Assembly (NCBI GenBank): GCA_001687465.1 | Contig: LVLI01000344.1 | Location: 1 to 64,000 of the forward strand | Length of the DNA stretch: 64,000 nucleotides | Origin: Halocafeteria seosinensis | Lineage: Eukaryota | Direction of reading: 5' to 3' | Shown: positions 1-64,000 of the stretch, in pieces | Layout of the letters: each line of letters starts with the position of its first letter | How positions within the stretch are numbered: the stretch's first letter is position 1 | Made by a program: the position numbers and the translations under genes | The notes under the pieces: generated by a model | What the model saw: the letters and a program-made list of their open reading frames with translations, nothing else | Databases searched by the model: none | What the model was told of the DNA's origin: nothing

Positions 1-3000
1 ATGTTATAATTGTCGCACCAGACGAATCAATGGAAAGGTTCCCACCAGACCCGGCAGAAGAAGAAGAGCCTGCGTGCACATCAACGTTAGCCCCTACACG
101 GGGGGAAGACCGTCCACTCTGAAACCTTATATTTCCCCCCTTTCCAAATCTGCTTTGCCCACCATGCATATCAACGCCTTTCCCACTAACAATACTCACA
201 CTAGTTCCGTCATTGTGCGNGGTCGAGCCAGTGGCCAATTTTAGGGAACCTGAACGCTTCCATGAATGCCCCGAAGACACAACTATATCGCCCCTCTCCG
301 AATTTATCTCGACATGTCCTGTGGAGCCCTGTCGACTACGACCACTCTCCACTACGATGTCCCCACTGTTGCTCCCAAATCCGCTACGGACATCGATTGA
401 AGAAAGGGGCAGCCCGGAAGAAGTCGACGGAATAAAGGCAACCATGCTAATCTCACCAGAGCCTTCAGCACCCCCGTTTGTTTTGAGATGTACCACACCC
501 CTCTCCCGACCAATGGGTGGGCTAGAAGTGCGCCCACTTCGGACTATGACACATCCTCCCACGACTCCTTCTCCACCCAAGATGGATACTGATCCTCCGA
601 CATCCCCACTTCCAGCGCGCCAACCAATCTTACTTCCTAGAGGACCAACATGAGTGTTGCCTCCCAACATTGAGATATCTCCCCCATCATGGAAACTATC
701 CCCCGTCACAAGACTGACTTGGCCGGATCTACCTGCATCTGACGCGCCTGTCTCAACGAAGATCGAATTGTTGGAGCTTGCGATGTCAACACTTCCATCG
801 CCTTCCGCTACAATATCTACGTCTGCTCCATTCTTTCTTTCTGAGGTTCCACCATGAATGACAATCTCTCTACTCTCCAAAGTGACCTTTCCCGAACCTC
901 CGTAGGCCATGCCGCTACGTAGCGATACATTTCCAGAACTACCTGTAGTCTCATTTCCTAATACCCCAGAAGACGATAACGTTAGTCTACCCGGAGATGT
1001 CACCCCTTCTCCAGGTTTCAAGACAACGTCACCGCCAACTCCCGGCCCAGCATCCCCATTGCCCCCCTTCACGTATACGACCCCTCCTACTCCCGAGACA
1101 GAGGTGCTTATTCCTCCAGTAGCGCGTAGCAAGCCACCACCGTGGTTTTGTGAGTTACCAGGATTGATAATGACGCATCCTCCCTGTGTTCCCTCACCAG
1201 TGCGTAGACGGAGATGTCCAGATACTTCTTGCAATGTGTCTCCCGATGAGAGCAAGACAGCCCCACTATGTCCACAGCCAAAAGCGGTTGAAATCGACAA
1301 ATCTCCAGAGCTGTCTCCCGCACCAGAAGAGACTTCCAACAAACTATTCGATACATTGTTCCCATCTCCACTTGTGATACGTACGTTTCCTCCAGTGTGT
1401 CTTCGTGACCCTCCTTTAACAATCACAGATCCACCTTGAACGACGCCGTTTCCACCCGATACGAAGATACGCCCACCCCTCCCTGAAGATGTCTGGCTCC
1501 CTCCAGCTGTGAACCCCACGGATCCCCCGTTTCCGCAAGACGCTCTGCCTACATGCAATCGCAGCTTTTCCTTCGAGGTACCGTAACCACTAGCCCCCAC
1601 AATTACGTAACTAGTTCCACTTTGTCCTCTTGAGTGACCCGTGGAAATGAACACGCTTCCCGACACGTTCGCCAAAGTCGGTGCGGAGACTAGAGCTGCA
1701 TTGCCGATCGAAAGGAGCCGTGTTGTTCCTCCACGATGAACGCTTGCAGCCCCTCCTTCAATAAACACGCCGCCTCCTTTCGCGCGCCCTGCTCCCCCAG
1801 AGGCTACGACTGATCCTCCGGCACTATTGTAGCTTGCACCTGATATGATTCGCACCATTGTTTCAAGGAGCTTGCTCTCACCGGGAAAAATGGCAATGTC
1901 ACCAGACTTTCCTTCCGACCGGGCAGTGCGCAGCCTAACGTTGGACGTCGATGACCGCAGGACTACTGATCCAGATTGCTGAGATGCCGTGCCTGTGAAT
2001 ATACTTACGTTTCCCGGAATCAAAGCATCCCCGGTTCTGGCATAATAAGAACTACCAAATGTCGAATACACTGAACCGGTCCTGTACATCGATTTACCGG
2101 ACGATACTGACACTGGACCACTATAATGCTTTGAAGAAGTCGATCTAAGTGCTACTACCGGGTTGCATGCTGCGGCTACAAGTGCAATGTTTCCTGTATG
2201 ATTGGAGGAAGAATGTGTGTATATCAGCACTGCGCCAGCAGACCCTGACGACTGACCGGCGAGCAACCGTACATTTCCACCCTTTGACAAGCCACTCCCT
2301 CCCTCTAGAGAGATCAATCCTGCTCGTTCTCCACTGTCTCCCGTACGGAAATCTGTAGCTGCACTAGTCCCTCTACTCACAGATCCTGTAAGAACCGTAA
2401 CGTCACCTGATCCAGCAGCGGCACTTCGAGTAGTGACGAGGACGCTTCCCGAGTTGTCTTCGCGGGCCTTGCCCGTGCGCAGCAGTATATCACCTGATTG
2501 GTTGAAGCTATCACCACTAAAAGCGCAAATGGATCCAGAAGATCTCGTCTTCGCGTTGCCCGTTGAAACTATGAAACTTCCAGAGCGAAAACCTAACCCT
2601 GTACGAAGCGCAAAGGAACCAGAGCACCGACCAAGCCCAGTTGATAGTTGAATGCTTGCGGAGATGCCCGTGTCTGGAGAGCTTCCTACTACGATATTGC
2701 TCCGCTTCGCTCGAAGCTGTACCTGCCCAGTGTTTGCTTCTACAGAATGCCCAGACGTCAGAAGAGTGAGCCCATTTGTGCTACGTGAAACAATACCGTG
2801 GTCTCCTCCTAGGATCAACGGCGAACCAGCGTCGTAGGATCTGCCTCCCTCGACGCTTACATCGGATGCCGCAATATCAATATCACCGTCCTGGATGCCG
2901 GTGCCGGCCCTGATTTCAATACGACCTGATCGCTCAACAGCATCTAGTGATCTCAATGAAACGTTCGCACTAAGAATTTGAATATGACCTGAAAAGGCTT

Positions 3001-6000
3001 CCATCGAATTACCTGAATACAGGACAATCGCTCCGGAATGGCTTCCGCTAGCTGTGGACAACGAAATCAATCCATTCTTTGTATTCATAGTCACATCCCC
3101 GCTAACTCGTGTACCCAGAGTGTCAATACGAACTTCACCAGAGGAAGAACCGGCTGGTCCGGAAAACAATGTAAGCCTCTGAGGTGAAATCGTCAGGAAG
3201 CCACTGGAGCGCTCCCCTTCACCGGTCACGGCCCGTATCCCCATAGCATTTTTACCGGTTGCCACCCAAATGCTCTTGCCAACAAATTGCATTGCTCCTG
3301 AGGTCTTGGTGGAACCAGTAGTAAAGACAATTTGCCCGGATCTTTTACGGCCCTTTCCACCTGCAAGGTTCACCACACTTCCAATAACGGAAACTTCCCC
3401 TCCTTTATATCCTCCGTCACCACCACTAAGTAACATTCTCCCCACGTTTCCCTGCAAGGCGTCCCCTGTTGTTAGCTGCAAAAAGCCCCCCTTACCACTT
3501 CCGTACCCTGCAGCTAACTTAACGTCTCCAGACACTGTAGCATTCCCGCTAGTTACAAGTATGGACCCTGCTCCTAGCGCCAAGTTACCAGACACACTTC
3601 CGCAACCGCTACTGGCTATAACGGCCCCACCCTTGTTAGCTTCGGAAGCGTTTCCTCCCTGGATGGTCACGGGTCGAGGGGCTTGCAACCCTACAGACTG
3701 TGACAGGAGGATGCTGCCGGACTCCCTTGCATTGCCGGTGGAAAGTTCAACGGAGGGACCGGAGCACGGGGAACCTATCGAAACTTGGCCACTCTCTCGA
3801 GAAAAGGCTGAATGTAACAGCAGATCGCCGCTGCGATCGTACCCTTCCGTCGACATGCTTATCTCAGACGGGCCGGAGCTACCTAATGTGATATTACCTG
3901 GTTTTGCGCCCTCCCCGGCATGCAAGACTATGCTTCCTCCGACCTCCCCTGTTGAACCCTTCGCTATAATTTCACGGCTTGTAAAGCTGATGTCAACGCC
4001 GTTACCTTCCTCTACAAACGATCCACCGAGAAGAATGTCTCCTGTGCGTACTCGACCGTCTCCAGTGTTTATCACCAAATCTCCACTCGTACGGCGCTTG
4101 CTTGACCCCGTGGACAACCTTAAGGATCCCGAGTCTGTAACAGCACTCCCCGTCTTGAGGAAAACATCACCTGACACTGCCCCTGTAGCGGTAGCTATGA
4201 TGGCTGGTCCCAGATACGGAAGGACACTGACATCACGGGTCCCTTGGACCAGCGTGCTGGCAGCTCCATCCGTGGAGGTTTTCTGAAGAGAGAATGTTGC
4301 GTGTTTGCGATGCATCCTCTCGAGCAGAGCCTTCAAATGATTTGATATAGTGCTCTGCTTCGTTCGCGCATGCAGAGCTTGATCCAATATAGAAACTCGA
4401 AGCTTTTCTGCATATACTCGACCACTAATGTTAAATGATGATTGGTTGGATGACAAAACACGCCTACCCCCGACGCCTACACCGAACCCACTCTGGAACT
4501 GGATGCGAGACGAGGCGCAAGAACTCCACAGAAAACCACGTTGTGAACGCATCTGAACGCCCCGGTGTGTGAAGGAGATATCAGAATCAGAACCACGCAG
4601 TTGTACAGCCCGTGCGGCAGGGTCACTACTGGAGTCTTCGATGGTAATATCAGTGTTTGAACGCACAGAGATGTTCCCTCCCGCCCCACTGGTGCTGTGT
4701 CCTCCGACAAAACTAGCGCTGGAGCCATTGGGTCCACCTCGAAAGATAAGGTCCCCTGACCTCCGTGTTGAGGATCCCGTTGCTACAACGAGGGCAGCTG
4801 ACTGTACCACAATGGAACCTGAAGACCTGACGGCATTGCCGGTATTAAGCAAGACATCCCCTGAAGTCGATCCACTAGTTCCAGAGTGGATAAACACCGC
4901 TCCAGAGCATTGCTGGGCGAGCCCACTCGCAATGTTAATGGATTCCTCCGTAGCGCCTGAGGAGACATTTACAACTCTTCCTTTCAAAGACACGCTTGTC
5001 TCGCTCGAAAGTGTATCTCCAGTAGCTATATGCACTCCTCCTGAAACAGCCGCCACTGTTCCTGAAGCATGGACGGCAACGTTTCCTGATGTAGATGAGC
5101 TGGGAGTAGATATCTCGATCCGTCCAGCCTTTCGCCCACTTCCACTATGGATTACCTTGCTCCCCAGCAAATGTAGACTTCCGGACATCGAGGATATTTG
5201 CACTGCTCCAGAGTCTTGCTTCGACCAACCACTACTTAGACCCACAGTTCTGCCTGCACGTACAGAGGAGCTACTTGCGGCCGAAATGGTGACGTTTCCA
5301 CCTTGGTAATGGTTGTTTCGACTCTGTCCACTGGCAATTACGGTAGTTTTACTACGGAGACTGATAGACCCACCCCGTACACCCGAGCTTCCTGCTACAG
5401 CGAAAATGGAGCTACGGTCCTGTCCGTCACCCTTCATTGCGATTCCGCAGGATGAGGACATGACAACAGAGCCAGGAGCTTCAGCATTTCCTGTTTGTGC
5501 CTCGAACAAAGAGTGCAGCGCATTTAGTGACAATCGTGTGCTGTTGAAATCAATCGAGCCTGAAGTTGTTGCACTGTCTCCGGTGAGAAATTTCCTCGAG
5601 CCAACTGTAGAGCCAGCGATGACTATAGACCCACCAAGACGACGGCCACCCGTGCTGACATCAACCGAGCCAGATAAGGTCGAGTTTTGCGTACCGATGC
5701 GTACATGGCCGGAAAAGAACCGGGATTGTCCTGTACGGACAAGCACCATCCCACTAAGCTTACCCCCTCCAGACTGCAGTGCAACTCCACCACTCTTGCC
5801 AGCATCGCCACTGATGATTGTAACAGCGTTACTGATCGCTGCTCCACCACTGTTTATTCCAATCGCACCACTTCGCGGAGCTTTGCCTGTCGACATCTGG
5901 ATCTGCCCCGTATGCTTTGCTCTTCCTGAAGCTATTGTCATCATTCCAGCACTAGTAGCCAAAACAGCACCCCCCGTCGTTCCGTCTCCACCTGCTATTT

Positions 6001-9000
6001 GAACAGTACCTGAGCTCCCAGCAACAATGCCGATGTTGCCCGCAGACAAAACGCTGCAACTTGAGGAAAAGCGGATATCTCCGGAGCGGGATCCTGCGTT
6101 ACTCGTCAGAATGAGGACATTTCCTGAGCGTCGGCCGCAATGAGAACTGAGCTCTAAATGGCCCATGTTGTCGTCTCGAGAACATGAAAGAGCAGCTACG
6201 GTTCCACCTCTCGATGAAACGCTTTCTCCAGCTTTCAGGTGTATGTCTCCACCCCGTACCCCGGAGCTGTTTCCCACTTCTACCAACACTTCATCTCGAG
6301 AAAGAATACGTATACTGGGACTGGACAGGGTTGGATACGTGGGGACAGTCACAAAGTCTATGTCACCACTTCCATAGCCAGGCGGAGAGCGAAGCTTCAA
6401 GGAGCGCGTGTTGGAATACACTCTACTTCCGGAATGTACAAGGAAACCACCGGGAATCCCATTCCGTGACTCACCTGCTTGAAAGACGGATTGCACGGCA
6501 TTGACAGCAACCGATGATACTCCAAATGTTCCACCGCCAAAAGCCTGATAGCCAATACTGCCACCTACCACGGAAGCAGAGCCTGTAGACCATCCGGTTG
6601 ACTGGGATTCTATTTCAATCTTCTCTCCATGAAAATTGAGACTACCGGAGTCGTTTGATACCCCACTTTGAACGTTAACGATGTTTCCAGATAGTCGCAC
6701 GTTTCCTGAACCTCTCGTCAACATTGCGATACTACCTCCTTGTTCACCTCCAGTGTGACTCCTGAGGGACAAACTCCCTGAAGATGTGTTGCCCCATCCC
6801 GTAGAGATTTTTACTCCTCCTGAAAAATTAGCTTTGCCGGTAGCTCCACCGACTCCTCCAGAAATAGCAGAGGACCCGGTAAATAGCTCGACACCGCTTG
6901 ATCCAATGTCCTCGCCAAGGCTGCCAAAATCTACATTGCCACTAGCGCCCCCGTCCGATGATCCGGATTTCACCAAAACTCTGCCTCCGACAAGCCCTTT
7001 TCCGGACTTGATACCTATAGACTCGTCGTCATGCGAGGTTTGTCCGTAGAAGAAAACGCCACCACTATTCAAGACACTATTTCCGGTTTTGAAACTGACT
7101 GTCCCCGAGTTCTCCAGGGTTGATCCCGTCGTGACATTGAGGGTGCCAAATCCCGAATTGAGATTAACGTCCCCTCCAACCGAACTCGAGCTACCAGATT
7201 TCAAATCAACAGTCGCTCCTGATATCTGGACAATTCCAGACATATGCTCAGTAGAGAATGCTGTCAAGAGAACTGCACCAGGGATCCCATTCCAGGATTC
7301 TCCAGCACGCACATAAATAGAATCAGATGATAACGTTATTCCCCCAAATGCGTCGAGTGAGTCACCGCTCTCTGACCTTAAACCTACGTCACCACATGAC
7401 GACCGGAGGTCGATCGACGATCCCTGACCAAAGGAGGCTAACGTGACGGGTGATTTCTTCGCATTCACGACAATATTTCCTGACTGCTTAGAACCACCGC
7501 CGGTAGTAATTGAGACAGCTCCGTGTTCAGCCGAAACGAGTGCATTGCCTGAGCTCTGAATAGCCTCCGCCGAGCGTAGCGATATGCTACCTGAGCCAGA
7601 CCCTTCCCCAGAGGAAAATGATCCCCGGTTAGCTATCGTGGATATGTCGCCCCCAAGATACCTCCCATCTCCTGCCTGTAACAACATCTTCTCTCCCTGA
7701 AGGAAACCAAGACTTCCACCACTGCGTGTGCCATTACCTGCCTGTACCGTTACACAGCCTCCTACGAATCCAATGTCTCCACCACTTGTTCCATGTCCTC
7801 CCGCAAGCTGTAAGTTTCCCGACACATACGCTGAGAACAATTTAGACCGCACCAACGCCGACCCACCCATGCTTTGACTACCCGAAGCTGCGACGGCTTC
7901 AATACTTCCGGCTCTAAGCTGAGACAACCCAGTCTTCACAAATGCTCTCTTGCCGAACACACTAACGCCTGAACTACTGTAAGACTGGGAGTTGCCGGAG
8001 CTCAAGGCCACTTTCCCAGTGCCACAGTTAGAAGACGAGGTTCGTATGGAGATTGGTTTTCCCAACGCCCGCAGAGACATTTCGCCGCCCGACATACCTT
8101 GGACAGATCCCCCAGCAGTATAGTAATGATGCTGAGACTTCACATCTATAAAGCCTGATGAATCGTTCTTCGAACTGTGGGTGCTTATTTGGAGGTTTCC
8201 GGAAGCCTTTTTCCCGGGAGATGTGCGCAGCGCAACAGTGGAGGCTTTGTCTCCACTGTGCACGGAAATGGAAGGTGATCCAATACTAACATGTCCACCG
8301 TGTGAGGTCCCTGAGTCCCCAGCTGAGACTCGAATGGCCCCTGCATTGTCTTGTGACATCTCACCCGAAGCAACTTGTATATCACGGGCAGAAACGAGCT
8401 CAACACTTGCACTTCCAATCAAACCAGATCGAGTCACAAGTGAGATATTGCCACTTCCTCGCATGTTTTTCCCAGAAACAAGGGTCAAACCTCCTGCACT
8501 CTTCAAGGAGATATGTCCCAGAGTATCGCCAGTTCCAGTTCTTAGACTGAGAGACGAAGAAGATGTGTATGTAATGTTGCCCGAATGACCAGGCGTCGTG
8601 TTACCAGTATGGAGCATCAGGTCTCCACTCCTTGTGGAGTCTACCGATTGGAGAGTCACAAACTGTGCACTGATGCTCACCGCGGAGGCGGTAGCAGACG
8701 AAGTACCATGTGTGTATATAGAACCTCCTGTGTTTCCCCCTCCCGCAATTACTTGGGCACTTTGAGCTAGTACACTAATGTCTCCGGAATTGTATTGTGT
8801 ATCTCCACTCGTCAAGTGCACGCTATCCCTTGACCAAAGGTTGACATCCCCAGCCTTAGATTCCCGGCTCCTGGACACTCCTGCGTTCACTAAGACGTCC
8901 CCCGTGTTTCCCCCGTGCTCCGCGATACTTCCACTGGCAACATGAATGGATCCCGCAGAGCGGGAACGAGATGTAACAAGGTAAACATCACCACTGTCCC

Positions 9001-12000
9001 CAGCTGCAACTCCAGAACTGACCCGTAAGTTTCCAGAAGATGCGGCTTTGCCTGTAAAAAGCTGGACGTTGGCAACGCCAGTCCTTGGACGGCTCAAAGA
9101 GGCTCCATTGAGGACGATGCTCCTGTCATCAATCTGCAATACACTGTTTCGAATCCGCAATTGCTCCAAAACTTGGATAGTTGGATCAAGCATGGATTTC
9201 TCGTTTCTCCTTGTTTTGGATTTATCGCTGCTCTCTGGTGACAAGCGAGCGTATAGCTTCCCGATACCTGTCATTTCTGCCCCGGACATGTGCTTGTCGC
9301 CAGGGTCTTGTAGAATAGCATTTTGGGAGTCATCAATCACGACAAATGGCTTTCCGCTACCCACGGTAAAATCTGCTTCGTGACCGGCAGAAAGAGCGAG
9401 GCGCAAACCTGAGTCAACTGTGGCATTGGTGTACAGCCTCATCATTGACATATTTACGCCTGATAGAACAACCCCAGAACCTGACTGAGAGAGACCAGTC
9501 TCTACTGGAAGTCGAAAGTTCACCGTTCTCCGGCCCGCCAAATGCAGATCCTTGCTGCTGTAAAGAGATATAGATCCTCCATCCCCATTTGTACTCGATC
9601 CAACGAGAAGATTGATACTTCCAGATGATCCCGTCTCTGTGTTCCCCGTTGAGAGCTCGGCACTGCCAGACCGACCCGACCGAGACTGTCCAGTACTTAG
9701 GAACATCCCTCCACTTTGTCTCTCAACGGAACAACCTGTTCTTATCGTGACTAAACCCGACGATCCATTGTGCGATGCAGAATGTCCGCTAGATAAGTCA
9801 ATACTACCGGTCAAACGACCGGCTGTCATGGACGGTGCTGTCTGGAAAGAAGTGTGTCCGCAATTGCTTCCACTAATCATCTCAATATTACCACCGGCGA
9901 GCTCACTGCTCCCCGCAACTATTTCGATTTGGTTTCCTCCAGCAAGTACAATATCTCCACCAGTGGCATTTCCTGTCGATCCGCCGAGGATGTTTATACT
10001 TCCACTCCTATTAAAATTTGTTTCACCGGTCGCCAGGACAGTCTTCGATCCCTTACCCAATAATGCGATCCGGCCTGCAATACCGGATACTGACGCTCCC
10101 GTAGTAAGCAGTATAGTGTTGCCCGCGTTGCTGGAGCCAAATCTAATCGATCCACCACTTCCTCTGCAGGTTTCACCAGTCTGCATTGATATAGTTGCGG
10201 AACTGTTTCCTCTGGCACTGGAAGCGATCAGTATGTGTCCCTCCGTGCCAAACGAGACTGCCCCAGACTTCGTAGCAGCAGCCGTCGCAATGGTTACAAG
10301 AGAATCCGTGCCAGAAGAGGATATGCGAGTTTCCAATGCTTCCAGCAGCACGGATCCTGATGACGCGAGCGTCAAAGAACTTCCTTTCATCTCAATGTGA
10401 TTGTTCTTACTCCCAGCACTGCTGATAGCTACTGACCCATTAACCGCGTTCGCAAACATGGACACATTCTTAGAGGACATGATGATGCCTCGTGAACTTT
10501 GGATGGCTATTGAACCTGTGGATGAGGATGCTCCTGTGGACAGTCGTATGTTACCGGACTCACGTTTACTTTGGCCGCTGGAGAGGGACAAATTTCCCCC
10601 ACGAGAAATTACTCGAGTATCTCCGTTACTACTAAGCACTGTACTACCACCAAAACTGCCTTCGCCTGCTGATATTTCAACTCGCCCCCCCATACGAGCG
10701 GAGCTCCTACCACCCTGAATCCATATAGCGCCCCCACCTTGAGTAGAATATCCCGAAGAGATATACACGTTTCCTCCTGTTTGACGCCCCATATTATTCA
10801 GCGAGTGGACAGTAATGCTTCCACTATTTCCGGCGGCTGCATTGCTGGTTACCATCTTTACTGTGCCGCTGTAGTTACTTCCTCCAGAAAGCATTTGAAG
10901 GTTGCCCCCTCTTTGCTCACCGTCACCAGCCTTTACAGAAATCTTTCCGCTTGATCCATTTCCATAACTGCCTGCAACCCCAAAGATAGATGGAGCTGTT
11001 AGAGAAATGGTTCCAACATCGCAGCGCGAGCTTCCCGTAGCAAGGGTAATACCTCCTTCGCCTGTTGAGGCCAGCGAGACCGAATAAGCTTGTACAGCCA
11101 GTCCTCCACTACTGGAGTTCTCCCGGTGTGCAGTCCGCAGGTTGATGGACTTAGACAAAAACTCAATCCCTCCGCCTCTCATAGATATCTTCCCCCTATG
11201 GACGGATGAATAGCCTGTTGACAAGTAGACAAAAGAAGGTACACCGGGACCTCCCAGCGTTACGTTGCCTGAGATTGAGGCCCTACCGCTTGATATACGA
11301 ACGTCACCGGACTTGTCCGATGGCCCAGTACGTAAGACCACCGCTCCTCCCGTCTTGTGGGCATTCCCTCCACGTACAGTGATTGCAGATGCTGAAACAG
11401 CGACTTTTCCATCTCCACCTGGAAAAGACATTATCCCAATATTACCCCCCGTATGGCTTCGAAAAGTGACGGAGCCGCTATTGGAGACTCCTGTAGATGT
11501 TTGAAGCTTTAGGGACCCACTTTGTGTGCCCGACCTCGTTGTTGAGAGCACAATGCCCTCAGCACCACGCAAACGCACACTGCCGGATCTAAGAGTCGAG
11601 GCTCCACTTTTTAGTATGATCATCGCATGAGAGTTAACCAGCCCCTTCTGACCACTCGCAACCTTAACATTACCCGACATTTCCGCATTTCCTGTGCGTA
11701 GGTTGATACTCCCGCTCCAATTGCTGGGCCCAGTGGATAGAACTAGGCGTGAACCCTCATCACTCCCTATTCCACCTTGCACAAGCAGGGAAGATGACAT
11801 TGCCGATGAAAAACCAACTCTGTGTCCCAGAAACGCAATGTCCCCACCCCCAGTGTTGCTACTGGGAACAGTCATATTTATCCGTACGGCGGAGAGACTC
11901 GCTCCCTTACTACCAAACTCGATGTCGACCTTTCCTGAAGTACAATGACTGACACCAGTACTAAAATAGAGCCCACCTCCTGCAGCCAACACTGCATTCC

Positions 12001-15000
12001 CCGAAGATGCAATGTCAATCTTTCCGGAGCTACTAATGGATATGTTTTCTGACCCATTCACAGCTTCTTGGGTTCGCAAGTTTATGTCTCCGGCTACACC
12101 GATTGACGACTTTCCGGTAGCCAGACAGATGTTACCCGGAGCAGTGGCGGTATTCCCAGTAGAAAGGGAGATATTTCCGGATCCCAATGAAGAGGTACCC
12201 GTGCCAATAGCAAGAGGGGAAGACGTTTGTCCATGTTGCGTTGAGAATAAAACCCAGCCGCTAGATAATTTTCCCTTGCCACTCTTTAGTCTTACTGCAC
12301 TTTGAGCACTTCTTACAACTATCCTTCCCGAGCCATAGGTGCTTCCATCGGAGACTAGGCGAACATCTCCTGAGGCATCACCGGACTTCCCGCTCCCCAG
12401 GGAAATCGTCCCGTGTACGCTGTGATGCGTACTTGCATTTGCTCTTGTAATCAAGCGTATGCTGCCGGATGATATATCAGCCAGTGCAGTCCCGATAATG
12501 ACTCCATTCCTTCCGCTTACAGAGACTGTGCCGCCAACAATAGAAACGTTGGCAGAATGAGAAGCCTTCCTCTCGGCTGATGTCACGCGCACACCACCAC
12601 CATACGACTCCACATATACGGAGCCACCCTTGACGTCTTTTGATCGTCCCGCGATTGCGTGAAAGCTTTCTTCCACCGTCGCTGCAATATCCCCACCGAA
12701 CGTCCCCAAAAATATGCACCCACCATTGTCAGCTTCCATAGACAAAGTGCTACGATTCCCGACCGCAGACAAAGCAATTCCCTGGGTAGCGCTCGCAAGA
12801 ATACTTCCGCCAGCACGCTGCGCCTTGCCAATTAAAAGTTGTGTAGTTAGCGCCGATATGATTACCCCTGAGCTACTGCTAGACTGGGAGTTACCGGAAC
12901 TCAAGGTCACTTTCCCAGTGCCACAGTTAGAAGACGAGGTTCGTATGGAGATTGGTTTTCCCAACGCCCGCAGAGACACTTCGCCGCCCGACATACCTTG
13001 GACAGATCCCCCAGCGGTATAGTAATGATGCTGAGACTTCACATCTATAAAGCCTGATGAATCGTTCTTCGAACTGTGGGTGCTTATTTGGAGGTTTCCG
13101 GAAGCCTTTTTCCCGGGAGATGTGCGCAGCGCAATAATGGAGGCTTTGTCTCCACTGTGCACGGAAATGGAAGGTGATCCAATACTAACATGTCCACCGT
13201 GTGAGGTACCTGAGTCCCCAGCTGAGACTCGAATGACCCCTGCATTGTCTTGTGACATCTCACCCGAAGCAACTTGTATATCACGGGCAGAAACGAGCTC
13301 GACACTTGCACTTCCAATCAAACCAGATCGAGTCAAAAGTGAGATATTGCCACTTCCTCGCATGCTTTTCCCAGAAACAAGGGTCAAACCTCCTGCACTC
13401 TTCAAGGAGATATGTCCCAGAGTATCGCCCGTTCCAGTTCTTAGACTGAAGGACGAAGAAGATGTGTATGTAATGTTGCCCGAATGACCAGGCGTCGTGT
13501 TACCAGTATGGAGCACCAGGTCTCCACTCCTTGTGGAGTCTACCGATTGGAGAGTCACAAACTGTGCACTGATGCTCACCGCGGAGGCGGTAGCAGACGA
13601 AGTACCATGTGTGTATATAGAACCTCCTGTGTTTCCCCCTCCCGCAATTACTTGGGCACTTTGAGCTAGTACACTAATGTCTCCGGAATTGTATTGCGTA
13701 TCTCCACTCGTCAAGTGCACGCTATCCCTTGACCAAAGGTTGACATGCCCAGCCTTAGATTCCGGGCTCCTGGACACACCTGCGTTCACTAAGACGTCCC
13801 CCGTGTTCCCCCGGTGCTCCGCGATACTTCCACTGGCAACATGAATGGATCCCGCAGAGCGGGAACGAGATGTAACAAGGTAAACATCACCACTGGCCCC
13901 AGCTGCAACTCCAGAACTGACCCGTAAGTTTCCAGAAGATGCGGCTTTGCCTGTAAGAAGCTGGACGTTGGCAACGCCAGTCCTTGGACGGCTCAAAGAG
14001 GCTCCTTTGAGGACGATGCTCTTATCGTCAATCTGCAATACACTGTTTCGAATCCGTAATTGCTCCAAAACTTGGATAGTTGGATCAAGCATGGATTTCT
14101 CGTTTCTCCTTCTTTTGGATTTATCGCTGCTCTCTGGTGACAAGCGAGTGTATAGTTTCCCGATACCTGTCATTTCTGCCCCGGACATGTGCTTGTCGCC
14201 AGGGTCTTGTAGAATAGTGTTTTGGGAGTCATCAATCACGACAAATGGCTTTCCGCTACCCACAGTAAAATCTGCTTCGTGACCGGCAGAAAGAGCGAGG
14301 CGCAAACCTGAGTCAACTGTGGCATTGGTGTACAGCCTCATCATTGACATATTTACCCCTGATAGAACAACTCCAGAACCCGACTGTGAGAGACCGGTCT
14401 CTACTGGAAGTCGAAAGTTCACCGTTCTCCGGCCCGCCAAATGCAGATCCTTGCTGCTGTTAAGAGATATAGATCCTCCATCCCCATTTAGACTCGATCC
14501 AACCAGAAGATTGATACTTCCAGAAGATCCCGTCTCTGTGTTCCCCGTTGAGAGCTCAGCACTACCAGACCGACCCGACCGAGACTGTCCAGTACTTAGG
14601 AACATCCCTCCACTTTGTCTCTTAACGGAACAACCTGTTCTTATCGTGACTAAACCCGACGATCCATTGTGCGATGCAGAATGTCCGCTAGATAAGTCAA
14701 TACTACCGGTCAAACGACCGGCTGTCATGGACGGTGCTGTCTGGAAAGAAGTGTGTCCACAATTACTTCCACTAATCATCTCAATATTACCACCGGCGAG
14801 CTCACTGCTCCCCGCAACTATTTCGATTCGGTTTCCTCCAGCAAGTACAATATCTCCACCAGTGGCATTTCCTGTCGATCCGCCGAGGATGTTTATACTT
14901 CCACTCCTATTAAAATTTGTTTCACCGGTCGCCAGGACAGTTTTCGACCCCTTACCCAATAATGATATCTTTCCGGCAGTTGTTTCAGCAGCACCCGTAG

Positions 15001-18000
15001 TCAGAACAACGTTTTGCGTTGCACTCACAAGTACCTTACCGGCACTTTCGGCATCTCCTGAGGAGACCAGAATGTTGCCGCCTCCTTTCCGTTCCTCGTC
15101 CGCGCGTATTGTCGACAAGATGACTATGTCAGAAAGGGAGTTACGAAAGCTCACTCCACCACCATCAAGCGCTTGAAGACTCAGCGTGCCTCTCGTGGTT
15201 ACTCCAAATTGGGATGTCACGAGCTGGATACTAGCACCAGCATCCAAGAAGATCGAACCAGATATATTTTGCCCCGAAAAGCCGTTGCGGAGTCTTATGT
15301 TCCCAGCAGTCTCGAGTGTTACTCCGCCACTATCTATAGGAGAATTTCCTGTATCTAGTGATAATCCGGCCCTTGAGCGAATGGCCACATGACCGGTGGT
15401 TGCGGCAGTTCCTGTGAGTACCGCTACATCGCCTGAAATGTTTGTCGACGCACCGGACCCAACAGTCACTTCTCCACTTATGTGACCCTCTCCCGAAATG
15501 ATGTATGATCCACTTGTACTCCGTGCGAGAATACTCCCACCTGAAAATTTTCCAGCACCTGCAGTCAGAGAAATGGAGCCGGAACGTGTCCTATCCCTGG
15601 CCGTACGGATGGAAATGCTCGCCGGATGCACTGAATAACCGACTCCCAAAAATACAGAGCCTGAGCGAGCACCTCCAATGGTGACGGATCCACTCATGCT
15701 GCCTCCTCCTGTAGAAATTCGTATCGAACCGCTGGAGTCACCGTCCGTGGTTTTCAGGAAATGAGAATCTGCATCGAGTTCAATGTTTCCTCCTCTTTTG
15801 CATTCACTGGCCCCAGACGATACGGCAACCATCCCACCCTGTGCACAGTGAGAGTCACCAGCAATTAGTTTGAATCCAGGGCTTCCATAGTTACTGTTTC
15901 CCGCTGCAATCTTTGCCATTCCAGCACTATACCTACTATCGCCTATACCAAAAAGCACCCTCCCAGAATCGTTCCGATTTGAGTTGGAGGTGTTGAACAT
16001 GATGTGTCCGGTATTGTATCCACTACCCGTGGAAAATTCCGCCCCGCGACTACCGGAAGCAATGCGCACGTTGCCTGAGATCCGGCTGCTACCAGTAGCG
16101 AGAATCACCTCGCCGCTTTGAGATTCATGAGTACTACCAGTATTTATGGTAATACTCCCGCTGTGCCTTGATCCTGCCGTTCGTACCTGTACCGAGCCGG
16201 AGACGTTAGAGGCAAACCCACTCATGAAGCTGAGTTCCCCTGAGATAGACCCTCTCCCAGTTCTAAGTTCAGCACACCCCGCCTCAAAGGCAACCCCTCC
16301 TAAACCAACACGCGATATCATACCAAACCGAGTAGCGTGAGTAGTAATGGATCCGTCCGTTGCAGTCACTGCAACAGTACCAACTGCACCACTAGAAATG
16401 GAAATCGAATCAGCAGCCTTTGCTTTGATGCTCCCAGCGTGGCGATGACTAAATCCGGTCTCAGCTATAATGGAGCCACTGCCGTCACTAGAACCTCTTC
16501 CTGTGAAAATTCGAACATTGCCAGATAAACTTTGAGCATTTCCTGTATGCAAACAGAGGGATGCCGAACTGGCTTGCAGATGCGATTGTGAAGTAATTTC
16601 AACAGCGCCTGTGACACGATTCCCTTTCCCCGTGGAGAAAAGGACACTATTTCCTGCCAGAACAAGGTTCCCGGCTACGCCCCGGCTGCCTCCGGTGGAT
16701 AGGAAAATCGCCCCAGATACACCTTTTGCCTTGCCAGTTGTTAAACCTACACTACCTTCGCTATAATACCGTTGTTCCCCACCGCTTTTTGTTCCACCCG
16801 TTGACTCAAGCACTACTGAACCTGCATTATGAGCCGCACGTCCACTGCTAACCACAATTGTACCAGAGTTGGATCCAACCCCCGTGTCAATCTTTATTGA
16901 ACCTGACCGCCAACTGCCATCTGTAGAAAGCTCTACGTCCCCTGTGCTTGTCCCATTGTTTGATTCGATACGTAGCGTGGAAGACTCGATGAGGATAGTT
17001 GAGCTACGAAGTAGGACACTACCCGCACTTTCGATAGCAGGTCCAGTCCGAAACAAAATTTCACGCGTAAAACGACCACCCATTTCTATGGCATTCGTGC
17101 TGCGCATGTTTACGCTACCTCCCGAGCTTCCAAAACTGCGTCCCGTTCGTATTACAGTCGGGGCAAAAGGCCCTGTCTCCGATTTTTGGCCTGCAAGTAG
17201 AATTCTGTTGGATGCAGCAAGCTGGATCTTGCCAGTAGTAGCACCGCCTCCGGAAGATATCATAACACTTCCAGAGTTCTGAATCGAGCTCGGCGGCGAT
17301 GACACGTCGAAAGAACGCCCTGTCAAAAGAACACTACTAGCCGAGGAGAGATAAGCATTGCCCCCGGTCTGACCTTCACCAGATTTTAAATGAATGCTCC
17401 CACCACGATGCACGGAAGAGCCCGCAAGTACGCTGACCTGCCCACTCCTCTTCAAGCTATTTCCGGACCTAAGGATGATACTCGAAGATACATTGCCACT
17501 CCCACTTGAGAAGCTCAAGTTTCCGGATGCTTTGGACGCAGGTGTGGTTAGAGACACAATACCTCCACTTACAATGATCGCTCCCGAAACACTCGTGCCA
17601 TTTCCGGAAGACACTGTAATGGATCCACCATGGGTTCCATTGCCCCCCACTATCTGCATAGACCGTGGGACACCGGCCGATGTGCCGCCTCGCAGTTCTA
17701 CAGAGCCTCCAGAGCGGACACCGTCTCCAACAGCAATTTGAACCCTTCCAGAAGATATTGTGTTCGTTTGTGTAGAGAAAGAGATCCCCCCTGATCTCCA
17801 CGCGGGTCCAGTTAATAGTCTCCCCATCCCTGAAGAAGAGGAAGATACAGTCCCTATCCGGACAGAGCCAGATACCGAGTTGAGTTCCAGGGCACCGCTT
17901 TTCACTCCAGTTCCCGTTACAAGAGAAACACCAGCTGCCGTTCGCACTGTTGTTGCACCAGGGCGCACACGAATATCACCCGATGGCCCTGAAGCACTTC

Positions 18001-21000
18001 CAGTGAATACGCCCACAAGACCACTCCTTTCAGCACCGTTCCCTGAACCGATAGCCAGGGAGCCGGGCGAGCGGATATTCATATCCCCAGAGCTCTCTCC
18101 ACACCCTGTCTTCAGCCGCAACGAACCACTTATGTGGCCTTTTCCACTGCCAAGACTTATGTTGCCTCCAGAATTCCCAAATCCAGCAGATATGGTCGAG
18201 CCACCACTGCTGGTATAGGAGCATCCCCCCGCAAACGTAACATCCCCGGATTTCATCCCTGAATCTCCTGTTCGAAGGACTATTCCAGGAAGCGCCGGGC
18301 CGCCACATCCTCTTAGCACGGTGTTCCCGCTCACTTCCGAGTTACCAGTGCCAAAGCCTACGTCACCGCTGTTGTTAGATATCCCCGTAGATAGTACGAT
18401 AATACTAGAACCACCACGTCCCATTGTGGCAAATGATACCGATCCACTCAATTCATTTGAATCGCCTGAGGCCAACGCCAGTCCGTCAGCGCCACTGGAA
18501 ACGAGAAATGCTTCCTCGGAAGACACTCGAACTAGGCCAGACGACAAACCGGTCCCAGAGGACAAACGTACGACGCTCCCTTTGCTCCGAGATCCAGAGA
18601 TAATAGAGATTTCCCCTCCCTTGCTACTGAAATCCACGGAGCCACTACTCAGTGACCCATTTCCGCTGAACAATGAAAGGGAGCCTGCCTTAGAGCTTGA
18701 TCCTGTTCCGAGGCGCAAACTTCCTGAGGTCGGAGCGACGCCAGATAAAAGGCGGATAAGTCCAGACTGGATTCCACAACGAGTGCTAAACTGAACACCC
18801 CCACCTCTAACTGCACCATGCGAGGCGATAACACTCAGGTTTCCACCAATCATCCCTTCGCCCCCAAGAAATGAAATACTTCCAGGTGTCTGTCGAGAGG
18901 AAGAAGCTGCAATAGACATACCCGAAACGACGCCCCAGTCGTGAACGCCTCCATTCAGCAGAACGTCACCGCTTGAGACCCAGCCGTTGCCGGTTTGTAA
19001 TACAGTATCGGAAGCACTCGTTACATTCATTTCACCACCGTGCAGATGGACGCTACCTGAAGTGAGAGCCCCCATTGCTGTACGAAGAGAAAGAATCCTA
19101 GTCGTAGAAGATCCAAGCTGCACGATTCCGGCTTCCCCAGTAGTTTGTAAAATGATTCCCCCACCAAACGTCCCCCCTGAACCAGCCAATAGGGACAGAG
19201 CGCCACCACGTTCATGTGCTTTACCACTTCTGAGGTGTATATGCCCACTGGTCTCACCGTCTCCTGTCGCAAATTCAATTGAACCACTGGTACGAATGGA
19301 GTTCCCCGTATTTAGGCGCACAGAACCCGACAAACGCCTAGCTGACGGAGTACGTACCATCATATCTCCCATTTTACCTGTCCCACTACTTAGCCTGACG
19401 GCTGTGGAAACAATAGATGCTTGAGAACCACTCCGTTCTTTGCCTCGGCCTGCGTCGACCAGTATCTCGCCACTACGTTCTTCGGAGTAACCTGACGACA
19501 GTGTAACGTCTCCTCCAGTTCTTAAACTACTACCGGAAACAAGAAATATGTTGCCAGAGCTACTTCCCGAGCCGGAGCCGATCCGTACACAGCCAGAAAC
19601 ACTTGATGAGCCCGTTCCAAACATGACAGCGCCACTGTGAACGGCATTGTCCGACGCAATTCTAACAGCACCCGAGACGTCCCCCATCCCTGAATCAACA
19701 GTAACACTACCACCAGATAACGAGGAAAACGCGTCGCCAGCAGAAAGAGCAATAGTCCCCCCTTTATATGCCAGCCCACCATAACCACGCACGTCTCCCC
19801 CGTGTCCAGTAAAGCTGTCACCCGCATTGACACTAAAATCCCCGGAGGATAATAGTGACCCACCAGAGCGAATGTCAACGTCGCCTGTAGAACGTATACT
19901 TTCCCCTGTCCGAATTGATAAATGCCCGCCATGGCTGCCGAAAGAACCACCAGAAACAACCATGATATTACCGCCAGGTGAAAGGCCCGAGGAGAAGCCT
20001 GTGTAAAACGCCACTCCACCGGAATTGCTCTTGCCGTAGCCACTTCTGACAGACAACCCGGAGCTGCTCCCCTTCTTTGAATCTCCGCTTTTCAGGAGAA
20101 CATTACCACTCCTCTCGCTACTAAGCGTCCTCAAAGAAACGTGACGCCGTTGGTGGGAGATAAGGACTACGTGCCCACTTGAGTATAAGCCTGAACCTGA
20201 AGACAGACTGACGCCTCCATCACCATGGAAGCCTACCTGCCCACTCCCTTGGAAAACACCAGCGTGACCACCATCAAGTGGCGTTGTACCAATTGCTGAT
20301 CCTCCAGACAGCCGAACCCTTCCACTCTCGTGAGCCCCATCCCCAGATTGCACCAAAATATGGCTAGTGTTTGTACCGCCTACGAAAACAGTTGAACCAT
20401 TGCTTCGAACACTACTCCCTCCTAACACACGGAGTGGAGAAGTTTTCCCGAAACTATCGCCGGTACTCAGGACAATATCCCCGCTAACTATACGCCCACC
20501 CGGGCTTGATAGATATAGACCGCCACTTTTGTGAGAAGAGTAGCCGGTGTAAAGTAGGATAGCTCCTGATGTCTTGCGCCCCCCTGCGTTGACAACGATA
20601 TTTCCGCCAAACGATCCATCTCCACCTACGACGCCCATTGATCCCACTGATCCACAGCTAGAACCTGTACTTATGCGTATGGATCCTGAAGTCAATAACT
20701 GAAGGGATGAGGGGAGATTTTTCTTGGATGAACCGAGTACAGTGACTGTGCCGCCTCCTTCGCTCCCTAAATGCACATTCCCTCCTCTAACACCGTCTCC
20801 CCCAATCAGCACAAGGGTATTGGAGGCATTTCCAGACACTTGGGTCAGGACAACGCTTCCGGCTGAAAACCTGCTCGGACCTGTAGCAAGGGAAATAGAC
20901 CCAGAGCTCGTGCTGGCATTCCCCGTTAGTACGCCAAGCTGCGTTGAAGCTATACGCAGGCATCCAGAGAAAGCGCCATTGCCACTACGTATGGTTGCAC

Positions 21001-24000
21001 TTCCACTTGATTTTTCAGCTTTGCCAGTCACAAACTGTGTCCAGGAGCCCTTCAGAGTAAGGTTCCCCGTGAGACCGGAAGCTGGACTCCCTAGTATCAC
21101 GTCACCACTGGCAAACGAGTTTCCCGAAGATAGTCTCAAAAGCCGACTTGCCTGTAGAAAGACGTCGCCCCCACTCTTCTTGCTGGTGTAACCGCCTTGT
21201 ACTCTCACGCTACCCCCTATAGACGATCCTTTCCCCGCTACTACCGAAACCAGCTCTCCGCCAATCAGCAACGACCCAGCCGTACCAAGAAGAGCGGAAC
21301 CACTATTCCCCGTTTTGAGGGTTACAGTTCCAGCTTCTAAGGACGAGTTCCCTGTTTGAATCCGCAAACCTCCAGAAAAGTAGGAATAAGCGGTTGCTAT
21401 CGTCATATTTCCGCCCCCAACACCAGCTTGCAGAGAAACGTTACCTGCGGCTGCATCTGAAGAGCCCGACATCAGCACAACACCTCGATTGGACGCAGAA
21501 TCACCGAATCCAGCCATTAGGCTTATGTTACCACTACACATATTCGCATCGTGGGAAGCGATGGCTATATTCCCAGTATCCGCAGCGGAACCAGTTCTCA
21601 ACACAATACGCGATTTGTCTCGAAGGGTTTGTAACTGTAAATTTCCACTCCGGCTTAACCCTTCGCCACTACGCAGAACGATTTCACCACCGCCGAAACT
21701 TTCAAACCTTAAATCGCCGCCTTCAGCATTAGAGTCTCTACCGGCACTGTGCCCTGCCTTAATTTGGACAAGACCACCTCTATTAGAGTACCCTGCGCGG
21801 ACAACGACAGAGCCGGTGTCCCTGTCACTATTAGCTGTGAACAGTGAAACTGCTCCGGCCACCCCAAAGGGGGAGCTACCGACTGCCACAGTGACGCTTC
21901 CGGAGTTTCCACCAGCACTGCCTGAGAGCAACCGGACGTCTGCAGAGCGAGTATAGGCAGTACCACTGGCCAAGCGAAATGCTGAACTATTGAAACTGCT
22001 ACGAGTGGCAAGGCTCACCGTCCCGGTACTTCCTCTTTGATTCACCGACATAATGCGAATAGCTGCACCCTTCCAGTAGCCGACCCCGCCCTGGAACAGA
22101 ACCTCTCCACCCCCTAGTCCTAAGCCCCCTTTGATATCTAAAGAGCTTCCGTTCGAAGCAGAATGTCCTGTTCCAACCAAAAGATTACCGGATTTGTCTG
22201 AGGTACCCGTGAAAATTGTAAGGTCACCACTAGCTCCGCGGATTCCTCCTCGTGCACTCCGAATGTGTGCACAGCCAGAGGACACCCAACCATTTCCTGT
22301 CTTGACGTCCACAACTCCGCCAGCTTTACTTATGCTTGCCCCTGACTGAAGGTGTACTAATCCGCCTTCAGCTTCATCATCGCGGGCTTTGGTATCCCCT
22401 CCGGCAAGCTCTATATCTCCCCCAGGCCCTTTTGCTCCGTCACCACCGCGTAACACTATCTCACCGTGGTGGGCGACGCCCCGTCCTGGACTGATAGTTA
22501 CGTCCCCCCCGTTGTCAAGTTCGCTATGCCCTGCAGCGATACTTACTCTTCCCCCTTGGGAGATTGACCTGCCAATACGCAAAACAATCTTGCCGCTACT
22601 TCCGTTACGACTCGCAGATGTATACATCGAAAGGTCCCCCGACTGCACTAAGGATGATGCCGTTTTCGCTACGATCGCCCCCGATATCCATGATTGATGA
22701 GTACCAATCACAACATCACCCCCCGCTCCAAGGGTTGCCCTACCACCTCCAATCAACAATCGAGAAGACGACCGTTTTGCTCCCGTCGTGGAGCCACCAG
22801 AGTGAAGTCGGAACGTTCCGGCCGTGGATCCAGACCCTGTACGGATTCTTACGGAACCTCCCGTGGTCCTGGAGCTGTGCGTGTCTCCCCCATTTAATTG
22901 GATTAGAGCCCCTTTGTTCTCACTCTTGCGAAGATTTCGACCGGTACGTACGCGGATGTGAGTTCCACCAATTGAAATGCTTCCTGAGACGCCGTCTCGT
23001 GTAGCTCTCCCACTTAGCAGTTTAACACCTCCGGAGCTCCCCAAAACACTATCAGAAGTTGTAAACGTTACACTCTCGCCACTACGTAGCACCATATGTC
23101 CACCAATCATGCCACCATCACCGCCTCTCACATCTACAGAACCTGATTCGCCGGCTGTAAGAGAAGCCAGCAGTATGTTCCCACCCGAAGTTCCTCGTCC
23201 TCCCGAAAGAGATATATGCCCCCCATACTCCCCATCTCCTGCTAGTGCGCGAATGCGATTTGTTGTGCTAGCATGCGATATTGCCGACAATGTAATATCT
23301 CCAACTTGTGTGTACCCCTTGCCCGTTGTTATCTGGACAGAGCCAGAAATCGGTCCGTTGCCCGAGAAGACCTTCACCGGGCCAGTACCCACAAGTCCTT
23401 TTCCTGTAAGTAGAGCTATCTGCCCTGAATTGCTTTTTGAGGTGGCACTCGAAATTCTTATAGGTCCGGAGGCACGGCTAGGAGAGCCATAGCCTGTTGC
23501 TATACCTACGATTCCACCGTATCTTTCGGAACTTCCTCCTATAACCTTGATGTTACCTGCAGACATCCGAGACGTCCCAGACACTACATTAATTGATCCT
23601 GAGGTGGCATTCTGGGTATTGCCTGTCTTTAGAAGGACTACAGAGGATTCCCAATTCAAACTACCGCTTGAACTCCCGAATCCTGACCGGATTAGTAGTG
23701 GGCCAGATTTGAGCCTGGACTCTCCTGACGAAAGAATCATTTTTGCACCGCCAATATAGACGCGACCACCTTCTGCATTATCCTCTTGATCACGACCACT
23801 GACTAAAACATTACCTCCCTGTTCCCCATTACCTCCCCCCACTTTTACTGTGCCACTTGATTGTGTTGTGTTCCCTGGTGATATCAGTATGGCACCGCCA
23901 CTAATTGCGTTGATTGGACCTGACTTGAGCTCACCTGTCCCCGTGTGTATCATTACTAATCCCGAATGACAGTCACTGAGACCGCTTGAAACCGTGACAC

Positions 24001-25239
24001 TCCCACTCTCTGTTCCGGAGTGTTGAGAGGAGATACTAATGCTGGTATGTCCCACTCCTCCGCTCGAGCCGAGCAATTGAACAGAGCCTCCTTTAGAGAT
24101 TGAACCGCCACCCTTTATGACAATATTACCGCTGCTTAAGCCTAAAATATCTCCTCCCTCGCTACTACTATTACCAGCGCGAAGAAGGATAGAACCGCTC
24201 CTGCTTCCTTTTGCTCCGCTAAAGAGTGTAACATTTCCAGACCGTCCTGTTGAAACCCCTGACGATATCACCACATATCCTGATCGAGGAGAGACGGCTG
24301 TAAATATCGAGGACACCCCACTTTTCACACCGCTTCCACTTGAGAGTGCAAGTCTCCCATGCGACAGCACACTGATATGCCCTCCTTGGTTAGCTGTGGT
24401 CTGAGCATGCAGAGTCACGTTGCCCGGCCATTTCCTGGCTTGCGAACTCATTCCAGCGCGAAAGCATAGCTCTCCCATGTGTTCACCCGGAATGCTAACC
24501 ATCTGAATGGTCGTAAAATTCAATGTTGCTTGCTGAGGGGTAATAGAAGCACCACTGCTGCTTGACTGGTACGACAACCCGGAGACATGCTCGTCACTTG
24601 GTTGAGCAATCTCCAACATGCCACTGACCCTTGTAACTGCGGAAGAAAATGAAGCGGATACAATTGCAACATCCGAAAAGAACGTACATCGACCTACTAG
24701 ATGTGAAAGCCGACGGACATGGAGTGTCAAAAACTGTTCCTCGACACATGTATTCGAACACAGACTCTAGAGGAACGCATATGCTCTGAGAAGTGCACCA
24801 CGCACAGCTGCTATCTAGTGCGCACACGGAGCATTCCCTCCATGAAAAGCATTCTGCATTTTGAACAATGTTGGCTACCAGAAATTCTTATTGATGGTTT
24901 GGTCGAAGTATTGAGGGAGAGCTCACCTGAGCAATGTTCCGTGGATTGTATCCATAGATTGCATTCTCCAGCGATTGAGTCATCTATACCTGCCCCAAAT
25001 TTACACTCATCTTTCTCCACGCAGTAGCGACACTCAGGAATTTCAGTACATTCCCGGCATCTGCGAGCACACCGCGGGTGTATAACAAGTTGGGAACATG
25101 GCGATGTTCAAACGTACCCTTTACGGGTTTCACACGACTCCATCCCAACGGAATGCTGCGCAAGGGCAGAACACAGAACGAAAAGGATCGCAGTGCGTGT
25201 GATGATGTTCGTTGCACAAATGGTCTGAGAGTTGGCCAT
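1..25239 (-). CDS. Giant secreted Gly/Ser/Thr-rich beta-repeat (adhesin/fibre-like) protein with N-terminal PSI-like Cys modules; >8,300 aa, C-terminus truncated by the window edge
   Basis: ATG at 25239 gives MANSQTICATNIITRTAILFVLCSALA-QHS (hydrophobic signal peptide). Introns at 25117-25061 (GTACGT..CGCAG) and 24697-24637 (GTAGGT..CCGCAG). Cys modules CETRKGCRECTEIPECRYCVEKDEC and CFSWRECSVCALDSSCAWCTSQSIC. From 24636 to base 1 the frame appears stop-free: the ORF track lists no minus-strand ORF in this frame below 25130, and the Pro-rich + strand shadow ORFs keep one phase throughout. Sample translation near 9560-9715: SGGMFLSTGQSRSGRSGSAELSTGNTETGSSGSINLLVGSSTNGDGGSISLYS. One frame change near 24854-24878 is unresolved. 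Confidence 0.9.
7968..10065. repeat. Internal duplication in the giant gene, copy A (~2.1 kb)
   Basis: Aligns to 12867-14964 at a constant offset of 4899 nt (1633 codons), with scattered substitutions and no visible indel. Shadow ORFs are duplicated too (8181/13080, 8585/13484, 9048/13947). Confidence 0.97.
12867..14964. repeat. Internal duplication in the giant gene, copy B (~2.1 kb)
   Basis: Near-identical direct copy of 7968-10065, in frame. Confidence 0.97.
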
Positions 25240-25610
25240 GGCTCGGCGGCAGATTCCTCTTGGTATTGACTCCCCTCTGATGTCCTCCACTGTACACATT
25301 TCCGTATATATGACAGTCCTTGCTAATGCAAAGTTTCAGTTCCAACCACGTTGTTCGCCTAAAGACTATTCGAAAGAACCATCCATGTAGTTGGGGTGTG
25401 TCTCTTGTGCGTTTTGTGTCCTATCAGTTCCTTTTGTCCTGCTTTTTCCACCTCCCTGGTGACATTATCCACGATAAATCTCAGGCACTACGGTTTATGA
25501 TGGAAACAGAAAACAAACGCAACACTATTAGAAAACAGAGAATAGGTCTATGTCATGAAAAAAGCAACCGAGTTGTAGCGCTTTGTGCCACGTACACAAA
25601 CAAGGAGGGG

Positions 25611-25638
25611 AAAACGAAAAAAAAGAAAAAAAAAAAAA
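25611..25638 (+). repeat. A-rich homopolymer tract upstream of the giant gene
   Basis: aaaacgaaaaaaaagaaaaaaaaaaaaa seen directly in intergenic DNA. Confidence 0.8.
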
Positions 25639-26202
25639 TGTACGCCTACTTTACACAACAAAAAGATGAAATAACTATCCTACTACCTAGTTTATACTAC
25701 GCAAAACTATATTACGTTACATGTATAGCTCTCCTATGGTTGTGTGATACCCTAGAGCTCGTTATTTTGGCGCGGTAGTACCAACGAAATCAAATCAACT
25801 TCGAGTTAGTGAGCCGGGGGAAGGCAAAGGGGCACTGGACAGCTCAAATACCTCCGAAATGTTTGTCGTGTTTGCCGTCGAAAAGGAGGAATTCAGAATT
25901 CTGTGGTTATAGGGTACATTAATTTATTAGTGATTTGATAGAAAACCACAGGTATACAATCCCATGCTACGAATCTGTGGAGGAATCGATCGCTAGCACG
26001 GGAAAGACTTGTAATCAGTTGCCACCTACGCTGGGGGTGCAGGAATCCAAGCCATTATCAGATACCTAAGCCTCACGTTACAGTAAAAATTCTCTCTATG
26101 TAACTTGAGAGCTGTCTATTGGTCGAGAGTCCAGCCCCCCCCCCCCTTGAGCGAATGATCAGTGCCAGGTTTTCAATACCTGCTGTTCGCACGATTACCC
26201 TC

Positions 26203-27821
26203 TCATGTGATCCGTGTAAATGGGTTATCGCAATTGAAAAATTCGCAGATTTTGCGTGACAGCTCAAAGTGTCGTTTTGGGGGATTGATAATAGACTGCG
26301 TCATCAAAAGTGAGTACATCAGACAGCCTGGTTGTTGGAAATGGAGCAACATACCTGCAGCATTTCTTGTCTCTGTTTGTCACTCTCCAGTTTACCATAC
26401 GCCTCCATTAGAGACCGAAACGACGGGTAGTGTTTCACAATATTTAACGCTCTGTACATACTATACAGTAGTACCTTTAACCAAGATTGCAAAAAACACC
26501 TGAACGTACTTAGTTGTCGAAACCCCAGGTATCATCTGAAGTTGCGCATACCATACCGCAAGATCGCTTCGAACTAGACGCTGATGGTCTTCTGATTCTG
26601 TGACAGCATTGTCAAACAAAATACCATCATTTGATTACAGGTTGAGTGAGTGGCACCAACTTACTGGTGCTACCGTTGGGTCTGCTCCGTTTGTTCCCTC
26701 GTGGCTTAGAGCTTGAGCTCTGGGTAGGATTCGGAATTGAATAGTAAGAACATAAATACTCCAAAAAGCCTGCATCAAATGTAGCCTTCGTTCTTTGCGC
26801 TACGGCCAATGCTGCAGGCGACATTCTGTAAGGCTTCTCCGAAGCAGCTCTAGCTAAAGATACGAGAGCCTCAGCTGATTCAGCTTGATTAGCTGTCTTC
26901 CGGACTGTGACGTTCCGGGTTACATGCAACTTCACGGTAATCTCTGTAATTCTGTCCTCGGACATTCTGTTACGGTCATTGCTCTTTTTCTTCTCTCTTC
27001 CTGCATAAATGGAGCTTTCATACGGTAGCAGCAGAAGTGGAAACGGTCAAGCCTACCTTTACGAGCTAGGTAACTGGAGACACCTTGGAGCAAGACGATT
27101 ATTTCCGAAACCTCATCGACACTCGATCTGCAGAACGAACCAATCCGAGGTAAAAGGAACCTCATTCGTTGCTTGAACTCCGATGAGCACGTCGCTTACC
27201 TTAAGTCATCGAGAAATTCTAGCACCGATTTGATACCATTCGTTTCGAGTCTTGAGCAGAACTCTGACGCTTCCCAAACGACTACAACAAGTGGATCCAG
27301 GAGGGGATCCTCCGTATCCAAGGTGAGTGTTTTTCCTTCTACCCATGTACACATTCTGCAAGAGTGTGGGGTTTTGGAATACGTCAAAGCATGTCAACAT
27401 TTTAAAGATAATGGATGGCGACGACGTACTGGCGAAGGAATCGAAAAACATAAGGCGAGCCTCCCACTCCATTTCCCACACTGGGAACCCAGCGGACAAC
27501 TTGTGAGCCCTCAATTACCCTCATTTTGTAGTGATGTGCATATATCATGATGTTCTCGAGGAAAGGATACTTAAGCGCAGCTTGTTTATCGGAGCGATCA
27601 TAGCCGGATCCGTCCAGTTGAAACCGTCGGAGCTCATCCAGAAACGGTGACGATTCGGCATCAATAGCATTATGTGGGGCGACAATAGCCAATTCTTGAA
27701 GGGCAAAAGCACCCCGTCCTTGTCTCTTACGGTGAGCCGCAAGTTGCCTTTGCTTCTTTTCCTCAAGTGCGCGTTGTCGTTTCTCCTCTTTCTTTGAAGC
27801 TGCTGTACTTGCCGTCGCCAT
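26203..27821 (-). CDS. EME1: Crossover junction endonuclease subunit EME1/MMS4-like (ERCC4 + HhH), multi-exon
   Basis: Spliced segments PLVVVVWEASEF, IIVLLQGVSSYL, AEALVSLARAASEKPYR, WYAQLQMIPGVSTTKALNIVKHYPSFRSLMEAY and KRHFELSRKICEFFNCDNP match the EME1 ERCC4/HhH pattern. GT-AG introns. Stop TGA at 26205-26203. Confidence 0.8.
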
Positions 27822-28275
27822 CGTTTTCGACCCAAGAACACCAAATCACTCCACTTTTTATTCCCACTGATACTCTGCTATAAAGGGATGGAAAGGAACG
27901 AGCACACAAGCCACACAGTGTTGACAATTCCTCATTAAACTCTCCGCGCCCCGGGTTTGAATCAGGAAGCTACAAACGCGCAATCATTCCTTCGAGCTGA
28001 AGATTCAAATTTCCGAGGAATCCAAGCCTTTCAAAGCAGAGTGTTGTACCCCGTTCAGGAATTACCATTGGGTCAGTATGCCAACACTGGCTAAGGGATA
28101 GTCGGAGAGCTGACTGCATGACCGGCAAGCTTGGCTATTATTTGTAGAGAGAGGAGCGAGGCGTGTTTTCTCTTGGAAGCCACATGACGCAAAAAGAATT
28201 GTACATGCTATGGAGCGTTCCTTCAGTGTAGCCATACAACGAGCCGTGGAACGAAGAGTATAAAAGTAGATTATA

Positions 28276-30077
28276 ATGAGCCATTCTTATGGAGAGGCTT
28301 CTGTGGCGCCGTATGCCTCTTCGTCCTCTTCGCTGCACCATCACAGTGTGGCTCGGAATGGACTAGATACGAATAGTGAGCGTCTTATTGATTCTTTGAG
28401 GGATTCATTGATGCACTATGGTTTTCACGTCAAGAAAGAATGGTTTGTAATGTTATTCGCTTGCTAATGGGAAGTAGTGGCCTAGCGTCTGAGTGACAAT
28501 GGTACTTGATTGTTACGCAGGCTTTCGCGGTGTGTGGAGCTACTCGTCAACTCCGGGTGCTCCCGCTCTATAGAACCCCTCCTACCTAGGGTTTATTCTC
28601 AGTTACTATTCAACCCCATTGCTATATGGGGTGAAGCGTCTCTACCACGCATACGTGGTGAAAGAGGCCACTTGGCCAAGAAATCAGCTCCGAGCGGCGT
28701 GGGGGATCCGCTTGTTGTAGAGGTCAGAGATTTCGCAAACATTGGAGCATCTCAAACAGAGCAATCGAAAGCAAACAGCACCGAGGCCCACTCGAAAGAA
28801 GTTATGAAACCAGAAAATGTATCGCTTGGTGCGGCTAACTTGCGGCGCATGCTGAAGATGATCGTCACTGATGGCAATGAAACCCTCGTTGCATTCGAGT
28901 AAGTTACAGACGCTTTTCATGGCAGTTTCACCGCGTACCTTGAGCATGCACAATTTTGTGGCTCAGAACGACCCCAAATAGGTTTTTGAACGACTTGCGG
29001 CGTGGCTGCAAGATATTAGTGAAACACGCAAGTATCAAGGACAATGCCCTTATGCTCAACTCTTCTTCGTGTCTGTTGGGTGGCTCTCTCGATGCTGAGA
29101 CTGTCAATCATAGTACTATAGCAGCGTCTACCGCAATAACAGCGAACGCTAGTTCAAGCACCGCATGTAGTTTTTCGAATTCAGGAGTGCGTGATCCTGT
29201 ATCGGGAACCCCTGCCGTCACTCAACAAGTCTCTAGCACTTATACCGCAACAACCACAGGTATTGTAGATGATATACCGGATAGTTTTTGGGAGAACTTG
29301 GATATCCCTTCGGAAAGCGCTCATAATGAGCAGCAAAGCTCTGATTGTATTCCATCTTCTACGTCCTCGGGAATGAGCAGCTCCGTTGACGCGGATATCT
29401 GTATCGATACCTCTCAGTCTAGTAGCAGTCGCGGCGTACAAAATGGTTTCTTGTCTCCTGAGTTAACCGAGAATAGTCAAAGTTCTTCCGAAGAATCACC
29501 TTTGAAGGATTTACCACGGATACGACTTCAGCAGTTGGAATCAGATCCTTCGTCTGTCTCTCTCCTGGAAGGAGTATCGAGATTGAGAGATGGTACTATG
29601 TCGCAAGCATTGATCCGAGTAAGCTTCTAATTTGCCGGATTCTGGTGCTTTGAGTTGTACTTCCCATATTTCTTTTGTTCGTTGTTTCTTCGTTTTGTGC
29701 AGTGTAAGACAACAGGGATTGTTAACCAGATTACGTTCGAAAGTGGAAACTATAACTTTGCGCTACTGGTATCAGAAGTTGACATGTCTCACACAGAAGC
29801 TATTTGTGTCGATTCCGACTGGCTACGGCGAATAATTGGTGTTGATGCTGCGTATGCGGCAAAGATTTTGCGTCCAAAAGATAGGAGCCGCAGGACTCCT
29901 AACCGAAAACTGTTGAAATCAAGATTCCGAGAACTTGGTCAACTTTTCAGTCAATTTAGTGGAGTAATATCGTGTAAACTACAAGAAGAGCGTCTCATAC
30001 AGTTTGCAGGATCGGAACGTCAGATTGCCATTGACATTACAGCACTGGATTTCCAGGAAATCAAGCATGCTATTTGA
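28276..30077 (+). CDS. RMI1: RecQ-mediated genome instability protein 1 (N-terminal OB fold, Ser-rich linker, C-terminal OB fold), multi-exon
   Basis: FHVKKEW..VYSQLL..ANIGAS..RRMLKMIVTDG..LVAFE..GCKILV..LLGG fits RMI1_N. The C-terminal exon 29655-30077 (VDSDWLRRIIG..FSGVI) fits RMI1_C. Confidence 0.8.
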
Positions 30078-30322
30078 ATTTCGGAGCTTCACAAACGAGT
30101 TTTATGTTTCTACATGATGCACACACCGTAGAAGCGAACAATGCAGCACAATTGTTCATCGCGGGAAAAAATAGAGATAAATAAATCGTGTCAGAGCTAG
30201 CTCCGTATAGCGTTTGTATATCCACCTTCTTCACATTAAGACGCACGCGCTGGCAGCCAGGCTAAGCCAGCTCCTTCTTTGAGAGCTTCTTGGACGAATA
30301 CAGATATCCACAACGAGAGACA

Positions 30323-32794
30323 ATGTCTACAACTCGAGCTACTTCCGTAAATGGTTCAACATTGCCGCTGCCGCCTCGACAGCAACGATTGGTTATCCTT
30401 TACGGCACTCAGACGGGCAATGCACGCGTACGTGTCTTGGATGACCTCGGGTGTCTCAGTTCATTAGATGTTGCTAGCATGATAACGCAGAATGCGGCTG
30501 AGAGGATAGCGAAAGGTTCGGCGAAGCGAGGATTTGACCCTCAGGTTTCAAGCATGAACGACTACAATATTCAACACCTCCCCGAAGAGGAACTCGTCAT
30601 TTTTGTGGCTGCGACGACGGGAGACGGAGATGCACCAGACTCCATGACGGTAGGTGGAATACTTTGCTCTTTTTCTCACCTGTTTGTTTCGACATGAAGG
30701 TGATACCACATGAATAACTATTCGTGCATGCACAGAGGTTCTGGAAGTTTCTTCTGCGAAAATCACTTCCCCATGACGTGCTTGAAAATCTACAGTTTGC
30801 AGTATTTGGACTTGGAGACTCCAGGTGAGAAGTGGCTACAATTTTCAAATCGTCGGGTTTTGATATTTTTCTATGCATCTTGGTTCGCATAACAATCGCA
30901 GCTACCCAAAATTTAATGCAATTGCTCGAAGGATGTACACACGACTGCAGCAACTAGGTGCCAAGCCATTGGTAAGCATAGGGTTGGGAGATGACCAAAG
31001 CGGCTACGGAATGGAAGGTATGGGGTTAAGTCCTGTGAATAGTCTCCAAGCATACCTACCTGTGGATATTGCTTACAGGTGACCTGGATGTGTGGATTAA
31101 GGAATTGTGGGACAAGCTGCTGCAACGCTATCCCATCCCCGCCGGTTATGAAATTAACGACGCACCAGAGCTCATTGAATGCCGCTACGAGGTGCACCGG
31201 GTGAATGGCATCGCTTCGAGGGAGGAGCAAACGTTTGGATTCTTCAAGCCTCCCAGCGATGCATATTCACGCCACGATCAAGTTGCCGGCTGCGAGCATC
31301 AGAAAGTGTATTTGGCACCTGTTGTCGAGAATAAAAGGATTACCGCACAACAATGGGAGCAAGAGACTAGGCATGTCTCTGTGGACATATCATGTTCTGG
31401 TTTGGAATATAAACCGGGAGATTGTGCTGTGATATGGCCGTCAAATGATATCGACGGTGGAAATCTTGCACAGAGGTAAGCAGATTGCGTACTGTCTCTT
31501 TCATACGTATTGAAATCGCCTCGCCTTTCAGACTAGCTACTCGATTGGGAATCTGCCTCAACGATCAAATAGCTGTAACCATGACAGATGCGCCTGCGGG
31601 TGACGCTGAGACTACCATAAGACTTGGCTCCGCCGCCACCAATGACCCATTCAATGTCCCTAAACGTGGCACAATCCCAGCCACCGAAGAAATTCACCGG
31701 CTACCATCGGTGTTAAGTGCTGCAGACTTAGTAAGCTAATTGATGTGGAATTGTCAATAACGACCTCGTAGACGTGAGTCTTCATCTATTCACTTGATCT
31801 GCAGTTCTTAAAACACCTTGATATTTGGGGTAAGCCTCGGCGGTCCGTGTTTGAGCAGCTTGCTTTCTTCGCGACCGACGATGAACATGCGGAGAAGCTA
31901 TTAGAGATATCTCGACCTGAAGGAGCTGATCTTTATTTCTCCTATATTTTACGAGAAAAACGAACTATCGTCGAAGTTCTCGAAGACTTTTACTCAATTC
32001 AGTTGCCTTTGGCCTTTCTCTTGGAACTTGTTCCACCGTTGCAACCTCGCTATTTCTCAATAGCGTCCTCGCCTAATGCTCATCCAGGAAAACTTGACTT
32101 TTGCATCGCGGTCGTAGATTACTTTACACCGTTCAAGAGGCAGATTAAAGGCGTTTGCTCAAATTGGATCGCGCAGAGGCCTCCTATAGAATCTCCTACC
32201 CTTGCGGACTGTAGCCTTCATCCCGAAGGCTATGTTGACGAAAACAATAACGTGAGAGTTTCCTCGCAACACTTAATCCCTCTGGCGATAAAGCCAGGGT
32301 CAATCTTCTTACCGGATGATAAAACTCCTCTTATATTGATTGGTCCTGGCACTGGGATCGCCCCCATGCGTTCAATTATCCATGAACGGGCTGCACGGAA
32401 AGAACTGTCTACAGTACCCGACACTTTCGGCCCCGTGGACTTGTATTTCGGGTGCAGAAAAAAAGAGAAAGACTTTTACTATGAAGAAGAATGGAAAGAC
32501 CTGTTAGAAAAAGGCGTCCTGAACTACTTATATACAGCGTTTTCCAGAGACCAAACAGCCAAAGAATACGTGCAACTGCGACTCTACGAAAACCGACAAA
32601 ACATAGCCCACTGGCTGATGAGGAGCGATACCCATCTCTTCATCGCAGGTTCAGCGAAAAGAATGCCAAACGACGTCGCCGAAGTTTTGTGCAGTATACT
32701 GAGCGAAGTCCGAGGATTGACCGAACAAGAATCCCAAAAATACCTGAGGCGCCTTTCTGCGGAGCGTCGCTATGTTGTTGAAGCGTGGGCATGA
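30323..32794 (+). CDS. NDOR1: NADPH-dependent diflavin oxidoreductase 1 (Tah18/ATR3), multi-exon
   Basis: FMN motifs ILYGTQTGNA, ATTGDGDAP, FAVFGLGDS and GLGDDQ. FAD motif PRYFSIASS. NADPH motifs GPGTGIAP, YFGCR, AFSRDQ and YVQ. C-terminal EAWA. Confidence 0.93.
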
Positions 32795-32807
32795 CGGCTG
32801 CCAATTC

Positions 32808-34316
32808 TCACCACCAGAAACTAACACTGAAGCTGAGCGACATGGATCGTATCTGGTGCCAACAACCCTGTGGGATGTATAACGTATCTCCGGGTCCAAT
32901 CAGAGCCTCGTATAGTGGGACTTCCTTAAAGTGAGGAAACTCGTCCAAGTCTGGATTATCTGGGTCCACTTGGCTGGTGTTAGACATTATACCCGGATGA
33001 GGATACAGTCTTTCTCGATAGCGATTGTCCACGAGAACGACACGCTTCCATCCGACAACCTGAGCGAGAAGGTTATGATACGGATCATTATGCAGACACG
33101 AAAGCGTGCCAGTAGGTCCCAACCACGCATTGATCTGAACCTCTCCTGTGGCCTTGGCTTCTTCATCCATTAAAGCGCAATAGTCCGGTACAAGGATATC
33201 TTGGCGCAATTCAGGAATTTGCTCAAAGAGTGGATGCTGTGCAAGATATCCAGTTGTTCCTGCACCATTACAATTATCATTTTGTTTTCCTAAAACGTAT
33301 CGATCTATGAAGTTGTCGAAACGGAGAAGTTCCTGGCCCCAGTTACCGGCCATATAGTGGTCTCCTGTCTCCACGGGCACAGTCCGCAAACCAGCTTGTC
33401 TTTTGAGGTACGATACATTTGCCCACTCTCTGGTTGAGCCATCACTTGTTTTGCCAAAGGCTGGCCACTCGTTTAAGAGCCCTTCAATAACCACTGGAAC
33501 TTTGTTGCCCATGTACTTCTGGAAGAAATCGAATAACGAGGGTGGCTCAGTCACTCGCTCAATCCCATACACTAGCCCTTTATTAGGAGCCTGCGAACTT
33601 CGAAAGAGGTTGGAACGCATTTCTGGAGTAAGTTCACAAGGCTGCTGGATGATTTCGTCTGTTCCTGCATCTTCGGTATTCTGTCCAGATAATTTTGTCA
33701 TTTCTCTTATAATGTCTTGAATTTGACCACGTTCTTGCGGTGTCGTCGTCATGCAGGCCAAATCCAATGTTCTTAACCACTCGGCGACGCGCTCGGTGCA
33801 TGTTTCTTCTATGTGCAAGAGCATATCGTAGTATATAACGAATCTGACAGCTATGGCATATAACACTCGCCAACCCAGAGCCACATCTTTCCAAACTCTT
33901 CCATGAAGCATATCCCAGCAAATTCGTTTGGCTTGGCTACCTAATTTCAGCTGCTGCGAGAGGACAGACGACACCTCATGGGTCCTCTGTCTTTTGGTGG
34001 GTTCAACAGGAGGATTCTCTTCGACACGAGTACTCGTTATGCTCTCAGATCGTCGGTAAGCAGCATGGCCGTAGGTATATGCTTTGTGAAGTACCTGAAC
34101 CACTCCCTGCGCTAGATGCCTATCTGCTGAGGACATAGAATCGATCCAGTGCTCATCACTCGCCTTTTCAATGCCACATCTTCTTTCCTTGGATCTATCT
34201 TTGTCAACTTCTGGGTTCTCTCTATGGTATAACGCTTCGATTCGACCATAATCTTGGCGTGCCACTTCCCTTAGTTGGCGTGTGATAAGCCTCTTCCACC
34301 TGTCGAAATCGTCCAT
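32808..34316 (-). CDS. KDM8: JmjC-domain protein JMJD5/KDM8-like (2OG-Fe(II) oxygenase), single exon
   Basis: 502-aa ORF with RTVPVETG, GYLAQHPLFEQIPELRQDI, NAWLGP.GT.S.LHNDPYHNLLAQVVG and WHQIRSMSLSFSVSFWW. The HxD...H iron triad is intact. Confidence 0.92.
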   Translation of the reverse strand: MDDFDRWKRLITRQLREVARQDYGRIEALYHRENPEVDKDRSKERRCGIEKASDEHWIDSMSSADRHLAQGVVQVLHKAYTYGHAAYRRSESITSTRVEENPPVEPTKRQRTHEVSSVLSQQLKLGSQAKRICWDMLHGRVWKDVALGWRVLYAIAVRFVIYYDMLLHIEETCTERVAEWLRTLDLACMTTTPQERGQIQDIIREMTKLSGQNTEDAGTDEIIQQPCELTPEMRSNLFRSSQAPNKGLVYGIERVTEPPSLFDFFQKYMGNKVPVVIEGLLNEWPAFGKTSDGSTREWANVSYLKRQAGLRTVPVETGDHYMAGNWGQELLRFDNFIDRYVLGKQNDNCNGAGTTGYLAQHPLFEQIPELRQDILVPDYCALMDEEAKATGEVQINAWLGPTGTLSCLHNDPYHNLLAQVVGWKRVVLVDNRYRERLYPHPGIMSNTSQVDPDNPDLDEFPHFKEVPLYEALIGPGDTLYIPQGCWHQIRSMSLSFSVSFWW

Positions 34317-36110
34317 GGCAACATGATATTCCCTAAAATGACTCTAGAAAGCGGGCATACTTTATTGTTGAGTGGTTCGGCGTCTTCGACACTACAAACC
34401 ACTGTCGGTTCTCTCAAGTTAGCACTGCTAGCTTACATTACCGGTACGTTGACAGTAATATATGTGAACTTGCTATGGTTCGAAAAATTCAATTACGAAG
34501 GATAATGAAGGAAAAAAGAATGCAAAGGGTAAGCTGTAGCAGCCATGGAACTGGTCTAGTTGTCGGAACCGGTTGGTGGAGTACTTAAACAGTACGCGTC
34601 TGAAGCGTCACCATAAGGAAGTTTGTCCGTCCACCATCACAGTCAAATCCATTTGGGCACTTAGGGTATTTCATGAATTTGAGAACAACGTAACTCCAGA
34701 AACTCCCCGCATCCAGTGAGGCCCCGTACCCAATATACGTAATAAAACTTCAAAACAGTTTGCGATTTTTGTATTGATTAAGGTGCCTTAGTCACTGTTG
34801 TCGAAGTGTTAAAGTGCCAATATCCAGAAGAACCGGCAGCTTGGTTCGTAGTTTCATATCCGTGTAAAACGCAATGCTTACCGATTCATAGGAAATTTTA
34901 TTGCATCGTCTGCCGAAATCGCGTTTATCCTTGAGCATTTTCGTACAGGAAAGCACTCTGAGACTCCGAATGGCGGAAACGCCTCTTTACAGTTTTGAGC
35001 TTTCCAATGAAATGTTTAAAGGTTCATCTATAGGATCTGGGCGCGCTCTATGCACCACAATAGATCCCGATATGGTAATATTCCCTATATAACTTTCTCA
35101 CAATCTACATAGGTTTCTCCTCTTTTTTTTTCTTTTTTTTGGTATTCAGTTTGTGGTCTCGTCGAACGGGATAATGTTAGCGACCTCCGCTTTCGGACGT
35201 GTTGTAAAAGGGACTTTCAAGCTAACGGAAAAGTGGATCATATTGCCATAAACGTTTAACAAATATTCATTGAGAGGAAGGGAAAGAGAGACAGAAAGGG
35301 TTGTAAGTGAAAGTGACAATCCGGTGAATGGTAAAACTATTCAGATCAACTTGGTGTTTAGATAATATTCTTACACCAGTCTCACACCTACTGTGGCTAA
35401 TGCTGGTAGAATTATACGGGAGGAGAACACATGGTGCTAATTTTTCACGACCCATGATACTTCTAAAGGACGGTGTGCGACATAAAGGAAATGAGAAAAC
35501 AAACTACGACGAACTAGCCCCATCGAATGAAGTCCTACCGGAACTACAAACATTTCCTTTATGTCGCACACCATCCTTTAGAACTATCGTCAACGACAAT
35601 AAATTCGTTAATCCAATACTGTTGCTGCGGCGCAGAACCTTGGCTTCCATCGTTTAGTACCAGTAGTACTGTGACGCATCGCACCCAATCCTTTGGATTC
35701 CTTTCCTGATCAACTTCAACGATACATTCTTTTCGCAGACTTTCGGAATGAGTTTTGTACTCAAAGCCTTAAAAAAGGACCTTTTTGCTAACATTTCATC
35801 AGTGTTTATATTTGCCCTCCTAGATTTGTTTGAATACATGGCAGATAGAAGTTTATATGTTCCCAGTTCTCGGATCGTTACTGGGACCTAGTATTGAGTG
35901 CGCATACCCTGGGTTCCTCAAGGACACGGAGAGAGTCTCTTTTGTCACTCAAGAAATAGCAGAAAATAGTGGGAACTGAGACTGGACTGTCATACAGTAT
36001 TTTAGCACGATATACGCAGGACCTCTGTTATTCTATTGCAAGTTCTTCGCACGCGCCAATCGATAGGGGAAGGAACCTGGTAGAGGGACTTTGTTTGAAC
36101 AAGTAGAACG

Positions 36111-39100
36111 ATGAACAGTGAGGAGAAACAAGGGACGACTGCTTCCCTCGTGGAACAGGCTTCCTTGAAAGCACGGCAACTGTCTTCGTCCCAATACAAC
36201 ATGGAACTAGTCAAAGAAAGCTTGGACTTTGAGTCGATTGATGAACTAGAGTATGTCAACCGCAAGAAAGCGCTACTGACCCAAGACGACGCGTTAAACT
36301 TGCAATGCGATTGCCGGACACAATTTGATGATGAGCTTATATGTGAGGATGAACGCTGCATTAATTATACCTCTAGAACAGAATGCCCCTTGGGAACATG
36401 TAGTAAACGACGGTGTGGAAATAAACGATTTCAGAAGAAGCAGTGGAAGGAGGTGGAGGTAACACCAGTAAGTCTGACTTTAGTTATTGAACTCGTGCAT
36501 ACACCTTTTTCTATTAAATGAAGCATGTCAAACTCTGTATGTATACTGTGCTTCTTATTCAGACGGAGAAAAAAGGAAACGGATTATTCTTGTGCGAACC
36601 AGCTGATGCTGGGGATTTCTTGATTGAATACGTTGGGGAAGTTATTTCAGAAAATGAGTATAATTCCCGGATGGACAAGTATAGACAGGAGGTGTGTGAA
36701 CTCGTTGATGTGCTGTCAAAGGGAAATTGATTGAAGCCCTCAAACTCTGTGCTTACGTCGCAGAAGAGGAAACACTTTTACATGCTTCAGATCAGAAAAC
36801 AAGAATACATTGATGCTTGCCAGAAAGGAAATGTAGCTCGGTTTATTAACCATAGTTGCGAGCCAAACTGCAGGACAGAAGTATGGTAGGTGCAAAGAAA
36901 ACAGATTATACCTTGTTGGCGTAACCATCCTCCGTTCATGTCTTCAGGCACGTGGGAAAAGAGGAGCGCGTGGGGATTTTCGCTATTAGGGATATCCGCG
37001 CCCAAGAGGAATTATGTTTCGATTACCAGTGGCAACGTATTGGTGAAGACAGAATCAAGTGCTACTGCGGGACGGCCAGCTGTAGAGGCTATTTGGGGGC
37101 TAAAGAAGATGATAGAGCAGGGCTCCCCTGTGGGCGATTTCGTGAACCACATGAGACGGAACTGGCGGCGGGCAAGTCCCTCATTAATAAATTCGTGCGG
37201 GTCCATAAGGATAACGATGATTTAATAGGGTCTTCTAAGAGCCGGGCCAAAGCAGTTAAAGCGAAGCGTGAGAGTTCAGTGGAACTAAGTGAGGATGTTG
37301 TAGAGGAAGATGAGGATGGAATATGGTTTGCCGCCCGCGTTAGCGATTATAATAGCACAACCGGTGGGCACAAACTCGCGTATTTGTTGGATGACACAAT
37401 ACAAGAAGAGGATTTGAGAACCGATCGATGGCAAATCCTGGAGGCCTCTCACTTGGGGCCAACGACGGCGTTAGATGAAGCAGAACCAAGCGAGGTTGCC
37501 AATCTGCCTCGTCGCCACAATGCGGAGCAAATGGAAGAACTAAAGAGGGAGTACCAACAGCAGCTCCAGGAAGAAGAAGATGCGGCTGCTGTTGCAGCCG
37601 TAGAAAGGCAAAAACGTGCGAGAAAGCTCCTGGAAAAGACTCAACGTGCTTGGGAAAAGAAACTCGAAGAACAAGAAAAAATGTCTAGGCGGAAGAACAG
37701 AGAAATTGCCGAGCAGCTCAGAAAGAGCAGGGAAACGGAAGAAACAGATTTGGAGGAACAAGAGCAGCCCAATTCGGCTTCCAAAATTGACATGCGCCGG
37801 AAGATGGAAAGTTTCCTCCAGCAAGATGGTAAAAGCCAAGAACAAGAGGCTTTAGAATACTGGGGTGAAAGTGCGGTATCTCATCGCTCGACTGCAACAA
37901 GCCAGGCTAGCCATTATTCCGGAAAACGGAGCCGCCAAGCACATAATGACGACAAATCGCGAAAAAAGAGGAGACTGAAAGACAAGCGACGCTTCTCATT
38001 CACCGAGTACAGGAATCATGCAGGAGAAGTGAATCTACGGCCAACCCACGGTTCCCGGTTTCCGTTTGAATTGAGTTGGCGCTTTGCCGTACGAGATGTT
38101 ATCTCACCACCTTCAAAGAAGCACGGCTTCTCGTTGGAAGATGAGTACCTTTGGAGGTATCATGCTCAGCTATTGGTGGCCCAATCTGCGAGGGACCTGG
38201 AGGTGTCCTTCAGAATGATGCTTCGAGCAATGCTAATAACGCACAAGTTTTGCAGCGCATGTAGCCTAAAAAATATCCCCCTGAGGGCGGTCGTATCTGC
38301 TTCCCTTTTAATTGCTCACAAATTTGAGATGCAGGTGGATGATAAGCAAAAGTTTTCTGTCTCCAGAATATCTAGAAGAGTGGCGAAGACTGCAAAGGAG
38401 ATGATTTCCAAACATTCCAAAGATTTTACTTTCAGCCAGCAAGACGAGCCTGGACCAGTCCGGGAAAGCATTCATGGATATTGCTGTGGAGTCCTTTATG
38501 AGAACTCTTTTTCTTCACCTGAGCAGCTGCAAAGAGCATCAGAGCTATCTGCCTTTAGTCCCGAAGGTATGACGTCAACGGATTATTTCGCCATGGAATG
38601 CCTGCGGGCTGTGCATACTGAACGTCTCGTTCTGGGTGTTTTACGCTTCTGCGTAGACGACATAGATGTCGAGGGGATAATTGGTTTGCTGGATACGAGC
38701 TGGGCTTCGAGCTTTCTGGGGGATGAGAAACGCAGCAAAACGAAACGAGATGAGATTTTGAAAAAGCACCCGTGGTTGCAATATGCCGCGCGGGCTAAGG
38801 ATGAAGATGGACAAATCTGTTATTGGAGAAGCCTCACGCAGTTGGTGGTTGTAATTTCGTTAATTACTCGACCTTGGCTTTGGAACCTACACGTTCCTGA
38901 AGCTGTGATCAGTTCCATTGCTCATTGGTGCGCATATGACGCCGATCCGGAAAACGTCAATTCTGCCAACAAGGGTACATTTGAGCTGGCATTTCAGCAC
39001 CGTTACCTGTACATTCAGTCAGCGTCGAAGACTCTGCGCTATTCTTCGCTTAAGACTCTTGTAACTGGAAGAGATATTAGATACTTGCTACCTTTCGTTG

Positions 39101-41109
39101 ATCATCGTTTCGGAGTGCGGTATTCGCAAGACTGTGTGCCTGTTGCCCGTTTAGCTTGTCCAACCGTCTCAAACGAAGACTTGGAAAAGGATATCCGAGA
39201 ACGTGTGCAAGTCCTGTCTAACATGATCAACGATGATGAATCGGAAACGAGCATCAGCGGCGACGGTTTCAGTGAGACCCTTCCCGTAGACCTACTTCAG
39301 TCAGAACAATGGAGATTCAGACATGAGATCGCGTTGCCTACGTCTCGCGACGACGAGACAAAGCTGCGGACTGTAAATGATTTCGAATTCGTGGGTCAAC
39401 TTTCTGGAGGCTGCTATGTGGCAATTGACCACGGCCGTCACTTGGATAAACCAAAGCTAGTTTTACTGAAGAAATGGCCCGAGAGAGGATGTGAACAACC
39501 TTCGGAATCCCTAACTGCAATAGCAGATCAGAAATTGTATGGACTTGCCTCTTCGGCGTTTTGCGAACTGAATTATTTCCGTATACTGCACTGTCCTTGG
39601 AGAGACACAAACCCGAAAGAGGAGTTGGTCCAGTCCATTTACGAAGGTATATCGCGCAGCGTATCCTCGCCTTCCAGAGCAAAAGTCAACAGGAATATAA
39701 TCTTACCAGTGGAAATGGTTGTTGGTGAGAGTTTTCTCTCTTCGATGAGCTATGTTGTTGGTGACAATGATTCCATCCCTGTGCAAACGGCCGACCCGCC
39801 ATGTACAGAGTGTGATATTGCTGGTGTACCTGACATTCCTGATGGTAAGCTTCGGGAAGAGAACTTCATGGTAATGGAATACCTTCCTCACAACTTGAAA
39901 GGATTGACGATGGCAGGTGTGAACTTTACTCCGCCTTTCCAGTTAAAGTTTTCTTCTAGCGTCCTAAAAGCAGTACGGGCGCTACACCGGCACGATATTG
40001 TTCACCACCATATTAACTGCAATCACGTGCTTCTCTCGGACACTGGTGAGGTGAGGCTCTACGGGTTGGGTGATGCAAAATCGTTTGATCGGGCTTTCGT
40101 AAAAAATGCTGAGCAAAAGCTGAATAGCAAACCGAGCAAGGTTGATGAAACTGAGATTGTTTCTTTGGCTAATTCGTTTCGCGTAGATCCAACGAAAAAG
40201 GCAGGCTCTGCGCATGTCTGCCGACCGCCTGAGCTACTGATTGGGTGCTCTTTGTACTTGCCAGCTTCCGATATGTGGTCATTGGGCTGCGTACTTGCCG
40301 AGGCATACTTGGGGGAACCATTATTCGATGGTACAGCGACGATCAAAGAACTGGCAACTGACATTGCAAGGTTCTGTGGTAATTGGAGAAAGGCATGGCC
40401 AATGTGCAAACGTCTTACTGATGATGAGATGATCAGTGACGTAGCAGTGGTCACGGATGGTCTCAAGGCTCACTTAATGAAAAAGAACCTTCCCGAACCT
40501 CAAGCCAAGTTACTGAGCCATTTACTGCAGATCAATCCAGTCAAGCGTGTCACGGCGGAATCTGCTTTGCGCATGTCATTTTTCAAGAAGCACTCGCCTC
40601 CTCCTGATGACCGATTAGTGACTTTTTCGGCCAAGTTCCCGTTCGAAGAACTAAGAATAGACCCATCTGCACCAGTGGAAGGTTCGGAATTAGCACAAAT
40701 TCTACCGTTGCGTAGCTACGAAATGCGCCTAAGGGAAAGAAAAGCGCAAGTAGTGCTGGACAAAAGTTTTTGGAGGAACGTCCTTCAACGGATAGGTGCC
40801 CTTGGCTCCTCGCCCTCCGGAGAGAATGCTGGACATCCTGGGAAGAATGGTGAGATCGACAGTATGATGACCGATACAAGTCAAAGCGGGAAAAATCGTG
40901 AGTCGGGCACAACTCCTACGGAGTCAGGCCGCGGAGTCGATTCCCGAGGATCATATCATCATCACTCGAATTCTTACCGAGATTCTTCGAAGGATGAGAT
41001 GTACAGTAGCTCAAGCAGAACCGACGATGGAGACACCAAGCGGCAACTTGAGTACGATGAAGCGGTTAACTCCGACGAAGACAGAAGCAACAACGTAGAC
41101 ATGTCTTAA
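36111..41109 (+). CDS. AWS-SET-postSET (Set2/ASHH-type) histone methyltransferase fused to Tudor-like, cyclin T/K-like and CDK-like pseudokinase domains (~1589 aa)
   Basis: Exons 36111-36467, 36563-36691, 36764-36885 and 36948-41109, all with GT-AG introns. AWS Cys cluster, [30 protein letters not shown] and post-[16 protein letters not shown]. Cyclin-like [33 protein letters not shown]. Kinase-like [25 protein letters not shown] and [13 protein letters not shown]. Confidence 0.88.
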
Positions 41110-41788
41110 AACTCAGAATACACACGCATCATTAAATAATCATTGAGGAGTGGTATAAATGACAGCTTCAGTGCGCATTATACCGGGCATGTCATTCAGC
41201 ATTAAGTTTGTGGTGGCACCGTGCAACGGACACTTTCCATGCGCATTGCGGTGTCATGTGTAACCTCGATTTCCTCCGTTCAAGTACATACTGCTCAGTG
41301 TGCCCTGTAGCCTGTAACGTGCGCTTGGAACTTGATATGATATGTGTCTGACTGTAATTACAGTAGGTTGGTAGGTGAAGCCAACCAGGTTTAGCTCAGG
41401 TCGCACGAGTTCCCTTCAATGCATGCCATATGAACATAACCTGATGTTTCCGGACTTGGGACCAGCCAGTTTTGTCACTCACATTCGCCCCGGGTGAATG
41501 GATGAATCTTGATAGACAAGTTTTGGATTCTTTTCTTACAGGTGTAGATACAGTGAAGTCTCTCGCGTGCTGGTCGCAAGGGGGGGAGGGGAACCGAATC
41601 CAGTCGAGCACCGTTCACACCATTCACGGTCAGAAGACGCGGTGTATACCGCGAGGGCGTGGGATTGGTTGAACAGAGGAACCCAATCAGCCGTGGTTTT
41701 CGTCTGTGTGTCGCTCTGAGTGGAGGGAAAAGGGGGTCCCAATCGTTCCTTGAAGCTGCAACCTACCGTCTATCTGTCTGTAGGGACG

Positions 41789-44700
41789 ATGGGTGCTGTC
41801 TGTACCAAGGATGGTGGGAAGCCTCGAGCACACACCGACTCTTCCAAAAAGGCGTACCATGGGCAAGAGTTCCGTGGAGGAGCGGCGGCGGCTTCTCCTC
41901 CTCAAGACGTCTTGTACAGCCACAGTGGGGATTCGGCCTCCACCCCTAACGGCAGCGGATGGGTACGTGCGCTTCCCACCCATTACTTTTATTTTTTATT
42001 TTTTGTGGCTGTACTATACATGCATACATGAGTGAATCTCTGTATTGTGCTCTCAGAGTCCTTCGGATAGCAAGAGCCCCTCAGCCAGAAAGTCGTCTTT
42101 GGTCCGAAGCCCAGTGCACCAAAAATCCACGCCGGCTGTCCCCGACATGCACTCAGTGGAGAACCTCTTCACGCAAGGCGAAGCTGATGCGGAATTCACG
42201 TATCGAGGAGGACTTAAGGGATTAAAGCTGAAGCCGGAACGTATGTCCACTGTCTTGTTTCCTTTTTTTTATCTTTCGGTTGGTTTACATTGGAGTGGTG
42301 ATACAGAAGTCAAACATCGACAGCTAAAGGATGGCGCTCAGCAAAGTACAGAATCACAAGCCATATCCACCGGGGCAATAGAGCCACTGAACCAAGAAGC
42401 CGAGGATGACAATAGGAGCACCAGTAGTAGCGACAGCGAAGAAAGCGAAAGGTCCCAGCTGGTATGCCTGGATTGGCTAGAAAGTGATAGCGTCGGTGGC
42501 GAGGATTTTACAGAGAGTCCCGAACGAATTTTCTACGAAAACGATGAACATTTTGAGCGAAACGATAGTGTTAAGGGACTTCGCATGACGATTGACGGTG
42601 GGTTCCAACCACAAACTGCCTCAGGTTCCGACAGTGAGGATGAGGACGTGGGGAACTTTCTCGAGGATGATGACGATGACAAGGATTTTGACGATGATTC
42701 AGGAAATGGGGAGTCAGCAGAGAATAAAGAAACTAAGTCTTACAGTGTAGGTCCCTTGCCGTTCGTGTATACTGAAGTGCGGCGTTTGCAGAGACACTCT
42801 TTAATTTGTTTACAGGAATCTAGCAATTCGGATCAAATGTACCAACAGCAGTTCAAAACGTTCGATAAAGAATGGCAGAGTCTCGAAACGCTGAACCTTG
42901 TGTTGGAAAGGTAGGCTTACGGTACACTAGTGTGGACTGTTTTCGTTGGAACGACAGGTACTTTTTTATTTATATTTCTTCTACTACCAGGGCTCACATC
43001 CCTCAGAAGGAGCAAGACAAGTTTTTGAGTGCTTTGCAACGTGAGGAGTTCTCGCCTGGAGAATATATCGTGAGGGAAGGTGAGATGGGAGACAAAGTAA
43101 GTCTATCGCTTGATGTTCGATGCCGTCTGCTTTGGGAACGACGAACTTTCCCGCTCTCCCAGTTTTACATTGTTACTGAAGGCGAAGTTGTAGTCACGAA
43201 AAATGCACCGCAACAAAGAAAGCGCCGAAAGAGTCTTGTAGAGATGATCTCATCCTCATTAAAACGGAAGGAGGTTGTTCCGGAGAAAACCATCACTCGT
43301 CTCTATCAGGTATGTTTAGAAACCGGCGCGGTATCTTCTGCTACTTCAAATCTTGCTTAGTCGGATAATCCACACAGGGACATTTCTTTGGTGAAACATC
43401 GTTAGCAAAGGAAGAACCTCGAAACGCGAACGTCAAAGTTCCGAATAACGGCACTAAAGTGGTCTGCATGAGCATGACGAAAGACGTCTTTAAGCCTTTC
43501 CTTGAACAAGAGACAAATTTCAGAAAGGTATATGCTTCATCATTTTATCCAATGTGACTCGACGGTTTGCCCTGAATGGTACATGTTCATTCGATGCAGA
43601 TGATTGGAGAGCTTATGATGAAGAAAGAAGAAGTGAGAAGTCGCCGGCAGAGTGTTAGCATGAGCAAACTCCAGGATATGGCCAAGAAGCAGACCCAGTT
43701 GACGGAAAATGATGCCAAAATATTGCGCTTGCTACGACGAGTTAGAACAAGTGATGGCCGAGTTGTCATAAACAATTATCTCCTGAATAAGCTCTTAGGC
43801 AAAGGGTCATACGGATCGGTATGGTTGGCGCGACACTTGGGATCCGGGCAACATTGCGCGGTTAAAGTAGTTTCTCGAAACATGCTAAGGAAAAAACAAC
43901 TCAATAAGCGAAGCAATGCTCAGGTCCTGAGAGAGTTCGCTGTGATGAAGAAACTCAGTCATCCCAACTTGGTAAAACTTCACGAAGTCATAGATGATCC
44001 CGAGGGAGACTTATTCTACATGGTACAGGCAAGTAGTCATACACGTTGTGTCCTAATCTTCTCGCTTCTCATTAACATGTTCACAAATGCTATGCTGTCA
44101 ACAGGAATACCTTGAACTCGGACCTATAATGACTGAGCAAGAATATAATCAACCACTCGAGTTATCTGTCGCTAGAAAGTACTTTAGAGATATCCTTAAC
44201 GCTGTGCATTATCTGCATTACCAGGGTGTAGCTCACCGGGATATCAAGCCCTCGAATGTACTCGTCTCCACCACCGGCAGTTGCAAACTGGCGGACTTTG
44301 GAGCGTCTGTCATCACCAAAGACGGGATGGCAGAACTCAATGACGTTAAAGGGACGCCTGCATTCCAACCTCCAGAAGTATTCACCACTGATAGTGGGGC
44401 ACGATACGATTCCATTGCCGTCGATATGTGGGCTGTTGGGGCGACGCTTCACTGCATGGTAGTTGGAATCCCTCCTTATATGGCGAACAATGAGCTCGAG
44501 CTTGTGGAAAAACTGAAAAATGAGCCGTTTCGACTTGCTGCAAACATTCAGCTGGATCCACATTTGAAAAATTTGCTACTGCGCCTACTCACCAAGGATC
44601 CAGAGAAGAGAGCTACCCTTTCCGACGTAATGGAGCATGACTGGGTTACCGATGAAGGCTCTATGCCTTTGGTGTTACCGACGTACAAGTATCTTGATCT

Positions 44701-47700
44701 CGCCAATAACTTGGAGACGATTGAAAAAGATATTGAGAGAAAGCAAAAACACCATGCCCGAAAAGCAGCCCGAAATTCGATATACAGGAGCCCTGACTCT
44801 CCAGGAATTGCTGAAAGGGGATACTCCTTTGGTAGTAGCAATAGCAGCTTTGGAGACTCGTACCATTCCATAGAGTCGAAGCCAAAGGCGGCCGAAGCAG
44901 AATCTCCTCCCAGAAGGAGAGCTAGGTCTGTGAGCGTTGAATCTGAGCCCTCGCCCGAGTACCGCCGAAATCATTTTGATGGTATTCGAGGTTCTCCTCT
45001 GGGACCGCGTGGGCAAGATGGAACATCCGAAAAGAACGATCTGACGGATGTGACCGACTCGGAAAGTCCCTCTCTGCCTCCGCAGGCTCCAACGGGGAAC
45101 CGGGCGAACTCCAGTTGGAATTCTCTAGATCAGTATAACAAATCCCGAGCTCGGTTTCGGTCTGCCGATGACTCTAGTCCCTATGGAGGAACCATCTTGC
45201 CACTTCACGGGGAAAGTACTTCGCACCAAGCAGAGTCGAATGCCCTTCCTTTTAGGCGGAGCGGTTCGAGTGACGCATCCGTCAAACACAATACCTCTCC
45301 TTTTGGGATCCGAATGAATAGCAGGAACAAGTCTCTGCGAGCAACGTCTTCCGCATACCACATGATGCGAGCTTCATCTCGGACCCTGAAAGAACGCTCG
45401 CCAGAGCGTAGCGGGCATGCAATGAAGCCTGTGGACGATGCATCAGCAGCTAAAGCTCACCTGCAGAAACTGAGGTCCCGAGAACAATTCTTTCTGAACA
45501 AGTTGAGTGCTGACAAAGGAACAGATATCTTACAGGAGCAAATACGTTCAACGTCTTATCCCGTAAACACGGAATCAATCATCGAAGAAATACTCTTTGA
45601 TGCCAGTGGCAGTGTCATTGACCCTCTTGAGACACCACATTCGAATTCAGGATCAACTGCTGGCAGTGGTCTTTCAGCTTCGCACTCAAACCTTCGCTCA
45701 TCTGCGGAAAATGGGAGAGGCGATTATAAGAAGTGCAATTCAGACGTACCGATGAAACACGGAGCAAATGAGCAGTCTATTGACGCTGAGCAACCTATTC
45801 ACAATGGATCCGATCTTACAACTCTTGATGTTTCTGCAGAAGAAGCGCATACAGTTGATATTTCAACGAACAGCTTTTCAAATCTGGGAGTGTCATCGGG
45901 GGACAGGCCACTTTCCACTGTGTTAGAAACACCTGCGTCTTCCGGTGGCACAAGTGGGAAAGCTTCGTCTGTATTACCCAGCTCTGACGAAGATGAGCCA
46001 AAGAGCGATCTTAAATTGTATACCTCGTTTTCTGAGCTTGAAAATAAATCATCTCGTGGACAATCTTCATTGACCCGGGCAGACGACTTTATGATGGTGC
46101 CAAAGGCGTCACACGCAGGGGGATCGGCCAAGGTAGTGTATCGAGTAGAAGGTGGAATTATGCGCGCTCATACTCTTCACGATGACCATCAAAAGAGCAA
46201 TTCATCTGAAGGCACTTCGAAGCTGGTCTCCCCAAAGGGCAGGGGATTTAGCGGCCCCGATGATACGATCGAAGAATCTGAGGAGCACCAGCTGGGCAAG
46301 TCCGACGACAACGATAACGATTCGAGTGACTTTAGCACTGCAGACGAAATTGAGACTGTCGACGATATGGAAGGGGATAAAATCAACAAAAACCTGGAAA
46401 CTGTGCTAGACGGACTCGGTAGAGTTCAAGACAAGCAGCTTGCAAACTTGACGAAGGAGGAAGCTCAGAAATGGAAATCTTGCCAAACTGATTTGCATCT
46501 GAATGTTCCCGCCACTGACGAGAAGATCCAATACTTAATTGATGAGGACATTCCACAACACAAATCTGTGGCCACAGCCGGATCGTTGCCGCGTCGAGAT
46601 GCAGGAAGAGACACAAGTGGCGCTACGTCGTACAGTACATCTGGCTCCGTGAATGCTCAACAGAAGGAAGCTCTCCCCCAGGTTGAGCAGCAATGCCAAG
46701 GCATTATGAGGCGAGACGTACGAGGAAAGAATGGGAAATTGGGACTGCTGTATGCCCTTGCAGCCCAGCAGGGCAGTCTTCCGGCTATGGAGGACCGTGC
46801 TGTTGTTATCCCCTCCCTAAATGAAGTTGCATCCCAATTCAGTTCCAATGGCTATCCTCAATGTGCGTATTTCGCAGTATTTGATGGCCACAGTGGAGAC
46901 TTGACGAGCTCTGCATTGGCACATCGTTTACATGAACATATACTAGCTCACAAGGCAATCACTAACCCAGATCCAACTTCGGCTTTAGTAGATGGATGTC
47001 TAGATTGTGACGAGGAGATACTGCAGGCTTCGAACAACGACATTTCCGGATCTACAGCTGTTGTCATATTTATGACAAAGCCCGATAGAGATTCCCCTAC
47101 GTACATTTACTGCGCAAATGTGGGTGATTCGCGTGCTATCCTTTCACGACACGGGACTGTGATAGAGCTTTCTGTTGATCATAAAGCGACTCGGCCTGAT
47201 GAATTAAAGAGAATAGAGAATGCAGGTGGGCACGTTGTGAACGGCAGGGTACAAGGTGTGCTGGCAATCTCAAGAGCATTCGGGGACGGTATGTGTCACA
47301 GCATCGAGCACTTCGTGCTGGTTTTTGACATTACGTTGTTCTTTCTCTTTCTACAGCTGAGTGCAAGAACGGACGTAACGAAGATATACCGACAAACGTT
47401 CTCACTGCCTCACCCGAGGTAATGCATGAAGCGGTCCAGCCGGAGGACGATTTTATTGTGGTATGTAAAGATTTTTTGAGGCGTGCGTTTGCTCTCTCAT
47501 AGGAGTTCCAATTGACGTACAGTTGGCCTCGGATGGTCTATGGGATGTAATGACAAACCAGGAAGTAGTCAATTACGTAAGGAGGCAGCTTTCGGAACAT
47601 GGAGATGTTACAAAGGCAAATGAGCAACTAGTGGAAAAGGCGATTGCCTCTAGTAACCATGATAACGTAACCAGTATCCTCATTGGGTTGAATCAGGGCA

Positions 47701-47714
47701 TGGAGGACTCCTAG
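41789..47714 (+). CDS. Multidomain signalling protein: N-terminal lipidation motif, cNMP-binding domain, CaMKK/SAK1-like Ser/Thr kinase, long disordered linker, PP2C phosphatase; multi-exon
   Basis: Starts MGAVCTK. cNMP: IVREGEMGDKFYIVTEGEV..FFGETSL..PRNANV. Kinase: LGKGSYG, AVK, EVIDDP, HRDIKPSN, DFG and GTPAFQPPE. PP2C: MED, FDGHSG, NVGDSR, DHK, SRAFGD, ASDGLWDV and DN. The kinase C-lobe and most of the PP2C domain share ORF 44087-47422. Confidence 0.88.
44029..44104 (+). other. Probable GC-AG intron in the kinase domain
   Basis: CAG|GCAAGT ... TCAACAG|GAA restores FYMVQEYL. Confidence 0.6.
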
Positions 47715-47730
47715 CGGAGAGATGCTTACT

Positions 47731-49039
47731 TCAATACGCAATTCGGAACACTGAGCTAGTGCTTGATTCGGTGCATATTAACGAGCCGTCCACAGGGCTG
47801 TGCACGTATCGTTGAAGAAACACATGCTCGTACTGAATGTACACAAAATCCAAAACCTCCGAGCAAAACGTACCTAAAGGCTATTCCGGTAATTTCAGGT
47901 CCAGAAATGCTCCATTCTGTCAGTAACGAACCGTCCTCCCCATCCAACAACGAAATTATACCGTTGTTTGAGCATTCTGTACCGAACAACAAGTTTGAGT
48001 AAATTGATATGGAGCTTAAATATGCATCATTAGAGCATAGTACTTACCAGCGAAGTCGAAACGAGCGACGACCAAGTATTTCTTAGATTGATTATATGCA
48101 AGTGCTGCCGGTCCGAGCTTTCCTGAAAACTGGTGGAACACGGAGCAATGAAAAACCCCGCTCGGTCTTTGTACGAGTCGGAGAATCCTATTCGACAATA
48201 GCTCAGCCGCGAAACTGCAAGAAGGAAGCTATGATGCTTAGATCTTCGGTATAATTCATTACTCTTGTATTTCGTATCGCTTACATCTCGTTGTCTGACG
48301 AGCCCACGACCACTGCTGAGGGATGAGCCAGGCATTCATATAGTATCGGTCGTAGTATCTGTTGGGTTGTGATACAATACAGGCTCCCGTTAGGCTGCTG
48401 AAGAGTTGTTTCACCAAATGGCCCACTGTCCGTAAAATACATATTTCCAACCCGATCGTATGAAAGATGGTTTGGACCCCAAAAGGGTTTCCCTTCATAT
48501 TCTGCGTTGCAAGTGAGGCAGACATGAAGTATTGTTCAGGGAAGGGAATATATAGACAAACCTTGTACTATCAACTGCGGGGCATCGTCATCTGTCGCCG
48601 AAGGTCTCGACGACGTTGGGTACTCTCTGTTCGAGCTTTCGCCCGTGGCAGCTCGAGGTTGAGATCCTGGGCCAATCGACAAGATCGACCCGTGGGCAAT
48701 ATCCGCTACTAAGATCTGCTGTGACGATTGTCCTGGAGAGCCGTCTCCGCTGTCTCTCTCGCCTCCTTCAATGAACGATATAGACATAGGCTGTCCTCCT
48801 GTATTGGCCACTTCTTCGAACTGTACATTCCCTTGATCATCTCCCTTCTTCTCTTCTGAGTCTTCCTGTGATCCCGAGCTCAATTTGGCAATGCTTCCTC
48901 GTAGCGAGAAACACACATATAAGTTCCCATGTGCGTCGAACGTCGGAGCCCGAAGTCCCACATTTGGAGGAGCTTGACCAATGGTTTGCATCTGAAACGA
49001 AGACGACGACTTCGTCTTGCGTAGATTTTTGGAACTCAT
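47731..49039 (-). CDS. SMP-30/gluconolactonase/strictosidine synthase-like beta-propeller protein, multi-exon
   Basis: Reconstructed segments EYEGKPFWGPNHLSYDRVGNMYFTDSGPFGET, LAHPSAV, NRILRLVQRPSGVFHCSVFHQFSG and GPEITGIAF. Last exon ends FRIAY* at 47731. Confidence 0.75.
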
Positions 49040-49456
49040 TCAAGTTCTGGATCGTGCGACTGCCGTCCACCACTGGAATTGAACTGCAGGCCACTGTAAA
49101 ATCTGCACTGGGAGTGGATCAAGTACGAAAAATACCGAGGATTGCGTACGACGCTGTATTGAGATCGACATGAAGCTCTAGAAGACAAGCTGCTCGGATA
49201 AAGACTACTTAAGTAACTTAACGGTCTTCAGCACAAGGCACCTTCACAAGGAGGAGTGCGACCTGGAAATTCTGCTGGAATCCTTCCTACGATGTGGAAG
49301 CCTATGCAAACCGTACGTTTTGTAGTGATAGTATTAATCCACTCTGAATGAAAGGTGTGCGTAAAATGGTATAGGAAGTAGGGTGATAATGTGGCGGGTT
49401 GNAACAACGCAGAGTGAGCTTTGAATTGAAAGCCAGAATCTGGAAGCAGCATCACG

Positions 49457-49999
49457 ATGGGAGTTGTAGAGACAATCGAAGGGGACCTAACTGAGCAGGA
49501 TGTGGATTATATTGTTCAACAATGTAATTGCAATTCCAATTCCGCCAAGGGACTATCGAAGGCAATATTTGAAAAGTTTCCTGAGACGAACATCTACTGC
49601 GGATCTCAGAAAGTGAAACGGAGAGAGCCTGGCGAAGTCTACGTTAGACCAACGGGAAAGGGACCCGATGAGCAGGGACCAAAACATGTCGTGAATCTTC
49701 TGGGACAAAATTCCACCGGACGCGCCAAGAAAGCAGAAACAAGAGAAGTGCGCCTTCAGTGGTTCAAACAGGCCTTGCGCAACTTCATGAAGCACACCCA
49801 GCTCGAAGGCCGAGACATTGCATTCCCGAAGAATATTGGCTGCGGATTGGCTGGCGGACGCTGGCGTGACTATCTTGATATTATTGAATGGTTTGCAGAG
49901 CAACTCCGAGAAAGCCGCGTTTTCATTGTTGAACTACCGCCTGTACCGTCGAAGTTAAAACGTAAACAGCGTGATTCCCGGGAAAGAAAACAATCGTGA
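49457..49999 (+). CDS. Macrodomain protein (Poa1p/TARG1-like ADP-ribose-processing family), intronless
   Basis: IEGDL..IVQQCNC..AKGLSKAIFEKFP..IAFPKNIGCGLAGGRW. Confidence 0.85.
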   Translation: MGVVETIEGDLTEQDVDYIVQQCNCNSNSAKGLSKAIFEKFPETNIYCGSQKVKRREPGEVYVRPTGKGPDEQGPKHVVNLLGQNSTGRAKKAETREVRLQWFKQALRNFMKHTQLEGRDIAFPKNIGCGLAGGRWRDYLDIIEWFAEQLRESRVFIVELPPVPSKLKRKQRDSRERKQS

Positions 50000-50785
50000 G
50001 CCATTGTGCGAATGCCACCCCTTTGCTATTGTGCATTCTGAATTGATTGTGGTATATTGACTTCAATTATTGACTTTACTTCCTCAGAGTGCCATGCTGA
50101 CACGTTGGTCAGAATGCACCCCCTAGGTTCAGCCATAGTATGTGTTCTGTGCCATTTGACGCACAATTTTAACAAAGTAGTCATGTCCACTGCTATTCGT
50201 TCACGTTTTTCCTTTATTTCTCGGGTTGTGATATGTTTGAATTCGACAATTCTTTTGCTTCAACTTGAAGACAAGTTGAAGTAGCTTTTCCGCATTGAAG
50301 TTGCAGAAGGCATCCCTCCCTAAAACTTACGCCTTCAGCATGGTTCACTTCCATCCGTGTGTTTAGGTTTTCATTGGCGCTGTTTCTTTCTTGGGAATCA
50401 ATAAAGTTATGACCGAACCTCATCGGTTCGTTTGGTGTTTGCTCCATCGTCTATGCCGAGTGACAAAAAAGTGAAGGAGGTGTGCCGACTTCAAGGTCTC
50501 TTCTCCTTGTATAGAGCATGCTTGTCCTTGTGATTCCCCATTGAGAACCACGCAAACCGAAATTAGCCAACTAAGCGCGCATTTTTCTCCCCTTTGTGCG
50601 TGCAATTAGCGTCCGAATCGACTAGCTGAGCCGGGAAAAGACGGAAGAGTCGTCATTTCGAAGGGATCCTTTACTTTATAACCAATTTGCATCAATCCAC
50701 GTTGGCCGGTTTGGGAGGGTCAATTTCTCACCCCACGAGAGAAGCGATCCGTCGCTTGGAAGATCGTGTTTCATCGCTGTTTACA

Positions 50786-52345
50786 ATGGACGGCGAGGTA
50801 TATGTGCTCGGGCAGCACTGTTGTAGCATCGGTAAGTTTCTTCAATGCGCAACTTCAGCTTCACTTTCACTCAAAACAACTTCTTTCATGAGTATTACTT
50901 CATTTGGTATTTGCGGGGACAGAGGAGGCTAGAGTTGCAGTTGCGTCTCTGTATTGGAGCACGTACCGGAGAGGGATACCAGAACTCTCATTAAGTACCG
51001 ATGCAGGTTGGGGATGTATGATACGAACAGGTGGGTCACGGGGTTTTCAGTATGTCTACACTATTTTTGTCGTTTACATACTATCGTTTCCATCTCGATT
51101 TGCAGCGCAAATGATGCTTGCGCATGCGTGGCAGCGTTTTCGGATGTCGGAAAAGATTTCTCAGGATGTGAGCGCGACAGGTAAATAATTATAATTCCCG
51201 CAACGAGGGCTCTTTGTTGTCGCCATTATCTAGCGCCTTGCCGTTTTGAGTTTCAGGGACACTCTTTCCGAAAAACGAAGACGAATTGTCTGAGCGAGCG
51301 AGAAACGTTTTCCTCGAAATATCATGGCGCTTTGCCGATCTACCTGCCGACTTTTCGTGCTTCAGCATCCATCACATACTTCAGACAGCGCAGCAACTTG
51401 TTAACATGGGACCGGGTAAGTGGTTCTGTTTTCTGGATGCTACCAAATGCGTTTTACTGACCAGTACCGGCTACAGGGGAGTGGTTCGGTCCTCATACCA
51501 TCTGCTCCGTGTTATCATCGATAGTGAACCAAGCTGCAACGTCACATGCATGGAAGCTAAGAATGTCCGTAGCAACGGATAGCATGATTTTTTGTGACCA
51601 GTTAGACGATCTCTGTTCAAGGAGTGACGAGAAGCAGTCACAGAATGACTCAGGAAACTGGGACCATTCTTTGATTTTGACCGTCCCTCTCAGGCTTGGC
51701 GTTGAGCAGGTGGAGCGAGCAAAATTGCAAGTGTTGATGGCCATGCTGAAACTTCCACAGTGCATCGGCTTTATTGGTGGTACCCCGAGGCATAGCCTCT
51801 ACGTAATTGGACAACAACCCAATACTGAAAATCTCCTTTATTTGGATCCCCATACCACCCAAGATACCCTATCGGATGAGCATACTGCATCATCGGAGCT
51901 GAAGAATGACAAAAATGGACAGTATATTGATGCTGATAACGTGCCGTTCCCGGCTCTTCCAGAGTGGTATTTGGAATCTGTGAAAGCTCCTCAGCCGTAT
52001 TCTATGCACGCGACATACCTCGACCCTTGTTTAGCGATCGGATTCTTCCTTTATGATAAAAGCTCCTTAGAGGACCTGCGAAGGGAAGTAGACAAGATAT
52101 TTACTACTCTGGATGAACCGCTGCTTCAAATCTTGGACAAGACACCTTCATATATGAGTAGCAAGGCGGAGAGATGCAAACGAGACGTTCGTCTCTCTCT
52201 GGACGGGGAGTTCAGCGAGGATGAATTAAACTCAGGGTATGAGCATCATGGCAGAAAACTCAGTAGGTTATCGAATAGCAGTTGGGAGAAATGTGAGCAT
52301 GAGGATGCAAAAGAATCCGGAGACGATGAGTTTGTTCTATTGTAA
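50786..52345 (+). CDS. ATG4: Cysteine protease ATG4 (peptidase C54), multi-exon
   Basis: WSTYRRG, TDAGWGCMIR (catalytic Cys), FSIHH, GEWFGP, VPLRLG, GFIGGTPRHSLY, YLDPH (Asp/His), DPCLAIGF and a C-terminal LIR-like DDEFVLL. Confidence 0.93.
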
Positions 52346-52409
52346 GGTGTGCCTCAGAGCCTATGAATCCGAGTCGGCAGCACAACTTACACATTGTTAC
52401 AGTCAGCAT

Positions 52410-53244
52410 CTACTGAAAGTATCTCGCTCCCTTGCCGCCTGTCTGTTCGAAATAGTTATCTCTACTCTTCGTCCGAAAAGAATCATCGGCCGGGGTAGGC
52501 ATGGGTTTGCCACCGCCTCGCCCAGTGTGAGCTATTGACCGGTAGGGACGAGGTCGTGGATTGGGCTCTATGTTGCCAAAAGTTCCTGTACTGGTCGGAT
52601 CCCCAGGGCCGTAAGTCCCGTTGGTGGGGCTGTAGAGTGTTCTCCCACCCCATTTTGCCGGAGGTTCATACCACTCTTTATCCTCTTGTGGATACCATGT
52701 TTTCTCGTCTATCAGCGGTGAGCGCCGTGATCCCGTTGTTCTATATGTGTCAGAAGGGGCCGTTTGTGGGCGGCCAATCTGAGTGTGCCTGTGCACCCCG
52801 GTATGTCTACGTCCTGGAAAGCTCGTAGGATTACAACAATGTACACCGTCACGATACCCATTTCGAAGTGACGCGTTAGTCTTGCAGCTAGGCCTAAATG
52901 TCGGTCTTTTGTCGCGGTAGTATAGCGTCTCTCTCTTCTCCTTTGGGTCCACGTATGGGACATAGGAAGCCCGGCGATTTTCACGAGGACTGCGTGTACA
53001 ATGTTCAGTACCCTGTTCAGTCAATTTCACGACCACTACGAGCAACTACTTACAATACACCATCCGTCATGATCCGGGATACCTCACTAGCTCTTGCTCG
53101 TTCCAGTTCTTTTTCACGCCGCTCCATTGCCTGCTTCTCCCTGAGAGCCTCCTTGGAGGTACGCGCAATTCCAGCTGGCCCGTACACCTGGCTTCGCTGC
53201 GTCCATTTCGACGAATGCGCGGCATCGTACTGGAAATTAATCAT
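52410..53244 (-). CDS. Hypothetical basic, disordered protein (two exons)
   Basis: ORF 53244-53050 joins ORF 53045-52410 in phase through intron 53053-52990 (GTAAGT..CGCAG). No family recognised. Confidence 0.55.
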
Positions 53245-53505
53245 CGTCCAAGCCCACTTAGCGAGACTCTCTTTCCGATTACGACGGAGAAACTATCAAC
53301 GCTGCCAAGATAGCGGCACTTGATTGTGTCGCAACAAACCCAACAAAAATCCTGCAGGCGCGCTCCAAGCTGTATACACCACAATATCTGCGAGAGAGCA
53401 TGCGATGTACCGTGGAATCCGGTTCCCTTAGATGCGGCACCAAGGTCAGCGCCATACAAAACATGACTATGGGCTATCTGATTAGTAATTAGCCCTCGCT
53501 TGGCC

Positions 53506-53812
53506 AAAACAAGCCACGGACAGAAATCTTAGCCGATAGTCGCAACCCCCTAACTCCAACGAATCTTTCGTCTCCCCCCCTGCTGAGGGAAGCACTTTAT
53601 CACCTCTCATCGCCTGCTCATTCCAGCAGACAAGGCCAGGTCTCCACCCCTTTTAAACACGCCAGACAGCCGTAAGGGCTGAATGAACCAGTCTGGAAAG
53701 GTCTTAGAGGCTGCCTAGAGCTTGTATCTGCTGGACGCCGCGCGTACAGCGCCCCCGGAGATTCAGCGGCATTGGCTGCACGTTGTACAGCTCCAAACTC
53801 GTGGCTTACTAC
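53506..53812 (-). ncRNA. Candidate ~300-nt structured non-coding RNA (family unassigned, strand uncertain)
   Basis: Ends pair: AAGCCACG 53511-53518 with CGTGGCTT 53800-53807. Long nested hairpin 53623-53734, plus hairpins 53735-53752 and 53772-53796. G-U pairs favour the minus strand, which ends in TTTT (53509-53506). Confidence 0.35.
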
Positions 53813-54420
53813 TCTTTCATTCTTGCTATTCAACCAGTCTCAGAAGGCGGACACTAATGACGGCTGGAGGGAAACACACATACACACGTCTAGCAATCGT
53901 ACCTGCTTGTACGCAGTGTAGTCGTCTTCGGCTTCGACTCTGGTCTGCTGAGAAAAAGCTACAATGTTGATAAGCAGCAGCCCACAAAGGACTATACCAA
54001 TATATTCGTCTCTCTCATGGAAAAGAGAAATCTACGATGAGAATCAATGCTGAATGCATCCTGCATATACGCCTGTCTCGCGGCCACAACGTACTACGTG
54101 GTGGCTGGTCAACTCCCGCTTGGAGGGAATCGAGGCGCTTCGAACAGATACCGGCAACTCCTTTTCCATTGTGTGTTATGGCTTCTTTGATCAAATTCCT
54201 TCACAGTATAACATAATTGGAGGATAGAACCCCGCCATGGGATGAATAATGTACTGTGCAAAGAGGCAACAAGTTTATATTATTTCATTGATCAAGGCTA
54301 GCAGAGTGATGCCAAAAACTTCTGAAAATAGAGGCGTGATTGTAAAAAGGAGGACCATACCGAAATAGTCCTACTTCCCGAGAACTTGACGCTTTTGAAA
54401 ACGTCATTCAACTCTCCTAC

Positions 54421-55011
54421 TTAAAGGCGGTATGAGGGGAACTCGAAAGTAACTTCCTTGTGGCACAAAGCCTTGTATACTGCCGAAAACGTTTGGAGCT
54501 TTCCTTCTACGGCGACTTGGTCCTTAGGGTTCAAGTGAACCTTAAGAAGTTTGCTTCCATCTGTACGAACACGAGTGCGCTTTCCGACAATTTCGGTGGG
54601 GTATACGAGGTCATCCAAGATAGCATTGTGCACATGTGTCAGCGTGCGACTACGAGGACGGGGACCATTGAACTTTTTGTTCCTCTTAAAGTTCTTGCTC
54701 AGAATGGTGCGCTGGCCAATTATCACCACATCCTTTCCAGAGAACTTCTTTTCGAGCTCCTCCACGAGAGTCTTTTGGATTTTTCGGTATTCTTGTAACT
54801 GAGGGTAGGGCACGAAGATGATAACAGCAGAGCGTCCATTGGCCGGCACCTCAATTTGACGAGCAGCAGCTATTTGCAAGGGGATGAGATCGTTTCTAAT
54901 GGCAGCATTGTGTGCCTGGATATTCTTAAGCTCTTGCGCAACATGCTCTTCGAATTGGCTGGGGGTCTCACCCTCTTTCTTACGGATTTTTGGTATATCT
55001 ACAGTAGCCAT
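54421..55011 (-). CDS. RPS7: 40S ribosomal protein S7 (eS7)
   Basis: IIFVPYPQL..RKIQKTLVEELEKKFSGKDVV..RPRSRTLTHVHNAILDDLVYPTEIVGKR..VTFEFP. Likely 5'-UTR intron at 55105-55019. Confidence 0.97.
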   Translation of the reverse strand: MATVDIPKIRKKEGETPSQFEEHVAQELKNIQAHNAAIRNDLIPLQIAAARQIEVPANGRSAVIIFVPYPQLQEYRKIQKTLVEELEKKFSGKDVVIIGQRTILSKNFKRNKKFNGPRPRSRTLTHVHNAILDDLVYPTEIVGKRTRVRTDGSKLLKVHLNPKDQVAVEGKLQTFSAVYKALCHKEVTFEFPSYRL

Positions 55012-55715
55012 TTTGCTTCTGCATAGAACAAGAGGGTGGGAAAACGTTCAATTTACCTTTTCTCTACTTCATTATATGCACATATGAGCTCTGCCAACTA
55101 CTTACCTCTAGTTTCCGGTCTTTTATCGAGTCCTGTCAGAGATGATAACCCGACGTCTGTATCAACAAGTACCATACAAGATGAATATGAACAAATATCC
55201 CACACCAATATACAGTCATTTGCAATACAGTATGCCCCAAAAATCGTAGTTTCAGTATCATTCGCCCATGTATAGCAGGGTAAATAGGCATCCGCCAGTG
55301 TCAGTGGACATGGAAGCCCGAGGCTCCTTTTGGTTCCCCCAGGCTCCCCGTTGTCGCCGACCCTCGACCCTTTTTGTAGTTCCCCCTATAGATCGACGCC
55401 CACCCTCTTTACCACGTGAAACCACGGAAATTCGCCACTAATTGAAATCAGAGAAGCACCTACCTTTCTCTGCAAGCCTTGAACTCCTTATTTGTCCTAA
55501 TCAAATAGACAAACACGCCTCTGATACTCGGTAAAGCTTCATCAATGCGCCGACTCGAGCTCTTTGGAAAAGTATCACAAAAGATTGTCGTTTTCCTGAA
55601 CGACAACACGGCTAGACAAGTTGATATAACGCAATGCAAACACTTTAAGACGTCTTGAGGGGACGGATGAGGGAATACATTGAAATGATAAGGTGGTGCG
55701 AAGAGTGAGGATACA

Positions 55716-56362
55716 ATGACGGGAGGTAAAAACTTGTTTGACATCATCATGCGTCGGGCCAACATGGGCGTGGGAAGCCATGTTACCCGGAAACGATGGC
55801 TTAAATACCCAGGAACGCACTGGGTGATCACCAACGTTCAGCCGTATGCCCGAGTAAGTATTAGTAGTAGTGGTGCATGGGGTTGTGCGGTGTTTCACTA
55901 ATTAATTGAGCTGCTTTGCAGTCAGCTAACCGAGCTAAAGTACGAGGGGTCTTTAAGTTTCGACGTAAGTAGAGACCTGTAGAGATGGAGAGACAAATGA
56001 CGCAGAATATAGTCATATCTATTTAATTGATGTGGTGTCAACTTGCAGATTGGTTGCGGGAGCCTAAAATCTCCAGGATACGAAGCCAACTGAAGCGGGA
56101 ATGGGTGCTCCTATACGATGCTGAGACAAACGAGTTTCACAGATCGGCGATACCCAAGGAATACGCACAAGAATGGGAAGAGCAATATTTCCAGCACAAT
56201 GAGTTATTTGAGTACCCTCCGATTGTCCCTACAAAGGAAGAAAAACACGAAGCTAAGAGAGCAGCAGCGCTCCCAAAGCAGAGACCAGACACACAGTTTG
56301 CTGCATACAGTAATAGCCCAGAGGACCAAGCCACAACCACCGAGGCTAACGAACAAAGATGA
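55716..56362 (+). CDS. MRPS34: Mitochondrial small-subunit ribosomal protein mS34-like, three exons
   Basis: GKNLFDII..NMGVGSHVTRKRW.KYPGTHWVITNVQP..AKVRGVFKFR..IRSQLKREW resembles the mS34 pattern. Two GT-AG introns. Confidence 0.65.
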
Positions 56363-56452
56363 AACCTGATAAATTAAGTTTCAAGAGCGCGCGTACATCC
56401 AAGTATTGAGTCATCTGCCTGTACTAAACAGCGGCGATCGCGTTCAAGCGAG

Positions 56453-58283
56453 CTACGTGCGCCTTCGCACTGGTTCCGCTTCATTTTCCGGATTAGACGA
56501 TCTACCGTAGTCTGAAAATTCTCCAGAATCCGTCGAAAGCAGAGATACTTTCTCTAAGCTTTCAACGTCGCCCGAGCGGGTCGTTTTTGGAGCCAGTAGT
56601 CGTTGGAGTTCTTCCAGCGATTTTCCTTTGGTCTCGGGGACAACAAGGACGGCAAAGAGCCAGGCGCATAAACTAACGCCTGCAAATAGCCAATACACTC
56701 TTCCTACACCGATCCGTTTTTCGTCCTTTGAGCTTCCTCCACCTAAAACCTGTATAAAACTGAGCATACCGGCAGAGAGAGCAAGGTTGCCTATCCAATT
56801 TAGGAGAGTCGAAACACTCATGACTTTCTGTCTGATGCACGTGGGTACTACCTCACCCACCATCGTAAAACCAACACCTCCCCATGAAATAGCAAATCCG
56901 CTTACGTATAGCAGCACGCAGGCGACGGTTATGATTCCAGCTGACTTGGATTTCGAATACTGTAAAACCGAACCCATTGTAATCAATGCTATCACCATAA
57001 ACGTAGATCCCGTGACCAGTAATTTTTTCCGACCCACTCTATCGATCACTGTAACGCATATAACGGTCATCACTACATTCAAGCCAAACACGATCACCGT
57101 GGATAGGAGAGACTCCTTCACACCGGCAAATTCGAAAATTTGCGAGCTGTAAAATATCACACTGTTGATGCCGGTCCAACAAGCAAACGAAAGCATTCCG
57201 ATACCTATCACAACTGTCCTTCTATACTGAGGCCAGAGTACTGCTCCCCAAGTAACACTTTCTTTTTCACGGTTTTCAGCTTCTGCTTCATCGGCCATAT
57301 CGTTTACCTCGCTCGAAATGTCGAAACCGTCGGGGCGTAGTTTCCGAAGCCTGTGGTTGTGAGAGAACGCACGATAAAGCAGTCAACTAACCAGGGGACT
57401 CACAAAAAGGTATAGTTTTCCTCGACTTACATTTTTTCTACGTCATCTTTCGTTTTGTTCCGTAGCAGCCAACGTGGACTCTCCGGGAGTACAATCCAGC
57501 CAATGACGAACTGCAGCATTGCTGGGATGAGACCAAAACCGAAAAGCCATCTCCACCCGCTATCGACGAAGGAAACAAATATGTAACCCAGGAGACCCGA
57601 TGAAAGGATACCAATTGTAATAGCGAGCTGATGAAATGTAGTGAAGAAGCCTCTTGCAGCGGGTGGTGCTATTTCTGCCAATAGCACAGGTGCCAGGATC
57701 CCAGCTAGGCCAGCGGCAACACCCACAATAAATCGCCCGACGAGCAAGACGCTGTATACAGAAAATAGGGAAAACACCGTCCCTCCCAGGTACGTCAAAG
57801 ACACCCTGCATCGTAAGCAAGAAAACAGGGAGTTCGGTTCTATCCAAAACAAGATCGAGTTGGGTTCGCTTACATCAGCATGGACCAGCGGTATCCAAGC
57901 TGCTTTGGAAGTATGCTAAGAAACGACCCTACAGCCGCTCCTCCGATGGTAATTGCAGTAGCAATCTCCTTCTTCTCATCTGTCAGTTGGAGAGCCTTTG
58001 TGAGACTTCCCTTGGGCACTGGTTCTTCACTTGAAATCACAGTATTGAGGACACTGGTATGCCATCCACTGAGAAACGACGCCATGACTACCACGACAGC
58101 CGCGACGTACAGTCTCCACGGCCATTTCATCTCAGCGTGGATAGCATCAGGTGCGGCTACTTCAGCCTCTTTGACGCCCATTGTATTCGCCGTCTCCAGA
58201 GTGCTGGCATTGGCTGAGTTCAAAGGGGTATTCTCCTCTTTCTCTGGCTGTGGTGGACTATTGTCACCAAGACTGTTGGACAT
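56453..58283 (-). CDS. MFS sugar porter family transporter, multi-exon
   Basis: Multiple TM helices with GRFIVG, AEIAPPAARG, PESPRWL, WTGINSVIFYS, DRVGRKKLL and VPETKGKSLEE. Confidence 0.93.
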
Positions 58284-58502
58284 GGTCCCCTCTGCTGAAT
58301 TCGTCTATTTCTGTGGCGAGGGGACGAACAAAAGTATGGGGGAGTTACCTGTAGTTGTAGCAATATGATGGATACATCAATCAAATCCAGCGATGATTTG
58401 CGAACTTCACTTCACCGTCAGAGAATAACTAGCTCAAGGTGTTCCTTGTTTGTTTGTTTGTTTGTCGCTATCTATGTAATGTACATTCGGGGTTAGAACA
58501 AT

Positions 58503-60334
58503 ATGATGATGAGAATAGCCTTATTATGTGGTTGTGGTCGGCCCCGAACTGTGGGCGGTGTACGGCGACAGTCGAGCTCCATACGCTCTGCTGTGATACC
58601 GCCCATGACCCTCAGCCTGCCGCGAGTTGCCCCATGGGGTGTAACAAATGAGCGACGACGATGCATGAGCACCACTGGCACCGGTAGCAGCAACAGCAGC
58701 AGCAGCGGTGCGTTTCTGTCCGAGCAGACATTTCGAGACATTGGGGTGACGGAGAAGCTGACTAAGAAATTAAGGAAGCTGGGATTTGTGAGACCTTCCT
58801 CCATTCAAGCGTCTGCTATTCCCCCGGTCCGAGAAGGGCAGAATGTGATCATCAATGCAGAAACTGGATCCGGAAAGACTTTAGCCTATACACTTCCACT
58901 TCTTGAAAAGCTTCAGGGGAATTCAACCATGCCCCTAGTCTGTATACTGGTGCCCAGCCAAGAATTATGCTCCCAAATTCATCAGGTCATTCAAATACTG
59001 GACCCAAGCTCTAAACCTTTGTCGATATATCGAGGGTCCAAAATTTCCCCTAAACAAGTTGGACAGCACAAGGTACTTGTAGCCACGCCATCTGCTTTGG
59101 AAAATGTACGTAAGACACACTCGTTGGTTGGTGCTTCTTTTATCTCCTGGTTTGACTTGGAAAGAAATTGGTATGCTCAGAAAATGTCGAAGCTAGTGTT
59201 TCGAGAGTTGTTGGATAATGTGAAATATTTTGTGCTAGACGAGGCTGATATTCTTCTATCGGCAACATTTCAAAAGTCTGCCAAACAACTTGTATCAATG
59301 GCTGGACGCGCATACTCGAACGAGAAGGATGTTGCGAAAAAGGTCCGCTCACCTCACGTACAATACATATTTTGCGCGGCAACAATGCTCGATAAAAATC
59401 ATAAGAAAGTGGGACAGTGGCTCGATGAGAACTTCTTTGATGCCATCCATTGCCGGACTCCAAGGTTGCATATGCTATCGCCAAATTTAAAGGTGAATAA
59501 TATCCGCATTGACGTAGATTCGGTTCTTGGCAATGGTAAGTGCTTATTAAGATACTCCAGTTCTTATTGTGCCTATTATATTTCAGACAACGACTTGCAG
59601 AAGAACAACTTCAAGGGTATTCTCCAGATGAAGTTATAGTGGACGCTCAGCTGGAATCCCTCCTCCGGGCACTTAAGATATCCGGTCTTGGGACCGATGC
59701 TAGTACATACCAAGAGACAGGGGGCAAGACATTGGTATTCGCTAGTAGCTTTCCCATGTGCGAAGCTGCTGCCGACTATCTGCATTTACATGGTTCGTCC
59801 GCTTGAAGTAGTAGTCCTAGGGCACAATGGGTATTGTGGCACATGTGTTTATGCGTATTTCTGCAGCGCCTGAGTTAAAGAGTGCACCCTTACATAAAGA
59901 AATACCGAAAGAGATTAGGGAGAAGACTGTCAAAGAGTTTCTTGAGGGCACATTGGACGTGCTTATATCTACCGACCTGATGTCAAGAGGCATTGATACT
60001 AGCCGAGTTGAGCATGTGATTCAACTTGAATGTCCAGATGACTTACCGAGTTATATCCACCGATGTGGTAGAACAGCAAGAGCTGGAAGAGGAGGGATTG
60101 GTATGTCCGGGTTTCTGGGTATTGCTGTTGTGCTTTGCGTGAAGAGATTGCTCATTGCTGTGGTTTGCAGTGACTAACATTATTCCTTCTACAGAAGATG
60201 AGTATATGAGCCAACTTCAGAACAGTGCAGCTGTTGGGCTAGAAGACACATTCTCACGCACGCGTAACGCTCGATATAAGCAACGACGACTAAAGAAGAA
60301 AACCTCAAGGCGACAAGCCTTTAATAGCAGTTGA
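58503..60334 (+). CDS. DEAD-box RNA helicase, organellar-type (RH22/DDX28-like), multi-exon
   Basis: Arg/Ser-rich presequence-like N-terminus. Q motif (PSSIQ), AETGSGKT, PSQEL, ATP, LDEAD, AAT, SRGID and HRCGRTARAG. Basic C-terminal tail. Stop at 60332-60334. Confidence 0.9.
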
Positions 60335-60532
60335 AACAAGATCGTTGATTAGATTGTACTCGACAAGCCCTGCTCGTAGCCGCGAGTATATAAGTATCCA
60401 TGGTACTTCGTCATGTTTCAGTGCAACTGATATGGCAAACTAGGTGATTAAGAGGGAAGATGGGGGCTCGAACGAGTCGTACTCGCTCAATGCGTACTTC
60501 TTTTCGAAACAGTGTTTATTGTGTTGAAGACT

Positions 60533-61823
60533 CTAGTCATGATAGTAAGGATACACCTTAAACGACCCGGACTTGAGTTTCCCATCAGGAGTATAGTGCA
60601 GCCTGTGAAAGCACTGACTGCAATAGTATGTAGGGTTATTGTTGCCAACACTATCCCCATATAATAGACATTCAGCGGGACGAGGACAGGCTGCGCATTT
60701 CGACCGTTTTAATACCGTTTGAAATGTATGAATAGGGTACTTATTTTCATTCAATTCATCGATCCGTGTCACCGTGCGCATATCTGTGAACACCAGAATA
60801 TGCTGACAATCTCCCTGGTGGCAAAAGAGATAGTGCGCCCCTAGCCGCATCGTCAGATCGTTAAAGCGGGTTTTTTCCATTGCTTTGCTTTCGAGCAAGC
60901 CCCAGCCAGATACCTTACCAGAAGTCAGTGCCGCCCGCGACCAGTCAATTACTGGTTCGCTAAGCTGTGTCCTCTCTTGTCCGTCAGTACCTGGAATAGG
61001 TCTACAATCATCATAACATATCCCATCGATATAAAAATAAGCTGCACTTGACGCAGCTCCTTTGAATGTATCTTCGTTGTCCGAGAGACAGTAAATTCTG
61101 TCGCGTAAAATTGTTAAAGGTTGCGAACCCAGCACAAGAAACTCTTGCCTCTTCTTGCAGTCCCTGTAGTGATAGATAACGACACGAATGATGACCTCAT
61201 CGTCGGCAAGCCTTGCAAATGACGTTCTTTGCTCTCTTTCAGATGGGGTGGCCGATGCAATCGCTGGAGGAATTACGTTCCGAGAGGGCCCACGACTGTC
61301 GTACTTGCTTTTACCCTTGCGTGCTTTGACTTCGCCTCTGATATTTGGCCACGCTTCTTCGTATCTTCGTTCTAGCTCCGCATATTCGGGAACAGCATTC
61401 ACTAAATGCTGATTGTTTTCGTATTCTATTCGTACGCGCTCATTCGTCATATTAACGGTGTTAGCCGACTCCCGCCCCACTGCTCATGTCAAAGAAAAAA
61501 AGCAAAAGTGACATCGACAAAGGTTGACAAGCATTTAACTTTGGAAAACGCTTACTTCGTTCATTCGGATCCTCTTCCGTTCTGTCCCATGCTTCCAAAG
61601 CGCGTTTCACTCGGGATTCCACGTCCCCTGTTATCGTGCATCCTTGGATGTCCGAGGTATCAATGTGAGGACCATAATACTGCTCGGCACTTGGTTCATG
61701 GGGTTTTAATTGATCCTCCTCCTCCTCACCCCCTTCCTCTGTACCAGCGAAAAGGTCCTCTGTGGGAAATAATGAATGCAATTCAGAGGGCTTGGTCGGA
61801 GGCAGGATACTGTGTTCAGCCAT
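60533..61823 (-). CDS. SNAPC3: snRNA-activating protein complex subunit 3 (SNAP50)
   Basis: QEFLVLGSQPLTILRDRIYC, FYIDG..YDD, RLGAHYLFCHQGDCQH and a C-terminal zinc finger C..C..C..CFHRLHY..VYPYYHD. First exon from ATG 61823, with a GTAAGC..GAGCAG intron. Confidence 0.9.
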
Positions 61824-62266
61824 CGTTTTCTGTCCCTCAAAGGCACCCAATTGTAATTTCTCTTTTGTTTCTAGCAAGTACACTCTATGCACCTTGTATC
61901 ACATCCACCCGGGGAAGTAGAGACCAGTAGGAAAGCCTCGAAACCAACCGAAAGGAATCGAGATCCGAGCAAAGGACGGTCTGCGAGACCTCCGGGAATC
62001 GGGATCCGGCAGCGCCTCTCGCGGTCCCGGGTCGAAGTCAATCCCACGCCTAGTGACTGGTGTCCGTCCAGTATAGGTAGTACGAAAGTATTGTAGTATC
62101 ACTTTTGCTCCTTCCTCATCTTCTGGCCCCCTCGGCGTCCCGGCTTCCTACTACTCTTTGGTGTCGTTGTTTGATTGATAGCGGGTGCTTCGTGGAAGTT
62201 TGTTCTTTCTTCTGCTCCAGCTTATTCCGGCGTCTTTACCACTCTGTTTGTTGAGGACTTGCAACC

Positions 62267-63928
62267 ATGGGAGTACTGGACGAGGTATTAGGGAACAAGG
62301 AGGAGCAGTACCCTCCCTTTGATCCGAGTATGTATCGTGTGTATTAAGCATGGCTCTTGTTCTGCCACCCTTGCGGGCTTTAGATGACACAACGACCCCC
62401 ACCTGATGTATGTCTGTGTACGTGTTTACGAATTCCTGCAGATCGTCCTCGGTTTGATCAAACCCACTATTGGGGACGCTTCCGTCACTTTTTGCAAGTG
62501 GTGAACCCTTTGTAAGTTGGAAGCGACAACCACCTGTTCCAGTTGGGGTGAAAGTCACACGTCATGGATACAGGACTTTGTTGAATTCCCAAGAGAAGGT
62601 ATACGAATCTAGAGACTTTCTGAAAAAATGGGAAAGGGGGGAACTCAACCCAAGTGAGGTCACTAACAAAGACCTATGGGAAGCCAAACGAAGTGAGTAC
62701 CTGCTGCGTGAAAGACGACATGTCCATTCCATGAGAAGTATTGACGTGTCTTTTGCGTGCGTGTATCAAACAGTTCGAGATGCGGCAATCCATCCTGATA
62801 CTGGTGAAATAATTCCCTTCTATTTCAGAATGAGCTTTTTTGTGCCCATCAACATACCCATCGCCGCTGGGATGACACTGTGGGGCAACACGGTAAGTGC
62901 CCACCTCCGCTACCAAGACAATAATAATTAAAAGGAAATATAGTTCCCGGCACTGACCCCAGACCCCTTCTCAACTTTTCTGGCAATGGACGAACCAAAG
63001 CTACAACGCTGGGATGAACTACGGGAATCGTAATGCTACGCTCCCTGTTAGTCCAAAGGATCTAGCTGGTGTGTAGTAACTACTGAGTGTGATTGGCACA
63101 ATCTCGTCCATACCGATATCGTTTTATCTCCTTTTATGCAACAGTGTCGTATGTTGGAGCCTGCTCTATTGCGTGCGGTGTAGCATTCGGCTTTGGAAAA
63201 TGGAGTAACAAAATAGCAGAGTCGAAACGGTTTGGCCCGACGGTCACAAAGTTGATTCAAAGAGTAAGATAGTGGCTGTATACTTCGGCCGAAATACGTT
63301 GACTTCAATTAGTGTGTGAATGGATGTAACAGTTTGTGCCTTTTACGGCGGTTGCCTTAGCTGGAGCTGGCAACGTCGCTTTCATGCGTTACAACAACGT
63401 ACGGGATGGCATTCGAGTATACGGTACGTTCCTATGTACACACTTCCTTCTAAGAATCCTGCGCTCAAGTGTGCGATTATTTTCAAAACAAAATCAGATG
63501 AATTCCGCGACGAACAAGGCACCAGTATCACTGCGGGCCGCATAGCCACAGGGCAGGCGGCGTTGACGCGTATGGTCTTGCCTATTCCAAGTACGTATTG
63601 AGAACAGCAAGCGATGGTACTGAGGGACAACTAACCCTGAACCCTTGGTGTGTATTTCGTTTCAGTCATACTTTTCCCGCCGTATGTACTTGACTTGGTT
63701 AAGCGATCGAAGATGATCACCAATGCCGTCGCCAAAAACCCTCGTCTCAACCTCCCTCTTGAGTTGGCCGTCGTAGCTGTTTGCCTCACCTTTGCTCTCC
63801 CTGCTGCTATTGCCGTTTTCCCGCAAGAATCCGAAGTTGAGGCCACAAAATTGGAGCCGCAATACCATAATCTCAAAGACCGTGAGGGGAAACCTATCCA
63901 GAAGCTGTACTTCAACAAAGGATTGTGA
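62267..63928 (+). CDS. SFXN: Sideroflexin (mitochondrial SLC56 carrier), multi-exon
   Basis: [61 protein letters not shown] and the C-terminal YFNKGL. Confidence 0.95.
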
Positions 63929-64000
63929 GCAGTCTTTTGAAATTTTTGTAGGCAGGGATCTGTATTTGTGTTGCTGAGATGGTGGCTTCACTTGGCATGT

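What the first reader, a model, noticed from the sequence alone, without database searches (positions are those of the whole stretch)
1..25239. Hidden >8,300-aa secreted beta-repeat protein with a single 24.6-kb exon
Seen: a signal peptide, two PSI-like Cys modules, then more than 8,200 apparently stop-free codons. They consist of divergent ~13-16-aa repeats of the form G-x-(V/I)-x-(L/I)-x-(T/S)-G-xxxxx-(S/G), and the frame runs off the window. The ORF track does not list it. Most other genes here are interrupted by short introns, yet this exon has none that is needed. Known: alternating hydrophobic strands with Gly turns are typical of beta-solenoid or beta-helix fibres such as adhesins and phage tail fibres. 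Inference: a very long extracellular filament (hair, scale, extrusome or adhesive thread) of a protist.
Basis: partly seen in the sequence, partly recalled or inferred. Interest (0 to 1): 0.78.

Follow-up and report, generated by a model that had tools for sequence, protein, structure and literature searches.

The report
Giant protist triple beta-helix fibre gene
A single-celled eukaryote carries an intact, conserved gene of more than 8,350 codons whose likely secreted product is predicted to wind three copies into a phage-tail-like thread at least about 0.3 micrometres long, and related genes occur in several other protists without a known function.

Summary
Three short exons encode a signal-peptide-like start and two PSI-like modules. 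A fourth exon holds 8,211 stop-free codons and runs off the window (at least 8,356 aa). Variants in a related run are mostly synonymous, with no nonsense changes and only in-frame exon indels. The ~14-residue repeat G-x-V/I-x-L/I-x-S/T-G occurs 169 times against 5 by chance. The gene is no orphan: six metagenome loci share its head, one also two intron positions and a giant exon. Four of 15 repeat-bearing homologues, one from Aphanomyces, embed a Peptidase_S74 (ICA) chaperone, the module that folds triple beta-helices. An alignment-based model is an open chain without internal sheets, and its only six weak matches (Z 2.2-3.2) are phage-type spikes and fibres. Best reading: a homotrimeric triple-beta-helix fibre of a likely stramenopile, at least 0.28 um long. 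Against: no ICA domain in the visible part; C-terminus and expression unseen. Closest known kind: the TLP-12 glycofibril and its ~20,000-aa Amoebophrya candidates, but the repeat differs (14 versus 12). A new variant of a known kind. Its location (flagellar-hair filament, adhesive thread or coat) is open.

The parts
25118..25239 (-). Exon 1: start codon at 25239, signal-peptide-like segment (about residues 1-27, 25239-25159)
   Evidence: Gene model; hydropathy peak 2.7 over 11 residues; similar starts in L002 and L003
25061..25117 (-). Intron 1, 57 nt, GT-AG
24927..25060 (-). Exon 2: first PSI-like Cys module
   Evidence: BLASTP to homologue P0128 residues 80-122, 33% identity, E 2e-6; no Pfam hit on its own
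24875..24926 (-). Intron 2, 52 nt, phase 1; same position and phase in L005
   Evidence: run X1 has a 1-nt deletion at 24892, inside this intron
24698..24874 (-). Exon 3: second PSI-like module ending in the family motif C-[RK]-G-x-V-F-D-x-P-C-P
   Evidence: Pfam PSI E 0.0098, below cutoff; 45% identity to P0128, E 1e-12; motif in alignment A4
24637..24697 (-). Intron 3, 61 nt, phase 1; same position and phase in L005
1..24636 (-). Exon 4: 8,211 stop-free codons of degenerate 13-15-aa Gly/Ser-rich beta repeats (about 580 units), open at the window edge; predicted fibre shaft
   Evidence: purifying selection
12864..14964 (-). Copy 1 of an in-frame 700-codon internal duplication
   Evidence: 97.3% identity, no gaps; 31 synonymous and 24 non-synonymous codon differences in 699 codons
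7965..10065 (-). Copy 2 of the duplication, 1,633 codons downstream
13955..14194 (-). Gly/Ser-poor island 1 (non-repeat knot, inside duplication copy 1); not a detectable S74 relic
9035..9334 (-). Gly/Ser-poor island 2 (copy of island 1)
4175..4474 (-). Gly/Ser-poor island 3, unrelated in sequence to island 1

Best explanation
The gene encodes a protein of at least 8,356 residues, likely secreted, whose two PSI-like head modules are followed by about 580 Gly/Ser-rich 14-residue repeats that are predicted to wind three chains into a triple beta-helix fibre at least about 0.28 um long. Shown: the open frame, purifying selection, the repeat, and a head and intron layout conserved in other protists. 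Inferred: each repeat gives one short strand (V/I and L/I facing the shared core) plus a Gly/Ser loop at the corner; three chains stack at about 0.48 nm per rung; an ICA/S74 chaperone, found in repeat-bearing relatives and expected in the unseen C-terminal part, nucleates the trimer in the secretory pathway and may cut itself off; the Ser/Thr-rich surface is likely glycosylated as in TLP-12; the conserved Cys-rich head forms the docking tip, so that gene length sets fibre length. The host is likely a heterotrophic stramenopile and the fibre most likely a cell-surface thread.
For: Selection: 26 of 40 listed variants synonymous (211 found, 40 shown) and 19 of 37 codons (380 found, 40 shown) against 26% expected, none nonsense; exon indels of 6 and 15 nt, and the only frameshifting indel lies in intron 2. 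Family: 6 of 134 pattern matches are relatives; L005 has a 2,935-codon stop-free exon and two introns at the same codon and phase. Chaperone link: 4 of 15 repeat-bearing hits carry Pfam Peptidase_S74 above cutoff (37-52 bits), with the same repeat on both sides and a 14-15 periodicity; 3 of 4 keep S-D-x-R-x-K. ICA domains drive triple-beta-helix folding and Ser-Lys self-cleavage (PMC8326128, PMC3742443, passages). Model: with a 33-row alignment AlphaFold2 gives pLDDT 59.8 and no hydrogen-bonded strands within the chain, as one chain of an intertwined trimer would look; only 6 of 48,161 PDB chains reach Z 2, and they are a contractile-injection baseplate chain, three streptococcal phage hyaluronidase fibres, a Streptomyces hyaluronidase and a T4 gp5 beta-helix fragment (that all six are triple beta-helices is recalled, only the gp5 title says beta-helix). 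108 gp5 residues span model residues 1-189, about one 8-residue gp5 strand (recalled period) per 14-mer.
Against: No ICA/S74 is detectable in the 8,211 visible codons by Pfam, a custom HMM, hhalign over 135 tiles and three islands or the dyad motif. Structural Z scores of 2.2-3.2 are in the range that may mean only a common arrangement; Foldseek found nothing in PDB; the model is of moderate confidence (pTM 0.45). The single-sequence model formed strands within one chain (pLDDT 43). The C-terminus is unseen, so an anchor or cytoplasmic tail is not excluded. The window's head is more diverged than those of the other family members. Host placement rests on one gene, and its clade holds a bicosoecid and two ciliate-labelled sequences.
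Confidence: 0.68

Rival explanations
1. The repeats fold within one chain as a beta-roll or beta-solenoid (RTX- or TpsA-like rod), giving a shorter monomeric adhesin rod.
For: Alternating hydrophobic strands with Gly turns; the single-sequence model has many intrachain strands; no ICA seen in the window.
Against: That model is low confidence (pLDDT 43.4); with an alignment the chain has no internal sheets; no monomeric solenoid is among the six structural matches; repeat homologues carry a trimer-folding chaperone.
Confidence: 0.14
2. The protein is a largely unfolded, heavily O-glycosylated mucin- or silk-like gel or coat component, and the repeat is only compositional.
For: 36% Gly+Ser; many non-synonymous variants tolerated (14 of 40, 18 of 37); modest pLDDT.
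Against: Strict hydrophobic alternation 34-fold above shuffles, low Pro (1.4%), conservative substitutions, fixed 13-15 period shared by distant relatives.
Confidence: 0.08
3. Functional variant of the best reading: the trimer is the terminal or lateral filament of the stramenopile tripartite flagellar hair, docked by its Cys-rich head on the EGF-like shaft proteins.
For: Head-bearing loci span GC 0.42-0.70, one beside a DUF3082 gene, and repeat relatives include an oomycete, which suggests a widely shared structure; tripartite hairs have terminal filaments, and the papers read name only shaft or developmental proteins Mas1-3 (10.64898/2026.09.11.750887, passages); the predicted length is of the right order (filament dimensions recalled).
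Against: No localisation or expression data. Hosts of the six loci are unnamed. Term searches for S74, endosialidase, plexin and their accessions found 0 hits in the supplements of a Phytophthora zoospore membrane proteome (3 files) and an Aurantiochytrium zoospore proteome (4 files); this is weak, as the tables may not use such terms.
Confidence: 0.17
4. The ORF is an endogenous viral or phage tail-fibre gene, or an assembly artefact, rather than a host gene.
For: Phage-like architecture; two uncharacterised phage proteins match the model at E below 1e-3; one Atlas neighbour cluster is viral; a 2.1-kb near-identical duplication.
Against: Spliceosomal introns conserved in another protist, signal-peptide-like start, ordinary eukaryotic neighbours; head not found in viral contigs or prokaryote genomes; 0 PHROG hits for 6 pieces; in 79 viral S74 ORFs none has the repeat downstream and 1 has three or more motifs; duplication differences are biased to synonymous sites.
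Confidence: 0.03

Closest known systems
TLP-12 glycofibril and its candidate ~20,000-aa Amoebophrya proteins (CryoSeek; bioRxiv 10.1101/2025.09.30.679562, section 7 read whole)
   Same: Giant protist protein of short Gly/Ser-containing repeats; trimeric triple beta-helix stem; ICA domain in the candidates; function unknown.
   Different: TLP-12 has regular 12-mers (G1, S2, S5) with two strands per repeat in alveolates and a C-terminal ICA. Here the repeat is a degenerate 13-15-mer with no 12 period, a PSI-PSI head, a likely stramenopile host, and internal ICA domains in relatives.
Phage tail fibres and tailspikes with a Peptidase_S74 intramolecular chaperone (K1F endosialidase type)
   Same: Predicted triple beta-helix; S74 with S-D-x-R-x-K in repeat-bearing relatives.
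   Different: Viral S74 domains had no repeat downstream (0 of 79 ORFs), whereas the protist relatives have repeats on both sides; no enzyme domain; ER signal and introns; far longer; no S74 in the visible part of this gene.
T4 gp5 beta-helix, contractile-injection spikes, streptococcal phage hyaluronidase HylP
   Same: The only structural matches to the model, Z 2.2-3.2.
   Different: Those shafts are 100-300 residues with 6-8-residue repeats (recalled); here each rung carries an extra Gly/Ser loop and the shaft exceeds 8,000 residues; no sequence similarity.
MYRF / MrfA ICA domain with beta-helical stalk (PMC8326128, PMC3742443; passages)
   Same: Eukaryotic use of the phage-type ICA to trimerise a beta-helix in the ER.
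   Different: MYRF is a membrane transcription factor with a short stalk; no DNA-binding domain here.
Stramenopile mastigoneme proteins Mas1-3 (passages)
   Same: Secreted, Cys-rich modules, stramenopile.
   Different: About 64 kDa EGF-like proteins of the tubular shaft; no giant beta repeat.

Membership tests
TLP-12 / Amoebophrya dodecapeptide fibre family | 12-residue period with G-S-x-x-S motif | tested here: not met
   Lag-12 autocorrelation -0.02 (hydrophobic) and -0.06 (Gly), peak at 14; only 25 G-S-x-x-S sites, none 12 apart
TLP-12 / Amoebophrya dodecapeptide fibre family | C-terminal ICA domain | not testable with these tools
   C-terminus lies beyond the window; no genome held; no metagenome contig matched the left end
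TLP-12 / Amoebophrya dodecapeptide fibre family | Dense Ser-linked glycan shell | not testable with these tools
   18% Ser and 7% Thr would allow it; needs glycoproteomics
ICA/S74-chaperoned triple beta-helix fibres (phage tailspike type) | Peptidase_S74 domain with Ser-Lys dyad on the same chain | tested here: inconclusive
   Absent from the 8,211 visible codons (positive control P0137 tail scored probability 95); present in 4 of 15 repeat homologues; rest of gene unseen
ICA/S74-chaperoned triple beta-helix fibres (phage tailspike type) | Chain geometry of an intertwined triple beta-helix | tested here: inconclusive
   Open single-chain model; 6 of 48,161 chains at Z 2.2-3.2, all spikes or fibres; weak scores
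ICA/S74-chaperoned triple beta-helix fibres (phage tailspike type) | Viral genomic context | tested here: not met
   Introns and eukaryotic neighbours; head not found in viral contigs
PSI (plexin repeat, PF01437) domain | Pfam gathering score 23.1 bits | tested here: inconclusive
   Window exon 3 scores 16.7, L002 21.9, L003 22.1, L005 18.2, P0128 25.3: PSI-like, one family member passes
Unnamed PSI-PSI-FDxPCP giant repeat family (L001-L006) | Two PSI-like modules ending C-[RK]-G-x-V-F-D-x-P-C-P, then 13-17-aa repeats | tested here: met
Unnamed PSI-PSI-FDxPCP giant repeat family (L001-L006) | Shared intron positions | tested here: met
   Introns 2 and 3 at the same codon and phase 1 in the window and L005
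Mastigoneme Mas1-3 family | [quoted passage not shown] | tested here: not met
   No EGF hit in any exon; length over 8,350 aa

The most novel reading that the evidence does not exclude
This PSI-headed giant is a conserved, overlooked stramenopile gene family that builds the terminal or lateral filaments of the tripartite flagellar hair from a phage-type triple beta-helix. Internal self-cleaving ICA domains in relatives would cut one polyprotein into filaments of set lengths, so gene length acts as a molecular ruler. Gene finders miss it because of its single giant exon.
Probability: 0.15. Interest if true: 0.85.

Novelty: new variant of a known kind. Interest (0 to 1): 0.55.

Why it matters
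Cryo-EM surveys of natural water now find triple-beta-helix glycofibrils with no assigned gene or host; this family gives a concrete sequence signature (PSI-PSI head, 14-mer rung, internal ICA in relatives) to match against such maps. It suggests that phage-type fibre architecture is used widely in protists outside alveolates. It also offers a testable candidate for unassigned surface filaments of stramenopiles, among them the hair filaments for which the papers read name no protein. Genes of this size are fragmented in protein databases: all 17 hits were under 1,900 aa, and none of 582 giant candidates scored.

Tried and rejected
Trimer prediction of a 280-residue shaft segment: no verdict (score 0.02, mark 0.32; alignment not used, controls not folded); no evidence either way. 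Expression: no RNA holder listed. Extending the gene leftwards: no own genome, 0 metagenome matches to a left-end pattern, no usable loose end in runs X1-X3 (the one loose end is the window's own continuation). Idea that the three Gly/Ser-poor islands are decayed ICA domains: rejected, scores within shuffles (31, 6 and 52 of 60 shuffles reached them); islands 1 and 3 do not align, so an old 1,600-residue module structure is not supported beyond the recent duplication. Exon 3 alone found no candidate; giant-length search none of 582; PDB sequence search 0; PHROGs 0 of 6 pieces; Foldseek PDB 0; Atlas neighbours unnamed, score 0.94 but low recognition, and under 0.9 for the P0128 head. Two of the 17 profile hits (P0126, P0129) are unrelated low-complexity repeats and were dropped before the count of 15. 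P0134 against 50,697 phage records matched one, over S74 only. A control fold search with the single-sequence model could not be run. Depth in X1 is about twice as high over duplication copy 1 and near zero over copy 2, which fits two collapsed copies, but contig depth is no copy number. Literature: nine searches listed no paper describing this family; the library lacks most subscription papers.
Full report
Observation. One minus-strand frame is free of stops from 24766 to the window's left edge, 8,255 codons; the next longest in the window is 1,394 and 200 base shuffles gave at most 204. An ATG at 25239 and three GT-AG introns of 57, 52 and 61 nt give a stop-free product of at least 8,356 residues; of six donor sites tried for the third intron, two kept the frame and only 24697 starts with GT. 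Exon 1 has a hydrophobic segment ending A-L-A, read as a signal peptide (no SignalP). Exons 2 and 3 are Cys-rich; exon 3 has a sub-cutoff Pfam PSI hit. Exon 4 is 18% Ser, 18% Gly and 1.4% Pro. The motif G-x-hydrophobic-x-hydrophobic-x-S/T/A-G occurs 169 times against a shuffled mean of 4.9, with spacings peaking at 13-15 and autocorrelation at lag 14.

It is a maintained gene. One public run (X1, contigs, not on record as RNA, possibly related to the window's source) holds the gene with about 2% differences. Of the 40 variants listed among 211 in 1-7900, 26 are synonymous, 14 non-synonymous and none nonsense, against 26% synonymous expected (P 4e-7). Of the 40 listed among 380 in 7400-25400, falling in 37 codons, 19 are synonymous, 18 not, none nonsense (P 1e-3). 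The three indels are 6 and 15 nt in exon 4 and 1 nt at 24892, inside predicted intron 2. A 2,101-nt in-frame duplication (14964-12864 and 10065-7965, 97.3%) differs at 31 synonymous and 24 non-synonymous codons. Selection is real but relaxed, as expected for a structural repeat.

Host. Neighbours are ordinary eukaryotic genes (RPS7, a JmjC protein, kinases). Most named RPS7 relatives are stramenopiles at 57-65% identity. In a tree of 27 chosen rows the window's RPS7 groups at 99/99 with a bicosoecid, two unnamed rows, a close unnamed relative and two ciliate-labelled rows. A heterotrophic stramenopile is likely, on one gene.

Family. A search of 1.84 billion representatives with the first 1,100 residues of exon 4 gave 17 hits (best E 1.8e-11); 15 carry the same repeat, and two unrelated repeats were dropped. 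P0128 has the same head: both window exons align to it in order (E 2e-6 and 1e-12). A metagenome scan with this head confirmed 6 of 134 pattern matches (L001 is P0128's own contig), with GC 0.42-0.70. L005 has small head exons and then 2,935 stop-free codons with 83 motifs that run off its contig, and its two head introns sit at the same codon and phase as introns 2 and 3 here. The head was not found in viral contigs or prokaryote genomes (pattern-limited searches). The window's copy is the most diverged member after the head.

Chaperone link. Four of the 15 repeat-bearing hits, among them an Aphanomyces euteiches protein, carry Pfam Peptidase_S74 well above cutoff. A fifth ends in a truncated copy, and one has Kringle domains among the repeats. 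In all four the repeat lies on both sides of the domain, and three keep S-D-x-R-x-K. In 79 viral S74 ORFs fetched for comparison none has the motif downstream. ICA domains trimerise, fold an upstream triple beta-helix and self-cleave by a Ser-Lys dyad (PMC8326128, PMC3742443; passages). Against this, the window's 8,211 codons hold no detectable S74 by four tests, and no chain with both head and S74 was seen here. An earlier AI note on another genome (e1-7133470) describes such a chain; I could not check it and do not count it as support.

Fold. A single-sequence AlphaFold2 model was poor (pLDDT 43.4). With 33 aligned repeat segments a 280-residue piece reached pLDDT 59.8, pTM 0.45, with no hydrogen-bonded strands inside the chain, which is how one chain of an intertwined trimer would appear. 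Of 48,161 solved chains only six reach Z 2: a contractile-injection baseplate chain (Z 3.2, rmsd 3.5, 121 aligned), three phage hyaluronidase fibres (Z 3.1, 3.0, 2.7), a T4 gp5 beta-helix fragment (Z 2.9, rmsd 2.8, 108 aligned) and a Streptomyces hyaluronidase (Z 2.2). That these are all triple beta-helices is recalled knowledge; the scores are weak and are a consistent hint only. The gp5 fragment spans 189 model residues, about one strand per 14-mer, which gives about 580 rungs and 0.28 um for the visible part (0.48 nm per rung assumed), or 0.56 um if each repeat has two strands as in TLP-12. Foldseek found nothing in PDB and two uncharacterised phage proteins in BFVD.

Mechanism. Shown: frame, selection, repeat, conserved head and introns, S74 in repeat relatives. 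Inferred: secretion; three chains zipped into a triple beta-helix with a Val/Ile/Leu core and Gly/Ser loops, nucleated by an ICA in the unseen part; glycosylation; the PSI pair as docking tip; length set by the gene. I put 0.68 on the trimeric fibre, 0.14 on a single-chain solenoid, 0.08 on a disordered glycoprotein and 0.03 on a viral or artefactual origin. Among cellular roles, a filament of the tripartite flagellar hair is the most testable (about 0.17), but nothing here localises the protein.

Comparison with what is known. The closest described kind is TLP-12, a trimeric triple-beta-helix glycofibril of 12-mers whose candidate proteins are ~20,000-residue Amoebophrya chains with a C-terminal ICA (10.1101/2025.09.30.679562; passages and section 7; supplements not seen). 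This protein likely works like it but is not a member: there is no 12 period and no regularly spaced G-S-x-x-S, and it has a PSI head. It is not a Mas1-3 protein (10.64898/2026.09.11.750887, PMC12223298, 10.1101/2024.02.19.579948; passages). Also read as passages: PMC12221091, PMC11412368, PMC8577464. Nine searches listed no description of this family. Other windows of this scan report similar giant fibre genes, so the kind is recurrent rather than unique.

Verdict. Observation confirmed; interpretation partly supported and sharpened to a likely chaperone-folded triple beta-helix; a new variant of a known kind; interest 0.55.

Noticed in passing
window 36925-41106 (+): A 1,394-codon stop-free stretch has the end of a SET domain at its start (22.3 bits, cutoff 22.4) and a protein kinase domain near its end: a possible SET-kinase fusion.
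   Followed up: no
window 44057-47419 (+): A 1,121-codon stretch joins a protein kinase and a PP2C phosphatase domain in one frame.
   Followed up: no
window 32811-34316 (-) and 54427-55011 (-): A JmjC/KDM8-like gene and ribosomal protein S7e, both apparently without introns; S7e was used for host placement.
   Followed up: partly
window 30266-63925: Further housekeeping-like frames, named from recalled motifs only: diflavin reductase (30266-32791), macrodomain-like (49430-49996), ATG4-like (51461-52342), sugar transporter (56456-58304), DEAD-box helicase (58497-60174), SNAPC3-like (60536-61898), sideroflexin-like (62458-63925).
   Followed up: no
P0131: A relative has three Kringle domains inserted among the same Gly/Ser repeats, so the shaft can carry side domains.
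   Followed up: no
P0132: Labelled a tail-fibre protein of an archaeal MAG but has the protist-type repeat with an internal S74 whose catalytic Ser is Ala; it may be eukaryotic contamination of that bin.
   Followed up: no
P0123, P0130, P0132, P0134: S74 domains sit inside the chain with repeats on both sides, unlike the viral ones examined; self-cleavage would cut a polyprotein into fibre segments.
   Followed up: partly
L001:2090-2201: The repeat frame shifts once on this contig, with repeats continuing in another frame: a sequencing error or a short intron.
   Followed up: no
L005:2550-5612; L002:775-2364; L003:3-806: Neighbours of the family differ between hosts: retinol-binding-protein-receptor-like, dynamin-like and DUF3082 genes; no conserved synteny with the window.
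   Followed up: no
window 14194, 9334, 4474: The three non-repeat islands are spaced about 1,600 codons apart, although only the first two are related in sequence; unexplained.
   Followed up: partly

Follow-up and report, generated by a model that had tools for sequence, protein, structure and literature searches.

A gene on the forward strand of the window (the whole 64,000-nucleotide stretch of Halocafeteria seosinensis DNA that was analysed) encodes, in a single chain of 1589 aa, a SET methyltransferase assigned to the KMT3 class, a cyclin domain that appears closest to cyclins T and K, and a CDK fold whose residues indicate a catalytically dead kinase. Judged by sequence, the same layout defines a family across diatoms and other protists. 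We give about an even chance to the reading that this protein is an H3K36 writer lacking an SRI domain that would dock on the transcription machinery via its dead cyclin-CDK scaffold.

Gene structure and transcript

The fusion gene has four exons and begins at the ATG at 36111. A stop-free frame of 1394 aa (36925-41109) spans the SET C-terminus, post-SET, Tudor-like block, charged coil, cyclin-like region and CDK fold, and three GT-AG introns link it to the start codon. From N to C terminus, the domains are arranged as AWS-SET-post-SET, Tudor-like block, charged coil, cyclin and CDK fold, with the following features:

36111..36467, + strand: exon 1; contains the start codon, the AWS (pre-SET) cysteines clustered around 36294-36446 and the beginning of SET; AWS E 3e-4 for the exon alone
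36468..36562, + strand: intron 1; 95 nt, GT-AG, skipped in runs X2-X4, not X1
36563..36691, + strand: exon 2; SET domain
36692..36763, + strand: intron 2; 72 nt, GT-AG, skipped in spliced contigs
36764..36885, + strand: exon 3; SET domain, with RFINHSC motif at 36839
36886..36947, + strand: intron 3; 62 nt, GT-AG, skipped in spliced contigs
36948..41109, + strand: exon 4; SET C-terminus through the stop codon, in one frame
36948..37098, + strand: SET C-terminus and post-SET; ELCFDY at 37009, post-SET cysteines 37048-37098
37123..37437, + strand: Tudor-like block; 30-residue insert, common to the family
37513..37995, + strand: charged linker; probably coiled, with a basic patch that may be a nuclear signal
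38077..39054, + strand: cyclin domain, T/K-like; helix-3 Lys (LIAHKF, 38308), helix-5 Glu (TERLVL, 38617), a long insert and a poorly modelled second box
39352..40599, + strand: CDK-fold pseudokinase; Gly loop at 39394 (shortened), beta-3 with LLKKWP at 39463, alpha-C Glu at 39556, dead catalytic loop at 40003 (HHHINCNH), GLG in place of DFG at 40063, C-lobe intact
40600..41109, + strand: C-terminal tail; largely of low complexity, SRI domain absent

The positions of the motifs WFAARV (37324), SPPSKKHG (38104) and RPPELLIG (40222) were confirmed, as were those of three further motifs of 10, 12 and 11 residues at 38620, 39367 and 39874, respectively. A public transcript assembly contains the complete ORF (P0002), again of 1589 aa and with five substitutions relative to the window protein. 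Introns 1-3 are skipped exactly in contigs of three of the four runs and all three splice joints were seen; these spliced contigs are RNA-type and come from one study, the kind of run being unrecorded. One single contig covers 37216-41095. The SET-cyclin-CDK fusion is one real spliced gene, and the first-pass annotation was right to see in it a single chain and no splice-model artefact, given the one-frame exon, the transcript-derived protein and the splice joints.

The SET domain and the Tudor-like block

Pfam, applied to P0002, recovered SET at 3.5e-25 and AWS at 0.0085, the latter below its cut-off, and NCBIfam returned SET and kinase matches only, all under cut-off. The SET domain obtained 182 and 177 bits with Set2/SETD2, 143 with NSD and 129 with ASH1L (126-182 for KMT3 enzymes overall), against at most 96 with H3K4 enzymes and 80 with EZH2. 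The AWS-SET-post-SET layout is present, the post-SET cysteines align to SETD2, and the SAM-binding and catalytic motifs (RFxNHSC, FDY) are intact; across the family, NHSC is found in 119 of 125 rows, 113 of which also have FDY. We assign the domain to the KMT3 class (Set2/NSD/ASH1), nearest to Set2/SETD2, with H3K36 as its likely substrate. In a quick unrooted SET tree of 56 rows, which holds no fungal Set2 row and from which the partial P0050 and P0167 were left out, SETD2, NSD, ASH1 and ASHH2 lie on one side of a split (SH-aLRT 87, unstarred) and the family with two PHD-type rows on the other; a Phytophthora PHD-type KMT3 falls among the family rows. The label "Set2-type" given at first pass therefore survives as regards the class and the best scores, but strict orthology with Set2/SETD2, from which this tree separates the family, is less sure than had been implied. 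The reported absence of an SRI domain was borne out, PF08236 being absent at E 0.01 from P0002, and SRI from the 120 listed relatives; WW likewise has no Pfam match in the fusion protein.

The Tudor-like block matches a diatom profile at E 5e-6, with 0 of 107 other SET proteins below E 1. Pfam Tudor matches are weak, under cut-off and found in relative P0168 only, and the block has no meaningful PDB sequence match. In diatom members, alpha/beta folds are predicted in the middle of the protein, replacing the charged linker of the fusion protein; they are KH-like by secondary structure and were not confirmed by Pfam.

The cyclin domain

The first 88 residues of the cyclin region match cyclin T1 (E 0.009) and relative P0006 matches cyclin K (E 1.5e-5); Cyclin_N has no Pfam match in the fusion protein itself, and the assignment rests on the cyclin T1 match together with the relatives. 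A profile-profile comparison links the fusion cyclin to the diatom cyclin at E 2.6e-5 (control E 0.79). The AlphaFold2 model of the diatom-type relative P0375 contains a full cyclin fold, which matches cyclin L2 (Z 18.9, rmsd 3.3, 206 aligned), cyclin T1 (Z 17.1) and chain B of yeast CTDK-1 (Z 16.3); by sequence, the diatom cyclin alone finds no PDB match at E 1. The second cyclin box is clear in this model and of low pLDDT in that of the fusion protein, with which fold searches were filled by kinases and are uninformative on its cyclin. The cyclin T1 and cyclin K matches and the diatom fold agree with the transcriptional (T/K) type proposed at first pass.

In every one of the 97 diatom-type rows, the cyclin retains its helix-3 Lys and helix-5 Glu, and the kinase alpha-C helix its G, A, L and E; from cyclin A/T structures, we take these residues to form the cyclin-CDK interface. 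Both cyclin residues are absent in the alignment from the divergent relatives P0007, P0050 and P0167. AlphaFold2 folds the P0375 fragment as one compact unit (pTM 0.83 over 1060 aa) and the cyclin and pseudokinase are predicted to pack in cis as one rigid unit. The corresponding model of the fusion protein itself reaches a pTM of 0.52, its second cyclin box being poor, and a complex prediction of its cyclin with its own kinase, in which the family alignment was not used, scored 0.01 and speaks neither for nor against the pairing.

The CDK fold

The kinase region is recognised by Pfam (Pkinase, 2.1e-18) and its nearest relatives by sequence are CDK12/13 (E 1e-24). Its model matches CDK12 (Z 31.0, rmsd 2.8, 307 aligned) and CDK9 (Z 30.9), and CDK9 ranks first among 48,161 representatives (Z 30.1). 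The diatom profile has Fus3 and CDK1/2-type kinases at the top, CDK12 and CDK9 being absent from its best 60 rows, Foldseek places CDK2 first for the diatom model, and a beta-3/alpha-C profile built on diatoms gives 1.5 bits to the fusion protein versus up to 9.2 to ordinary CDKs. The fold and a nearest class of CDK12/13/9 thus support the "CDK9/12-like module" of the first-pass annotation as far as the fusion protein is concerned, but the subtype is unsure because the diatom profile and the Foldseek model favour CDK1/2, CDK2 and Fus3 types.

In the fusion protein, HRD is replaced by HHH, both the catalytic Asp and the loop Asn being His, DFG is replaced by GLG and the Gly-rich loop is shortened to SGGCY. 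The kinase alignment comprises 127 family rows, those uncounted being unaligned at the scored columns: the catalytic Asp is found in 0 of 114, the catalytic-loop Asn in 0 of 114 and the DFG Asp in 1 of 89, whereas control CDKs keep these residues in 102 of 102. Canonical phosphorylation is considered impossible because the catalytic Asp, the Mg-binding Asn and the DFG Asp are all replaced, so that the kinase is classed as dead here and across the family. This loss of catalytic residues had gone unnoticed at first pass.

The beta-3 Lys and the alpha-C Glu are present in the fusion protein; in diatom-type rows the former is found in 0 of 97 and the latter in 97 of 97. The structural APE Glu and the alpha-F Asp are kept in 125 of 125 family rows. 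We regard the dead domain as under constraint; its identity to P0003 is 59-63%, versus 36-38% in the linker and tail, and of the 24 coding differences listed, 20 leave the amino acid unchanged. The CMGC arginine, presumably the residue shaping the proline pocket, is kept in only one of 125 rows, namely the fusion protein. A CTD heptad held like a substrate is disfavoured on this account; a CTD peptide in the substrate groove is probably not what the module docks on, and binding of the CTD as a plain substrate was rejected.

Distribution of the family

Relatives were brought up by a HMMER search; 113 of the 120 listed matches carry SET and kinase, and nearly all the named ones are diatoms. When the cyclin region was used for a word search, P0002 was the only match among 4052 candidates, and none of the 148 pattern matches from a metagenome scan was confirmed as a relative. 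With the same layout in more than 100 relatives, the fusion cannot be regarded as peculiar to a single genome. We take Halocafeteria seosinensis to be a bicosoecid and, if the source organism is one, the fusion occurs on both sides of the deepest split among stramenopiles.

Possible roles of the module

We propose that the KMT3-class SET domain would likely methylate H3K36 while the dead cyclin-CDK unit, substituting for the missing SRI domain, would act as a built-in docking module. It may bind the elongating polymerase II complex via surfaces that descend from a pair of the CDK12/9-cyclin K/T type, both parts of the fusion protein pointing to the transcriptional class (cyclin T1; CDK12/13). 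Phosphorylation would be left to a separate real CDK, and the Tudor-like block may read or hold the nucleosome. More tentatively, and with the odds rather against it, a stramenopile ancestor may have captured an elongation CDK-cyclin pair that lost its catalytic site but kept its hook to polymerase II, replacing the SRI/phospho-CTD mechanism in diatoms, oomycetes and bicosoecids.

Alternatively, the dead cyclin-CDK could mainly regulate or structurally brace the SET domain from within, as an allosteric or autoinhibitory switch, targeting being left to the Tudor-like block or the linker. This is unlikely, if well worth weighing: the fold and C-lobe have outlasted catalysis, conservation does not extend to the substrate pocket, and SETD2 possesses, besides its SRI, both an SPT6 tether and an auto-inhibitory domain (PMC12572195), but here the charged linker intervenes and the distance from SET to the module is 320 residues, and a brace would presumably need less than the capture of a transcription-type cyclin and CDK. 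Slightly less probable again is a module that targets something other than elongating polymerase II, such as RNA, the spliceosome or the 3'-end machinery, in the manner of CDK11-cyclin L or CDK12, or a non-histone substrate. A diatom cyclin structurally most similar to cyclin L2, the KH-like predictions in diatom members, an H3K36 specificity assigned by similarity and the separate PHD-type KMT3 carried by oomycetes would all suit this, against which the fusion protein has no KH-like folds, matches cyclin T and CDK12/13 by sequence and has the full KMT3 layout in its SET domain. That the fused cyclin activates a separate CDK9/12 in trans and so couples phosphorylation to methylation, the pseudokinase being a placeholder or inhibitor, would fit the two CDK-contact residues kept in the cyclin, but seems improbable with an equally invariant pseudokinase alpha-C helix and a diatom fragment predicted as one compact unit.

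The first-pass annotation had instead described an elongation kinase-cyclin module hard-wired to the writer; taken as an active kinase that would phosphorylate the CTD or SPT5 and so recruit the writer in its own chain, this is very improbable despite the beta-3 Lys and alpha-C Glu, and was rejected, as the catalytic residues are replaced here and in the aligned relatives, the Gly loop is shortened and diatom-type rows lack the beta-3 Lys. An artefact or decaying relic (misassembly, read-through of adjacent genes or drifting pseudogene) is hardly credible, since only the divergence of cyclin and kinase was found in its favour and it is opposed by the single exon and the mostly synonymous differences, as well as by the transcript-derived protein, the splice joints and the relatives of the same layout, on which misassembly was rejected.

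Comparison with known systems

The architecture is not wholly undescribed: PITG_14137 of Phytophthora infestans has been on record since 2010 as a histone methyltransferase joined to an inactive kinase, and was thought to be restricted to Phytophthora (Judelson and Ah-Fong 2010, PMC3019232). Table S1 of that paper gives it 1501 aa, an N-terminal SET and, at the C terminus, a CDK-like domain labelled "bad" (inactive), whose best match is CHED and whose nearest family is CMGC/CDK/CRK7; the protein is described in two sentences that give no function, and the Pfam column lists SET and no cyclin. By eye, and with the middle part outside the comparison, PITG_14137 shares with the fusion protein the Tudor-like block after post-SET and the Trp-Pro after beta-3, and the two are very likely orthologous. 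The same paper describes CDKs of oomycetes that carry an integral cyclin domain at the C terminus, for instance PITG_21617, in which the catalytic Asp is replaced. These also combine CDK and cyclin in one chain, but with the kinase first, CDK2 as best match, an Asp to Asn change only and no SET, and they are a separate fusion.

PsKMT3 of Phytophthora sojae, which has AWS, SET and PHD domains, writes part of the H3K36me3, about half of which remains after its loss; no SRI domain turned up in P. sojae and the mechanism of deposition is described by the authors as unclear (PMC10013772). It resembles the fusion protein as an SRI-less stramenopile KMT3 and differs by its PHD, the main text of that paper not mentioning a cyclin and having "kinase" in a reference only; it is probably a paralogue. 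In brown algae, H3K36me3 marks the bodies of expressed genes (PMC13076208). For the missing link in stramenopile H3K36me3 deposition, the fusion family offers a concrete candidate.

With Set2/SETD2 (KMT3A), the fusion protein shares AWS-SET-post-SET, the top scores and intact catalytic and zinc motifs, but in place of SRI and WW matches it has Tudor-like, cyclin and pseudokinase domains, and SETD2 stands apart from the family in the quick tree. If the docking model is true, this would be a naturally occurring example in which an entire CDK-cyclin pair has been converted to a scaffold, and would reveal which CDK-cyclin surfaces count for something other than catalysis. CDK12/13-cyclin K, P-TEFb (CDK9-cyclin T) and yeast CTDK-1 have in common with the fusion both folds, the nearest matches and the kept interface residues, whereas the fusion differs from them in being one chain, cyclin first, dead, linked to a methyltransferase and interrupted by long inserts.

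Gene structure and evidence for a single transcript

The SET, cyclin and kinase regions belong to one eukaryotic gene containing a 1394-codon stop-free frame (36925-41109), to which an ATG at 36111 is joined by splicing of three introns, giving a protein of 1589 residues.

36111-41109, forward strand: gene under study
36468-36562, forward strand: intron 1, GT-AG
36692-36763, forward strand: intron 2, GT-AG
36886-36947, forward strand: intron 3, GT-AG

Its counterpart in a public transcript assembly (P0002, a complete ORF) equals the gene model in length and differs at 5 positions. Contigs covering the gene were available from four runs (X1-X4) of a single study, the kind of run being unrecorded; exactly these three introns are absent from the X2-X4 contigs and retained in X1. 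One X3 contig spans 37216-41095 and is linked to the SET exons by overlapping contigs. The splice joints, this bridge and P0002 therefore rule out an artefact of gene model or assembly, and the single-gene fusion described in the first-pass annotation is borne out. Contigs of the spliced type extend beyond the ATG on its upstream side by about 300 bases (35815-36110), where several clustered differences between runs are found.

Neighbouring features

2-24766, reverse strand: 8255-codon stop-free frame running off the window
32808-34343, reverse strand: JmjC/Cupin_8 gene
44057-47422, forward strand: protein kinase and PP2C phosphatase domains in a single frame

The first of these is repetitive in style (18% Ser, 18% Gly) and gave no Pfam match at E 0.001 in the five pieces searched; our guess is a giant surface or beta-solenoid protein. 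The JmjC/Cupin_8 gene and the SET gene are arranged head to head, some 1.8 kb apart; the former has a weak N-terminal match to KDM8, a disputed H3K36me2 demethylase. Four kinase-PP2C proteins are listed for Phytophthora infestans (PMC3019232, Table 2).

SET domain and methyltransferase class

Residues 39-256 match Set2 (182 bits) and SETD2 (177 bits) best, with lower scores for NSD (143), ASH1L (129) and H3K4 enzymes (at most 96 bits). The protein preserves its NHSC, FDY and post-SET motifs, and Pfam finds in it neither WW nor, as had been noted earlier, SRI. A quick, unrooted tree built from 56 SET domains sets the 15 family rows, together with two rows of the PHD type (one of them from Phytophthora megakarya), apart from SETD2, NSD, ASH1 and ASHH2 (SH-aLRT 87); the family rows do not form a single clade there, and no starred branch speaks against one. 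Scores and tree thus support the KMT3 class without establishing strict SETD2 orthology, so that the proposed Set2-type identity holds at the level of class and is less sure as orthology. Judged from its sequence, the protein is a KMT3-class enzyme, and its substrate is probably H3K36.

Cyclin region and CDK-fold pseudokinase

Over its first 88 residues, the middle region resembles cyclin T1 (E 0.009), which fills all ten best rows. A divergent relative, P0006, was linked to this region by a local search of our own protein set (E 1.6e-11) and matches cyclin K at E 1.5e-5. Pfam Cyclin_N scores 21.8-23.6 bits in four relatives (cut-off 23) and is precomputed for 9 of the 120 family matches listed. 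A profile of five non-diatom rows finds the diatom cyclin at E 2.6e-5, against 0.79 for a control region. In the model of P0375, a diatom-type relative, the cyclin fold comprises both boxes (Z 18.9 against cyclin L2 and 17.1 against cyclin T1); in the cyclin part of the H. seosinensis model, confidence is limited to the first three helices (pLDDT about 77).

The kinase region matches CDK12 (E 1e-24), CDK13, then CDK5 and CDK9, and its model superposes on CDK12 and CDK9 with Z 31. The CDK9/12-like label thus fits this protein, but assignment to a CDK subtype is uncertain, since the top-ranked matches of the diatom profile and model are CDK1/2-type or MAP kinases. In the H. seosinensis protein the Gly loop is shorter than in CDKs, HHHINCNH stands opposite HRDIKCSN, and GLG occupies the DFG position. 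Across the 127-row family alignment, counted over the rows aligned at each column, the catalytic Asp and the loop Asn are each found in 0/114 and the DFG Asp in 1/89; all three are present in 102/102 control CDK domains, taken from HMMER matches with a full strong kinase domain. Two structural residues, the Glu of APE and the Asp of alpha-F, remain in 125/125 rows. By these residues the domain is a pseudokinase, and has been so throughout the family's life. The arginine before the APE motif occurs in 1/125 rows; therefore the canonical proline pocket is not the feature under conservation.

All 97 diatom-type rows carry, without variation, the Lys of cyclin helix 3 and the Glu of cyclin helix 5, as well as four residues of the alpha-C helix (Gly, Ala, Leu and Glu); we take these to be cyclin-CDK contact residues. 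The cyclin Lys and Glu are retained in the H. seosinensis protein, P0003 (another relative) and P0006, and are not seen in three divergent rows of our alignment. Structure prediction gives the diatom fragment as a single compact unit (pTM 0.83 over 1060 residues); for the H. seosinensis fragment, with a shallow alignment, pTM was only 0.52. Compared with P0003, the kinase lobes are 59-63% identical and the linker and tail 36-38%. Of the 24 coding differences listed, 20 are synonymous, 21 further differences lying outside the listing.

Distribution of the family

HMMER searches of 1.84 billion representatives returned P0003 (50% identical) and the divergent P0006, P0007 and P0050 with the same domain order, the P0003 and P0007 entries starting downstream of the SET domain; P0167-P0169 were added by profile search. 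Searching with the diatom-type P0277 gave 151 proteins, and among the 120 matches listed 113 combine SET and Pkinase and none has SRI. Seminavis, Nitzschia, Cylindrotheca, Epithemia, Amphora, Cyclotella and Cyclostephanos are among the matches listed, as is one Alexandrium-labelled row, possibly a contaminant. P0375 and P0277 carry additional alpha/beta folds of KH-like look, ahead of the cyclin and again between it and the pseudokinase, and their kinase N-lobe has a conserved GLRWW insert; the H. seosinensis protein has neither folds nor insert.

For the Tudor-like block, a profile built from diatoms matches four of seven non-diatom members tested, the H. seosinensis protein included (E 2e-9 to 5e-6), with no match below E 1 among 107 other SET proteins. 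A Trp-Pro after beta-3 is common to this protein, P0003, P0006 and 97/97 diatom-type rows. From these shared features we favour one origin; against it counts the diatom profile of the short Trp-Pro/beta-3 block, on which the H. seosinensis protein scored no higher than ordinary CDKs. Outside diatoms, the family's extent rests on P. infestans PITG_14137 and H. seosinensis, a bicosoecid.

Possible role of the cyclin-pseudokinase pair

The fusion itself stands; of its interpretation as a methyltransferase hard-wired to an elongation kinase, the KMT3 SET domain, cyclin, CDK fold and lack of SRI hold and the active kinase does not. The gene is transcribed and encodes a KMT3-class enzyme whose SET site is intact, which lacks SRI and which carries a constrained dead cyclin-CDK pair. 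The two domains may pack in cis into a protein-binding platform, and the surfaces that bring transcriptional CDK-cyclin pairs to the elongation complex would be reused for docking. Such reuse would be the simplest reason for carrying a transcription-type cyclin and CDK fold, and we consider it about evenly balanced between right and wrong. That the conserved pair is an internal regulator of SET is unlikely, and that it directs the enzyme to an RNA-processing or non-histone target slightly more so; activation of another CDK in trans by the cyclin seems improbable. An active kinase is scarcely credible, given the loss of catalytic Asp and loop Asn in every aligned row.

Comparison with known systems

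The protein joins a methyltransferase of the KMT3 class to an internal dead cyclin-CDK module and belongs to a conserved family with one earlier mention, two sentences on PITG_14137 as SET plus an inactive CDK-like kinase (PMC3019232); as far as could be searched, a characterisation was never found. In the open literature, subscription papers being outside scope, we found no description of the internal cyclin, wider range or function. The accessible parts of PMC13076208 and PMC13289920 yielded no such protein, and those of PMC4392632 nothing bearing on the fusion. SETD2 reaches polymerase II via SRI and the phosphorylated CTD, and SPT6 tethers it as well (PMC12572195); some stramenopiles have regular YSPTSPA repeats, with a reduced array in Thalassiosira pseudonana (PMC3646058). 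SETD2 candidates were reported, without domain layout, one each in two diatoms and Ectocarpus (PMC3145265). Oomycete KMT3 falls into three clades, SRI was not found, and the mutant of Phytophthora sojae PsKMT3 retains roughly half of its H3K36me3 (PMC10013772). Compared by eye outside its middle part, PITG_14137 has the Tudor-like block and Trp-Pro in common with the H. seosinensis protein.
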